This document shows positions 1 through 64,000 of a stretch of DNA of 64,000 bases, piece by piece (positions within the stretch are counted from its first letter, which is position 1; every line of letters starts with the position of its first letter). Below the pieces are notes generated by a model. That model did not search any database, was not told the origin of the DNA, and saw only the letters and a program-made list of their open reading frames with translations. Source of the stretch: Amphiscolops sp. MND2022. Taxonomy: Eukaryota. The position numbers and the translations under genes were made by a program. The DNA is taken from NCBI GenBank assembly GCA_964187785.1, contig OZ076413.1, forward strand, positions 70,308,001 to 70,372,000, written 5' to 3'.

Positions 1-2009
1 GGTGTTGAAAATTCAAGAAGCTTATTTTGCTAACGATGAAGTTGATACCGCTCGAGCCAACGACAGATTCTCTGGAGGATCCTCGGATCCAAGATAGATT
101 AAGGCGAAAGCGTAGTCAAGGAAATCTAGCTGTATTGGATTATTCTACTTCCCATGAACTGCCTCCTAAGAAGCTGAATCGACGGAAGAGGAAAGCAAAG
201 TTTGAACCTCAGGACCATTTGGGCCTTAACCAGCTTTTCAAAATTCTGAGTGGTAAAAAAGCCTGCCTTCGGGCTGGTGCCCAATTCTGGAACTTCCCCT
301 ATTTCAAAAAGTGGCATGGGACATGAGCCAATGCAAGATCATTATGCTTAGAATCAAAAATTCATGTCTGTCTCACACCCTAAACGATTTGATGTCACAC
401 CGTTCTTCAGGGTTCAATTACTTAGTAGCGGTTTTTTATTGCAGAAACTTGACTACAGTGCTACCCTACACTTTGAACCTTTTCCAGAGCTGTTTCAATG
501 CATTTTCATGATGACATTATTCGCACAATAAAGACTGGTAGCGGAATTCGTACCCGGGAGTTCTGGGCTTACAGCCCAGTGAACAACACCTGCGCCATGG
601 TCAACTTGCACCGACCTCATGTCTAATTTTAAGTGCTTTACATGAGTACAGACATTACGTACGCATTTGTGAAAAGTTACACCGCATAAAAACCTCATCG
701 GATATAGGTTTTTCTGACTCTACACATCTTTAGGTATGACGGATCATTCGAAGGTACCCCGAAACGTCAGAGCATGCATTACGTCTCGTGTTGAAAATTC
801 AAGAAGCTTATTTTGCTAACGATGAAGTTGATACCGCTCGAGCCAACGACAGATTCTCTGGAGGATCCTCGGATCCAAGATAGATTAAGGCGAAAGCGTA
901 GTCAAGGAAATCTAGCTGTATTGGATTATTCTACTTCCCATGAACTGCCTCCTAAGAAGCTGAATCGACGGAAGAGGAAAGCAAAGTTTGAACCTCAGGA
1001 CCATTTGGGCCTTAACCAGCTTCTCAAAGTTCTGAGTGGTAAAAAAGCCAGCCTTCGGGCTGGTGCCCAATTCTGGAACTTCCCCTATTTCAAAAAGTGG
1101 CATGGGACATGAGCCAATGCAAGATCATTATGCTTAGAATCAAAAATTCATGTCTGTCTCACACCCTAAACGATTTGATGTCACCGTTCTTCAGGGTTCA
1201 ATTACTTAGTAGCGGTTTTTTATTGCAGAAACTTGACTACAGTGCTACCCTACACTTTGAACTTTTTCCAGAGCTGTTTCAATGCATTTTCATGATGACA
1301 TTATTCGCACAATAAAGACTGGTAGCGGAATTCGTACCCGGGAGTCCTGGGCTTACAGCCCAGTGAACAACACCTGCGCCATGGTCAACTTGCACCGACC
1401 TCATGTCTAATTTTAAGTGCTTTACATGAGTACAGACATTACGTACGCATTTGTGAAAAGTTACACCGCATAAAAACCTCATCGGATATAGGTTCTTCTG
1501 ACTCTACACATCTTTAGGTATGACGGATCATTCGAAGGTACCCCGAAACGTCAGAGCATGCATTACGTCTCGTGTTGAAAATTCAAGAAGCTTATTTTGC
1601 TAACGATGAAGTTGATACCGCTCGAGCCAACGACAGATTCTCTGGAGGATCCTCGGATCCAAGATAGATTAAGGCGAAAGCGTAGTCAAGGAAATCTAGC
1701 TGTATTGGATAATTCTACTTCCCATGAACTGCCTCCTAAGAAGCTGAATCGACGGAAGAGGAAAGCAAAGTTTGAACCTCAGGACCATTTGGGCCTTAAC
1801 CAGCTTTTCAAAGTTCTGAGTGGTAAAAAAGCCAGCCTTCGGGCTGGTGCCCAATTCTGAAACTTCCCCTATTTAAAAAAGTGAGATGAGCCAATGCAAG
1901 ATCATTATGCTTGGAATCAAAAATTCATGTCTCACACCCTAAACGATTTGATGCCACACCGTTCTTCAGGGTTCACTTACATAGCAGCGGTTTTTTATTG
2001 CAGAAACTT
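1..2009. repeat. Tandem array A, left part (~785-bp unit, ~2.6 copies; continues past window start)
   Basis: The same sequence recurs at offsets 27, 813 and 1597. The third unit stops at CAGAAACTT (2001-2009), where the LTR element begins. Confidence 0.97.
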
Positions 2010-3528
2010 TGTTGTTGTTTGAAGAGATGTTTTTATGAAATGATTGAATTAAATTTGATAATGACTAGACAGTTTTTATTCAGTGAGAAGAGTAGAACAA
2101 ACTTGACTCTTGAAATAAAGTGAGGAAAGTGTGAATAAATTTGGCAGAAAATCAACAGCTCAAACTTATTCATACATAATTTCATGTGTCGAATTCTGAT
2201 TGGTTAATTCAAAAGTTAGCATCACAAACGAATATTTTCAGAAGCATCAACATATGTCGCCCGGGTTGAAGTCCTTCAATAAAAAAGAGTTCCATTTTCA
2301 GATACTTCATGGCACATTTTGTCGATAACGACAGTGAGAGAGAGAGAGAAGTGGGAGGAAGCGGCGAGTAGATCCCTTCAAAGAGAGCCACGGATATGGT
2401 CTGCGAGCCAATGATTCTGCGAAGTTGCCGGAATTCGAGATCTTCCTCAAGTGGCTTAAGTCGTCATGCTTGACTCCAGTGCCTGTTAAGACGCTCCAGC
2501 AGGTGCTTGGAGATCCTCGAGAGTTGGCGGTCATTCAGGAGCGGGTGGCAACACTTTTTTCAGAAGAGACTCTACGGAAGCTGCATTCGTTGGATGAACT
2601 TCCAGAGACTTGGAAGGGAGGAGTGCTGTTGTCAAACAGTGTTGAGACGCCTTCTAGAGTCCGTGCGGGAGTGAAACCACCGGGTGCGGTCTGTGTTCCG
2701 GCGGAATTGAGCGAGAGGGAGATAGTTTCAGAGGGACTTGGTGACACGGTTCTCGTGGAGAAGTCTAATTTCAGAGGCTTCCATGTTGACGTTGCTGAGG
2801 AAGGATTTTCTTTTTCTACTCTCGTTACTGGGAGGAAGATTTGGATGTTCCGTCTGCCTTCACCAACAGGGAAAAAGCTGGATGTGGCTGCACGAGATCG
2901 TAGAAAGTCTTTTTCTGAGACTATCAATCTTTTGCAAGGTCTCTCTAGGACGCAGGCCCGTCAGGTGTCTTGGACTCTTCTGGAGCCTGGGTGCACCGTC
3001 TACTTCCCGTACCACTTTTTGCACTCTGCTTGGACGGACGTGCAGCCTGGGTCAGTGTGCACGATGTACAGCTGCGAGAGGACGGTTGAAGAAGGATGGC
3101 GTACTGAGATGAGGCGAGCTGACCAGTACTTGGCTCTCGGGTGCCGCAGGGGGGAAGAATTCGGCTCCAGTTCCTGATGGAGGTAAGTGTATCAGTCTTC
3201 TTCATTTCTCTTCAAAAACTTGCTGATCAGTAATCATTTATAAGCTGCAAGAACGAAGTATTTGCTGTAAAATGCATCTTGTGATAAGTTGAAATGGTAT
3301 ATGAGGTAGTCAGTAGTCCAGTAGAGGGCATGCATTTTTGATCATAAGATAACAACGACTTGAACTAAGATAATGAATCGATAATTCCGATAAACTAGAG
3401 ACTAATAGGGAGCGAATAGGCTATTTCCCGCGGTCCGTATCCCAAACGGGTCATGAGGGGATACTTTTTGCGGCTGTGGGTTGACAGAAGAAACAAGATA
3501 TAACGAAAATAACCAAAGTATTCTGTCA
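2010..3528 (-). repeat. 3' LTR (inferred ~1.5 kb)
   Basis: Outer end TGTTG at 2010 matches 7578. The inner end is inferred from a purine tract GAGGGAAGAAAAG followed by TGACA on the minus strand at the integrase stop. Only the first 497 bp are confirmed by the second copy. Confidence 0.65.
2425..3177 (+). CDS. JmjC-domain 2OG-Fe(II) oxygenase carried antisense in the LTR (frame open from 2338; probable true start ATG 2309 is out of frame)
   Basis: FHVD (His 2782, Asp 2788), TGRKIW (Lys 2836) and EPGCTVYFPYHFLHS (His 3022) reproduce the JmjC HxD...H triad, the GxKxW motif and the PG-x4-P-x4-H motif. 250 codons with no stop. Confidence 0.82.
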   Translation: MPEFEIFLKWLKSSCLTPVPVKTLQQVLGDPRELAVIQERVATLFSEETLRKLHSLDELPETWKGGVLLSNSVETPSRVRAGVKPPGAVCVPAELSEREIVSEGLGDTVLVEKSNFRGFHVDVAEEGFSFSTLVTGRKIWMFRLPSPTGKKLDVAARDRRKSFSETINLLQGLSRTQARQVSWTLLEPGCTVYFPYHFLHSAWTDVQPGSVCTMYSCERTVEEGWRTEMRRADQYLALGCRRGEEFGSSS

Positions 3529-3541
3529 CTTTCTTCCCTCA
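3529..3541 (-). promoter_or_regulatory. Polypurine tract (candidate)
   Basis: GAGGGAAGAAAAG on the minus strand overlaps the integrase stop and is followed by TG. Confidence 0.55.
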
Positions 3542-5157
3542 AGGACCACTGGGGGTTCTGTCCACGATGGATTCGGCTAGCGGTAGCTTTCTGAGTTTAA
3601 TTATAGGTCGATTGAAGGTTTTCTTTGACGTTTTGATCTCTGCTACCCTCGGAATTTCATCATTTCCTTCAAATAGTTTCGAGACTCTGGCAAGTTTCCA
3701 CACAAGTGGGGCTTCGTTATCTTCAGCAACCAGTACAAGGTCGCCCACGTTTATACAAGGTCCAGTGCGAAACCATTTCTTCCGTATTTGAAGTTCCACA
3801 AGGTAGTCTCTGCTCCAAGACTTCCAGAAATCTTTTTGAATTCGTTGAAGGAGTTTTAGTCTCTGTCCTGCGGGTACATCTATGTCTTCTCTGGCTATTG
3901 AAAGTAGCGAGTCTCCAATGATGAAGTGTGCGGGCGTTATAGCTCGGCAGTCATTGGGGTCATCGGACATTGGAAAGAGTGGCCTTGAGTTTAAGATTGC
4001 TTCAATTTGCTGGAGAATTTTCAGGAGTTCTTCATATTTCAAAGTTTGAAGTCCGAGAATGCGTCTTAGATGTCTCTTCATACTCTTTACGGCGGCTTCC
4101 CATATACCACCGAAGTGTGGTGCTCGAGGGGGAATCGTAACCCATTCAGTGCCTTGACCTGTCAAGTGTCTCAGAAGTTGTTTCAACTGTCTCCTTCAAC
4201 GGTCTCTTTGTTAAGTGCTTGAATTCGTAGGAAATCATTTCTGGCCCCAATGAAGTTGCTTCCATTGTCTGTTATAATCTTCTTAGGGGCTCCTCTTCTT
4301 GATGTGAAGCGTTTGAGAGCCATTATGCAGTCCTCCTCGGTTTGGCTTGAAATTAATTCCAAATGAATGGCTTTCGTGACTAGGCAAATGAATACAGCGA
4401 TATAGATCTTGGGATTTTTCTTGTCCTTGACATTGAAAGGTCCAGCGAAATCTATTCCGCAGGTAGAAAACGCTCTAGCTGGGGTCACCCGTTCGCTAGG
4501 TAGGTCAGCCATTAGTTGAGTAGACTTTGATTGAAAACGGAAACATTTGACACAATTCTTGATGAAATTATTTACCGTTTTTCTTCCGTTCACAAGCCAG
4601 AATTGTTCTCGCATTGTATTGAGAGTTAGTATGCCTCCCCCATGAAATGTAACTTCCTGGTAATGACGAATTAGAAGCTCCTTTAAAGGTGAATCCTTGG
4701 CAATCAGATAGGGAAACTTCTTGTCTTCATGCAAACTTGATTGTGCGAGACGACCTCCGACACGAATGACATCAAGTTCTTTGTCAAGAAAGGGTGACAG
4801 GTTGAGGAGAGGGGATTTTCGTGTCAATTCAGCTTGTCTTCGCAGGATTGCGTACTCATCTGGGAACGTTTGTATCTGATCTTGTCTTATGATCTTTGCT
4901 ATTGCAATTCTACGAATTTCGGTTTCTGCTAATTGTGGAGTATGACAGTCGATTCTTATTCTCAGCACATTGATGAATCGTATGACGTTGCTGACGACGT
5001 TGATGAGCTTATTGAAGCTGCTGAATTTTTCAGTCGGCAGAACTTGAGTACTTGAATTGAGTGTTTGACTGCTTGTGAGTGTCATAACTTCTACAGGAGT
5101 AGATGTTCTGTTTTTGGCCTTGGTAGTTTCCTTCAGCTCACGTTTCTCTGGTAACAC
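3539..5157 (-). pseudogene. Bel/Pao integrase (frameshift near 4185)
   Basis: GIDFAGP, TDNGSNF and APHFGGIWEAAVKSMK (DDE triad), plus FWKSWSRDYL and RPIIKL C-terminal motifs, split across ORFs 4183-5157 and 3539-4186. Confidence 0.93.
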
Positions 5158-5504
5158 AGATGAGGATTGTACATCAAGTTGAGGCCAATAAGATTTTGGG
5201 TGTGGTAGCCATTCAGGGCCAGACCACCAAAGGCGAGAGTTAACGGTATCTTCAACTGAGATTCCCCCCTTGAGGCCAGATCCGCTGGGTTGTCATTTGT
5301 TGGAACGTGATTCCAGCTATCTCTTTTGATAATTTCTTGTATGTAGGAAACTCTGTTCGCTACAAATGTGGTCCAAGTTCGCGGGAGTTGCGATAACCAC
5401 TGGAGAGTGATGGTGGAGTCTGTCCATTGTTCAAGACCAGTTATCTGAAAAGTTGACATGGTAGCTTCAAGCAGTTTTGCGGCTAAGTGTGCACCACAAA
5501 GCAC
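5133..5504 (-). pseudogene. Bel/Pao RNase H, C-terminal half only
   Basis: LCGAHLAAKL, WTDSTITLQW, FVANRVSYIQ and NPADLASRG. Frameshift after ASRG. Confidence 0.92.
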
Positions 5505-7500
5505 GTGAGTTGAACCTTCTGTTTGCTTGATCTAAACTTTCTCCCAACTGACAATCTTGCTTGAAGGGTAATTTTACAGTGAAACAGTTGTCTTGATATT
5601 TTGTCGTGTTAACAAAATGTTGCTCACAGGCTTCTTCCTTGGAGAATTGACGACCCTTTGGAATTTCCTCCAACTCCCAAAATTGCTTTAAATCAAAGTC
5701 GACTGATGATTGGAAGGAACTAACGCTTGTCACTGATCTGCCAGGATTCGATCCACAGATTGTCCACCCGAATACTGTTTTGCGTGCGTAGATACCATCA
5801 CACACTTTGGTTCTTTCGTTTCCAATGACTTGTTCATAAAGATCAATTCCGATGATATCAATATTAGAAGGTTTTGCAAAATTTGGATCAGAAAGCTTGA
5901 TATTTGGAAACTTGATTAGCTCTGGTACTTTCAGCGGACTGGATGGAATAGAAGCTGTCAGTCGTGGTAAAATGAATGCTGAAACATCGTAGGAGATGGA
6001 ATTTTCATCAACAAATGTCAAATCAGTCTTTCCACGGGTAGTTGATTTTGATGAACATCCAATGCCATTGATTATTATCTCGGATTTGAGTCGTTTCAGC
6101 TGCAAACGTTGTACACATTCCTCACTAATAAATGTCAATTCCGATCCACTATCGAGAAGTGCTCGACACTTGTGAGCAATACCAGTTTTCGACATGACTG
6201 ACACTTCCACTGTAGGTAAGACGTGTTTCGCAGAAAATATCCCCTCGTGACCCAAATGCGAATTGGCCACGGGGATCTGTTCAGTTTGCTCACCAGGGGT
6301 GTGGAGCAGGGTATGGTACAGTTTTTGACACTTCTGACACCTTGACTTGGATTTGCAGGCCTTAGAATTGTGACCTGGTCGTAAACAATTGAAACACAAC
6401 TTCTTGATTTTGATAAATTTCTGTTTGTCTTCATAACTCATAATCTTGAATTTATCACACTGGTGTAGTTTGTGTCCCTCGGAGCAGTTGATGCAAGACA
6501 CGCTAGCAGTAGAGCCTTGGTAACCTTGAACTTTGTTTGATTCTTGAATTTTCTTGACTAACTTGCTTGATGAGGCTGAGGCTTCACGTGCTCGGGCTTT
6601 ATCTTCAAGAAACCGCTTTAGGCTGTCCATGCTCTGAGCATCATCGCCCTTGCTGTGAAGTTCCCATTGTCTGCGGCTCTGGGTGTCCAACTTTTTTGCT
6701 ATGATATGAACCCAGATGAAGTCTGATGGTCCGACATCTAATCCCATTCCTTGTAGGGCCATCGTGTTTTCCATGAATATGCTAATCAATTTCCTCAGCT
6801 GATCAGGCGATTCTTCTTTGATCGGACGAAATTCAAAGATGGCTTCTAGATGAGTGTGAATTATTATTCGTTTGTTCGCATAGATGTCTTGGAGAAGTTT
6901 TTTGGCAACCTCGTAATTCGCACTGGAAGTAGGTAAATGCGATAGAAGACGAGCAGGCTCATCTTTCAGCGAAGACTTGAGATAGTGGAGTTTCTGAATG
7001 TTGCTAAGCGTACGATTGCTGTCCACAGTGCTGTTGAATGTGTCTGAGAATGGTGTCCACTCAGAGTATTTCCCAGTAAATGTAGGAAGACTGAGTTTCG
7101 GCAGTTTCAATCCAGAAGTGGATGTTTGTTGACTATCTTCAGTCACATTCTGTGGTTGTCTCGGGGCGGCGTCAGCAGCCTGTTCGATCCGTTCTTCGGC
7201 CATTTCAAGCACTTTGATCGTTGTTTTGATCCTGAGATCATTGTCATCAATTCTAGACCTTTCAGCTTCGATCTCTTCCGAGATTGTGTCACCTTCAGTC
7301 AATTCGTTGATGATGCGTTCGTTTAGTTCTTCAATCTTGGACACTTGTTCCCTGCACCTTTCAAGAGAACACTTGATCTTTGAGATTTCCAGCAGCGTTA
7401 GTGTGCTAGGTTCCTTCTCAAGGATTTCTTTCACTGAGTTTTCTGTCCTGGTAATTGTTCCGAGATGGCCAGATCTCGTTCTTTTCAAAGCTTCAGCCAT
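5467..7500 (-). CDS. Bel/Pao Gag-protease ORF, ending at the RT deletion junction
   Basis: ATG at 7500 (MAEALK). Motifs LKLPKLSLPTFTGKYSEW, CINCSEGHKLHQC, CFNCLRPGHNSKAC and ALLDSGSELTFI. The pre-RT segment FTVKLPFK...RRFNS then joins RNase H sequence out of frame. Confidence 0.92.
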   Translation of the reverse strand: MAEALKRTRSGHLGTITRTENSVKEILEKEPSTLTLLEISKIKCSLERCREQVSKIEELNERIINELTEGDTISEEIEAERSRIDDNDLRIKTTIKVLEMAEERIEQAADAAPRQPQNVTEDSQQTSTSGLKLPKLSLPTFTGKYSEWTPFSDTFNSTVDSNRTLSNIQKLHYLKSSLKDEPARLLSHLPTSSANYEVAKKLLQDIYANKRIIIHTHLEAIFEFRPIKEESPDQLRKLISIFMENTMALQGMGLDVGPSDFIWVHIIAKKLDTQSRRQWELHSKGDDAQSMDSLKRFLEDKARAREASASSSKLVKKIQESNKVQGYQGSTASVSCINCSEGHKLHQCDKFKIMSYEDKQKFIKIKKLCFNCLRPGHNSKACKSKSRCQKCQKLYHTLLHTPGEQTEQIPVANSHLGHEGIFSAKHVLPTVEVSVMSKTGIAHKCRALLDSGSELTFISEECVQRLQLKRLKSEIIINGIGCSSKSTTRGKTDLTFVDENSISYDVSAFILPRLTASIPSSPLKVPELIKFPNIKLSDPNFAKPSNIDIIGIDLYEQVIGNERTKVCDGIYARKTVFGWTICGSNPGRSVTSVSSFQSSVDFDLKQFWELEEIPKGRQFSKEEACEQHFVNTTKYQDNCFTVKLPFKQDCQLGESLDQANRRFNSRALWCTLSRKTA

Positions 7501-7562
7501 TTCAAATTTAACAATCCTTCTGTTCAATAGATTGAATTTCCAAGTTTCGAAATTCCTGGGTA

Positions 7563-7574
7563 GGCGCGGCACCA
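7563..7574 (-). promoter_or_regulatory. Primer binding site TGGTGCCGCGCC
   Basis: 3 nt inside the LTR boundary. TGGTGCCG is complementary to the 3' end of His/Phe-type tRNAs. Confidence 0.75.
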
Positions 7575-7577
7575 AAA

Positions 7578-8076
7578 TGTTGTTGTTTGAAGAGTTGTTT
7601 TTATGAAATGATTGAATTAAATTTGATAATGACTAGACAGTTTTTATTCAGTGAGAAGAGTAGAACAAACTTGACTCTTGAAATAAAGTGGGGAAAGTGT
7701 GAATAAACGTGGCAGAAAATCAACAGTTCAAACTTATTCATACATAATTTCATGTGTCGAATTCTGATTGGTTAATTCAAAAGTTAGCATCACAAACGAA
7801 TATTTTCAGAAGCATCAACATATGTCGCCCGGGTTGAAGTCCTTCAATAAAAAAGAGTTTCATTTTCAGATACTTCATGGCACATTTTGTCGATAACGAC
7901 AGTGAGAGAGAGAGAGAGAAGTGGGAGGAAGCGGCGAGTAGATCCCTTCAAAGAGAGCCACGGATATGGTCTGCGAGCCAATGATTCTGCGAAGTTGCCG
8001 GAATTCGAGATCTTCCTCAAGTGGCTTAAGTCGTCATGCTTGACTCCAGTGCCTGTTAAGACGCTCCAGCAGGTGC
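7578..8076 (-). repeat. 5' LTR remnant (499 bp, truncated)
   Basis: Matches 2010-2506 with 6 substitutions and one extra GA by my count. Identity stops at CAGGTGC inside the JmjC ORF. Confidence 0.93.
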
Positions 8077-8094
8077 AATAACCTCAATAACCTT

Positions 8095-11000
8095 AACAAT
8101 AACCTCATCTGATTTAGGTTTTTCTGACTCTACACATCTTTAGGTATGACGGATCACTCGAGGGTTTCCCGAAACGTCAGAGCATGCATTGGGTCTCGTG
8201 TTGAAAATTCAAGAAGCTTATTTTGCTAACGATGAAGTTGATACCGCTCCAGCCAACGACAGATTCTCTGGAGGATCCTCGGATCCAAGATAGATTAAGG
8301 CGAAAGCGTAGTCAAGGAAATCTAGCTGTATTGGATAGTTCTACTTCCCATGAACTGCCTCCTAAGAAGCTGAATCGACGGAAGAGGAAAGCAAAGTTTG
8401 AACCTCAGGACCATTTGGGCCTTAACCAGCTTTTCAAAGTTCTGAGTGGTAAAAAAAACAGTCTTCAGGCTGGTACCCAATTCTGAAACTTCCCCTATTT
8501 AAAAAAGTGGCATGAGCCAATGCAAGATCATTATGCTTGGAATCAAAAATTCATGTCTCACACCCTAAACGATTTGATGCCACACCGTTCTGCAGGGTTC
8601 ACTTTCATAGCAGCGGTTTTATATTGCAGAAACTTGACTAATGTGCTACCCTATACTTTGAACCTTGTTCAGAGCTGTTTCAATACATGTTCATGATGAC
8701 ATTCGCACAATAAAGATTGGTAGCGGAATTCGTACCCGGGAGTCCTGGGCTTACAGCCCAGTAAACAACACCTGCACCATGGTCAATTTGCACCGACATC
8801 ATGTCTAATTTTAAGTGCTTTACAAAAGTACAGACATTGCGTACGCACATGTGAAAAGTTACACCGCATAACAATAACCTAATCTGATTTAGGTTTTTCT
8901 GACTCTACACATCTTTAGGTATGACGGATCACTCGAGGGTTTCCCGAAACGTCAGAGCATGCATTGGGTCTCGTGTTGAAAATTCAAGAAGCTTATTTTG
9001 CTAACGATGAAGTTGATACCGCTCGAGCCAACGACATTCTCTGGAGGATCCTCTGATCCAAGATAGATTAAGGCGAAAGCGTAGTCAAGGAAATCTAGCT
9101 GTATTGGATTATTCTACTTCCCATGAACTGCCTCCTAAGAAGCTGAATCGACGGAAGAGGAAAGCAAAGTTTGAACCTCAGGACCATTTGGGCCTTAACC
9201 AGCTTTTCAAAGTTCTGAGTGGTAAAAAAAGCCAGCCTTCGGGCTGGTGCCCAATTCTGGAACTTCCCCTATTTAAAAAAATGGCATGAGCCAATGCAAG
9301 ATTATGCTTGGAATCAAAAATTCATGTCTCACACCCTAATCGATTTGATGTCACACCGTTCTTCAGGGTTCAATTACTTAGCGGTTTTTTATTGCAGAAA
9401 CTTGACTACAGTGCTACCCTACACTTAGAACCTTGTTCAGAGCTGTTTCAATGCATGTTCATGATGACATTCGCACAATAAAGATTGGTAGCGGAATTCG
9501 TACCCGGGAGTCCTGGGCTTACAGCCCAGTAAACAACACCTGCGCCATGGTCAATTTGCACCGACCTCATGTCTAATTTGAAGTGCTTTACAAAAGTACA
9601 GACATTGCGTACGCATATGTGAAAAGTTACACCGCATAACAATAACCTCTTCGGATATAGGTTTTTCTGACTCTACACATCTTTAGGTATGACGGATCAC
9701 TCGAAGGTACCCCGAAACAAGAGAGCATGCATTACGTCTCGCGTTGAAAACTCAAAAAGCCTATTTTGCTAACAATGAAGTTGATACCGCTCGAGCCAGC
9801 GACAGATTCTCTGGAGGATCCTCGGATCCAAGGGGTATTAAGGCGAAAGCGTAGTCAAGGAAATCTAGCTGTATTGGATCAAACTACTTACTACGAACCA
9901 CCTCCTAAAAAGCTGAATCGACGGAAGAGGAAAGCAAAGTTTGACCCTCGGGGCTGTTTGGGCCTCAACCAGCTTTTCAAAGTTCTGAGTGGTAAAAAAG
10001 CCAGCCTTCGGGCTGGTGCCCAATTCTGGAACTTACCATATTCAAAAAAGTGGCATGAGCCAATGCAAGATCAATATGCTTGGAATCAAAAAATCATGTC
10101 TCACACCCTAATCGATTTGATGCCACACCGTTCTTCAGGGTTCACTAACTTAGCAGCGGTTTTTTATTGCAGAAACTTGACTAATGTGCTACCCTACACT
10201 TTGAAACTTGTTCAGAGCTGTTTCAATGCATGTCTGATGACATTCGCACAATAAAGATTGGTAGCGGGATTCGTACCCGGGAGTCCTGGGCTTACAGCCC
10301 AGTAAACAACACCTGCGCCATGGTCAATTTGCACCGACCTCATGTCTAATTTTAAGTGCTTTACAAAAGTACAGACATTGCGTACGCACATGTGAAAAGT
10401 TACACCGCATAACAATAACCTCATCTGATATAGGTTTTTCTGACTCTACACATCTTTAGGTATGACGGATCACTCGAGGGTTCCCCGAAACGCCAGAGCA
10501 TGCATTACGTCTCGTGTTGAAAATTCAAGAAGCTTATTTTGCTAACGATGAAGTTGATACCGCACCAGCCGACGACAGATTCTCGGGAGGATCCTCGGAT
10601 CCAAGATAGATTAAGGCGAAAGCGTAGTCAAGGAAATCTAGCTGTATTGGATAGTTCTACTTCCCATGAACTGCCTCCTAAGAAGCTGAATCGACGGAAG
10701 AGGAAAGTAAAGTTTGAACCTCAGGACCATTTGGGCCTTAACCAGCTTTTCAAAGTTCTGAGTGGTAAAAAAAACAGTCTTCAGGCTGGTACCCAATTCT
10801 GAAACTTCCCCTATTTAAAAAAGTGGCATGAGCCAATGCAAGATCATTATGCTTGGAATCAAAAATTCATGTCTCACACCCTAAACGATTTGATGCCACA
10901 CCGTTCTGCAGGGTTCACTTACATAGCAGCGGTTTTTTATTGCAGAAACTTGACTAATGTGCTACCCTAAACTTTGAACCTTGTTCAGAGCTGTTTCAAT

Positions 11001-14000
11001 ACATGTTCATGATGACATTCGCACAATAAAGATTGGTAGCGGAATTCGTACCCGGGAGTCCTGGGCTTACAGCCCAGTAAACAACACCTGCGCCATGGTC
11101 AACTTGCACCGACCTCATGTCTAATTTTAAGTTCTTTACAAAAGTACAGACATTGCGTACGCACATGTGAAAAGTTACACCGCATAACAATAACCTCATC
11201 TGATTTAGGTTTTTCTGACTCTACACATCTTTAGGTATGACGGATCATTCGAAGGTACCCCGAAACGTCAGAGCATGCATTGGGTCTCGTGTTGAAAATT
11301 CAAGAAGCTTATTTTGCTAACGATGAAGTTGATACCGCTCCAGCCAACGACAGATTCTCTGGAGGATCCTCGGATCCAAGATAGATTAAGGCGAAAGCGT
11401 AGTCAAGGAAATCTAGCTGTATTGGATTATTCTACTTCCCATGAACTGCCTCCTAAGAAGCTGAATCTACGGAAGAGGAAAGCAAAGTTTGAACCTCAGG
11501 ACCATTTGGGCCTTAACCAGCTTTTCAAAGTTCTGAGTGGTAAAAAAGCCAGCCTTCGGGCTGGTGCCCAATTCTGAAACTTCCCCTATTTAAAAAAGTG
11601 GCATGAGCCAATGCAAGATCATTATGCTTGGAATCAAAAATTCATGTCTCACACCCTAAACGATTTGATGCCACACCGTTCTGCAGGGTTCACTTACATA
11701 GCAGCGGTTTTTTATTGCAGAAACTTGACTAATGTGCTACCCTAAACTTTGAACCTTGTTCAGAGCTGTTTCAATACATGTTCATGATGACATTCGCACA
11801 ATAAAGATTGGTAGCGGAATTCGTACCCGGGAGTCCTGGGCTTACAGCCCAGTAAACAACACCTGCGCCATGGTCAATTTGCACCGACCTCATGTCTAAT
11901 TTTAAGTTCTTTACAAAAGTACAGACATTGCGTACGCACATGTGAAAAGTTACACCGCATAACAATAACCTCATCTGATTTAGGTCTTTCTGACTCTACA
12001 CATCTTTAGGTATGACGGATCACTCGAGGGTTTCCCGAAACGTCAGAGCATGCATTGGGTCTCGTGTTGAAAATTCAAGAAGCTTATTCTGCTAACGATG
12101 AAGTTGATACCGCTCCAGCCAACGACAGATTCTCTGGAGGATCCTCGGATCCAAGATAGATTAAGGCAAAAGCGTAGTCAAGGAAATCTAGCTGTATTGG
12201 ATAGTTCTACTTCCCATGAACTGCCTCCAAAGAAGCTGAATCGACGGAAGAGGAAAGCAAAGTTTGAACCTCAGGACCATTTGGGCCTTAACCAGCTTTT
12301 CAAAGTTCTGAGTGGTAAAAAAGCCAGCCTTCGGGCTGGTGCCTAATTCTGGAACTTCCCCTATTTAAAAAAATGGCATGAGCCAATGCAAGATTATGCT
12401 TGGAATCAAAAATTCATGTCTCACACCCTAATCGATTTGATGTCACACCGTTCTTCAGGGTTCAATTACTTAGCGGTTTTTTATTGCAGAAACTTGACTA
12501 CAGTGCTACCCTACACTTTGAACCTTGTTCAGAGCTGTTTCAATGCATGTTCATGATGACATTCGCACAATAAAGATTGGTAGCGGAATTCGTACCCGGG
12601 AGTCCTGGGCTTACAGCCCAGTAAACAACACCTGCGCCATGGTCAATTTGCACCGACCTCATGTCTAATTTGAAGTGCTTTACAAAAGTACAGACATTGC
12701 GTACGCATATGTGAAAAGTTACACCGCATAACAATAACCTCTTCAGATATAGGTTTTTCTGACTCTACACATCTTTAGGTATGACGGATCACTCGAAGGT
12801 ACCCCGAAACAAGAGAGCATGCATTACAACTCGCGTTGAAAACTCAAAAAGCCTATTTTGCTAACAATGAAGTTGATACCGCTCGAGCCAGCGACAGATT
12901 CTCTGGAGGATCCTCGGATCCAAGGGGTATTAAGGCGAAAGCGTAGTCAAGGAAATCTAGCTGTATTGGATCAAACTACTTACTACGAACCACCTCCTAA
13001 AAAGCTGAATCGACGGAAGAGGAAAGCAAAGTTTGACCCTCAGGGCTGTTTGGGCCTCAACCAGCTTTTCAAAGTTCTGAGTGGTAAAAAAGCCAGCCTT
13101 CGGGCTGGTGCCCAATTCTGAAACTTCCCCTATTTAAAAAAGTGGTATGAGCCAATGCAAGATCATTATGCTTGGAATCAAAAATTCATGTCTCACACCC
13201 TAAACGATTTGATGCCACACCGTTCTGCAGGGTTCACTTTCATAGCAGCGGTTTTATATTGCAGAAACTTGACTAATGTGCTACCCTATACTTTGAACCT
13301 TGTTCAGAGCTGTTTCAATACATGTTCATGATGACATTCGCACAATCAAGATTGGTAGCGGAATTCGTACCCGGGAGTCCTGGGCTTACAGCCCAGTAAA
13401 CAACACCTGCGCCATGGTCAACTTGCACCGACCTCATGTCTAATTTTAAGTGCTTTACATAAGTACAGACATTACGTACGCATATGAGAAAAGTTACACC
13501 GCATAACAAAAACCTCATCGGATATAGGTTTCTCTGACTCTACACATCTTTAGGTATGACGGATCATTCGAAGGTACCCCGAAACGTCAGAGCATGCATT
13601 GGGTCTCGTGTTGAAAATTCAAGAAGCTTATTTTGCTAACGATGAAGTTGATACCGCTCGAGCCAACGACAGATTCTCTGGAGGATCCTCGGATCCAAGA
13701 TAGATTAAGGCGAAAGCGTAGTCAAGGAAATCTAGCTGTATTGGATTATTCTACTTCCCATGAACTGCCTCCTAAGAAGCTGAATCTACGGAAGAGGAAA
13801 GCAAAGTTTGAACCTCAGGACCATTTGGGCCTTAACCAGCTTTTCAAAGTTCTGAGTGGTAAAAAAGCCAGCCTTCGGGCTGGTGCCCAATTCTGGAACT
13901 TCCCCTATTTAAAAAAATGGCATGAGCCAATGCAAGATTATGCTTGGAATCAAAAATTCATGTCTCACACCCTAATCGATTTGATGTCACACCGTTCTTC

Positions 14001-15950
14001 AGGGTTCAATTACTTAGCGGTTTTTTATTGCAGAAACTTGACTACAGTGCTACCCTACACTTTGAACCTTGTTCAGAGCTGTTTCAATGCATGTTCATGA
14101 TGACATTCGCACAATAAAGATTGGTAGCGGAATTCGTACCCGGGAGTCCTGGGCTTACAGCCCAGTAAACAACAGCTGCGCCATGGTCAATTTGCACCGA
14201 CCTCATGTCTAATTTGAAGTGCTTTACAAAAGTACAGACATTGCGTACGCATATGTGAAAAGTTACACCGCATAACAATAACCTCTTCGGATATAGGTTT
14301 TTCTGACTCTACACATCTTTAGGTATGACGGATCACTCGAAGGTACCCCGAAACAAGAGAGCATGCATTACGTCTCGCGTTGAAAACTCAAAAAGCCTAT
14401 TTTGCTAACAATGAAGTTGATACCGCTCGAGCCAGCGACAGATTCTCTGGAGGATCCTCGGATCCAAGGGGTATCAAGGCGAAAGCGTAGTCAAGGAAAT
14501 CTAGCTGTATTGGATCAAACTACTTACTACGAACCACCTCCTAAAAAGCTGAAGCGACGGAAGAGGAAAGCAAAGTTTGACCTTCAGGGCTGTTTGGGCC
14601 TCAACCAGCTTTTCAAAGTTCTGAGTGGTAAAAAAGCCAGCCTTCGGGCTGGTGCCCAATTCTGGAACTTACCCTATTCAAAAAAGTGGCATGAGCCAAT
14701 GCAAGATCAAAATGCTTGGAATAAAAAAATCATGTCTCACACCCTAAACGATTTGATGCCACACCGTTCTTCAGGGATCACTAACTTAGCAGCGGTTTTT
14801 TATTGCAGAAACTTGACTAATGTGCTACCCTAAACTTTGAACCTTGTTCAGAGCTGTTTCAATACATGTTCATGATGACATTCGCACAAAAAAGATTGGT
14901 AGCGGGATTCGTACCCGGGAGTCCTGGGCTTACAGCCCAGTAAACAACACCTGCGCCATGGTCAATTTGCACCGACCTCATGTCTAATTTTAAGTGCTTT
15001 ACAAAAGTACAGACATTGCGTACGCACATGTGAAAAGTTACACCGCATAACAATAACCTCATCTGATATAGGTTTTTTTGACTCTACACATCTTTAGGTA
15101 TGACGGATCACTCGAGGGTTCCCCGAAACGTCAGAGCATGCATTACGTCTCGTGTTGAAAATTCAAGAACCTTATTTTGCTAACGATGAACTTGATACCG
15201 CTCCAGCCAACGACAGATTCTCTGGAGGATCCTCGGATCCAAGATAGATTAAGGCGAAAGCGTAGTCAAGGAAATCTAGCTGTATTGGATAGTTCTACTT
15301 CCCATGAACTGCCTCCTAAGAAGCTGAATCGACGGAAGAGGAAAGCAAAGTTTGAACCTCAGGACCATTTGGGGCTTAACCAGCTTTTCAAAGTTCTGAG
15401 TGGTAAAAAAACCAGTCTTCAGGCTGGTACCCAATTCTGAAACTTCCCCTATTTAAAAAAGTGGCATGAGCCAATGCAAGATCATTATGCTTGGAATCAA
15501 AAATTCATGTCTCACACCCTAAACGATTTGATGCCACACCGTTCTGCAGGGTTCACTTACATAGCAGCAGTTTTTTATTGCAGAAACTTGACTGATGTGC
15601 TACCCTAAACTTTGAACCTTGTTCAGAGCTGTTTCAATACATGTTCATGATGACATTCGCACAATAAAGATTGGTAGCGGAATTCGTACCCGGGAGTCCT
15701 GGACTTACAGCCCAAAAAACAACACCTGCGCCATGGTAAACTTGCACCGACCTCATGTCTAATTTTTAGTGCTTTACATAAATACAGAAATTACGTACGC
15801 ACATGTGAAAAGTTACACCGCAAAACAATAACCTCATCTGATATAGGTTTTTCTGACTCTACACTTCTCTAGGTATGACGGATCACTTGAAAGTACCCCA
15901 AAACGTCAGAGCATGCGTTACGTCTCGCGTTGAAAACTCAAAAAGCTTAT
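8095..15950. repeat. Tandem array A, right part (~775-bp unit, ~10 copies)
   Basis: Unit offsets 8223, 8998, 9766, 10539, 11314, 12089, 12858, 13633, 14402, 15177. Confidence 0.97.
9766..10254 (+). pseudogene. Longest open copy of the basic, NLS-rich reading frame in unit A (unknown protein)
   Basis: LRRKRS and PPKKLNRRKRK are followed by an aromatic-rich segment. Open for 162 codons here and 155 at 13633; broken by TGA or frameshift in most other copies. No family recognised. Confidence 0.35.
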
Positions 15951-16195
15951 TTTGATAATGATGAAGCAAAACCCCTCATTTACACAATTGAACAACTGGT
16001 ATGTTAATGTAGAAGCAATCGCCAAACAGCAACAAGTTTCTTTTTGTTGAACACTTTTTTTTGTTAGTATTTGTGTTTCGGGGACTTGCGCGACGCGTAT
16101 GAAGTCCTCAGGGAAGAGTTCGAGAGGGAACCGGAGGGAACTGCACTTCGCGTTTAAAATAACGGTTATATCAAATATGAGAAGTTTCCTAAATG

Positions 16196-16600
16196 GTTTT
16201 TGCGGTGTCGTTACATACTTTTTCGGTTGTCCCATTCTACTTTTAGGCTTCCATACGTTCTTTTTTGCGGTGTCGTTACATACTTTCTTCGGTTGTGTCA
16301 TTTTACTTTTAGGCTTCCATACGTTCTTTTTTTGCGGTGTCGTTACATACTTTTTCGGTTGTCCCATTCTACTTTTAGGCTTCCATACGTTTTTTTTGCG
16401 GTGTCGTTACATACTTTCTTCGGTTGTCCCATTCTACTTTTAGGCTTCCATACGTTTTTTTGCGGTGTCGTTACATACTTTCTTCGGTTGTCCCATTTTA
16501 CTTTTAGGCTTCCATACGTTCTTTTTTGCGGTGTCGTTACATACATACTTCGGTTGTCCCATTTTACTTTTAGGCTTCCATGCGTTCTTCTTGGCGGTGT
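16196..16600. repeat. ~65-bp minisatellite, 6 copies plus a partial
   Basis: TGCGGTGTCGTTACATACTTT(C)TTCGGTTGTCCCATT(C/T)TACTTTTAGGCTTCCATACGTTC(T)n at 16201, 16266, 16333, 16397, 16461, 16527. Confidence 0.95.
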
Positions 16601-17188
16601 CAAGTCACATATTTTCCCCTTAGGCGTCTCATACAGTTTCAGGTGTCATTTTTCCCGTTTTCATTCGACTTACCCCCGAATAACCCCCCATTCCCACAGC
16701 ACTCGTCATCTTCTTCTCAAACCCCAGCCCTCTGACTTTTTCCCCTTTTGACTACCCCCATCCCCACAACGGTCTTCTAGTGTCCTCCCCTCGACTTTAA
16801 CCCCTCTCTCACATGTTCACAATTGTTTCAAATTTTAGTATGCTTTACTATTTTATTAGCAATTTGCCCTGTATATTGGCAATTAGTTAGAATTGATTTA
16901 GTTTGTTATCACAGTTTTCAAATAGTGCTTTTACTGAGACAAAGATAATACACTAGACTTTAGTAAAAAAAAGTTCAAACTTACCCATTCGAAACAATCA
17001 GAAATTTCACTCTTCTGTTGTCTCAGAATGACTTCAAACGTTCGGAAAATTTGAAAAATGCTTCAATGAAATTCTGAGACACTGGTTTTTGATTGGTTGA
17101 GAGGAAACGTGGGGAATTTTTTTAATTCAAATACAAAATGAACAAAATGTACTTCCGTGCTGAGCATTGAATTTGATCGAAGAAAATT

Positions 17189-17240
17189 TTTGGTACACAC
17201 CGTGAGTAAAATTAAGTTTTTACTCACGGTGTGTACCAAA
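17189..17240. repeat. Perfect 23-bp inverted repeat with 6-nt loop
   Basis: TTTGGTACACACCGTGAGTAAAA-TTAAGT-TTTTACTCACGGTGTGTACCAAA. Confidence 0.95.
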
Positions 17241-18634
17241 TTTTTGACGTTTTTGCACTTAGCTGGTTAGGCAATGATTTCTGTAGGTTGAACAATAGCT
17301 AGCACATTTTTGAAAGCACGATGTGTAACCGATAAACTTTTTGGCTATAGCTTCAATTTTTGCACATCTTGGATCACCGATGAATAAATGATAAACTTTC
17401 ACATCATATAAATCAAGCCACCACAGTCACTCTTTTTATGGATAGATTTAGGAGAAACTTTTCTGTATTAGGTTTCGGCATACCCTCAGGCTGGATATTG
17501 ATAGGCCATTTCGAGTAGGCTTCAGATGTCTCAAAATAGTACGAGATTCCTTTCTTTGGTAGGAACGAGAACTCACTCACTAGCTTGTGCTTTCGATGGC
17601 TGCAATTTGACATTCGCCGAAGCCAAAGAACACAATAGGCACGCTCTCAGAGATCACATCTCTATCTCTCTCTGACCAACAGAAGTAGAAGTCTTGAAGT
17701 AGAAGTTATTCAGAAACTTTCATAACTCAACTCCTTCCAAAAACTTTTACTCCATCACTTTTTGTAGAATGGCCTTCCAAAAATTGTTTTATGAGTGGCG
17801 CTGCCTGAGTACACCCGTCCAGTGCGTCTGGACTATATAAGATGCTGGTATAACGAAGATAACATCGACGTAAAAGATTTCAGCCGCGACACGTGCCACA
17901 AAGAAACGATTACGGTTTCCCCAAGAACTTTGACGTGGACAATTTTATTCAAGTTTTTACTTGACGTGATTTGTCACACTGTTCTTCAGGGTTCAATTAC
18001 TTTGCAGCGGTTTTTTATTGCAGAAACTTGACTAACGTGCTACCCTACACTTTGAACCTTGTTCAGAGCTGTTTAAATACAAGTTCATGACATTATCCGC
18101 ACAATAAAGATTGGTAGCGGGATTCGTACCCGGGAGTCCTGGAATTACATCCCAAAAAACAACACCTGCGTCATAGTCAACTTGCACCAACCTCATGTCT
18201 AATTTTTAGTGCTTTACATAAGTACAGAAATTACGTACGCACATGTGAAAAGTTACACCGCATAACAATAACATAATCGGATATAGGTTTTTCTGACTCT
18301 ACACATCTTTAGGTATGACGGATGACTTGAAAGAACCCCGAAACGTCAGAGCATGCGTTACGTCTCGCGTTGAAAACTCAAAAAGCATATTTTGCTAATG
18401 ATGAAGCAAAACCCCTCACTTACACAATTGAACTGGTATGTTAATGTAGAAGCAATCGCCAAACAGCAACAAGTTTCGTTTTGTTGAACACTTTACTTTT
18501 GTTAGTATTTGTGTTTCGGGAACTTGCGCGACGCGTATGAAGTCCTCAGGGAAGAGTTCGAGAGGGAACCGGAGGGAACTGCACTTCGCGTTTGAAACGA
18601 CGGTTATATCAAATATGAGAAGTTTCCTAAATGG

Positions 18635-19008
18635 TTTTTGCGGTGTCGTTACAAACTTTCTTCGGTTGTCCCATTCTACTTTTAGGCTTCCATACGTTCT
18701 TTTTTGCGGTGTCGTTACATACTTTCTTCGGTTGTCTCATTTTACTTTTAGGCTTCCATACGTTCTTTTTTTGCGGTGTCGTTACATACTTTTTCGGTTG
18801 TCCCATTTTACTTTTAGGCTTCCATACGTTCTTTTTTGCGGTGTCGTTACATACTTTCTTCGGTTGTCCCATTTTACTTTTAGGCTTCCCTACGTTCTTT
18901 TTTTGCGGTGTCGTTACATACTTTCTTCGGTTGTCCCATTTTACTTTTAGGCTTCCATACGTTCTTCTTGGCGGTGTCGTTACATACTTTCTTCGGTTGT
19001 CCCATTTT
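18635..19008. repeat. ~65-bp minisatellite, 5 copies plus a partial
   Basis: Same unit as at 16196. Confidence 0.95.
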
Positions 19009-21227
19009 TGGCTATAGCTTCAACGTTTGCACATCTTGGATCACCGATGAAAACGATAAACTTTTACACCAATCAATCAAGCCACCACAGTCACTCTTTT
19101 TATGGATAGATTTAGGATAAACTTTTCTGTATTAGGTTTCGGCTTACCCTCAGGCTGGATTGACGGGCCATTTCGAGTAGGCTTCAGATGTCTTGAAACG
19201 GTACGAGATTCCTTTGGTGGGAACGAGAACTCACTCACTAGCTTGTGCTTTGGATGGCTGCAATTTGACATTCGCCGAAGCCAAAGAACACAATAGGCAC
19301 GCTCTCAGAGAGCACACATATCTCTCTCTCTCTCTCTCTCTCTGACCAACAGAAGTAGAAGTCTTGAAGTAGAAGTTATTCAGAAACTTTCATAACTCAA
19401 CTTTCAAAAACTTCTACTCCATCACTTTTTGTAGAATGGCCTTCCGAAAATTGTTTTATGAATGGCCCCTTCCTGGGTACACCCGTCCAGTGCGCGTGGA
19501 CTGTATAAGATGCTGGTATAACGAAGATAACATCGACGTAGAAATTTTTAGCCGAGACACGTACCACAAAGAAACGATTACGGTTTCCAAGAACTTTGAG
19601 GTGGACAATTTTATTCAAGTTTTTACTTGACGAAGTCGAAAAGAAGTTCCCCGGGAGACGCGGGGATCGCGAATACCGAGATCTGGTCAATCTCGTGGAG
19701 TACATGAGTGACTTCATACGACCAACGCCATTATTCGTGTCCTCGGATCGGCCTCACCAGCCACCAAGGATTTCGTTTATCTTGGAAAAAAATTTAACAA
19801 AGTACTCGTGGTTGCGACATGTCGAAGTTAAACGCTGTTCTTAACAAAGCCGATAGATTGAGACTGCGAGTTCAGGACAAACGGGAAATCAGATGTACTC
19901 ATCTGGCTGATCTGATTCAGCTTAGGGACGTCCGCGCAGAGCTGGGAATCAGCAGACTGAACATATAGCACGGCCTCAAATCCCTTTCAGTTAAAGCAGT
20001 CCTGAGCACAGTCAATGGCTCCAAAATCTGGCAGCGATGCTGTATGAAACAGCTCGAGCTCGATGTATTAGGTTTCGGCTAACCCTCAGGCTGGATTGAT
20101 GGGCCATTTCGAGTAGGCTTCAGAAGTCTTAAAATAGTAAGAGATTCCTTTGGTGGGAACGAGAACTCACTCACTAGCTTGTGCTTTCGAGGGCTGCCAT
20201 TTGACATTCGCCGAAGCCAAAGAACACAATAGGCACGCTCTCAGAGAGCACATATATATCTCTCTCTCTCTGACCAACAGAAGTAGAAGTCTTGAAGTAG
20301 AAGTTATTCAGAAACTTTCATAACTCAACTTTCAAAAACTTCTACTCCATCACTTTTTGTAGAATGGCCTTCCGAAAATTGTTTTATGAGTGGCGCTGCC
20401 TGAGTACACCCGTCCAGTGCGTCTGGACTATATAAGATGCTGGTATAACGAAGATAACATCGACGAAAAAGATTTCAGCCGCGACACGTGCCACAAAGAA
20501 ACGATTACGGTTTCCAAGAACTTTGACGTGGACAATTTTATTCAAGTTTTTACTTGACGTGATTTGTCACACTGTTCTTCAGGGTTCAATTACTTTGCAG
20601 CGGTTTTTTATTGCAGAAACTTGACTAACGTGCTACCCTACACTTTGAACCTTGTTCAGAGCTGTTTAAATACAAGTTCATGACATTATCCGCACAATAA
20701 AGATTGGTAGCGGGATTCGTACCCGGGAGTCCTGGAATTACATCCCAAAAAACAACACCTGCGTCATAGTCAACTTGCACCAACCTCATGTCTAATTTTT
20801 AGTGCTTTACATAAGTACAGAAATTACGTACGCACATGTGAAAAGTTACACCGCATAACAATAACATAATCGGATATAGGTTTTTCTGACTCTACACATC
20901 TTTAGATATGACGGATGACTTGAAAGAACCCCGAAACGTCAGAGTATGCGTTACGTCTCGCGTTGAAAACTCAAAAAGCATATTTTGCTAATGATGAAGC
21001 AAAACCCCTCATTTACACAATTGAACTGGTATGTTAATGTAGAAGCAATCGCCAAACAGCAACAAGTTTCTTTTTGTTGAACACTTTACTTTTGTTAGTA
21101 TTTGTGTTTCGGGAACTTGCGCGACGCGTATGAAGTCCTCAGGGAAGAGTTCGAGAGGGAACCGGAGGGAACTGCACTTCGCGTTTGAAACGACGGTTAT
21201 ATCAAATATGAGAAGTTTCCTAAATGG

Positions 21228-21532
21228 TTTTTGCGGTGTCGTTACAAACTTTCTTCGGTTGTCCCATTCTACTTTTAGGCTTCCATACGTTCTTTTTTGC
21301 GGTGTCGTTACATACTTTCTTCGGTTGTCTCATTTTACTTTTAGGCTTCCATACGTTCTTTTTTTGCGGTGTCGTTACATACTTTTTCGGTTGTCCCATT
21401 TTACTTTTAGGCTTCCATACGTTCTTTTTTGCGGTGTCGTTACATACTTTCTTCGGTTGTCCCATTTTACTTTTAGGCTTCCATACGTTCTTCTTGGCGG
21501 TGTCGTTACATACTTTCTTCGGTTGTCCCATT
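21228..21532. repeat. ~65-bp minisatellite, 4 copies plus a partial
   Basis: Same unit as at 16196. Confidence 0.95.
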
Positions 21533-21654
21533 TTTGGCTATAGCTTCAACGTTTGCACATCTTGGATCACCGATGAAAACGATAAACTTTTACATCATAT
21601 CAATCAAGCCACCACAGTCACTCTTTTTATGGATAGATTTAGGATAAAATTTTC

Positions 21655-24650
21655 TGTATTAGGTTTCGGCTTACCCTCAGGCTGGATTGATGGGCCATTT
21701 CGAGTAGGCTTCAGAAGTCTTAAAATAGTACGAGATTCCTTTGGTGGGAACGAGAACTCACTCACTAGCTTGTGCTTTCGAGGGCTGCCATTTGACATTC
21801 GCCGAAGCCAAAGAACACAATAGGCACGCTCTCAGAGATCACACATATCTCTCTCTCTCTCTCTCTCTCTGACCAACAGAAGTAGAAGTCTTGAAGTAGA
21901 AGTTATTCAGAAACTTTCATAACTCAACTTTCAAAAACTTCTACTCCATCACTTTTTGTAGAATGGCCTTCCGAAAATTGTTTTATGAGTGGCCCCTTCC
22001 TGGGTACACCCGTCCAGTGCGCCTGGACTATATAAGATGCTGGTATAACGAAGATAACATCGACGTAGAAATTTTTAGCCGAGACACGTACCACAAAGAA
22101 ACGATTACGGTTTCCAAGAACTTTGAGGTGGACAATTTTATTCGAGTTTTTACTTGACGAAGTCGAAATGAAGTTTCCCGGGAGACGCGGGGATCGCGAA
22201 TACCGAGATCTGGTCAATCTCGTGGAGTACATGAGTGACTTCATACGACCAACGCCATTGTTCGTGTCCTCGGATCGGCCTCACCAGCCACCAAGAATTT
22301 CGTTAATCTTGAAAAAAAATTTAACAAAGTACTCGTGGTTGCGACATGTCGAAGTTAAACGCTGTTCTTAACAAAGCCGATAGATTGAGACTGCGAGTTC
22401 AGGACAAACGGGAAATCAGATGTACTCATCTGGCTGATCTGATTCAGCTTAGGGACGTCCGCGCAGAGCTGGGAATCAGCAGACTGAACATATAGCACGG
22501 CCTCAAATCCCTTTCAGTTAAAGCAGTCCTGAGCACAGTCAATGGCTCCAAAATCTGGCAGCGATGCTGTATGAAACAGCTCGAGCTCGATGTATTAGGT
22601 TTCGGCTAACCCTCAGGCTGGATTGATGGGCCATTTCGAGTAGGCTTCAGAAGTCTTAAAATAGTAAGAGATTCCTTTGGTGGGAACGAGAACTCACTCA
22701 CTAGCTTGTGCTTTCGAGGGCTGCCATTTGACATTCGCCGAAGCCAAAGAACACAATAGGCACGCTCTCAGAGAGCACATATATATCTCTCTCTCTGACC
22801 AACAGAAGTAGAAGTCTTGAAGTAGAAGTTATTCAGAAACTTTCATAACTCAACTTTCAAAAACTTCTACTCCATCACTTTTTGTAGAATGGCCTTCCGA
22901 AAATTGTTTTATGAGTGGCCCCTTTCTGGGTACAACCGTCCAGTGCGCCTGGACTATATAAGATGCTGGTATAACGAAGATAACATCGACGTAGAAATTT
23001 TTAGCCGAGACACGTACCACAAAGAAATGATTACGGTTTCCAAGAACTTTGAGGTGGACAATTTTATTCGAGTTTTTACTTGACGAAGTCAAAAAGAAGT
23101 TTCCCGGGAGACGCGGGGATCGCGAATACCGAGATCTGGTCAATCTCGTGGAGTACATGAGTGACTTCATACGACCAACGCCATTATTCGTGTCCTCGGA
23201 TCGGCCTCACCAGCCACCGAGGATTTCGCTAATCTTGAAAAAAAATTTAACAAAGTACTCGTGGTTGCGACATGTCGAAGTTAAACGCTGTTCTTAACAA
23301 AGCCGATAGATTGAGACTGCGAGTTCAGGACAAACGGGAAATCAGATGTACTCATCTGGCTGATCTGATTCAGCTTAGGGACGTCCGCGCAGAGCTGGGA
23401 ATCAGCAGACTGAACATATAGCACGGCCTCAAATCCCTTTGAGTTAAAGCAGTCCTGAGCACAGTCAATGGCTCCAAAATCTGGCAGCGATGCTGGATGA
23501 AACAGCTCGAGCTCGATGTATTAGGTTTCGGCTTACCCTCAGGCTGGATTGATGGGCCATTTCGAGTAGGCTTCAGAAGTCTTAAAATAGTACGAGATTC
23601 CTTTGGTGGGAACGAGAACTCACTCACTAGCTTGTGCTTTCGAGGGCTGCCATTTGACATTCGCCGAAGCCAAAGAACACAATAGGCACGCTCTCAGAGA
23701 GCACACATCTCTCTCTCTCTCTCTCTCTCTCTGTCTGACCAACAGAAGTAGAAGTCTTGAAGTAGAAGTTATTCAGAAACTTTCATAACTCAACTTTCAA
23801 AAACTTCTACTCCATCACTTTTTGTAGAATGGCCTTCCGAAAATTGTTTTATGAGTGGCCCCTTCCTGGGTACACCCGTCCAGTGCGCCTGGACTATATA
23901 AGACGCTGGTATAACGAAGATAACATCGACGTAGAAATTTTTAGCCGAGACACGTACCACAAAGAAACGATTACGGTTTCCAAGAACTTTGAGGTGGACA
24001 ATTTTATTCGAGTTTTTACTTGACGAAGTCGAAAAGAAGTTTCCCGGGAGACGCGGGGATCGCGAATACCGAGATCTGGTCAATCTCGTGGAGTACATGA
24101 GTGACTTCATACGACCAACGCCATTATTCGTGTCCTCGGATCGGCCTCACCAGCCACCAAGGATTTCGCTAATCTTGAAAAAAATTTAACAAAGTACTCG
24201 TGGTTGCGACATGTCGAAGTTAAACGCTGTTCTTAACAAAGCCGATAGATTGAGACTGCGAGTTCAGGACAAACGGGAAATCAGATGTACTCATCTGGCT
24301 GATCTGATTCAGCTTAGGGACGTCCGCGCAGAGCTGGGAATCAGCAGACTGAACATATAGCACGGCCTCAAATCCCTTTGAGTTAAAGCAGTCCTGAGCA
24401 CAGTCAATGGCTCCAAAATCTGGCAGCGATGCTGGATGAAACAGCTCGAGCTCGATGTATTAGGTTTCGGCTTACCCTCAGGCTGGATTGATGGGCCATT
24501 TCGAGTAGGCTTCAGAAGTCTTAAAATAGTACGAGATTCCTTTGGTGGGAACGAGAACTCACTCACTAGCTTGTGCTTTCGAGGGCTGCCATTTGACATT
24601 CGCCGAAGCCAAAGAACACAATAGGCACGCTCTCAGAGAGCACACATATA

Positions 24651-24681
<31 letters not shown>

Positions 24682-27600
24682 GACCAACAGAAGTAGAAGT
24701 CTTGAAGTAAAAGTTATTCAGAAACTTTCATAACTCAACTTTCAAAAACTTCTACTCCATCACTTTTTGTAGAATGGCCTTCCGAAAATTGTTTTATGAG
24801 TGGCCCCTTCCTGGGTACACCCGTCCAGTGCGCCTGGACTATATAAGATGCTGGTATAACGAAGATAACATCGACGTAGAAATTTTTAGCCGAGACACGT
24901 ACCACAAAGAAACGATTACGGTTTCCAAGAACTTTGAGGTGGACAATTTTATTCGAGTTTTTACTTGACGAAGTCGAAATGAAGTTTCCCGGGAGACGCG
25001 GGGATCGCGAATACCGAGATCTGGTCAATCTCGTGGAGTACATGAGTGACTTCATACGACCAACGCCATTGTTCGTGTCCTCGGATCGGCCTCACCAGCC
25101 ACCAAGAATTTCGTTAATCTTGAAAAAAAATTTAACAAAGTACTCGTGGTTGCGACATGTCGAAGTTGAACGCTGTTCTTAACAAAGCCGATAGATTGAG
25201 ACTGCGAGTTCAGGACAAACGGGAAATCAGATGTACTCATCTGGCTGATCTGATTCAGCTTAGGGACGTCCGCGCAGAGCTGGGAATCAGCAGACTGAAC
25301 ATATAGCACGGCCTCAAATCCCTTTGAGTTAAAGCAGTCCTGAGCACAGTCAATGGCTCCAAAATCTGGCAGCGATGCTGGATGAAACAGCTCGAGCTCG
25401 ATGTATTAGGTTTCGGCTTACCCTCAGGCTGGATTGATAGGCCATTTCGAGTAGGCTTCAGAAGTCTTAAAATAGTACGAGATTCCTTTGGTGGGAACGA
25501 GAACTCACTCACTAGCTTGTGCTTTCGAGGGCTGCCATTTGACATTCGCCGAAGCCAAAGAACACAATAGGCACGCTCTCAGAGATCACACATATCTCTC
25601 TCTCTCTCTCTCTCTGACCAACAGAAGTAGAAGTCTTGAAGTAGACGTTATTCAGAAACTATTCCATAACTCAACTCTTTTCAAAATCTTCTCCATCAAT
25701 TTTTGTAGAATGGCCTTCCGAAAATTGTTTCAAGAGTGACCCCTTCCTGGGTACACCCGTCCAGTGCGTCTGGGCTATATAAGATGCTGGTATAACGAAG
25801 ATAACATCGACGTAGAAATTTTTAGCCGAGACACGTACCACAAAGAAACGATTACGGTTTCCAAGAACTTTGAGGTGGACAATTTTATTCGAGTTTTTAC
25901 TTGACGAAGTCGAAAAGAAGTTTCCCGGGAGACGCGGGGATCGCGAATATCGAGATCTGGTCAATCTCGTGGAGTACATGAGTGACTTCATACGACCAAC
26001 GCCATTATTCGTGTCCTCGGATCGGCCTCACCAGCCACCAAGGATTTCGTTAATCTTGAAAAAAAATTTAACAAAGTACTCGTGGTTGCGACATGTTGAA
26101 GTTAAACGCTGTTCTTAACAAAGCCGATAGATTGAGACTGCGAGTTCAGGACAAACGGGAAATCAGATGTACTCATCTGGCTGATCTGATTCAGCTCAGG
26201 GACGTCCGCGCAGAGCTGGGAATCAGCAGACTGAACATATAGCACGGCCTCAAATCCCTTTGAGTTAAAGCAGTCCTGAGCACAGTCAATGGCTCCAAAA
26301 TCTGGCAGCGATGCTGGATGAAACAGCTCGAGCTCGATGTATTAGGTTTCAGCTTACCCTCGGGCTGGATTGATGGGCCATTTCGAGTAGGCTTCAGATG
26401 TCTTAAAATAGTACGAGATTCCTTTGGTGGGAACGAGAACTCACTCACTAGCTTGTGCTTTCGAGGGCTGCCATTTGACATTCGCCGAAGCCAAAGAACA
26501 CAATAGGCACGCTCTCGGAGATCACACACATATCTCTCTCTCCCTCTGACCAACAGAAGTAGAAGTCTTGAAGTAGAAGTTATTCAGAAACTATTTCATA
26601 ACTCAACTCCTTTCAAAAACTTCCCCATCAATTTTTGTAGAATGGCCTTCCGAAAACTTTTAAGAGTGGCCCCTTCCTGGGTACACCCGTCCAGTGCGTC
26701 TGGACTATATAAGATGCTGGTATAACGAAGATAACATCGACGTAGAAATTTTCAGCCGCGACACGTACTACAAAGAAACTATTACGTTTTCCCCAAGAAC
26801 TCTGACGTGGACAATTTTATTCGAGTTTTTACTTGACGAAGTCGAAAAGAAATTCCCCGGGAGACGCGGGGATCGCGAATACCGAGATCTGGTCAATCTC
26901 GTGGAGTGAATGAGTGTTTTCATACGACCAACGCCATTGTTCGTGTCCTCGTATCGGCCTTACCAGCCACCAAGGATTTCGTTAATCTTGAAAAATTTTT
27001 TTAACAAAGTACTCGTGGTTGCGACATGAAGTTGAACGCTGTTCTTAACAGAGCCGATAGATTGAGACTGAGTTCAGGAAAAACGGGAAATCAGATGTAC
27101 TCATCTGACTGAGCTGATTCAGCTTAGGGACATCCGCGCAGAGCTGGGAATCAGCAGACTGAACATATAGCACGGCCTCAAATGCTTTTGAGTTAAGGCA
27201 GTCCTGAGCACAGTCAATGGCTCCAAAATCTGGCAGCGAGGGTGGATGAAACAACTCGAGGTCGATGTATTGGGTTTCGGCTTACCCTCAGGCTGGATTG
27301 ATGGGCCATTTCGAGTAGGCTTCAGATGTCTTAAAACAGTACGAGATTCCTTTGGTGGGAACGAGAACTCGCTCACTAGCTTGTGCTTTGGAGGGCTGCA
27401 ATTTGACATTCGCCGAAGCCAAAGAACACAATAGGCGCGCTATCTGAGATCACACATCTCTCTCTCTCTCTGACCAACAAAAGTAGAAGTCTTGAAGTAG
27501 AAGTTATTCAGAAAATATTTCATAATTCAACTCCTCTCAAAAACTTCTACTCCATAACTTTTTGTAGAATGGCCTTCCGAAAATTGTTTTATGAGTGGCC

Positions 27601-28382
27601 CCTTCCTGGGTACTCCCGTCCAGTACGTTTGGACTGTATAAGATGCTGGTATAACGAAGATAACATCGACGTAGAAAATTTCAGCCGCGACACGTACCAC
27701 AAAGGAACGATTACGGTTTCCTCAAGAACTTTGACGTGGACAATTTTATTCGAATTTTTACTTGACGAAGTCGAAAATAAGTTCCTCGGGAGACGCGGGG
27801 ATCGCGAATACCGAGATCTGGTCAATCTCGTGGAGTACATGAGTGACTTCATGCGACCAACGCCATTGTTCGTGTCCTCGGATCGACCTCACCAGCCACC
27901 AAGGATTTCGTTATTATTGAAAAAATTTTTTTAAAGTACTCGTGGATGCGACATGTCGAAGTTGAACGCTTTCCTTAACAAAGCCGATAGATTGAGACTG
28001 CGCGTTCAGGACAAACGAGAAATCAGATGCACTCATCTGGCTGAGCTGATTCAGTTTAGGGACATCCGCGCAGAGCTGGGAATCAGCAGACTGAACATAT
28101 AGCACGGCCTCAAATCCCTTTGAGTTAAGGCAGTCCTGAGCACAGTCAATAGCTCCAAAATCTGGCAGCGATGCTAGATGAAACAGCTCGAGCTCTATGT
28201 ATTAGGTTTCAGCTTACCCTCGGGCTGGATTGATGGGCCATTTCGAGTAGGCTTCAGATGTCTTAAAATGGTACGAGACTCCTTTGGTGGGAACGAGAAC
28301 TCACTCACAGGCTTGTGATTTCGAGGGCTGCCATTTGACAATCGCCGAAGCCAAAGAACACAATAGGCACGTCCTCAGAGAT

Positions 28383-28424
<42 letters not shown>

Positions 28425-29335
28425 CAACAGAAGTAGAAGTCTTCAAGTAGAAGTTATTCAGAAACTTTCATAACTCAATTCCTTTCAAAAACTTCATCAA
28501 TTTTTGTAGAATGGCCTTCCGAAAATTGTTTTATGAGTGGCCCCTTCCTAGGTACACCCATCCAGTGCGTCTGGACTATATAAGATGCTGGTATAACGAA
28601 GATAACTCCGACGTAGAAATTTTCAGCCGCGACACGTACCACAAAGAAACGATTACGGTTTCCCCAAGAACTTTGACGTGGACAATTTTATTCGAGTTTT
28701 TACTTGACGAAGTCGAAAAGTTCCCTGGGAGACGCGGGGATCGCGAATACTGAGATCTGGTCAATCTCGTGGAGTACATGAGTGACTTCATGCGACCAAC
28801 GCCATTGTTGGTGTCCTCGGATCGACCTCACCAACCACAAAGGATTTCGTTATTATTGAAAAAAAAATTTAAAGTACTCGTGGTTGCGACATGTCGAAGT
28901 TGAACGCTTTCCTTAACAAAGCCGATAGATTGAGACTGCGCGTTCAGGACAAACGAGAAATCAGATGCACTCATCTGGCTGAGCTGATTCAGTTTAGGGA
29001 CATCCGCGCAGAGCTGGGAATCAGCAGACTGAACATATAGCACGGCCTCAAATCCCTTTGAGTTAAGGCAGTCCTGAACACAGTCAATGGCTCCAAAATC
29101 TGGCAGCGATGCTGGATGAACAACTCGAGCTCTATGTATTAGGTTTCGGCTTACCCTCAGGCTGGATTGATGGGCCATTTCGAGTAAGCTTCAGATGCCT
29201 TAAAATAGTACGAGATTCCTTTGGTGGGAACGAGAACTCACTCACTAGCTTGTGCTTTCGAGGGATGCAATTTGACATTCGCCGAAGCCAAAGAACACAA
29301 TAGGCACGCTCTCAGAGATCACATATCTCTATCTC
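21655..29335. repeat. Tandem array B (~935-bp unit, ~8 copies) with an internal (TC)n tract
   Basis: GTAGAATGGCC at ATG positions 21963, 22889, 23829, 24774, 25710, 26642, 27569, 28511. Additional copies or part-copies at 17769, 19436, 20364. Confidence 0.97.
27569..27934 (+). pseudogene. Most complete copy of the unit-B ORF (unknown ~140-aa protein)
   Basis: MAFRKLFYEWPLPGY...YRDLVNLVEYMSDF is continuous here. It is split by a shared frameshift at ACGGTTTCC in the central copies. Confidence 0.4.
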
Positions 29336-29344
29336 CCGATAAAG

Positions 29345-29920
29345 TGTGCAGTTGATCTTAACAAGGCATCCTCTTTCGCCTGCCCAATGACAAACTGCAG
29401 TAAGGGCAGTTCAAATCTAAGGGCTCGCTCAAATCACACCTAGAGAAACAACAAAAGCGGAACCTTCTCGGGTAGCACCTTTGTTAATACCGCCGAGAAT
29501 GGTGAAGCTTTTGACAATGGAGTCCCTGATGAACCGCATATCAGCTGAGTGCCAATGATCAACCCCAAACATCAGACTTCATCCGAAATAGACGACGGAA
29601 AGCTCCACGGAGCGATCCCACTGGACAAGTCGTAATGAGCAGTTCTCAAGAACCACTGAGGGGAGGCCTGGCCGCCACAGATCCTCAGTGCTCTGAGAAC
29701 CCCAATAACACCGAAAACAACGCCCTGTCGGGCTTGGGCAGCTCTGCATAAATAGTAGATGCCTCAGTTAGTCTTGACATCGCGATGACAGGTAGACCCA
29801 CTCGGAGGGGTAATGAAACTTCCAAAGTGAAGTGTCGTTTCCGCGGCTGTCCTAAAGAGCTCCCAACTCTGAAGGGCATCGTGAACCACGCGTGCATAGA
29901 ATGTCCTATGCTACAAGGGT
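29345..29920 (+). pseudogene. Decayed fragment with two C2H2-like zinc fingers (possible N-terminus of an R2-superfamily non-LTR element)
   Basis: FACPMTNCSK/QFKSKGSLKSHLEK (frameshifted) and VKCRFRGCPKELPTLKGIVNH, separated by a low-complexity linker containing stops. Confidence 0.4.
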
Positions 29921-30479
29921 TATAATAATAGTAAACGCTACAAAGCGGCCTGGTCCCCAGCTAAAGACTGACGCCTTCTAAAGTCTGGTCACGTGCACTT
30001 GCTAAATATTGAAAAGTGTCACTTATAGATACCGGGGGTATCTGACTGATGAGAGTAGGTTAAAACCCTGCTAATAAATGAAACCTGACAAGAACTCACG
30101 TATCTTGAACCAAATTGTTCCGGAAAATGAAATCAAATTTCACTCGTGCACATATTTTTGGAAAGATATTGGCCATTAAAAATAGCTGTTTTTTTGAAAG
30201 TGACTTGTTTTTGTTTACAGGGTGATCGATCGATGATCAGAAGTGCAGGTGACAAAAATACTGGCCAAATCGAAAGTTCCGTGACATGAGTTCCTTTGGG
30301 GCAAGCGAGGCTTCTTATCAGCTGCTTCGTTTCGGCATCCATTGTAGTCATCGATGGTACAAGACAGCTGACTGAATTTGCGTTTCAATGCCAAGAACCC
30401 TTCATGTATCATTAAACACTCTGCATTCCCTGAACACTTTGTGGGGAGGGGGTTAGGGTTAGGGTGTTGGTATATTCAC

Positions 30480-33400
30480 ATGCAGATTCTGGATTTCAGC
30501 AGCAACAATGTTTCCAAACTCATTTGAAATCCCTCCGTGGGTCAAACGGAGAGCCCTAGCTTGCCACGGCGCTCGCTGGCTAATGGGTTTGACGATCTTG
30601 AAACTAGCGAAAGCTACTTCAATCCTTCTCGTTTCCTCCGAATTTATTAACTTACATTACTACTGTTTCCATTGGAAAAGGTCTTGAAAAACTGCGAGAA
30701 AAACAGCTAGACTACATAAACCAGAAGTTTCTCTAGCCAACGAAAATGATCAAACAGTAGAAACCATTCCTGAACCAACCTCGAGCCCCCAACTAGAACT
30801 AACTAGAATTTCGCGCTCCAAAAGAATTGTATTTTTGCTTTTAGCCTAAATGTTGTCACACGTTCAGCCAGCAAACTTCGTTCGCTCAGCGCCATCTTGA
30901 GAAATTTCAGCTCATCAACTTACTCAGTAGGAAAACTGAAAATCCACCTATTTGATAATTCAAAAACTTTTGCACGAAAATCTCGAAATTCATCTCAAAA
31001 TTCAATCAAACAGTTCTCGCCTTTAAGTCAGCGGCATATCATCCTACAGAAGTCTCAATTTACCAATCGGAAGGGAAAGTTCCAAGGCCGTACAGACTTG
31101 CAAAGCTCACAGATCCAAAAATTTACCAAAGAATCATAACACGCAAGAAGCTTCAAATACTTCTAAATCGCCAAATCACAAGCAAAAACAGCCAAATTTA
31201 CTTTTTACTTTGTACAGACTACCGAAGGACCCCAGCAAGAGGGTCAAAATGGTTTTGACCAAAAAGATCTTACATGCAAACCTGTAACGTATTCCAACAT
31301 TTCAAAAATTACTGCAGATGACGCCTTTCCCGAAGTGATGGACTTCCAACCTCCTACCACCAGCAAACATACCAGGAACCCTACAAACGAGCTACTTGAG
31401 GCTCAATACGGAAATACCAGTGCTGAAAAAACGACAACATTGGAACAAAACTGTCCCAGGAAAAAGCTCGGGTGAGAACTATATATTACATAGTTGAACC
31501 AAGGTTCAGGCTCTGTTGCTATTGACACTATTCAACGTATTAGGGTCCTGTGTACCGCACCATCTTTCGAGGGACGTTTTGTTCCTCCTGCAGAACCCAA
31601 TCGTATTCATGAGGTGAGAGAAGCTGCTGTCTCAAAAGAATGCATTGAATCATCATGTGGAAATAACAACAAAGTGAAGAACAAACATCGGCCGAAAATT
31701 TTAATGCCTACTAACTCAGGAGTTCCTCAATTCGAACTGTAAAAGAGGTGGTAAACAAGAGTACTTTTTTAAAACTCGGGATGCTTCGTGAACAAGAAAC
31801 TAGTAATACTGAAACGAGCAACCCAGCAGCAACTTTCTGCGAAAAAGTGAAAGGAAACTTGCGTACTTCCTTTCGAAGAAAAAATATAATCCGCATGAAG
31901 GTTATTCCACCTTTCAGGAAAGAACACTTTCAGTACCCTCAACTTCATAAAGAAATGGAAGATGCTATAAATGAAAGTGCAACCATCTTTTAACCAAAAC
32001 ACAGATGATTACAATCTCCAAATACTAATATCCTCCAACAAGAAGGTAGAAGGCTACAAATCCTGATGGTAACAGCTCCGGGGAGGCTAAAAAGATGTCG
32101 AACGAGCAAAACTCAATGGCAATAAAATGATGGGGGAAAATTGTTTTCCAACAGGCACACAGGTTTGAGATTTTCTCCTGGAGAATACCCAAGAAAGCCA
32201 TGATACACATTACCAATCTACCAATCCTCTGTGAAAAAGATGAGCTAGAAAAATGCTCGATCTTCCGAACCACACATAAGATATACTGCGAAGAGAATCC
32301 GTTCAAACTGAGTCAGGAAAAAGCTATACAGGACGTGCAAGACTTCCAATTACAATCAACTCAAACGAACGCGAGGAACACCTTCTGGAATGGTCAAACT
32401 GGAGAAACCCCGAATCAAGTCTAATAATCTGGAATGAAATCTGGAATCTGGAATGTCGATACCAAAACTACACAAATGCAGAGAATGTGACAATGAAGGA
32501 AGATCATACATCGGCCACGATGAGAAATGGTGCCGAATCAAACAACCTCGGCAAACTCCAATTGCTAATCATCAGGACCCAGAACTCAAACAGTCCCACA
32601 CCGTGCAAGAAGACCCTGCCCAGCAACATAGAGGTACACGTCGCAATGAACACGGAAAACTTGATATCTGAGGAAGAGGTAAAAGATGTCAGTGAAGATG
32701 AAAACCAACGTCTGCCTCAGATGATGATGTGGACACGGAATCCAATCCGGACGGAAATGCAGGTGAGTCAATGCGACTTCAGCAAAAAAGGAAAAAGAGA
32801 TCAAAGACAAGCAATGATTCAATGTCGAGTTCAACAAACCAACCGAAGAAGAAACCTTTGAACGCAGTCTCCAATGGCTAGTCTCTCCTTTTCGAAGTCT
32901 CTAGATGACAGATGGTGTAGGATCATTCGAAAAGTCAAAACGCCTCCAACGGAGCCACAAAGCAATCCTGAGCAACCAAACCCTCAACCACATTCCGTCC
33001 CATTGATACGGCTGAAGCAGTGGTTGAAACAGAAAATAACATTGATATCTCAGTAGAAGATATGAATGTCCGAGAAGAGCACAGAGAAATCATGGAAGGG
33101 GATATTCAAACTTCCTCAGAAGATGATGTATCTCCAGAAAGACCAGAAGCAGAAGTAGAACAAACAAATGAAAGACACCCAATCGCAGGAAACAACCAGC
33201 AAGAAAAAGAAGAAATTAAACACAAGCAAAGATTCTGTTTCGAGCTCCATGAATCAACCGATGAAGAAACCTTTGAACTACAATGGCTAGTCTTACCTTT
33301 TTTGAATCTCTACTTTTTTCTCTCAATGTAAGAGGTCTCAATAATCCTAATCGACTTATTGAGGTATGCAACATAACTAAAAATCATAGTAATAGCGACA

Positions 33401-35330
33401 ATAAGAACAAACATCAAGCGAAGCTTGTGATACCCCTCATCTCAACAATGTCAGAGGCCAAACAAGTAAAGTGAAGGTAAGTAAACACCAGTTCTCGAAC
33501 TCCTGATCAAGAAACTAATAATACTGAAATGACTGAATCTTCTCATGTAAACATCGCATACCCTTTACCTCTTTCAGCGACAAAGTGAAAACACCAGGAA
33601 CTCGCCCAAGGCCTGCTTTTGGTATTCTGAGGATGAAGGTCATCCCTCAATTCAGAAAAGAACTGTTGGAAAAGGATGTAAACGATGCCTATTGTGAAAT
33701 CTGAGAAAAATTCCAGCCAAAGTACTGACATCAGGTTACTGAAGGAGGTCGTCAGCTACAAATTCTAATGGTTACTGCGCCTTTAGCAGCAGATGTAGCA
33801 AATGCAAAATTGACTGAAATAACCATTATGGGAAAAACGGTTTTTCGCACTGGAGATGAATTCTGGCGATTTACCCCATCAGACATCCCTAAAAACATGG
33901 GTTCTTCTCTCCGACGTCCCCGTTTTGCTCCGGGGTGAAGAACTAGTGGACATTATAGAACTACCAATTGACACCGAAATAAACGGAACGATCATGAGAG
34001 AATCAAGAGTTTATGAAACACTCGGACGGGTCCATACAGGGCGTGTCTGCATCCCCATCATTATACAGGATGAAAAGCATGAAGAGGCACAGCGAAAATG
34101 GTCATACTGGAGAAATGACGATGGTCGATTGGAGTGGAACCTTATTCCAATCAACCTTTCCATTCCAAGATAGCATTCTTTTAAAATGAGTTAAGAAAAA
34201 AAATCAATATATTGGACATGACGACCGATGGTGTAAGATTGTGCGAAAGGTCGAAACGCCTCCAGCAGAGTCACAAACCAACCCTGAACTACCCAAACCA
34301 CCACCACCACCCCTCTCATTGTCTTAAACGATAGATGCAGAGGATGAAAGAAGAAAACTTTGAAAACGATATGGAAGCCCAAGAACTAAACGAGAATATG
34401 GACAAAGATATTCAAACTTCCTCCGAAGATGATGCATCCCCAGAAGGACCAGAAGTCGAAGCAGATCACACCAACGAGAATGAAACCCAATGGCGAGAAA
34501 CAACCAACAAAAAAAGAGAAGAAATTAAACACGAGCAAAGATTCTGTATCAAGCTCCAGGATTCGAGCAATAAAAAAACCCTTAAACTCTAACTACAATG
34601 GCTACTCTTTCTTTTTCAGAATCTTTTGACTTCCTTTCACTGAACGTAAGAGGTCTCAATAACCCTAATCGACTTATTGAGGTATGCAACATAACTAAAA
34701 ATCATAGTAAAAGCAAAAAGAGAATATTAGCTCCCCTAGAAACTAAAATAGCTTAACTGAAGGAGGAACAGAGAAAGGATCTTTAAAAAAGGATCTTTTT
34801 CGTACGAGATAGTACCCCCTCAAAGCCCGCGAACCAAACAAAAAAACTTTACATCAAATATTCGTAATCCGACAGAAGCTCTAACTCATCAGAATACTAG
34901 CAGCAACAGTCAAAACTACCGTTTGCAACGCACAAACTGTCTCAGGATCCCAGCAAAAGTGTCAAAGTGGTTAGTTTCGACCAACACGAATTCACATACA
35001 AATTTTCCCCAAAAGTTACAATAACGTATTCCGGCAACCTATTACCAAACAACGCACAATCCACACCGATGCATTGCCCGCAAACTCTTCTACTTGTAAT
35101 AGCTCAAAGTACGACCCAATTGACGACTCTGGACGAAAAACCATATCAATCGACCCACCTCCATTGCAAACATTCCGGAGCTTATTGCTCGTGATGCACA
35201 AACCCAAACCGTGACTAATTAAAACGATCATAGTACACCACAACACGCAAACAGCTCTGGAACAAACAATCATAAACACATAGCCAGAAACCCGCCAGCC
35301 AAAATGTATGCCCAAGAAATCATAAATGTT
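30480..35330 (+). mobile_element. Cluster of decayed L1/Tx1-type LINE 5' portions (ORF1 plus ORF2 stubs), at least 3 copies
   Basis: ORF1-like segments (KVIPPFRKE; CRECDNEG...GHDEKWC knuckle; TWVLLSDVP...HTGRVCIP). APE endonuclease starts SLNVRGLNN follow ATGs at 33283 and 34598. Confidence 0.7.
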
Positions 35331-36146
35331 GAAAGGTCAAATAGATCGTCGTCGAATATCTTTCCGAACTAATTCTGTTGATCTGTCGGCTTTGTTCCTT
35401 GAACTATTTTGGAAACGTGATATCTTTTCTAACCTTTGTTTCATGAGCTACTCACCAGCTTGACTCTTTTCCTCAATTGTTTCACTTGACAATTTTGCAA
35501 TCTGCTTTTCTCAGAGACCATTCTATTTGAAATGTAAAAGCCTATATCTTGAAAACCCTTCAGCCCAACGTGGTCTACCGTTTGCGCTTGCTGACCACTT
35601 AGTCGTTCGCAACGTGGTTCTTTTGTCTGCGGTGCGTTATCAACTCCAACTGCGGTTCCTACTAGTTTCGCAAGATGGCTTTGCAAGCATTGCAAGTCAG
35701 CTATTTCTCAATTGAACAATGAAATCTATTATAAATGGAATTGTTTCTAAAGATTGGATCTTTCAACATGCGAAAACCTGATAAAATTCAAAAACATTAC
35801 CGTTCAGTGCTATTTTTCGCAGATCTAACCCACGAGATTTTGAAGGCATTGACATAAATGACCGAATTTTTCGAACATGATTGTCAAAATTTCAGGGTTC
35901 CTTGCCGTTTTTGTTGTTTAATAATTAAAAACATCTGTTCAGATAATTTCCATTTGCATATTCACTAGAGAAAGTTCATTTCATTCATTTAATCTATGAT
36001 GCAAACCGCTCCAAACTAAATGGCGCGAGGAGAAATTGAGGAAGTCTCGGAGCGATTCTGTTGAAAGTAGAACTTGAACTTGTTAACGTGAAACTTCCAT
36101 TGTCATCAGAACAACTACTGCTTGGGGGGAGAGCAATGCGTGGTAG

Positions 36147-36565
36147 CACCAGGGCTGCCTTTAGGTCAAGGCCGCGTGTTTCAAGTTGCTTCTACTTTGG
36201 CGTGCGAACCACCAGTGACCACATTTAGTGGTTTGTCCAAGAACTAAGTGGGTCGCATTTATTAGAACAACGAGATTCACAAACGGACTGCTTAGAAGAA
36301 TATCGGAAGGATTCCCTTATAGGATAAGAGAGGTCCAATGTAGTATCATCTTGTTTGAGTCGCACCATACAGTCCAATTTTTGTTTAAAAAACCTCTCCT
36401 ATTCAGAAAAAAGTTGAAGCAATAACTTCGGGTGTTCAAAATGGAAAATTGCAATTTGGTTCAAATTGGAGCTGGGAAAGCAATAATATCAAGTTTTGGC
36501 GAGTAATTTAGTGTGAAAAATTATAATTTTTTCCTATTAATGTTGGATGTTGGGCAGCCCTGGTG
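36147..36565. mobile_element. Possible MITE bounded by 13-bp inverted repeats
   Basis: CACCAGGGCTGCC (36147-36159) and GGCAGCCCTGGTG (36553-36565). No clear target-site duplication. Confidence 0.35.
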
Positions 36566-36669
36566 GTAAGCACCAAAAAGAACAGCGAGGGAGATGGGAG
36601 ACAACAACAACAACGAAGACATGCATAAAGCCAGCCAACCAAGTGAAGTGTGGTGTTTTGGATTGAGAG

Positions 36670-36813
36670 TCATTTGGAAAAAGTGAAGATTCCTGCAGCA
36701 TAGCTCACTGAGCTGTCGTTCGTGTTGGCCACTGAACTGGACTGCGAGTAGTGAACAAACTCCAGCTTCACACTCGTGCCATTCAAGTGTCTCGCTTTCA
36801 GCTCCTCTGCCGC
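36670..36813 (-). CDS. MEMO1: MEMO1 last coding exon
   Basis: AAEELK...LEFVHYSQSSSVANTNDSSVSYAAGIFTFSK* matches the MEMO1 C-terminal DSSVSYAAG. Acceptor TTTCAG, phase 0. Confidence 0.95.
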   Translation of the reverse strand, partial: AAEELKARHLNGTSVKLEFVHYSQSSSVANTNDSSVSYAAGIFTFSK

Positions 36814-38546
36814 CTGAAACAGATATTCAAAGTTCCAAAGACTTATACAAAATGCATCTTTTCGAATCGTATCGAGAGTTTGAGAAAATCGAAAAAAGTC
36901 GAAAAATGGCTGTTTTTTGGCCATTTTTAAGCTAACTTTGGCTATGTTTCTCACATCCCAGTCATACGATTTTGATGCCTTTGCGCACGCAAGGGCCCCT
37001 TTGGGTGTAGAATGACTTTGTTAAATTTTATAAAAATCGCATGGACAGAAAGATTTTTGACAAATTTTTGAGAAAGTTGACATTTTCATTGAAAGGTCGG
37101 GAGAAAATAAAAAAAGACTTGAATTCAAACCAGAAACCTTCAATTTACTTTTATTTCCAATGTGACAGTTTAGAATTGAGAAACAAGGTTTGTTCACACT
37201 ATTTTTGTTTATGAAGTCACGCATTCTTGATGAAGAAATCAACAGCTTCCTGTATTCAGTCACAAATAAAAATAAGGTTAATTTGAATATAATCACAGTC
37301 AAAAAACTTCAAAAAGGTCAAGCATCAACATTTCAGAGTTTATTCTGAGTCAGAAATGTATTTCTTTTAGGGCTCCCACCAAAAATTCAGGAGACTTCTA
37401 GATACAAAAGCCCGTTTAATAGAAGCCTCAAAACAATCAAATAGAAAATGATTCAAAATTTTTTCATGATTCCCGTTCCTATTTTACTGAAACAGTAAGG
37501 CCACGAGAGAAAAAGCTAAGTCAGTTCATGAAAAGGAAAAGAGTGGAAGAGTGTGTACTAACAGCGATGAGTATAAAAATCAATACAAGGTGTAAGCTGT
37601 GTTGGGCATTGGTTTGGTTACCACAGACGGAAGCACCCTTAATAATGGTGTTTGCTGACTCTTTTCCGCCACCTACTTTACGTTCCTCGCTCCAATTAAA
37701 TAACCAAGAGTTTTTCTATCCAAAACCGTGCATTGACTAATTGCTTCTTTGGGAAACTAACATTTTGAAGACAGAAATGTAACAAAAATAACAACGTATT
37801 TCGATTTCAATTACATGAATTACATGCCATTACCAGTAAACTATTTTTTGTTTGAACACCTTTAACCCCAATCGACATGGGCGTTTTTTAAAATTTTCGA
37901 AAAATTTGCCAAAAAAATTTCACTCATCAATATCTCCACAACTACGCGTACCAGAGGAATGAACTATAGCGCGTTTGAAAGGTCTGATATTGGGCTTTCA
38001 TTTTGGTCAGGTGAGCCCCTGTCGCCGCGCGCCCCCTCCTTCAGAATTTTAGTCTCTTTTTCCGGTACCGCCGCTTCAGTACTTCGTGCGGCCTGCTGCG
38101 ATAGGGGTTTGTTGCACCAGGACTTGTCGTGGAAGGGTATGTGGTTGGTTTTTTCTATTGATCAAAGACTTTTGAGAAAACTGGATTTCGTCAAAATCTG
38201 AAAATCTGAATTTTGACGAAATATAACTTTTTTTTGTGCAAAAAACCCATTTTTCTCAGCTTTGGAGATATATTCCCTTTTTCTAATGCTTGTGCCATTC
38301 AAATCAATCTAGATACCAATTACTTGTTGAAAAAAAACTGTGCTAGAGAAAATGGGCTACTGGCAAAAGGAATCAGAATTTGGAAAAAAAGGTAGGCTGC
38401 TTTAAAGCATCACTAGGTTCATTGGGGTTAATTAGATTTAGTTAGAGGCAACGAAATCAGCTCGAAAACTAGCGAGGCGCTTTTCTCTGCACACGAAATG
38501 AAATTTATTTTTTTTTGCATCCCTGAGAGGAAGAGTGTGTACTAAC

Positions 38547-38731
38547 AGCGATGAGTATGGCGATGGGGTGTCTGCCACAGATGGTGTTCTTGGTGGCCTG
38601 GATGTACTTGGAGAAGTTGGAGAGTTGCAGAGACTCCGCCGCCCGCATGCCCTCCTTGTCCAGCTTCTCGATCCACTGGTGCATCGGCAACCCCTCGGAC
38701 TTGTCGTAAGGCGTGTAGCTGAACCTCTTGC
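38547..38731 (-). CDS. MEMO1: MEMO1 internal exon
   Basis: KRFSYTPYD...LDKEGM...NTICGRHPIAILIA. Acceptor TTTGCAG, donor GTTAGT. 185 nt, phases 1 and 0 fit the neighbouring exons. Confidence 0.96.
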
Positions 38732-41125
38732 CTGCAAACACACAACGCCCCAACGCCACTATACGTACATCAATGAATTGAATTTATCAGCAGCGACAAG
38801 TTTTGAAGCCTCGCATAAAAAGAGACTTGAATCAGAAAAACTTAGAGGCAACGGCCCGCTTTAATGGAAGCCCCAAAACAATCAAATACAAAATCACTTG
38901 TGTCTGGAAGGTTTGAATATTTTCTATTTTTTCGCTAGTCCAAGCTTTCTGGGACCGTAAGGTCACGTAAGAAAAACCTATGCAAATTTCTGATAACAAC
39001 ACGGTGCCGAATCCGTAGAGACAACCCCTGTTCGTAGACATACTGTTCTGGTATTATGGTATTGTGAAACTACTAATGTAGCTAACAGCGAGCAAAGACT
39101 AGAACAAATTCTTATGGAAACAAGAAAGTAGATTGAAATTGCGAAATCTACTTCCTTTGAGAAAAGTAGTACACGAGTCGACTTGAAGTAGCGTAATGTA
39201 GCATTTTGTTCTCCTGCCTTAGAACTTTACAAGAGTAATCTCAAAAAACGCGACACACGAAAAAGGGAAGGAAACATTGAAAATTGTGCGAAAATCGGAA
39301 CTAGTTTTCACTGAATATCCTAGAGCTTTCGCACACCTGATGGCCAACTTTACTGACCCAAAAGAGCGCATAAGGATCACGATGATCGTCGAAATGAACT
39401 CAGAGGAACACTGACAACGGAAAAAACACATCAGGGGCGGAAGCAACGTTCTGCATAACGATGGAGAATCGAAACTATATTTATTCTATATACAATTCGG
39501 ATACACGTTTCGCTACAGAATGGTTGTAATTGTTCGTGCTTCCGAAGGGATCTGTAATCTCGGGTCGATCTACAGTGCGTAGAGAGTATTTGACATTAAG
39601 CGTATCATGCGATGTTCAAGAACATAGTACAAAAACTAGAAAAACTGGAAACTATGCAGGTTCTAGATGGTGAGGAAATTATTTTTAATCATGTACCCAG
39701 TGACACTAGCATATTGAGGAAGAAAACAGCGAGAGTATTCAGGAAGAAATTATATCAATACGTTTTCGAACTTTCCAAATATCGTACAAGATAGAATAGC
39801 AATGCAAGTATAAACAAGACGGGAACGTCTAAAGTCGGCGCTATATCTAAGGCTCAAAAAGCGCAAAACGTTTTTTGGAAAAAAAACTTGAAATTTTCGA
39901 AAAAATTTTTCTTTCGGAAAATGTCGCACAGTGCCGAAAAATGTAAAAGAGGGGACACTTTTTGATTTCCAAACATGCATTCTGTTGCAAAATAACAAAA
40001 AACTCAAAAGGGGGACCCTTTGGAGACAAAAAAACTCGAAAAGAAGTCGCACAGTGCCGAAAAAAAGGAAAAAAAATCAAAGGGGGGACTCTTCAGTCCC
40101 GTCCGGTTTTGTAGGTTACCTTGAAAAAGTAAAAAATGAAAGGGGGACCCTTTGCACTAAGTTTGCCTTGGCCCGTTTGCCGGACTGGGCGCCTTAGGTG
40201 GTTTCAGGATTGTTTCTAAAAAGTGGACCGATCAGTGTGAGGATTGTAGTCTGAAGAAAAAAACTCCAAAAAAATTTAAGGGGGAAAAATACAGAGCCGA
40301 AAATACTCTAAGGCAGTACCCTTTGGTCCCTTTGAGTTTCTTAGATGATGTAAAAATACTACTTCGCAAGCTTTTGCGCCAGTATTTTAAATTTGCTAAG
40401 TAAGAATTGTAAGATTTTAAGATTGTAAGAATTGTAAGAAAAGTGGACCTTTCAGTGTGAGGATTATAGTCTGAAAATAAAAGAAAAAAAAGGTCACTGC
40501 TATAGTCGGGCATTTTTCCTTAAAAGGATAAAGCGCCGACTAAAAACACCATACCGAAAATTTGCCTGACAAGCATTCAAGACATTTGAATGAAGTTTAA
40601 TGGCCAATGCAGTTTGTTCCATCAAAAAAATAGCAGCTTTGGATTTGTCAACGTTGCATTTCATTTTGTTTCCCTTCTTCCCAGTGTAAGCCATAATCAC
40701 AGAAAGTGAGAAAACTTACAGATCGTCAATGCCAATGAAAATGCGTAAAGCTTTCGTAATGACGAAGAGAGTTAACCATGCAAAAGCAAAAAAATGTGAG
40801 AAAAGCTGCACAACAACAGAAGTAACCAGAACGCCGACTACTTCAAAGCATCCGCGATGAAGGTGTCAACCTTCCCTGTCTGAAAAGAATCTGAGGTTCC
40901 TGAGTTGAATTCTGATAATACATGCAAATCATTTTATACACTAATTTATGCTTCTCAATACATTTTCAAATGAGACAAATATTTGTTTTACAGTTTTTCT
41001 GGAGTATTTTGGTCTGGGCGGATGTCCTATTAGATGTCAAAAACTTGCAACGTTGTCATCTATTGAGAACTTTCCCTCAAAAGTTGTTGGCTGGTAATGG
41101 TAGGTTAGTACCGCAGATAAGAGTC

Positions 41126-44100
41126 TCGCGCTCTAAAAATTTTATCTTTGCTTTTAGCCTAAATGTTGTGATAAACTTATTAAAGTTCTTTTAATTAAGT
41201 TTGCTTTTGCATCATTCGACTAAGCATCTCATAGCTCCGTGCTATCATTCAAATCAAACAATTGTTCAAACCCGTCGTGAAGCACCTAAGAAGCCAATCT
41301 TTCCTACGGGGTCGCTGGCTAAGGTTTGATCTGCTGTAGATAATTTTCCAACCGGCTCGTGTGTGGTCGCGTTAGTGGATCAAGCTGAGAAACCGAGACA
41401 GGTGCTTCCAAGCGTATTCGTGAGGTTGCGCTGAAGCTCTCTTGGCGGTCGGCTGACAGGAACCCTCAAAACCGTTTTACCCAAGATACTTTTACGTTGA
41501 TCCTCGTTTACCAATTTTACTGAAACAATGCCGTGAAAAACTGCATGACAAAAGCAACAAGAATACAAATTATTTGCCAGACAGTGCGATAGAGAACGAC
41601 AACGAAAATACAACGGAAAATCCTCAAGAAAAAATAAGCCGCCAGCCAGAAGAAACTAGAAAAACCTTTGCCTTTACCCTAATGATTTTACCCGAGGCGA
41701 AACGCGGCCAAAATTTAAAATCAATGTTTTTTCTGAGCTGTTTTAGCTCAAAAAGTGCAAATTAATCGCGGATTGACTGTTCTTTGCTCCTCTAAACCTT
41801 CTTACTTTAACTTTACGGGAACTTTTACTAAAATTTGCCATTACAATGAAACAAACAGCGTTTATGAAAACACCGAACTCGCAACAAAACTTCCCAAAAT
41901 ACTCACCAACTGTAACGTTCGAAGACAAAGGATCCAAAAATGAGAAAAACAATGGGACCAAACCAAACAATTGCATCAGAATTTCTCAACAACGAAACTT
42001 TGAGAGCCTCATACTCCACCAATTTACCTTTAAATGTCTCAATTTACCAACCCAACTGGCCCCACAAGCCTTGTTGATAGCCAAGGAACCAATATACCTA
42101 TGGAAGAAAATTACATGCAGAATTACAATGAAGAAATTACGATAACGCATTCCGGCAACCCACCACAAAACAATAATGCATCAATTTACACCAATGCAAA
42201 GTCAGCTCAATTTTTGACGACAAGCAGCTCAAACTACAACTAAGGGGCGACCTTGGATCAAAAATCAACTCAAACAACCCACCCAATGTGGAGAACGAGC
42301 AAAAAAAGGAGAAAACACACTCCAAGAAAGTCAGGTAGAAAGATATCGAACCATCCGACCTCATGGATGAAACCCACCATCTCACGACAGTCAAAAGACT
42401 GCGAAAACCTCGGATAATTCTCTACTAAATATTCGAAAAAATCAACCTCAAAACTTCTTTGAAAATTCATCGGTTACAACAGGAGAAATTTCAAATTCTT
42501 CGCCAAAATCTACCCAAAAATTCTCGCCTTACAAATCGGCGGCAGGCCACCCAAACGAAGCGTCAATCTACTCTTCAGATGGCAAATTCCAAGGCCCCCC
42601 TCAAAGCCCGAAAAATTCAAAAAAAAACGCAAAAAAACTTTACATCAAAAATTTATCAACTCTCAAGAAGCTGTAGAAGCTACTAAATCACCAAATTATC
42701 AACAACAACAGCCACAATTACCATTTATAACTCATCGACTGCCGCAGGACCCTAGCAAAAGAGTCAAAATGGCCAATGTAGACCAAGAAAATTTTACATG
42801 CATTTCTGACCCAAAAATTACGATAACGTATTCCGGCACTTCTGAAAACAACTTTATTTTACCAGTACTGAAAGATGCAGGTGAATTACAACAACAACCA
42901 CTTAACAACACCTCTCTCAACACTCCGGGTTCGACGGTGCAGCCACAAGGTCGGCAATTAACTCATGCTAGCAGTTAGAAGAAATGAAAAGCTGGTCACC
43001 AAAGTCGTTCTTTAAAAAAAAACTCGTGAAGAACCAAGCAACAAGGGTATGCTCCGAATACCATGAATTGCAGCTTTTGAGAAGAATGGCACCATCTTCA
43101 AAGGTCACGACGACGCCTGGTGTGTGAAGAAAGCCGAAACTGAAAATTAAAACAGGTCAAAGAGCCAAAAGACAAGCCCAACGAAAACCGATGAAAACGT
43201 GTTTACCAATGACGAACTGAGTGAACATATCTGAAAAACTACGCAACGAAAGTTACTCGTCCAGAACGAGCAGGAGCAGCAAATGAAGACTTGCTCGAAT
43301 TCGTACAAACTCAACCTAGCCGCAGAGCTAGCACAAACCGAAAGACGAGCCAAACCTCAAAACCGAATAAACCTGACGCGAAAAACAGAAACGAAACAAG
43401 GTCAAAACAAAATGCAAACGTCAATGAAGAATCGAGGGCAAGAAGCGATTGTATCAGCAATCGCAACATAGAAACATCAATAGAACGCCATGTAAACCCC
43501 TTAACATTAGCGACTTCATAGATTCAGCATACATGGAACCGAATACCGACACCGACAAAACTGCCAACATGGAACAAGATGGCAGTCAACGTAAATAGTT
43601 TCAATGCTAGGGGCCTTGTAAACCCTTTGAAGCTGACAAGTCGAAACAGCAAGGCAGACATAAGAAATGACGTCATCGCAATTCAAAAAACTACAAAAGC
43701 TCAAGGAGAAACATCTCACAGTAATTGAATATCACGAAGTGAAATACGAGATGCAACCATTTGATAAAACAACCAAATCGGACGCACTGCTACTTTTCAA
43801 TCGAGATAGCAGCATTGAACTGATAAAGCAAACGAAAACATTTCAAATAGTGAAGATCACAACTCAGGCAGCTGAATCGAAAATCTGTATATTTGAAACC
43901 AAGTTTGAACAACAAAACGAAACTAAAGGACCTGAGCTCATCTTCAGAAACGGAGTCGATAAGACAGAATGGACAATCGGTGACATGAACTGCTTTTTTG
44001 ACGTCTAGAAAAAGAAACCGCTAAGTTCAAAGCTGTGACACAAGTTTTTGATATGGGATTGAGCGATATGGCAGTGTAACTTGAGAACACACACTTTGCG

Positions 44101-44605
44101 CCACACCAAAAACCATCGCGCCTCGATTACAGTTTTTTCAATAGTCAGCCAAAAACAACGATCTAGACTTGCTTTTCTGATCACCGCATTCTAAGCCTGA
44201 CAACCAAGCAAAACGCCGAGCTAGGTCGAAGATCTTTCGAAGGGATGACGCTACAGCTGATGAAAATGTCAAAACACTACTCATGCTGATCTCAAACAGA
44301 TGACTCGACTGGTGAACAACTAGCGAATGGTGCGTATCTTAGAATGAAGAATGAAATCGCAAAACTTTCTAAGGCAAGCAAGCATATGGAAAGCAAGGCA
44401 GAATAAAAATGAACTGCTCAAGGAGCACGATGAAGAGGCGGAGCAAAATCTTGCAAAGTACTCGCAGCAGTGAAGGTCAAACGCATTGATCAGAATGAAG
44501 GAAAATTGAAGCTAGTCAAAAGGTACTGCTCAGATAATGCCAACTCTCATAGTAACGTGATCAAGAAGCTGAAAAACAGACTACTTCCGAAAAGTGGCGA
44601 TCTGA
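41126..44605 (+). mobile_element. Decayed L1/Tx1-type LINE (leader, ORF1, endonuclease part of ORF2)
   Basis: Leader motif at 41157. ORF1-like segments. Endonuclease motifs SFNARGL (~43600), IGDMNC (~43975) and RLDYSFF (~44120). No RT. Confidence 0.7.
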
Positions 44606-47560
44606 CTTTTAGCCTAAATGTTGTGATAAACTTATTAAAGTTCTTTTAATAAGTTTGCTTTTGCATCATTCGACAAAGCAACCATAGCTCCGTGCTATCA
44701 TTCAAATCAAACAATTGTTCAAACCCGTCGCGTTAGTGGATCAAGCTGAAAAACCGAGAATGGTGCTTCATAGCGTATTCGTGAGGTTGCGCTGAAGCTT
44801 CCTTGGCGGTCGGCTGACAGGAACCCTCAAAACCGTTTTACCCAAGATACTTTTACGTTGAACCTCGTTTACCAATTTTACTGAAACAATGCCGGAAAAA
44901 ACTGCATGACAAAAGCAACAAGAATACAAACTCTTTCTCAGAGAGTGCGATAGAGAACGAAAATACAACGGAAAATCCTCAAGAAAAATAAGCCGCCAGC
45001 CAGAAGAAACTGGAAAACCGAGCAGATGAACTTCAGCAGAGCTATTACCAACAATGCCTACGAGTTCAAACACATCGACGTTCAGCAAGTGCCGAAAATG
45101 AAAATTATACCCCCACTGACAAAGGAACTTTTTACCGATGGCGCAGCTCTAGAAAGGGCAATGATAACAGCATACACGGACATCCTCAGCGTTTTTCACC
45201 ATATCACGAACGAGTATGAAACTAGGAGAGAAGTTACAGTTCTTACTGGTAATCGCCCCAATAGAAGCAGATGTTGCACGCATTAAACTAAACGGACTTA
45301 AACTAATGAATCGAACGGTGTTCCCGACAGCAGAAAACTCCTGGATGGTTTGGACATCTGCGTTTCCAAAGATACATGACATCAGGATAAACAACTTGCC
45401 AGCACTGCGACGATAATCAGTTATTGGAACTACTGCAGGTCCCTGACTTTGCAGAGCTAGGGGAAGTTAAACGGGAACGACAGAGAACGGAACTAGGCGC
45501 GTTTTACATCGGAAAAGCAAAAATAACGGTAAAGATTAACCACGAAGAACAAGAACGCTTGGAACTTTCGTCAAAGTCACGCGCTTACTCAGACATAGCT
45601 TACTGCTGTGAACTCCCTACTTACGCCAGCATCCCTGCTGATCCATTGAGCAACGCAAACCTAAAATACCTCTTCCCTCTGGTGTTTGTATTGGCCATCA
45701 CAAAAGACTTTCAAGACCCGAGTGGAATAAAGTCTTTGTGCAACGAAGAAAAAAGCCAAGTTGCGAAATCTAAACAGGGCAAAAAACTGAAAGCACTCAA
45801 AATCTGCCGAAGTCATGCCAAAGACAAGATGAAATGATAGCAGGAGAAGTAAAAAGCAACCAGAGAACAGCGTGGCCAATCCTCCAGTTTACCTTGCCGT
45901 GTAAATTCGAAATGCGTTATTCCCCCCGTACATGAAGATATCAAAGAACAGTCGAACCTACCGAAGGGCATTGAGGCAAACAACGACCGCTGCTTCAAAA
46001 CGCAATACAAGAATGAACACCTGAAAGTGTATGACAGCAGTGCAACCATTACAGCAACAGTCAGGTCAGCAGAAGAAATGGAACAACTGAGAACTTGGTC
46101 AAAGAAGGCCTTCTTCGACGAAAAGCTGGTCAGAACCCAAGTCATTCAAGCATGCATACCAAGCATCATGGCTTGCACCTATTGCCAAGCCCAAGCAGGG
46201 CTTTACAAGGGTCAGGACGAAAGCTGGTGTGTGAAGAAACCAGTTGCAGAAAAAGAAACCTGAAACGACCCCCAAAGTGTGAGCGCCAAAGCAAAACAAA
46301 CTGAGAAGTCGAGACTGGTGTTCCTCAGCGTATTCTCGAGGTTGTGCTGAAACTTTCTTGGCAGTTGGCTGATGGAAGCCCTCAAAAAACTACCAACCGC
46401 AAGAGCAGAGCTCGACCACAGCTCGCAGTGGTAGAACTAATTTACTTCGTTATTTCAAACCTAACTAATTCAAAGATGAACGCAGTAGCAACGAAAACAG
46501 AAGAAAGCGAAGAATACCTCCCCTATTTTATTCATTCTTCCTGTTAGGGAAGACGATTAATAAACCCAACGGCATAAATGATATCTTCATGAATTTGTGC
46601 ACGGAAATCTTGGAGCTCCGCAAATACCATCTGCAAACCGTGCTCTAGCTGTAATCCAGAAAGTCACCTACGGGTACAAGCGTCTGAAAGCTGTAAAATT
46701 GAAGATGCCAACTTTATGTCAAAATCAACCAGACTCAACCAGACGAGATGTTAGCAATTGGTATTGAATGCGGCCACAAGAATGTTTGGCCAGATCGTGA
46801 TGACAGCCGATGAAATAACGAACTGAATCCGCCTGAAGGCATTGAAGCAAACAACGACTTGACCTTCAAAACAGTAGGTATCGGCCCGGTACCGTCACCA
46901 CTTCGGCAAAAATAAACTCAGCCGAACAACTAGAGAACATGAAAAACGAGACGACCGAACCTACAGATTCTACCCTTGCAATGTCAGCATCAAAATTCAA
47001 AATGCTTTGCCCAAACTGACCAACGACGAAATCAAAAACGAACCAAAACTCTCCGAAGGCATCACCGCCAACGACGACTTGAACGTCAAAACAGTCAGCA
47101 TCGGGCCGTACTTGAAAGTCTTTGATGGAACAGCGACAATCTCAGCCACTGTTCAATCTGCTGAGCAAATGGAACAAATGAAAAACTGGTCGCGCAAATA
47201 TCTTTGAAGAAAAACAAGTTAGAAACCAAGTCACGCAGATGTTTGCTCCAAGCATCAAGACATGCACTTCCTGCAAAAAGAAAGGTTTTGCCACAGAGGT
47301 CTTGATGATACTTGCTGTATTAAGAAAAACAAGGATGAACGTGAACTGGAAGCGAACTCGCGGGAAAGAAACGGTCACGAATGAAGGCGAAGTCTTTACA
47401 GACGAAGATGAATGTTTGCATAACAAACAAATCTCAAAAATTAGAAATGACAGTTGCACATCACCGGTGAGTAGAAAGAACAAGAGATTGACTTAGCTAA
47501 CGATGTTTGATAACCGGGAGGAACTAACATCAAAACATGAAAAGCGCTCATGTAAGCATT
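44606..47560 (+). mobile_element. Two further related LINE 5'/ORF1 copies (second starts ~46300)
   Basis: 5' region is nearly identical to 41157-41270 and 41370-41660. ORF1 motifs KIIPPLTKE, LQVPDFAELGEV, YIGKAKITV and CTYC/CTSC knuckles. The 5' UTR recurs at ~46300. Confidence 0.7.
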
Positions 47561-48316
47561 CAAACACCGCTGGTTAATTACATTTTCCACGTGCATTTGG
47601 GGCTCAAAAAACGCAATATAACCGGAAAATTATTTCCAATTAATACACAGCGGGCTGTCGGTCATAAGGACACAAGATCCGAGTGATCATTGAAAAAAAC
47701 GGAGACGAGGAATTCAGTAGAAATGTTAAGGATTTTTCAAGTATTCGTTCATTAAGAACGCTCAAGTTCGGCAAAATTGCTTGGAAAGTGCGTTCTGGGC
47801 AATGAATGAATCATTAACCATATGGGGGTAAAAGTTCCAATTGATTCAATGGCGAAACTGGTTTGATCCTCGGAAAATTATCAAGGGAGCCTTTTAGAAC
47901 ATTTTACACGCAAGTTATTTTTATTCCGAATATGTGAAAATACGAATGCTTGTTAATTTGTAGATTTTTTGTACAATTTTGGCTTTCGACACGAAATGGT
48001 CATTTCGGTCGAATTGAAAAAAAAATACAGCGCCGACTAAAAAGGTATTACTGGAGTGATTTATAACTAATTCCCGAAAAAGTACCGTACATGAGTATTG
48101 TCATTTGATACGCGACCGAAAAGATCAAAAACGAACACAACCAAAACAAGACAGGAACGGCATACGCTCAACGTTCAACACAGAGGCGAAGCGGTGCTTC
48201 GCAACACATGACGAAGACATCGATTATTTTAAAGATAGCTCTATGTTGTATATATATAAATCGTATATATTCAATCGCATGCGTATATATTCAACAGTTC
48301 AACTTTGTTCAATAAC

Positions 48317-48388
48317 GTCCCTATGGCACAGTGGTCAACGCTTATGCCGTGCAATCGGGAGGCTGCAGGTTCGAATCTCTCTGGGGTT
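48317..48388 (+). ncRNA. tRNA-derived SINE head or tRNA pseudogene
   Basis: A box TGGCACAGTGG (48324) and B box GGTTCGAATC (48368) at tRNA spacing. Acceptor, T and anticodon stems pair poorly. Confidence 0.6.
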
Positions 48389-49039
48389 TTGGCTCTTTTC
48401 TAAAAGGCGCTCATTATCAAGTTGACTATTGTGGAAAAAAAACTTCTTTAGCAAGACTGCAATGCACATTGACTTCGTCATGTGCAAAAACTAAACACTC
48501 CAGTTTAATCATTATTAGGGCGACCATAAAGCCAATAAAGTCAATACGGTCGAAATAATGTCAATTTTGGCGAAATTTTCAATAAAGTCAATTTCTGGTT
48601 TTTGAGTCAATAAAGGTACATACATGTAGAATACAGCGGAGAATAGCTGCACGCGGCAATACCTATCGCAATGAAGTACACTACACGCCAACCGTCGCCG
48701 AGTAAATGTGAACGCTGTGTAGTTGGCATAAGCGAGACAAAACAGCATAAAAGCAGTCCAAAAGCATACTGAATCCTGATTGGCTGAAATTAGCAAAACT
48801 GCAACGTAATTTCTCAGATTTCTGTAACTTTATAACACGATTGATTTTCTTAAATTCAGCAGTCACTGCCAGGGGTGGGCGCAACATATCTTTTCAATTG
48901 GAACATTTTATGAAAATAACGTAGTGATTTTCATAAACAGTGCAATGGCGGAAATTTAATTTGCAGCATTCTGATAGGATAAGTATTTATTGTCAATAAT
49001 TTAAAACATTTATTGCCCACTCATGTTTTATAGTAAATT

Positions 49040-49400
49040 ACTATGCACCAAAATTACTGGAGGTACGAAAAATAGTGGAAAGTTTTGAAGATGACGGAGT
49101 AATTGTCGAGAAAGCAAAGCAAGCTGTCAAGGGTACAGAACTTGATATTCAACTCGCGGAGATCACTAGATGTTATGCATCATTGCTTCCACTCATGAAA
49201 AAAATGGAAGCTAAAAATAATTCAATTTTTGAAGCTTACAATGATCTCCGAGCCCTTAACTTCAAGGACGACAAATGCTGTATTGGAGAAGATTGATTGC
49301 AAATGATGCCGTAGATATTACCAGTTGTTCGAAAGATGGAATTTCGCCCGACCTATTTGCGAAATTACAAGGTTGTCCTCCAACATGTTGTGTATGAAAA
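49040..49400 (+). pseudogene. hAT-like transposase C-terminal fragment (CGGBP1-related type, from memory)
   Basis: EVRKIVESFEDDG...YNDLRALNFKDDKC...ISPDLFAKLQGCPPT precedes the position expected for the hAT dimerisation motif. Contains a stop and a frameshift. Confidence 0.5.
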
Positions 49401-49538
49401 TTTTCGATAATTGAATTTTCATAAAATTGAGTTTTTTGCAACAGTTCACCGCAAAACACACGATGTTTTTTTCCGAAGAGCAAGGTTTGCTAGTAATAAT
49501 GATAATGAACGTATAGTATGAGTGCTGATGTGGCGTAC

Positions 49539-49793
49539 CCCAGTGGCAGAAGTCGGATGATATGAGGAATATGGTGCGGGGGGCGGCGAGATATGGGGCG
49601 AGCAGTTGTCCGTACAGCCGCTCCCTCTCCTGGGTGAGGGCGCCGACCAAAATAGGCACTATGCGCACCCTGTCCAGATGGCCGGCCAGCACGTGTGCCA
49701 GGAAGGGCAGCTGCATCTCTATCGAGTGCTCCGCCACGTCCACCGACCCACTCATGCTGCTGAAGCGCCCCGTGTCCAACAACTCCTTCACCG
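49539..49793 (-). CDS. MEMO1: MEMO1 internal exon
   Basis: VKELLDTGRF...EHSIEMQLPFL...IVPILVG...ISSDFCHWG. Acceptor TTGTTGCAG, donor GTACGC. 255 nt, phase 1/1. Confidence 0.97.
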
Positions 49794-50529
49794 CTGCAAC
49801 AACACAACAAAGGTCTCCTTCTTCACTTCTCAGAAAGGAGTCATCAACATTATTATTCAACAAACCAGAGCCGCATGTGCGGTAAAGGAGTCGGAAACGT
49901 AGTAAAATGTTGACAAATTACATACTTTTGAAATCGTATGGAGTTTTTGACAAAATCCCTTTTTTGGTCATTTTTGGACTCGGATCGCAGTCGTACGATT
50001 TTGATGTCATTGCACACATAGGACTCTAATATGGAGTAGAAAGACTGTAGAAAATTTCGCTCGAATCGTAGGGACAGTTTTTGTGAAAATCGAAAAAAAT
50101 ACAAATTTGATATTATCCTCAGCAAAGTAGATTTGAAATATTTTTCAGCAGTTTTTTCCGACAAAAGAACGCATGTAAATGTAAGTTAGTCTCGACAGTT
50201 GTCAGACTGCACCGAAAAAATCGAAACATTCAATACTGACCTTTGTCAAAATTTCCGCTTAATTCAAAATATAAGATATTTGGGGGCATTTCGATATTCG
50301 GAGGCAATGGAACGTTGTATGTTTTTCCATTGCATAGAATCTGGCGCCATGAAGAACATCGCCAATGACAAATATGATTTCAAAAAATCAATGACCATAT
50401 ATTGGTTGTTTAAATCTGACTGATCTGTTGAATAGTTTTGTGAGAATGATCTTCAAACACGGCGTCTCGTGTTTACCGCTTTGACCGAATAGCTGCTGTG
50501 CGTAAACTTCTGGTAGCCAGACTACTGTA

Positions 50530-50910
50530 CTAGGTGAATCAAAAAAACGGAACGCACAAAAATTTCAGTGTTCGAAGATAGTAATATTTGTAAACAATTC
50601 GCTGTTAAGCATTCTTTTTTTTCGGTCGAGCATTCAAAATGAAGCTTTTCTTACGTAACCACATCTTCAACAAAGCATGCTTTAAACCTTCCGAGAAAGT
50701 CCAGACATCTTTACCAGTCAATTTGTTCGCACTGCTGATGGTTGAAAGTTCTTTGACACTCGAATGTGTGAAAGCAATGTTGTCAAATTGAATGATTGAC
50801 AAGCTGAATTTTAGCGTTCAAAGTTGTTTTGAAACATTTTGTTGACAAATATTTGACATACTGAGAGCATAAAATTTCTTGTGCGGTTCGTTTTTTTTTG
50901 GTTCACCTTG
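50530..50910. mobile_element. Tc1/mariner-type MITE
   Basis: Imperfect ~35-bp TIRs CTAGGTGAATCAAAAAAACGGAACGCAC / GTGCGGTTCGTTTTTTTTTGGTTCACCTTG, flanked by TA on both sides. Confidence 0.75.
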
Positions 50911-50912
50911 TA

Positions 50913-51255
50913 CTGGGTGAACCAGAAAACGGAACGCACAAAATTTTTCGATCTTTCAAGGTTTCAAATATTTGTCAACTAAAGTTTCACAACATCTTTG
51001 AACGATACTGTCGATTAATCAAGTTGGCAACTTTTCTTTGAAGCGAAAGAACTTTTACAGGTTGGAAATGAAAACGAAATGACTGTAGCGATGTCCAGAC
51101 TATTTTTGATAGTTCGATCCATCCTTTGTTGGGAGATGTGATTACGTAACAAGTACGTCATTCTAAATAATTGACAGAAAAATCAATGAATGTAGTATTG
51201 TTGACAAATATTACAACTTTGAAGACGCAAATTTATGCGCGTTCCATTTTTTTTG
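50913..51255. mobile_element. Second related MITE, right end truncated
   Basis: TA-CTGGGTGAACCAGAAAACGGAACGCAC left TIR. Partial right TIR ATGCGCGTTCCATTTTTTT near 51235-51254. Confidence 0.6.
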
Positions 51256-52577
51256 TATTTTGACCAAATGGTGTTTCAATCATCTAATTTTCAAGAACTT
51301 CTTTTCACAAAAGAAATCGAGAAACGCATAAAGTTAAAACCTTGAGGAATTTGGGATAAGTAAATGTTACATGTTACAGGAATACCAAAATAATTGAGTT
51401 AAAAATTATTTCCACATTTTCTGAGACTTGCAGTAATTCGCTCATAAAAATATTTAATTTCGAAACTTTTTCCTTTCTAATGCTTAAAAACCTATCTGAT
51501 CTTCGGAGATGTTGAACTATAATAGCTTAAAAATGAACGGTTGAATACCTGCTTAAAACTTTTGAACTGTGTAACGGCATCTAAATCTAAATGGCACTAT
51601 TTTTAGGATATCGCAGTAGTGATTTTCGGATGAAGCAACAAAGCACGCGGAAAGCAAATAAACCTCATTGGCTGATCATTTCATTGGTCGAGAAGTATTT
51701 CCAAAACATCATTTTCCAGTTTTGTTGAATTTTTGACGAAATGTTGTTTCAATCATCAAATTTTTAACAATTGCTTTTCACAAAAAATGAGAAAGGCATA
51801 AACATAAAACCAAATTCATTTCAACATTCCAAATAATTTGAACAAAACCTCTTCCGAAGATTTCGAACAATCCGATTTTTACTCGGAAATATTGCAAATT
51901 GTACTACTATGAGTTTGTTTTAAGTTGTTAAATTTCAAAATCGTATGTTATACATGTTATTTTACGAAATGGCCTAATTTTACAGCTACTTTCTACGACT
52001 ACAATTTTTTCTTTAAAAAATTAGGGAGTTCAGTAAATTTAGGGATACAATTGAGCATGAAAGTGCCTCAATCCTAACCTAAATTTGGCTAAAAAGGGCC
52101 TATAGTATTTTTTACAATTTTCAAACAAACATATTTGTAAATTATTTAAAAATCCAAGAAACTTAAGCTTTTACCATTTTGCGAAAAGCACTGCCGTTTT
52201 CGGGATATTCGACTGAGATCTGCCATACGTCGCTCTTTCCAGTATCAGTAGTGTGGGTGGGGTATCCTTGTGGACAGAGTTTTGATACTGTTAATCAACG
52301 ATTTAGCCAGTTAGCGGCCGCGCAGAATTTTTCTATTAGCGATTCAAATTAGCGACAACGAATAGATGGTCCAAATCCAAAAAAAATCTGTAAAACCAAC
52401 GCAGTATGAGAAATTCTAGTCTTTATTCTCGCAAAAACCGAAATAAGTCATCTTTTAATATTGAAACATACTTGACGTCAAACATTTAACAGTTTGAAAA
52501 GAATGTTTTTCAGCGAAATAGCGATTTTGAAATAAGCGGTTTAGCGATGTGAAAAGTGTGCTAGTGTTGTGACTAAC

Positions 52578-52759
52578 TGTTGGTGTCGACCTTGAGCTCT
52601 CCCACGGGGGTGGCGCAGGAGTGGAACTGGGTGAGGGCACAGTCGTCCAGGTACTTGCGGTGGGAGGGACCCAGGATGAAGACGCGGTCCACCTGCTGGG
52701 CGTCGATCTGCGAGTAGGCGAAGGCGGCGGTCGCCCCACAGTACACATACCCCGCGTGT
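52578..52759 (-). CDS. MEMO1: MEMO1 5'-most exon found in the window (not the first exon)
   Basis: HAGYVYCGATAAFAY...RVFILGPSH...TPVGELKVD. Acceptor TTGTTGCAG, donor GTTAGT. 182 nt; joins the next exon in frame (DTNTVKEL). Confidence 0.97.
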
Positions 52760-53899
52760 CTGCAACAACAACACCAGCCAACTCAACCAAGAGACTTTTG
52801 CACCCGACAGGGGGGGGGGGGTACCCGACAGGTACCTTGTTTCTTGGTTTGCACCAAAGCCTTGCACGTCTCGTGCCTCTGACTGAATTTCGGCATGTTT
52901 GAAAACATGCTAGGACCACTTTGACCCAATCTTGTCCCCACTGGGATAAAGTGGTCACACAAGTAACGAGGAAAAACAGAAATTTTGCGCTATTTTTTTG
53001 TCCCGTTTTCTTGATTTTGGAGACATCAAATCAATATTCCGTGGAAAGGTGTGCAATGCTATGTAATATCGTCTGAAAATATCATTCAAGAGTTTTCTTC
53101 ACCGGTCAGCTGGTGCGTTTAGAAGTTTGCAGAAACGAACTGGTACGAATTCGACCGTATCGTCCATTTAGGGCTAAAGAGTTGACTTGAAAGTAAACCA
53201 AAAATGAGCAATACTGATTCGAGTTTTGATAAGGAAATCCTCTACTCAAGAGGAATTGAGAGGAAACACTTCGATAAAACCCACTTTCGAGTATCAAAAG
53301 TGATATGGCTTGAAATCGAACAAGCATTTGTCGAAAATGAAAACAAATTGTAGACAATCAGCTCCACTTGAACCAATCCAGAGACAAAGAGCAACAAAAT
53401 TGAGTAATAATTCCACTTTTGGGCTATCGTTTGTCCACCATAGAAAGAAAACGCGGAAACGAGATGATGCTCAATTGTATGTTCCTCGATGATAAAAAAC
53501 TTCACACAAAAGCATGATTGTTAGGGAAGAGTATTAAACTGCAAAACCAGCCAATTTAAATGTTGAATTCGAACTGGACTCGATTTATAGCTTAAAACTC
53601 GGAATGTGGCAAACACCGAAGATTACAACACGCTGAAATTTTTGCTCCATGCGTCGATGTACATTTCCAGCGTCGAAGAGACAGCGACAAAGCTAGTATT
53701 CTGAAGGAAGCAAAGTTTACATTACATCGGAAGTGAATACTTGAAAAAGTCTGACCGGTAGTTGAACCCTATCTTATTGAATATGGACCAACACGCCCGC
53801 TTAGCACCCGAGATATTTTCCGCTTTGTTTTTCTTATTCTGTTTTTCTCTGCCAATTGTATTGTTTTCTGCATTATACCACATACCACTGAGCTAGGAA

Positions 53900-55100
53900 T
53901 GAAGGACTTGATGATTCATTTTCTCATTCTCCTCATGAAATATCTAATGATGATTTAACCCGATCTCCATCCACTACTTGACTATTTTAATTACTTGACT
54001 ATTTATGGAGACCGTGGAGATCTTTCTAATTTCAGAGATTCTGTTGAGCGGTGTTGTTGCGGAAATAATCCGTATTACAGCGGGCAAAACATGGGAAATA
54101 TTGCAGGAAATTCTAGGGAGGAGAGTATCCCTCAACCACGTTTGAAAAATATTGCAAAGATCAAAATCTTCCCTCCCTTTCGGAAAAAAAAACATTTTGA
54201 AGACAAGACTGCTTTTGACCTTGCTTCAAAAGAATGTATTAAAGCCATTCTTTTGGCATTCCCCCACGACTCTGAGACCAAATCTAACAATCGCTAGGTC
54301 CTAAGCAGGTCGAAATTATACTATTGCATGTGCCTCTTGTGTGTAACGAGGAATTGCTTCAATTGCAACCAAACACGGAATCCATTCGTGTGAAACATTC
54401 CACTGATGAGGTTGATGGAATCCATTTTTATAATGGTAAAGCAAGCATTACGGTCAAAGCACAATCCCCAGAACACCAAGACCTTTTGCCACACTGGTCA
54501 ATTGAAAGCCATGAAAAGAGAGGCTAAGGAAATCCAATTTATGCGTTCATTCCTGCACTACATTTGTGTCCTCATTGTTTAAAAAAAAGAAACTTTCATG
54601 GTCACATTTCACGGCGTCGTCATGCAAAAGAGGCGGTGAAAAAGAGGTGGCTAAAAAAGAGACCGCTGATAAACAAATTCAGACAATGAAAAACATGGTT
54701 ACAGAAGAAAAGCTGTCTACGGAGATTGATGACTCCAGTGATTTTGATCAAGAATTGGACGTCTGTCCAGGAAAAACCGCAAACATGATGAATCTGATCC
54801 GCCATGGCAAAGTGTGGAAAGTAGACGTTCCCGACGACGAGACTCGGGAGAAAAAAGAAAGAGCGCGTAACACCAAAAGAAAAAAACATTCAATTCTGAT
54901 TATTTCTTGAAAAATCCTGAAAAAAACTATACCTTCGTCTTCACCTAAATCATAAGCATTACTGTTGACGTGGAGCTCAAGATAATAGAAAACAGTATAG
55001 AGGATTGAAATGTGTATTAAAATTGAATGAAGAGAATGTTTTGATGTACTGTCTTTTAATCAGGCTCTAAGGCAAATGTTTCTTAGTTTAGTCTGAGGTT
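53900..55100 (+). mobile_element. Decayed LINE ORF1 copy
   Basis: KIKIFPPFRKK, FYNGKASITV and a CPHC knuckle, homologous to the other ORF1 pieces. Confidence 0.6.
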
Positions 55101-55229
55101 TAAACTGTTGACAGTTATATGTGTTAATGTATTTACAAACAATGTCTGAGTGTCATTCATATTTCAGACGCTATCACGCTTCCCCATTTACTTATGGGAA
55201 AAGGGTTAATCCTCATTAAGTTTAATGGT

Positions 55230-55860
55230 TAATAATGTACATAACTCAAATTGACAAACCGTCACTGATCACTAGATACTACGCTAGTGTAAAATGTAGT
55301 ACAAAGTTTAAAATGTTTCAATTGTTTGTTTCACTTCGACTCAGTTTCTTCTCCAGATTTCGCTATCTTCATTACATCAATGCCGTACCTTCTAGTGGGG
55401 ACTCGTTTCCGTTCCAACACTCTTGTTGGCCCGTTCTTCTGCACTTCCCACGAATTTGCATCTTCCCTCTTGTTTCGTCATTTTCTTCTTTTGTTACTGG
55501 CCCGAGTCTCGTCTCTTCTCCCTCTTCTGTTGCAGTCGAACTGAGTTCGATAACTGGAGGGCGGTCTTCTCTTTCAAAGTCGAACACTATCTCTGGGGCA
55601 TTGCTCTCCCCTTTCTTATTTTGCACTTTTCGCCTTATTGGTTGCACCTCGCTGTCACTCGAACTAGTTGTTCCGGCCAGTATCGCTCGTCTTTTGTTCT
55701 TTTTCTTCTCCATTCTTTCTTTTTGCTCATCCGTGGAGGCCGCCACATCTCTTTTGAAATATACCTTGAGGTATCTGCCTTTTCAGGGATCATGGTTATT
55801 GTGTGGGCTGACTCACTCACAACCTTTCCGCGCTTCCAGTCGAAGCAGCAAAAGATGTTG
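55230..55860 (-). mobile_element. Inverted ORF1-C-terminus-like fragment
   Basis: Minus-strand charged low-complexity ORF (55372-55746) preceded by a Cys/His-containing stretch. Abuts a + strand ORF1 piece at ~55860. Confidence 0.35.
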
Positions 55861-57700
55861 TTCGCATTAAACCAAAGGGACTTGAACTAATGAACAGGAC
55901 CGTACTCACGACAGCTGAAGAGACCTTGATGCTTAGGAAATCTGCCTTCCCTAAGGTACACGACATAAAAAATAACAACCTGCCGACAACAAGGTAATGG
56001 AATTATTGCAGATCCCAGACTTTGCGGAGCTAGGTGAAATCCAACGAGAACAACAGAGGACGGAACTTGGTACGTTCTACACTGGAAAGGCCAAAATGTC
56101 GGTGAAAATCAACAATGAAGAGGAACCAGAACGCTTGGAAATCACGGGCTTACTGAGACATAGTTTACTGGTGTGAACTCCTCATTTACGCCAGCATACC
56201 TGCTCTGCATCTATGCAAAAAATGTAGACTTGAGAAGCGGCAAAGAAGGAGGACACCACAAAGACTGGTTCAGACTCAACAGACAACCTGAACCAGCTGT
56301 AAAACCTCTCGTTGACCAGCCAGCTGAAGAAAAAAAACCGAGACAATTTGGAAACACTGGGGAAGAGAAAAAATTGCTATCAGACTCTAGCTGTGTAAGG
56401 GGTTTCTTGCACTGATCAGCTATTGTGGTTGACCAAGCAAGAAACCCTGAAAAACCGAGAGCATTGTCCCCCAATCTGGCCTGAGGACCAAGTTGAAGCA
56501 TCCTTGCCGGGTGGCAGATAGCAGGCCACAGAAAGATACCAGTCTTAACGACGTTTCCTTGATCGTGGAGAGTTTTGGAACGATCGTATCTCTATGAACT
56601 CGTCCAACTTTTTCTCCCCCTTTCGAGGCTCTTGAAACTAGCGAAAGCAACTACAACCCTCCCTATTTTTCCGTGTTACCTAAGTTACCTTCACTTCAAC
56701 CTCGTTTACCGATTACACAGGAAAAAAGCCGGAGAACTGCCATACAGAAACAAGACTATAAAAATTCTTCCACACTTTTTGCTAACTAAATCAATTGAAA
56801 AAGCAATAAAAACCTTCAGTAACAAACCATACGCTGCCAGCCAGAACAAACTAGAACCAGAAAAGAAACCACGCAAAAGATGAATTTCGACAGAGCCGTG
56901 ACCAAAAAGTTACGAATTCAAAGATCGATGTCAGGCAAGTGCTAAAACTTGAAATTTGAACTCCGCTGTGGAAAGAACTCTTTAACGATGGCGCTTCTCT
57001 GTAAAACGAAACGACAAAGGCGGACAGACATCCTCAGTGTCTTTCATCCGCAGATCAGGGGAATGATAGCTGAGTCGAGAACGAATAAGAAAACTCGGAG
57101 AAAAGATTACGAGCATTACTTGTAATCGCCTGTCGAAGCTTAAGTTGTGGCTCGATCAGACTGGATGGACTGAAAAAAATGAACAGGATCGTGTTCCGCA
57201 CCGCTGAAAATACTTGGATCGTGAAAACGTCGGCCTTCCGAAAAGTACACATCAGATCAAACAACCTGCCAGAAAATTGCGGCGACAACCTACTAATGGA
57301 ACTGATACAGACCTGACTTCGCGGAGCTTGGTGAAGTACAACGGGGACAGCGGACTGATCTCGGCACATTTTATACTGGAAAGGCAGGACGAGAACGTTC
57401 GGGAAATTGGTCGCAATCATGACCTTTCCCAGATATAGCATACTGGTGTGAAACTCCTGCACTCCCTGCGGATGAAGGAAAAGGGAAAAAATTGCCAACA
57501 ATGGAAGATGAAGACTCAATTTTCACCCAATTTGCGACCAACCCTAACAATATCTACGTCTTTCACAGTGGTCGGAGAGCGTAAAATGCACTCAATTAAT
57601 ACAGTAGCAGCCTCAAATGCAAAACAGATTCTTCGATAAAATTCAAACAAAGAAAGATCTTGTCCTACTCCGCATAATGGGACCACAACTAAAGAGACAG
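55860..57700 (+). mobile_element. Two decayed LINE ORF1 pieces
   Basis: GLELMNRTV...SAFPKVHDI...QIPDFAELGEI...FYTGKAK at ~55880 and again at ~57170-57380, similar to 45300-45540. Confidence 0.65.
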
Positions 57701-58283
57701 CAAAAATTTCAGGTGTCTGTTTCAAAATAGGAAATTCTCAGATTGATATGTCTTCAGTGGCTATGTTGAAAACATCGGTTCTACAACAAATACAGCACGT
57801 ACAAAACTCCAGCTAAAAACATTGAAACTTTGTAATGAAAAACTCAAAAAATTAGGCACAAAACTGCACGCAAACATCAGTTAGAACCATTAGTCAACAA
57901 CTTTCTTGATTCCATTTGGTTGGGCCGCAAACACAACCTGAAAAAATTGTAGCTTCAAAAACCTTGTTCTGCAATGTTAACAAAGTAATTGTAGCGTCCA
58001 AGCTTTTTGACTTGAAACTTTTCTGAGCGAAGATTCGACAGGGTCCTTTTTTGCACAGTACCGTAAACCTTACTTCGTTGCACCGAAATTTAACGAATCT
58101 TGAAAAAACCTTCCATTGTAGGCTTAATATTCAACAGAATAGCCAACTAAACATGCAGTGACGAAAAATTTGACAGCATTGCGCACGAAGTAAATCTACA
58201 ATTTTCTTTCGGACTCCGACAACTGAAGCTTTTCACAGGATTACGAAAATTTCTTCCAAAATGAAACTTTCGGCCTAATTATT

Positions 58284-61200
58284 GTGGATTTGTGTTCTAT
58301 AAATTGTAGGGGATTCAAGGATTCTAGTCGTTTAAACCAAATCATTTCTCAGTGCTGTGGGTCCAACCTAAAACTTCAGAATTTGATTTTCCATATTCAA
58401 GAAACAAAACTTGAAAAACTGACAAGTCACGTGAAAATTTTGGAAAAATATCACCTGAAATATCATTTAGTTCCAGCTGAAAACATGTCAGGGGGACTTT
58501 TCTCAGTTTTCCCTTAGTTTTTTCACAAAAAACGTGAGGAAGTCAACGTGTATGATTTTTATTGAATTTGAAAACTTTGATGGGCTTTTTGCTAATGTCT
58601 ACATTAAACCATCACATTACAGATTACGACAGTTCGAATCGGATATCAGAGAACTGTTCAGAGAAATTGAACAACGAAACTCAGAATTTTCTTAAAATCC
58701 GGTGATCTAAATGCTTTGCCAGCCGAAAGTTGTTCATCAAATCCTGTTATTATGCCTAATGACTTTCGTCTTTTGCGATATAGAAAAAGTGTAAGAATCA
58801 TGGGACCACTCAACCTTGATCATGTTACTTCCGCATCAAATCTTGACTTTTTCACACACTTTGATAAAACATCTGGCACTTTTAGTCAAATTGATCATAT
58901 ATTTACTACTGAATCCAATTGCAATTTCTTAACCTAAAAGTTAGCTTTCTCTGAGCACCGGCTAATTATTTTGACTTGGTCAGAGGAAACTTTTTTCCGG
59001 TCAAGTTATTGGAAATTTAATGACAATGTTTTGCACCAGCACACCTTCGTTCAATCTATAATACGTGAAAAATTTCAGCAAGCCAATTCCAACATTGGGA
59101 CTGAACTTCATAATAATGATTACCTAAAAAATATTATACGTGAAAAGCTAAGATCAGTTTGTATTCTATATGCTCACAAAGAAAAGTTTGAAGAGAAGTT
59201 AATTTCAAGAAATCGAACAAACTGAAATTCGTTTAGCCCGATCCGGATCGGACGGAATACTTTTGAAACAGTCTCATCTCACAAGTCAATTATCCAAAAT
59301 TCAAGGAAACGAATCGAAGAAAGATGTAAACAAATGAACTTTTCCACAGATTTTCACAACGGTGATTCCCATTCTGTGAAAAACTACCTTAACAGAAAAA
59401 AAGAGAAAACGAGAATTCAAGCAATCAAAATTAATGCATGTGATGGAACTTGTGATGAAGACCGAATAAAGCAAGAATTTGTTGATCATTTTACAGAACG
59501 TTTTTTGAAGCCTTATATAATTGGCGACCAGAAACAGTCTAAAATCGTAAAAACAACAAGTTATATCTGACTTTCGCTCGAAAAAGTCTGGACAAATCAA
59601 TGAAATTCGAGACCTGTGTTTCACAAGGGGAGAAATATCGGAAACTGAGGTGACTAGCCATTAAGCGATTAAATCCGGACAGTCTCCCAGGCTTAGATGG
59701 GCTTACTTCTATTTTTTACAAAGCGCATTCCGATTTCTTCGTACCTACTTGTGCAGTATTTATATTCAAGCTTTTTCCGAGAAGGGTTCCTGTGTCAGTT
59801 CAAAAATGCTGTCGTGAAGTTCATTCCAAAAAAAAACAAAACAGAAAAGGTAGGGGATTTTCGTCTCATAAGTTTGATGAACACTGATCAAAAAATACTA
59901 TCGCATAATCTCACTGCAAGAATAATCACTCCATTTTCCAAAAAAAACTCATTTCTCACCAAACTGCATACTTGCCTAATCGAAGCATTCATTCATCACT
60001 CATCAAAGTGAATGTAAATCTAGAGAACTTCCGAAGCACTGACTGTTTAGTTGCAGTTGATTTTGGTGAAGCATTTGATAGAATTGATAGAGACTTCCTT
60101 TTCTCCTTATTGAAGCTATTGGCATTGATGAACGCACATTGAATTTGATAAAAATCATCTATGAATCCACTGTAGCTTTCTTAGACATAGATGGTTTTCT
60201 TTCTCTTTCGATAAGTATGAAAAATGTAGTACGCCAGGGATGCCCTTTGTCAGCACTCTTGTTCGACCTGGGAATTGAACGACTTTTGTTGTTCATTAGT
60301 GAATCCCAAGGGGTCTAATCAGATTCGATGTTCAAAGTAATTTATATGCAGACGCTTTAACCTGCTGTATCAAAAAAGAATCGTTTGATGCGTTGATGAC
60401 GACTCTAAACTCTTTCCTTGAAGTTACAAATCTGACGCTTAATCATAAAACTGAAATTTCATGTCAGGAGAAATGCTCAATGAGGTCGCAAAAGTTGAAA
60501 CAGCGAAAAGTTAAATTCAAGACTGGTAACTTCAAGTTAGAAATGATTTCAAGGCTGACAGGGGCAAATAAGTCTCGCATGTATTGCAACAAGGGCTAAA
60601 AATATGGAAACATTTGTTATGCAGAAACTAATTCATCAAGTAGGACATAAAACAGCTCTTAAGAATCAAATGGAACGAATTGATAACATCTTTGTTGACG
60701 CAATATGGCTCGGGCGCAAACACAAATTGAAAAAAAGTATTTTACAAAAACCTTGGTCTGTAATGGGTTTTGCTTTCAAAAATTTCACAAGTTGTTGCTT
60801 CAAAAATTTTCGATTCCAAAAATTTTTCAGCTGAAGAAAACAATAGGACGACAATCGAGTTATATCGTAAAACATTGTTTCGGAATTTAACTTCTTTGAT
60901 AAGAACATTTCACTGCAACTTGAGAATTAATGACCGAAGCGAAGTCGAATTACATAAGGAAAATAATATTCTCATCCTCAACACACAGATGAGAACAAAA
61001 GAAATTCATAAATTTCTTTATGCTTCAGAAAACACTGAACCATATCAGAGAAACACTAAAATTGCATCGAAAATCAATTACTCACCCGAACAAATTTTTA
61101 CGTTCATTCGCAGACTGTGGAAACAGGAAAAATATGCAGCTTTGAAGAACTATTTGTATCAAATTTTCATGAATTATCTTGAAAAAAAAACAAAAAACTG

Positions 61201-61429
61201 GAACTCGGATGGGTTCTTGATTGCATCTGTTGTTACTGTGGTACGGAAGAAGAGTCACGGTCACCTTTTGTTTGAATGTCCAAGCGTTACCAATCTAAAC
61301 TTTTTTAACGTGGCAGCCTATCTCCCTGGACTTTCTTACACCTCTGGGGATATTTACCCTTTTAAACGCTCAATTGCTCTTCTTCTTTCATCTTGGAGCT
61401 CAGATAAAGCAAAGTTCACACACGATTGA
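58284..61429 (+). pseudogene. L1/Tx1-clade ORF2 (APE endonuclease + RT), many frameshifts
   Basis: SINCRGF, IQETK, SYWKFN, PGLDGL (~59685), FIPKK...FRLISLMNTDQKI, VDFGEAFDRI, RQGCPLS (~60232), YAD (~60345) and a C-terminal HLLFECP. Confidence 0.92.
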
Positions 61430-61651
61430 GTTAGCCTAAGGAACCCTTTTCTACCTAATCACTAAACGAACCAAGTTGCTACCGCTGATATGTAACTAAG
61501 CAATGAACACCAAACCATCGAAAACCATTTAGTATGGCTGTAATTCAATGCGAATACTGAGTTATTCATACCGATATGTCAAACTTGCCATTAATCTCAT
61601 TTACTGGATGTACTTGTATTTTTGTGGTATTTCTTAATGAATTCTCTGAAA

Positions 61652-62800
61652 GCCTAATTGTTGTGATAACCGTGAACAGTTGACTTCTGACTTTCACGAA
61701 AAAGTGCAATTGTCAACTGAAACACCAAATTAAGTACAAAATTATGCTCAAATTCTCAAAGAAAATTCAGCTAGTTTACGTGTTTGCGCCACGATTATCG
61801 TTCGTTTCGTGTTACCAATTCCAAAAGAAAATATTACATAATGGCAAATTACTTGACAAGCTATTCATAGAATCCATGCTAACAAACTGAAAATATTTCC
61901 CAAACAGCAATTTTTAAATGTGCAATCCAACGAAAAAGGGAAACTTGAAAGCAAATACTGTAATCACTTCATTATTGCAAAATGAAGCGAGAGACATATT
62001 AACTAAGGTATTACAATGAATGGCAGAGTAATTCTTCCATACTCCATTCATGACTCGTCGAAAAAAGATGCTGACTACACAAAAAATGAGAATTTCCTTT
62101 GGGAAAATACCTCATTGCATATCAAAAGAAACATCCTTGCGGAGATTACATCCTGCGGAATAGAAGCTTCCAGTATAGAAGAAATTGTTCATCGACAGAG
62201 ACAGCTTCCAAATGGAAATCTGTTTCACACTGGTCTTGCCAGGGTTTGACCCATTATTGCGAATCAAGACGAGGATTGCAGACTTGAGGAATGGTCTAAA
62301 AATGCCATTCAACAAACATTCTATTGAATGGAGCGACGTTTCAATGTTGTTGCCCTTCCTTCACAGTTGCAAATGACCTGCAAAAAGTCTCTGGTATGCA
62401 TCACGAACAAAACAATTATCAGAAACCCCACAACGAATGCAAGTTACAGAACTTTCATCTGAAGAATACTTTCAATTCAAACACTTGACCACTTTTAATT
62501 CAAACAAAAACGCTATTACCTCACCTCCCAACAACTATCTACTAGCGCCGCTACTTAACTAGCTAACTAGCAAGCTACTATCACCAATGATGTGTTCAAC
62601 AAAGATAGCTGCTTAACATTAACATAACATGAAAGAGTTAGTGACTCCACTACACTACTCTACTCTACTCTAATCATTGATCTGCTTCAATTCAGTGTGA
62701 TATTACTTACATTATTTTCATTCGAAAGATAGTTAGTCACGTCTGAAACGCGTGGGACTTGACCACTATTAATTCAAAAGAAATAGTAATAGTAAACATC
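61652..62800 (+). mobile_element. LINE 5'/ORF1 copy starting at the leader-like motif
   Basis: GCCTAATTGTTGTGATAA at 61652. ORF1 TKGITMNGRVILPY...LFHTGLARV...CCCPS. Confidence 0.6.
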
Positions 62801-63299
62801 ACACTTCATCTCAGTTGAGATCGGATCAATTCAGATCGGAACATTACAGATGCAGTTCTCGATTTTGTTGACTTTATCGTCGAAAAACACGGCTTTGAGG
62901 GCCCCTCGACAAACAGGTTGATGAAGCCCGAAAGCATTAAAGCAGCTCCACTGACTTACAGAAGTACATTCGCCAGGAGCAGCAAGGAGAGACAGAAAAC
63001 ACAAACGTGGATTGACTTCTGTAACATGCCGTCGGTAGAGCAGTTTAAAGATGCAAAGAAAAAGTTATCGAATTTGTACAAAACCTTCTCAAGAAATCCG
63101 AAAAGAGAGGGGCACTGATTTCTGTACAGTACCAGCAACTGATGCAAGCTCTAATCGCCCTCATAGTCTTCAGAAACGCGTGCCGCGTTAGCTCTACGAT
63201 TTATATCCAACACCAGCACTATAAACAACTTGCCAGAAATAGTGTAGAAAACGATTTCAGTATGCCGCTGGCTCCAGCGAAATCACACCAACATGTTGA

Positions 63300-64000
63300 A
63301 CTGTTAGTGTTTTTCTCAAAGTAGCATTGAAAAACAAAACCAAGACTGAACATGTTATCAACTTTATTACAACGTTTATTACCTATTTTCTCTTTGTTCA
63401 GAGGCGAAATCAAATGGTTCCTGTAGAACCTGTAACAGAGGTAGAACAAATAATCATGTTTGAATATTTCGAATTTCGCTAAAATGGCGCTACTATTGAG
63501 ACATACGATGAATTAGCCAAAATTAAACGAAAATAGTATGTATTTATAAAGCGTAAATCCAAAAAATGTTAACTAAAGGTATTACAATGAATGGCAAAGT
63601 AATTCCTCCTTATTCCATTCATCACTCGTCGAAAAAAAATGCTGACAACCCAAATCATTTGAGAATTTCCTTTAGGAATATGCCTCATCGCATATCGAAA
63701 GAAGAAATAATTACATCCTGTGGATTAGAAGCTTTCAGTCTAGAAGAAATTGTTCATCAACAGAGACGGCTCCCCAATTGGAAAGCTCTTTTACACTGGT
63801 CTTGCCAGGGTGGAAGCCATTATTGCGAATCAAGGAGAGGAATACAGTCTTGAGGAATGGTCTAAAAATGCCATTCAACAAACATTCTATTGCAATGGAG
63901 CGACGTTTCAATGTTGTTGCCCTTCCTTCACAGTTGCAAATGACCCGCAAAAAGTCTCTGGTATGCATCACCAACAATTATTAGAAGCCCCACAACGAAT
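63300..64000 (+). mobile_element. Second copy of the same ORF1 subfamily (runs off the window)
   Basis: 63560-63990 aligns with 62000-62430. Confidence 0.65.

Follow-up and report, generated by a model that had tools for sequence, protein, structure and literature searches.

A BEL/Pao retrotransposon lineage carries, antisense to gag-pol, a gene for a predicted JmjC oxygenase with a KDM7-like catalytic core

What is a predicted JmjC oxygenase gene doing on the opposite strand of a BEL/Pao retrotransposon, where in the element does it lie, and could the element profit from it? The question is raised by the window, by which we mean the whole 64,000-nucleotide stretch of Amphiscolops sp. MND2022 DNA that was analyzed. 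An earlier note on this DNA had placed the gene inside a long terminal repeat (LTR) of ∼1.5 kb. We refer to the gene as ORFX and find that it is a true cargo of a BEL/Pao lineage, lying antisense to gag-pol.

Window positions 2010–7820 hold a minus-strand LTR retrotransposon of the BEL/Pao type, degenerate and embedded in a satellite array (Table 1). The array, built of 775–785-bp units, spans positions 1–15966 apart from the insert at 2010–8093, and the interrupted satellite unit lacks 234 bp at the insertion. BEL/Pao domains recognized in the window are DUF1759, aspartyl protease, Integrase_H2C2, rve, and DUF5641. RVT_1 and the Pao Peptidase_A17 are encoded in a sister copy by a ∼1.2-kb segment that has been deleted here, confirming that the element's own pol is broken, as the earlier note had stated. 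Comparison of the window flanks revealed no target-site duplication (TSD), because this copy is rearranged. With its reverse transcriptase deleted and ORFX frameshifted, the window copy is inactive. A second locus, L033, is a segmental duplicate of the window locus, since the two have a flank in common.

Table 1. Features of the BEL/Pao insert and its surroundings, in window coordinates
Feature	Position	Strand	Remarks
Host tandem array, units of 775–785 bp	1–2009	+	Break at unit position 438
3′ LTR, 243 bp, TG...CA	2010–2252	−	238/243 identical to 5′ LTR
CCAAT (Y-box-like) motif ATTCTGATTGGTTAATTC, 18 nt	2193–2210		Inside LTR, ∼100 bp upstream of conserved ORFX start
ORFX, antisense accessory gene, predicted JmjC oxygenase	2254–3177	+	ATG 2254, conserved ATG 2309, body 2338–3177
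(GA)7 tract	2336–2349	+	Window copy out of frame relative to intact copies
Predicted catalytic core: H 2782, D 2788, K 2836, H 3022	2782–3024	+	K aligned to PHF8 K264
Spacer, ORFX stop to pol stop	3178–3538		Holds purine tract ∼3517–3530
DUF5641 C-terminal domain of pol	4186–3539	−	ORF and Pfam; tail-to-tail with ORFX
Integrase: H2C2 zinc finger, rve core	5157–4183	−	ORF and Pfam; tail-to-tail with ORFX
Internal deletion junction, ∼1.2 kb gone	5502–5505	−	RVT_1 and Peptidase_A17 here in other copies
gag (DUF1759) and aspartyl protease ORF	7575–5467	−	ORF and Pfam
Primer-binding-site region	7548–7577	−	Abuts 5′ LTR; sense strand TT TGGTGCCGCG...
5′ LTR, 243 bp, TG...CA	7578–7820	−	Terminal repeats of full copies
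ORFX-region remnant, first 256 bp (= 2253–2506)	7821–8076	+	Truncated upstream tandem element
Filler, 17 bp	8077–8093		Satellite array restarts at 8094, at unit position 672

The length of the LTR decides where ORFX lies. Four independent full-length copies (L034, L037, L038, and L039) have a terminal direct repeat of only 242–250 bp, which starts with TGTTG and ends with AACA. Three of these copies are flanked by 5-bp TSDs (GTGAC, GTGAT, and ACATG) and the fourth by a duplication matching at 4 of 5 positions, and a TGG... sequence resembling a primer-binding site (PBS) directly adjoins the 5′ LTR on its inner side. When the genome was searched with the 243-bp LTR, all 40 scored matches extended from position 1 to 241–243, mostly as pairs ∼4.7–6.8 kb apart. 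ORFX is therefore internal, located between the pol stop and the 3′ LTR. Thus, it is present once per insertion rather than doubled, and 243-bp solo LTRs are too short to hold it, contrary to the earlier note, which had the gene duplicated at each insertion and retained in solo LTRs.

The anatomy proposed in that note drew on two features of the window, namely the recurrence of 2010–2506 at 7578–8076 (499 bp, 98.4% identity) and a purine tract adjoining the pol stop, taken as an integrase-adjacent polypurine tract (PPT) that marks the LTR edge. Neither withstands comparison with other copies. The additional 256 bp at 7821–8076 are the start of an ORFX region left by a truncated upstream element, and it is this tandem remnant that made the LTR seem longer than 243 bp. 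Tandem arrangements of the form LTR-internal-LTR-internal at L031 and L032, together with two LTR triplets on C10, explain such an extra segment. The claim that the start of the ORF recurs in the second LTR copy is correct insofar as its first 82 bp occur twice, and incorrect insofar as that start is not LTR. The purine tract, for its part, is ∼1.3 kb away from the LTR, and sister subfamilies lack it; inspection of the sense strand revealed no evident purine-rich PPT directly upstream of the 3′ LTR. For the subfamily of the window element, the 40 of 40 genomic matches that stop at 241–243 and the short terminal repeats of the TSD-flanked complete copies refute a gene-bearing 1.5-kb LTR, to which we assign practically no remaining probability.

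Two arrangements that resembled a gene within an LTR were considered and rejected. The ORFX pairs ∼6 kb apart at L031 and L032 belong to tandem elements with one LTR in common, and the repeat at these loci continues into the integrase. On the Tara Oceans scaffold L052, an apparently long LTR containing the 3′ half of the gene was set aside in favor of a tandem or cyclic assembly path; this scaffold has a PBS-like sequence, an LTR start beside gag, and a bounded 851-bp repeat, in the same layout as the window.

Within the window, the stop-free frame described in the earlier note is present: 250 codons on the plus strand from 2425 to the stop at 3175–3177, with the codons of the HxD...H triad and, in the same frame, GRKIW at 2830–2844 and the basic RKRR patch at 2356–2367. 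The frame remains open back to 2338, giving 279 codons. It is not an uninterrupted gene as had been claimed, because frameshifts part both upstream ATGs from the ORFX body; one of them falls inside the (GA)7 tract, and the contigs of other copies are 2 nt shorter at 2338. The earliest ATG is situated 2 nt from the edge of the 3′ LTR. Intact ORFX encodes 291 aa in L003, L004, L005, and L007, and intact ORFs of 287–292 aa occur in several subfamilies. Their start methionine is conserved across subfamilies (M-x-x-F-V-D) and corresponds to the window ATG at 2309. No canonical AATAAA follows the ORFX stop on the plus strand of the window.

The family to which the product belongs emerges mainly from pooled sequences. 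Searched singly, neither the window ORF nor the intact L004 protein gave a Pfam match, and phmmer of the window ORF against the PDB returned only NO66 (E = 0.2). An exhaustive search with a family profile against 1.84 billion representatives yielded just 49 relatives, with no characterized enzyme among them. Among 24 aligned family members, 10 matched Pfam JmjC or Cupin_8 at E ≤ 1 (best 4.7e-7 for JmjC and 8.2e-6 for Cupin_8), and the profile of these 24 sequences matched PHF8 (4.7e-9), KDM7A (7.5e-7), PHF2 (2.9e-6), and ceKDM7A (4.3e-5). In the same alignment, which reaches down to 19% identity, residues H160, D162, G176, K178, W180, P235, and H240 are near-invariant. Profile alignment pairs H160, D162, H240, and K178 with PHF8 H247, D249, H319, and K264; K178, in the motif G-R-K-x-W, thereby coincides with the lysine of PHF8 G-E-K, which we take to be the ligand of the C5 carboxylate of 2-oxoglutarate (2OG).

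Structure prediction depended on alignment depth. With 10 sequences AlphaFold (AF2) reached a pLDDT of 33, and 35 sequences were required for a confident model (pLDDT 92.2, pTM 0.89). Foldseek searches of the PDB with this model produced 421 matches at E ≤ 0.001, and all of the top 50 listed are JmjC proteins, led by PHF2, KDM7A, and ceKDM7A (E ∼1e-7, TM 0.55–0.59), with TYW5, FIH, JMJD5, and KDM2A among the other top matches. JMJ20, JHD1, PHF2, KDM7, and JMJD4 were recovered among SwissProt models, and Atlas cluster matches were JmjC/KDM2 proteins at TM 0.65–0.68 (0.67 for KDM2). The check that the earlier note had proposed, a profile and AlphaFold–Foldseek search of the ORF, thus recovered the JmjC fold and upheld its assignment to the JmjC 2OG-Fe(II) oxygenases, a cupin/DSBH group represented in Pfam by PF02373, PF13621, and PF08007.

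Based on profile, fold, and conserved triad, the ORFX product is predicted to be a single-domain JmjC Fe(II)/2-oxoglutarate oxygenase, and by the same profile and model comparisons its catalytic core appears closest to the lysine demethylases of the KDM7 group (PHF8/KDM7A/PHF2) and KDM2. Pfam detected no PHD, chromo, Tudor, or CXXC reader domain in it. KDM7 proteins recognize H3K4me3 through a PHD finger at their N-terminus. As ORFX contains neither a PHD nor any other additional Pfam domain, it is best described as KDM7-like in its predicted catalytic core only and not as a member of the KDM7 family. The N-terminal 60 aa form a short basic region with a conserved G-R-x-R-R-V-P motif that resembles a nuclear localization signal (NLS).

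The main rival to a chromatin-directed enzyme accepts the same anatomy and makes the protein a hydroxylase of proteins, tRNA, or RNA, like JMJD4, JMJD5, JMJD7, TYW5, FIH, or NO66, with a host factor (e.g. in translation) or the element's own Gag or integrase as its target. Among JmjC-only proteins, hydroxylases of protein or tRNA outnumber histone demethylases, and ORFX would encode such a 291-aa, single-domain protein without a reader. Foldseek likewise places TYW5, FIH, and JMJD5 nearly level with KDM7/PHF2, and JMJD4 and JMJ20 are among the SwissProt-model matches. The profile, in contrast, clearly favors KDM7/PHF (5e-9 to 4e-5) over JMJD6, JMJD7, NO66, and KDM2A (0.05–0.4; JMJD6 0.07, NO66 0.14, KDM2A 0.28). 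We regard a non-histone hydroxylase as a possibility to be taken seriously, albeit an unlikely one.

By analogy, ORFX could also act without catalysis, as a scaffold that binds heterochromatin proteins and blocks silencing. The precedent is Schizosaccharomyces pombe Epe1, a putative JmjC histone demethylase which is reported to counter heterochromatin non-enzymatically (PMC7192584). The near-invariance of the metal triad and the 2OG lysine down to 19% identity is what would be expected of an active enzyme, and it leaves the scaffold only a slim chance.

Whether ORFX belongs to the element or merely happened to land in one copy can be judged from its distribution. A tblastn search of the 1.07-Gb genome returned at least 156 ORFX matches at 29–100% identity, many with open frames, and a query from a 35%-identical branch added 138 further or overlapping matches. 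Of the 30 loci retrieved by the first of these queries, 29 have ORFX tail-to-tail with DUF5641/integrase at roughly constant spacing; at the exception, L022, ORFX alone was seen. The layout is conserved in subfamilies whose ORFX is 43–47% and whose integrase is ∼65% identical, and in the L054–L063 subfamily, where ORFX is 35% identical. It recurs outside this genome: in L049 from GCA_013332895.1 (ORFX 66% identical), on the metagenome scaffold L051 (∼26%), and on L052, where a 1763-aa BEL/Pao polyprotein accompanies the homologue P0065 (22% identical in the family alignment; ∼26% as given for the layout comparison). ORFX is thus a stable module of every BEL/Pao subfamily examined here and of BEL/Pao contigs from other sources, and the one-off insertion against which the earlier note had advised checking other family copies is not what they show.

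Pairwise dN/dS values (Nei–Gojobori) were 0.23 for L004 vs L049, 0.27 for L011 vs L049, 0.24 for L023 vs L043, and 0.49 for L004 vs L011. Only the youngest copies (e.g. L003 vs L004 and L004 vs L005) gave values of about 1, as expected from decay after insertion. This comparison, also suggested in the earlier note, indicates that ORFX is under purifying selection between lineages. A passenger, that is, a host gene fragment captured once and useless to the element, would fit the broken state of the window copy and of many others. Breakage, however, is the usual fate of inserted elements, many ORFX frames are intact, position and orientation are kept across subfamilies and sources at 22–66% identity, and dN/dS between lineages is 0.23–0.27, all of which make a passenger very improbable.

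Indirect evidence for expression comes from a sister subfamily. ORFX of the L054 subfamily comes in two pieces. An upstream ORF of 101 aa shows homology to the N-terminus of ORFX (E = 5e-7), and between it and the JmjC exon lies a phase-0 GT...AG interval of 103 nt with a pyrimidine tract. Nine of the 10 copies contain this interval, which has the sequence features of a canonical intron. Such an intron would outlast retrotransposition only by virtue of its orientation, opposite to that of the genomic RNA, and it points to a spliced antisense mRNA of ORFX's own. Among sequencing runs, no RNA run carried the sequence; the four runs compared consisted of contigs, with repeat-like depths of hundreds to thousands. 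Upstream of the gene, the CCAAT motif within the LTR is a candidate shared or bidirectional promoter element. A near-identical CCAAT/Y-box motif precedes the homologue in both L052 and L053 and is absent from the other subfamilies compared.

Hosts silence LTR elements largely by histone and DNA methylation. Our overall explanation is that ORFX is an antisense cargo gene of BEL/Pao elements whose KDM7-like JmjC product acts on chromatin and counters silencing, an account we consider about equally likely to be right or wrong. ORFX mRNA would begin in the 3′ LTR or at its inner edge, in antisense; transcription from the 3′ LTR side is suggested by the ATG directly beside the LTR and by the CCAAT box situated ∼100 bp upstream. 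The protein would enter the nucleus via its conserved N-terminal GRxRRVP motif and there demethylate histones or another chromatin protein, or hydroxylate such a protein. By acting at or near element copies, it may counter their transcriptional silencing. In a narrower version, the clade encodes its own KDM7-like demethylase, expressed from an antisense 3′-LTR promoter, which erases H3K9, H3K27, or H4K20 methylation at the element's own copies. We put this version forward tentatively, as less probable than the general one; if it is true, the retroelement would encode a chromatin “eraser” of its own as a weapon against silencing.

The closest enzymes offer a measure of how far the likeness extends. 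KDM7 proteins (PHF8/KDM7B, KDM7A, PHF2, and C. elegans KDM7A), followed by KDM2, have the double-stranded beta-helix JmjC fold predicted for ORFX, and in KDM7 the HxD...H iron triad and the 2OG-binding lysine match those of ORFX residue for residue. Identity in structural alignments is only ∼11–15%, however, and whereas the human proteins comprise ∼940–1100 aa, ORFX has 291 aa and no PHD or other reader. ORFX is also retrotransposon-encoded, and its activity is a prediction.

Other mobile elements have acquired 2OG/Fe(II) dioxygenases of different families. Phalaenopsis Ty3/Gypsy elements carry an ORF for an AlkB-type 2OG dioxygenase, an m6A RNA demethylase active in vitro, which was proposed to counter host control (PMC9289625). 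As in the ORFX elements, an LTR lineage has fixed an extra 2OG/Fe(II) dioxygenase ORF, but AlkB is not a JmjC protein, the carrier is a plant Gypsy rather than an animal BEL/Pao element, and ORFX is a dioxygenase by prediction. Fungal DNA transposons are reported to carry TET/JBP dioxygenase genes (PMC12730594). These parallel ORFX as mobile-element 2OG/Fe(II) dioxygenases, with an epigenetic mark linked to transposon silencing as the TET/JBP target; they differ in that the carriers are DNA transposons rather than a retrotransposon, the target is 5mC in DNA, and the enzymes are not JmjC proteins.

Retroviruses have antisense genes, e.g. HTLV-1 HBZ. In plants, Retand-lineage Gypsy elements are reported to have antisense ORFs in the stretch that separates pol from the 3′ LTR (PMC11963269). 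The Retand ORFs and HBZ resemble ORFX in being an extra opposite-strand gene in this interval, presumably expressed from the side of the 3′ LTR. To our knowledge, no Retand antisense ORF or HBZ-type gene encodes an enzyme. ORFX differs from both in that it is a recognizable oxygenase and its element is BEL/Pao. Captured ORF3s are also carried by rotifer LTR elements, with no JmjC mentioned in that report (PMC5408684), and our full-text search, within the library covered, turned up no LTR retrotransposon described with a JmjC gene.

Only a few countermeasures carried by elements are known: VANC, the fungal TET/JBP enzymes, and the orchid AlkB. VANC belongs to plant Mutator-like (VANDAL) DNA transposons. 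A JmjC gene conserved and under selection in a clade of animal retrotransposons would add histone or protein oxidation in animals to this list, and the clade may modify chromatin or proteins to its own benefit. ORFX would further offer a compact (∼290 aa), reader-less JmjC enzyme whose target is directly identifiable. For annotation, ORFX-type ORFs should be treated as transposon cargo and not as host genes, and the family LTR as 243 bp. The antisense, intron-bearing ORFX would also be a natural example of a retroelement that keeps a spliced gene.

JmjC proteins of giant viruses also match ORFX. The neighbors of the distant family member P0055 (19% identical) are a 1228-aa C2H2/endonuclease-VII-like ORF and a Ulp1/C5-like protease instead of a BEL/Pao pol.

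An 18-nt CCAAT/Y-box motif lies upstream of the antisense JmjC gene and is almost identical between elements although the encoded proteins share only ∼22% identity. It is absent from other subfamilies (L020, L023-L028, and L043-L045). Downstream of the JmjC gene, the element on the Tara Oceans scaffold (L052) carries a 64-aa ORF in both repeat copies, which may be an additional small antisense ORF or an exon.

The JmjC family may also be carried by a second type of mobile element. The gene for P0055, a distant family member with 19% identity, lies in the region 10001-20483 of L050 (a 137-kb contig), where no BEL/Pao pol lies beside it; its neighbours are a 1228-aa C2H2/endonuclease-VII-like ORF and an Ulp1/adenoviral-type cysteine protease ORF.

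Family elements are often arranged as LTR-internal-LTR-internal-LTR, with the middle LTR common to both, and identity within one such array reaches 100% across at least 2.2 kb. Directly beside the 3' LTR, where a polypurine tract is expected, no purine-rich tract was found (window 2253-2275); the sole good purine run, restricted to this subfamily, follows the pol stop at window 3517-3530.

The element is flanked by a tandem array whose units each encode an 82-162-aa frame starting MLTMKLIPLEP... and bearing two basic patches, with no Pfam match for the frame. The array may be a satellite, or a gene or TE fragment amplified in tandem. Blocks of 66-bp repeats, spaced with a period of ∼2.6 kb and adjoined by 435-bp pieces, together look like a higher-order repeat at its edge.

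Locations of motifs, ORFs, and repeats (L, fetched loci; G000 C10, positions of LTR triplets in the genome of the window)
Feature	Location	Description
CCAAT/Y-box motif, 18 nt	window 2193-2210; L052 ∼7690-7710; also L053	ATTCTGATTGGTT(A/G)ATTC
64-aa ORF	L052 1679-1873 and 8841-9035; L053 1512-1706	strand of JmjC gene
LTR-internal tandem arrays	G000 C10:40044936/40051316/40057696; C10:54571292/54577309/54583760; L031; L032; window 7821-8076	
Flanking array	window 1-2009 and 8094-15966	units 775-785 bp; total at least 16 kb
66-bp tandem repeats	window 16197-16601, 18635-19008, 21228-21534	copies 93-95% identical
435-bp pieces	window 17972-18406, 20565-20999	88% identity to part of 775-bp unit

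What the first reader, a model, noticed from the sequence alone, without database searches (positions are those of the whole stretch)
30811..61669. A spliced-leader-like motif marks the 5' boundary of four LINE copies
Seen: GCCTAAATGTTGTGATAAACTTATTAAAG at 41157-41185 and 44612-44640, GCCTAAATGTTGT at 30844-30856, and GCCTAATTGTTGTGATAA at 61652-61669. Each sits at the start of a + strand LINE ORF1 unit, and the downstream sequences are of at least three types. The 30.8 and 41.1 kb copies also share ~35 nt upstream (TCGCGCTC..AAAA...TTTGCTTTTA). From memory, unverified: acoel transcripts carry a leader close to GCCTAATTGTTGTGATAAACTTATTAAA. Known: NeSL and trypanosome CRE/SLACS elements target SL genes, Tx1-clade LINEs are often site-specific, and dinoflagellate retrogenes keep relic SLs. 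Inference: either L1/Tx1 elements that insert into SL exons, or LINE RNAs that are trans-spliced and reverse-transcribed together with their leader. Either would be a notable link between trans-splicing and L1-type retrotransposition.
Basis: partly seen in the sequence, partly recalled or inferred. Interest (0 to 1): 0.8.

Follow-up and report, generated by a model that had tools for sequence, protein, structure and literature searches.

The report
LINEs that target spliced-leader genes
The motif is the first 13-28 bases of this acoel worm's own spliced-leader (SL) gene, left at the front of L1-type jumping genes that insert at the start of SL genes; SL-gene targeting was known only from an unrelated LINE group in trypanosomes and nematodes.

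Summary
All four motif copies are where stated, and a fifth lies at 58273. The motif is the 5' part of the published 31-nt spliced leader (SL) of Symsagittifera roscoffensis.

In this genome the SL gene sits in about 1,200 SL+5S rRNA tandem units. Roughly 10% of units carry an insertion at one fixed site:
- 5' junction: SL promoter + SL[1-17] (or 1-13, or 1-28) + element.
- 3' junction: a conserved ...TTCTTTAAAA tail + an entire SL gene.
- So SL[1-17] is a 17-bp target-site duplication, and it also flanks 5'-truncated copies.

The elements are L1-group LINEs (APE endonuclease, reverse transcriptase, zinc domain) and short derivatives that keep only ORF1. All 19 copies of one young family lie inside SL arrays.

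The window holds old, broken copies stacked head to tail. A paralogue 9.4 kb downstream lacks one element, which shows insertion into a bare 18-nt SL relic.

Trans-splicing does not explain these copies. It does happen elsewhere: at least 592 dispersed sites carry the complete leader on other LINE families. The scan had already noted that on other windows, but not the SL-gene targeting.

Transcription from the SL promoter is inferred only, because no RNA data could be reached.

The parts
30811..30843 (+). Remnant of the SL-gene promoter-proximal flank (31-33 nt) in front of copy A
   Evidence: blastn of the 904-bp SL+5S unit against the window: unit -31..+13 matches 30811-30856 at 87%; sequence read
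30844..30856 (+). SL[1-13] (T7A variant), 5' junction of element A
   Evidence: The same SL13 junction type is seen for the i4940 family in the array
30857..32560 (+). Element A: decayed 5' UTR plus ORF1 of the i2000/i5972 lineage. The 3' limit is approximate.
   Evidence: blastn to the i2000 5' UTR (86% over 44 nt) and tblastn to i5972 ORF1 residues 44-606. Window 29351-32365 is copied, inverted, 130 kb away at 98.7%, so this junction exists only twice in the genome
40898..41156 (+). 259 nt of SL-gene upstream flank (78-79% identical to array units)
41157..41184 (+). SL[1-28] (T7A), head and junction of B-family element B1
   Evidence: In the arrays the B-family junction is promoter + SL[1-28] + AAGTCC...
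41185..44611 (+). B1: decayed B-family element (5' UTR, rearranged ORF1 pieces)
   Evidence: About 30 copies at 90-91% identity, nearly all inside SL arrays; ORF1 pieces by tblastn
44612..44639 (+). SL[1-28] (T7A) between B1 and B2
44640..45640 (+). B2: second B-family copy in tandem (5' UTR 92% identical to B1, then ORF1 residues 364-573). The 3' limit is not defined.
56383..58272 (+). Element X: decayed, with ORF1-like pieces. In the paralogue its 5' end is preceded by an SL[1-16] relic and the 3' tail of a D copy.
58273..58286 (+). SL[1-14] (G9A): upstream copy of the target-site duplication made by element E
   Evidence: The empty paralogous site, L042:7085, has a single SL[1-18]
58287..61651 (+). 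Element E: 5'-truncated i4940-like ORF2 (APE + RT), broken by stops, ending in AATGAATTCTCTGAAA
   Evidence: tblastn to i4940 ORF2 residues 31-1105; 3' tail match; absent from the paralogue
61652..61669 (+). SL[1-18]: downstream copy of E's duplication and head of element D
61670..62470 (+). Element D: ORF1-only family, 83% identical to a copy inside the C1 SL array
63407..64000 (+). Further D-family fragments. The stack and its roughly 3-kb tandem duplicates continue beyond the window.

Best explanation
The motif is the 5' end of the animal's SL exon. In the window it marks the 5' junctions of non-LTR retrotransposons that integrate specifically at the transcription start of SL RNA genes. These are L1-group LINEs (ORF1, then an ORF2 with APE endonuclease, reverse transcriptase and a C-terminal zinc domain) and short relatives that keep only an ORF1.

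Shown:
- The element's 3' end (conserved ...ATTCTTTAAAA) is joined exactly to SL +1.
- The 5' end is joined after SL position 17 (sometimes 13-14 or 28).
- So SL[1-17] stands on both sides as a 17-bp target-site duplication. The upstream copy stays with the SL promoter. The downstream copy begins an intact but promoter-less SL gene.
- The duplication is also present on 5'-truncated copies, so it comes from the target and is not only a head carried by the element.
- A second, rarer site gives a 17-bp duplication of SL-gene positions 30-46.
- New insertions can enter a bare SL[1-18] relic, which produces head-to-tail stacks with an SL fragment before each element. The window is such a stack: old, broken and further scrambled by tandem and inverted duplications.

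Inferred:
- The endonuclease nicks the bottom strand between -1 and +1, primes reverse transcription there, and the top strand is cut 17 nt downstream.
- Full-length elements are transcribed from the captured SL promoter, so their RNA starts with SL[1-17/28].
- That head helps form precise 5' junctions by homology.
- When a full-length copy lands off target, the head creates a new target in front of it.
For: Identity of the motif:
- The SL sequence is published.
- The canonical gene ends ...AAATAG|GTAAGT, has an Sm-like site, a stem-loop around the donor, and a 5S rRNA gene in each 904-bp unit.

Junctions in the array:
- In 50 kb of the C1 array, 13 inserts from at least six families all show promoter+SL17 (or SL13) at the 5' side and tail+whole SL gene at the 3' side.
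- There are tandem double inserts separated by SL17.
- A 65-nt 5'-truncated copy is flanked by SL17 on both sides.

Window evidence:
- Element E is absent from the paralogue L042, where a single SL[1-18] stands.
- In L042, a D tail + SL16 + X shows that the stack continues.

Genome census:
- 1141 promoter+SL[1-22], 1238 promoter+SL[1-17], and 127 tail+SL junctions.
- All 19 copies of the i4940 5' region lie in SL-array regions.
- 29 of 32 B-family matches lie in arrays; the other three are at this locus.
- B copies placed at gene position 46 bring their own SL[1-28].

Proteins:
- ORF2 has Exo_endo_phos + RVT_1 + zf-RVT.
- Its best solved relative is human L1 ORF2p, E 1e-56.
- Foldseek ranks L1 and Tx1 far above jockey, R1, R2 and SLACS.
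- The roughly 400-aa ORFs of the short elements are ORF1 homologues.
- The short element i1621 shares its last 43 nt with the autonomous i5972.
Against: - No RNA data could be reached. Transcription from the SL promoter and the order of the nicks are inferred.
- The window has no SL intron, Sm site or 5S remnant.
- Memo-like exons lie on the opposite strand among the copies. It is therefore unclear whether the locus began as stray SL genes or as off-target copies.
- Much of the array copy number comes from 35-36-kb array duplications rather than separate insertions (coordinates), so the census overstates the number of events.
- The absence of E in the paralogue could in principle be a deletion between the two short SL repeats.
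Confidence: 0.88

Rival explanations
1. The window copies are retrocopies of LINE RNAs that were SL trans-spliced, so the leader was reverse-transcribed with the element.
For: - This does occur in the genome. Dispersed loci have unrelated upstream flanks, then the complete 31-nt SL, then a LINE.
- One family has two alternative SL junctions. The second lies right after an internal TTTTCAG acceptor.
- 592 exact complete-SL sites are followed by a base other than G.
- The B-family head could be read as a full SL with one substitution (T29A).
Against: - The window copies carry only 13, 14, 18 or 28 of the 31 nt, always the 5' part. Trans-splicing adds the whole exon.
- Copies A and B keep SL-promoter DNA upstream.
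- The same families in the arrays sit between a promoter and a whole SL gene.
- E's SL fragment is a duplication of a pre-existing relic.
Confidence: 0.04
2. The targeting mechanism is the same, but the origin of the window locus differs. The copies are off-target insertions of RNAs that began at or upstream of SL +1 in an array, carrying an SL head and some promoter flank. Later elements then homed to those heads. On this reading the locus was never a set of local SL genes.
For: - No SL intron or 5S remainder is present anywhere in the window.
- Memo-like exons lie on the minus strand at 36.7 and 49.3-49.9 kb.
- An array B copy carries about 12 promoter-like nt before its own SL head.
- E homed to a bare SL[1-18].
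Against: - A, B and C share the T7A variant that the arrays lack, which points to one local ancestral SL copy.
- 259 nt of flank would need a start site far upstream, and none is known.
- The young families show no off-target copies.
Confidence: 0.3
3. The motif is merely a conserved LINE 5' UTR box, or an assembly artefact, unrelated to SL genes.
For: None beyond the fact that it always lies at element 5' ends.
Against: - It is identical to the published SL.
- It is contiguous with SL promoter flank.
- Unrelated element families share it.
- The same junctions recur on several chromosomes and contigs.
Confidence: 0.01

Closest known systems
SLACS / CRE1 / CRE2 / CZAR (trypanosomatids) and NeSL-1 (nematodes): SL-exon-specific non-LTR retrotransposons
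   Same: - They insert at one fixed position in the SL exon of tandem SL RNA genes.
- They occupy a fraction of the units.
- The 5' junction keeps the SL promoter and the first bases of the leader.
- The literature treats this as a 'safe haven' strategy (PMC4640811).
   Different: - Those elements carry a restriction-like (PD-(D/E)xK) endonuclease and belong to the early-branching CRE/NeSL groups.
- The elements here have an N-terminal APE endonuclease and an L1-like ORF2.
- SLACS matches only weakly, and through the RT alone.
- The host is an acoel, and the site is the transcription start (-1/+1) with a 17-bp duplication.
Tx1-clade target-specific LINEs (Tx1, Keno on U2 snRNA genes, others on U5, 5S rRNA genes, microsatellites and DNA transposons)
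   Same: - APE-type L1-group LINEs with a fixed insertion site in multicopy small-RNA genes.
- Precise 3' junctions and tandem insertions that sandwich a duplication.
- Non-autonomous partners that share the target (PMC4494074).
   Different: - In the papers I could read, the SL gene is not among the reported Tx1 targets (PMC4494074 and PMC4640811 list U2, U5, 5S, satellites, microsatellites and transposons).
- Membership of the Tx1 clade, as opposed to L1 proper, is untested here: 21% identity to Tx1 against 17-19% to mammalian L1.
R1 / R2 in rDNA
   Same: - Occupation of roughly a tenth of a tandem gene array.
- Dependence on transcription of the target unit (inferred here).
- 5' junctions helped by target sequence carried on the RNA.
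- A fixed duplication length (R1: 14 bp).
   Different: - The clades differ: R1 and R2 score far lower.
- The target differs.
- No ribozyme was looked for or seen.
HAL1 ('half-L1') ORF1-only elements of mammals
   Same: Short elements that keep only an ORF1, have the ends of a LINE, and presumably borrow ORF2p in trans. i1621 shares 43 terminal nt with i5972.
   Different: - There are four divergent ORF1-only lineages, all with open frames of about 390-410 aa.
- All are site-specific for the SL gene.
Relic spliced leaders on dinoflagellate retrogenes
   Same: The dispersed complete-SL LINE copies elsewhere in this genome are DNA copies of trans-spliced RNA.
   Different: - That is not what the window copies are.
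- Here the tagged RNAs are LINEs themselves, in an animal.

Membership tests
Target-specific non-LTR retrotransposon of SL RNA genes (functional class) | Independent copies and families inserted at the same nucleotide of the SL gene | tested here: met
   At least six families all have their 3' end at SL +1 and their 5' junction after SL 17 (or 13, or 28)
Target-specific non-LTR retrotransposon of SL RNA genes (functional class) | Target sequence restored or duplicated at the 3' junction | tested here: met
   A whole SL gene follows every insert. The 17-bp duplication is also present on 5'-truncated copies
Target-specific non-LTR retrotransposon of SL RNA genes (functional class) | Genomic distribution confined to the target arrays | tested here: met
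   i4940 family: 19 of 19 in array regions. B family: 29 of 32 in arrays, the rest at this locus
Target-specific non-LTR retrotransposon of SL RNA genes (functional class) | The element-encoded endonuclease cleaves the target site | not testable with these tools
   Needs a nicking assay with the APE domain on SL-gene DNA
L1 group (L1 + Tx1 clades) | ORF2 with N-terminal APE endonuclease, RT and C-terminal Cys/His domain, preceded by an ORF1 | tested here: met
   Pfam Exo_endo_phos, RVT_1 and zf-RVT; human L1 ORF2p at E 1e-56; near-invariant C1024, C1027, H1036, C1041
Tx1 clade | RT-domain phylogeny places the element inside Tx1 rather than L1 | tested here: inconclusive
   No labelled reference set was available. 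Foldseek: Tx1 at 21% identity, E 1e-47, against mammalian L1 at 17-19%, E 1e-48 to 1e-49
CRE / NeSL (SLACS, CRE1/2, CZAR, NeSL-1) | Restriction-like PD-(D/E)xK endonuclease downstream of the RT and no APE domain | tested here: not met
   An APE domain is present at the N-terminus. SLACS aligns only over the RT, E 1e-14
Retrocopy of an SL trans-spliced RNA | Complete leader up to the splice donor, joined to the body at an acceptor, with an unrelated upstream flank | tested here: not met
   Window copies have 13, 14, 18 or 28 of 31 nt, and A and B have promoter flank. The feature is met by other families at L005-L015 and L055/L056
ORF1-only (HAL1-like) non-autonomous LINE derivative | Encodes ORF1 but no ORF2, and shares termini with an autonomous partner | tested here: met
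   The 1.4-2.0-kb elements have one 388-406-aa ORF homologous to LINE ORF1. The i1621 and i5972 tails are identical over 43 nt

The most novel reading that the evidence does not exclude
The two ways in which LINEs of this genome carry the leader may be steps of one evolutionary path. In this reading, a LINE first acquires an SL head, by trans-splicing or by starting at a captured SL promoter. It then uses that head as homology for precise integration into SL genes. Because a bare SL[1-18] is a sufficient target, every full-length copy creates a new landing site in front of itself. The family can therefore build self-seeding stacks outside the SL arrays, as at this locus. The B family would be the intermediate: it has an inherited 28-31-nt SL head followed by a complement of the leader that mimics SL stem-loop I.
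Probability: 0.2. Interest if true: 0.8.

Novelty: new variant of a known kind. Interest (0 to 1): 0.62.

Why it matters
- SL genes have now been taken as a niche by LINEs at least three times: trypanosomatid CRE/SLACS, nematode NeSL, and here. This time the element is an APE-type, L1-group LINE rather than one with a restriction-like endonuclease. That is a clean case of convergent target choice.
- The site is the transcription start, so each insertion swaps the SL body for the element behind a strong snRNA-type promoter. About a tenth of the SL genes are affected.
- The 17-bp offset, the conserved 3' tail, the ORF1-only partners and the small (18 nt or less) sufficient target make this a tractable system for studying how an L1-type endonuclease and RT gain sequence specificity.
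- The same genome also holds hundreds of LINE copies that carry the whole leader through trans-splicing, so both links between trans-splicing and retrotransposition can be studied side by side.
- Practical point: genomic SL copies (about 150 partial and at least 592 complete) can mislead SL-based mapping of trans-splice sites and gene starts in this species.

Tried and rejected
- Rfam on the window found no SL or 5S family. The window holds no intact small-RNA gene. Rfam does find 5S in the array unit.
- A search for SL intron remnants in the window (AGGTAAGTATTCCAACC, up to 3 mismatches) found none.
- The first alignment of L032 to the window was in the wrong orientation and meaningless. Redone with blastn, it showed an inverted 98.7% duplicate.
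The 3' junction of the B family therefore stays undefined.
- RNA evidence: neither i4940 nor the dispersed LINE has an RNA run on record.
- Pfam finds nothing in any of the ORF1 proteins of the SL-targeting families.
- Tx1 versus L1 could not be decided, because there is no labelled reference set.
- Literature searches found no report of APE-type LINEs targeting SL genes, nor of LINEs carrying a leader in animals. The library is incomplete and Repbase was not searchable.

Full report
**1. Observation**

- The 29-mer is exact at 41157-41185 and 44612-44640. The 13-mer is exact at 30844-30856. GCCTAATTGTTGTGATAA is at 61652-61669.
- A fifth copy, GCCTAATTATTGTG, lies at 58273-58286.
- A tolerant scan finds five copies, all on the + strand, and one poor minus-strand match at chance level.
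- An exact 13-mer is expected about 0.002 times in 64 kb.
- The stretch shared upstream of the 30.8 and 41.1 kb copies is real.

**2. What the motif is**

- The string is printed in the S. roscoffensis genome paper as that species' spliced leader, GCCTAATTGTTGTGATAAACTTATTAAATAGA. That paper reports 30% of genes as trans-spliced (PMC9911081).
- The window's genome is 1.07 Gb. The window is C5:70,308,001-70,372,000.
- The genome holds 2119 matches to the 29-mer with up to 2 mismatches.
- Most are in tandem arrays, for example C1:16.22-16.67 Mb. The 904-bp unit holds an SL RNA gene and a 5S rRNA gene.
- The SL gene reads exon ...AAATAG|GTAAGT, with the donor in the loop of stem-loop I, a second hairpin and an Sm-like AATTTTTGA.
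- So the motif is the organism's SL, or that of a very close relative.

**3.

I read 50 kb of the C1 array (L036-L040) and laid the unit on it.

- Thirteen insertions interrupt the units, always between the end of one unit and the SL start of the next.
- Every 5' junction is promoter + SL[1-17] (GCCTAATTGTTGTGATA), or SL[1-13] for one family, followed by element sequence.
- Every 3' junction is a tail ending ...TTCTT(T/C)AAAA followed by an entire SL gene.
- SL[1-17] is therefore duplicated.
- The inserts are 1.45, 1.6, 2.0, 2.08, 2.9, 4.94 and 5.97 kb long. They belong to at least six families with unrelated 5' ends and related 3' tails.
- Two inserts are tandem doubles separated by SL17 (i1448+i1448, and D+i1448).
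- One insert is a 65-nt 5'-truncated fragment + SL17 + a full element. A truncated copy has no 5' head of its own, so its flanking SL17 must come from the target. The 17-bp target-site duplication is real.
- A 113-bp insert elsewhere in the SL gene has a 17-bp duplication of gene positions 30-46. This is a second site with the same offset.

**4. What the elements are**

- The 4.94-kb element has an ORF1 (447 aa) and an open ORF2 (1109 aa). ORF2 has Exo_endo_phos (APE), RVT_1 and zf-RVT domains. The 5.97-kb element has the same plan, with a frameshift.
- The best solved relative is human L1 ORF2p, E 1e-56 across the endonuclease and RT. R2 scores 1e-21 or weaker.
- The structure model has mean pLDDT 80. 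Its Swiss-Prot fold search ranks:
  - mammalian L1 ORF2p: E 1e-48 to 1e-49, 17-19% identity;
  - Xenopus Tx1: E 1e-47, 21% identity;
  - jockey, R1 and R2: far below;
  - SLACS: E 1e-14, RT only.
- So the elements belong to the L1 group. The choice between Tx1 and L1 is open, and they are not related to the known SL-specific CRE/NeSL elements.
- Outside acoels, the nearest proteins are fish and frog L1-like RTs at about 25% identity.
- The short elements (i1448, i1621, i2000, D) each have one open frame of 388-406 aa. It is homologous to the ORF1 of the long elements and carries a shared C-x2-C-x9-H-x4-C motif. They are ORF1-only derivatives.
- i1621 has the same last 43 nt as the autonomous i5972. 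This fits mobilisation in trans through recognition of the 3' tail.

**5. Genome-wide picture**

Counts with up to one mismatch:

| Junction | Count |
|---|---|
| promoter + SL[1-22] | 1141 |
| promoter + SL[1-17] | 1238 |
| tail + SL[1-22] | 127 |

- So about 97 units are broken at position 17.
- The tail+SL junctions lie on C1, C2, C12, C13 and small contigs.
- Adding the SL13 family (19 copies) and the B family (about 30) gives about 145 of some 1,260 promoter-bearing units (1238 plus the 19 SL13-type units, which the 27-mer pattern misses), or roughly a tenth, occupied.
- All 19 copies of the i4940 5' region are 98-100% identical and start at element base 1 to 5. All lie in SL-array regions and none lies elsewhere in 1.07 Gb.
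- Caveat: the C1 array has 35-36-kb higher-order duplications (coordinates), so copies are not all separate events.

**6. The B family (window 41185 and 44640)**

- It has about 30 copies at 90-91% identity, in arrays on C12, C13, C1 and unplaced contigs.
- There the junction is promoter + SL[1-28] + AAGTCC....
- In some units a B copy sits after gene position 46 and brings its own SL[1-28]. In one case about 12 promoter-like nt precede it; in another the head lacks its first 3 nt.
- So the SL head is part of the B RNA. This is the best available sign that these elements are transcribed from, or from just upstream of, the SL start of an occupied gene.
- All array B heads I read share T29A, so the head is inherited rather than added anew each time.

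**7. The window itself**

From 30.8 kb to the window's end, all LINE pieces are on the + strand.

- Copy A: 31 nt of promoter flank + SL13 + an i2000/i5972-like 5' UTR and ORF1.
- Copy B1: 259 nt of promoter flank (78-79% identity) + SL28 + a B element.
- Copy B2 follows after another SL28.
- Further on: X, then SL14, then E (a 5'-truncated i4940-like ORF2 whose tail is AATGAATTCTCTGAAA), then SL18, then D.
- A paralogous block 9.4 kb downstream (L034/L042, 86-89% identical) reads X + a single SL[1-18] + D, without E. E therefore inserted into a bare SL relic and duplicated SL[1-14]. No more than about 18 nt of leader, plus perhaps a few A/T-rich bases upstream, is needed as target.
- In L042, a D tail is followed by SL[1-16] and then X. 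The locus is thus a head-to-tail stack with an SL fragment before each element, later copied in roughly 3-kb tandem blocks and in a 98.7% inverted duplicate 130 kb away.
- All copies are decayed. No open frame in the stack (30.8 kb onward) exceeds 219 aa, and identity to array copies is 83-90%.

**8. What is not explained**

- The window has no SL intron, Sm site or 5S remnant.
- Memo-like exons lie on the minus strand at 36670-36954 and 49318-49863.
- Either stray SL genes once lay here, or flank-bearing read-through RNAs landed off target and their SL heads then attracted further insertions. The T7A variant shared by A, B1 and B2 favours stray SL genes. I put the off-target reading at about 0.3.

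**9. The rejected alternative, and where it is true**

- Trans-splicing adds the whole 31-nt exon to an acceptor and gives unrelated upstream flanks. The window copies fail both tests.
- The dispersed matches pass them. L005-L015 have unrelated flanks, the complete leader and LINE ORF1s, with PHD fingers in two of them.
- One family (L055/L056) is a 3,992-bp LINE with ORF1, an RT-bearing ORF2 and a (TC)n tail. The two copies are 99.5% identical and lie at unrelated sites.
- Of 40 matches scored, out of 113 candidates, most begin right after the leader. Seven begin 26 nt further in, just after an internal TCTTTTCAG.
- Five copies have the leader joined exactly there. Two junctions in one family, the second at a canonical acceptor, mean repeated trans-splicing followed by retrotransposition.
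- There are 592 exact complete-leader sites followed by a base other than G, split evenly between the strands.
- Earlier agents of this scan reported this class on other windows (s1-188554, s1-188567). They did not report SL-gene targeting.

**10. Comparison and novelty**

- SL exons are a known LINE target only for CRE/SLACS/CZAR and NeSL, which carry restriction-like endonucleases.
- APE-type target-specific LINEs are known in the Tx1 and R1 clades. Their targets include U2, U5, 5S, microsatellites and transposons (PMC4640811, PMC4494074).
- An L1-group, APE-type lineage specific for the SL transcription start, with ORF1-only partners, a 17-bp duplication and stacking on SL relics, is a new variant of that known kind.
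- I found no report of it. The library is incomplete and Repbase could not be consulted.

Noticed in passing
L005-L015 (dispersed on C1), L055/L056 = G000:C1:3719400-3726500 and C1:10383300-10390400: Other LINE families (PHD-type or RRM-like ORF1; one complete 3,992-bp element with a (TC)n tail) begin with the complete 31-nt SL at unrelated sites. One family uses two alternative SL junctions, the second right after an internal TTTTCAG. There are 592 exact complete-SL sites genome-wide. These are trans-spliced LINE RNAs copied back into DNA.
   Followed up: yes
L038 (G000:C1:16256664-16256776): A 113-bp insert in the SL intron is flanked by a 17-bp duplication of SL-gene positions 30-46. B-family copies also join at position 46. 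This is a second insertion site in the SL gene with the same 17-bp offset.
   Followed up: partly
window 41170-41200; L054:1480-1515: The B-family 5' end is SL[1-28] followed by a 14-nt near-complement of the leader's 3' half. It forms a hairpin like SL stem-loop I without the splice donor. It resembles the 3' arm of the real stem (14 of 19 by eye).
   Followed up: partly
L051 (G000:C13:13286024-13289302): A head-to-head palindrome: an inverted B head and SL abutting a forward SL gene, and an inverted SL gene abutting a forward B element. It is probably a recombination or hairpin product.
   Followed up: no
G000:C1:16.27-16.35 Mb (coordinates): The SL+5S array contains a higher-order duplication of about 35-36 kb that copies units together with their inserts, so insert counts overstate independent events.
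   Followed up: partly
L054, L045-L053 (C12, C13 and unplaced contigs): A second SL+5S unit type of 1,074 bp, with an extra copy of an internal repeat and a slightly different promoter-proximal sequence.
   Followed up: no
window 49318-49863 (-) and 36670-36954 (-): Two ORFs match Pfam Memo (profile 92-186, E 2e-20; profile 238-268, E 1e-3). These are exons of a Memo-like gene or pseudogene on the strand opposite to the LINE stack, with copies B1 and B2 lying between them.
   Followed up: no
window 1-16000 and 17300-29335: Two long satellite arrays, with periods of about 775 bp and about 930 bp, fill the first 29 kb.
   Followed up: no
window 5467-7575 (-): A 702-aa ORF with DUF1759 and aspartyl protease domains: the gag-protease part of a BEL/Pao-type LTR element. 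Another finding of the scan covers its neighbour.
   Followed up: no
window 29351-32365 and G000:C5:70470218-70473243: An inverted segmental duplicate, 98.7% identical and about 130 kb apart, which includes copy A and its SL13 junction.
   Followed up: partly
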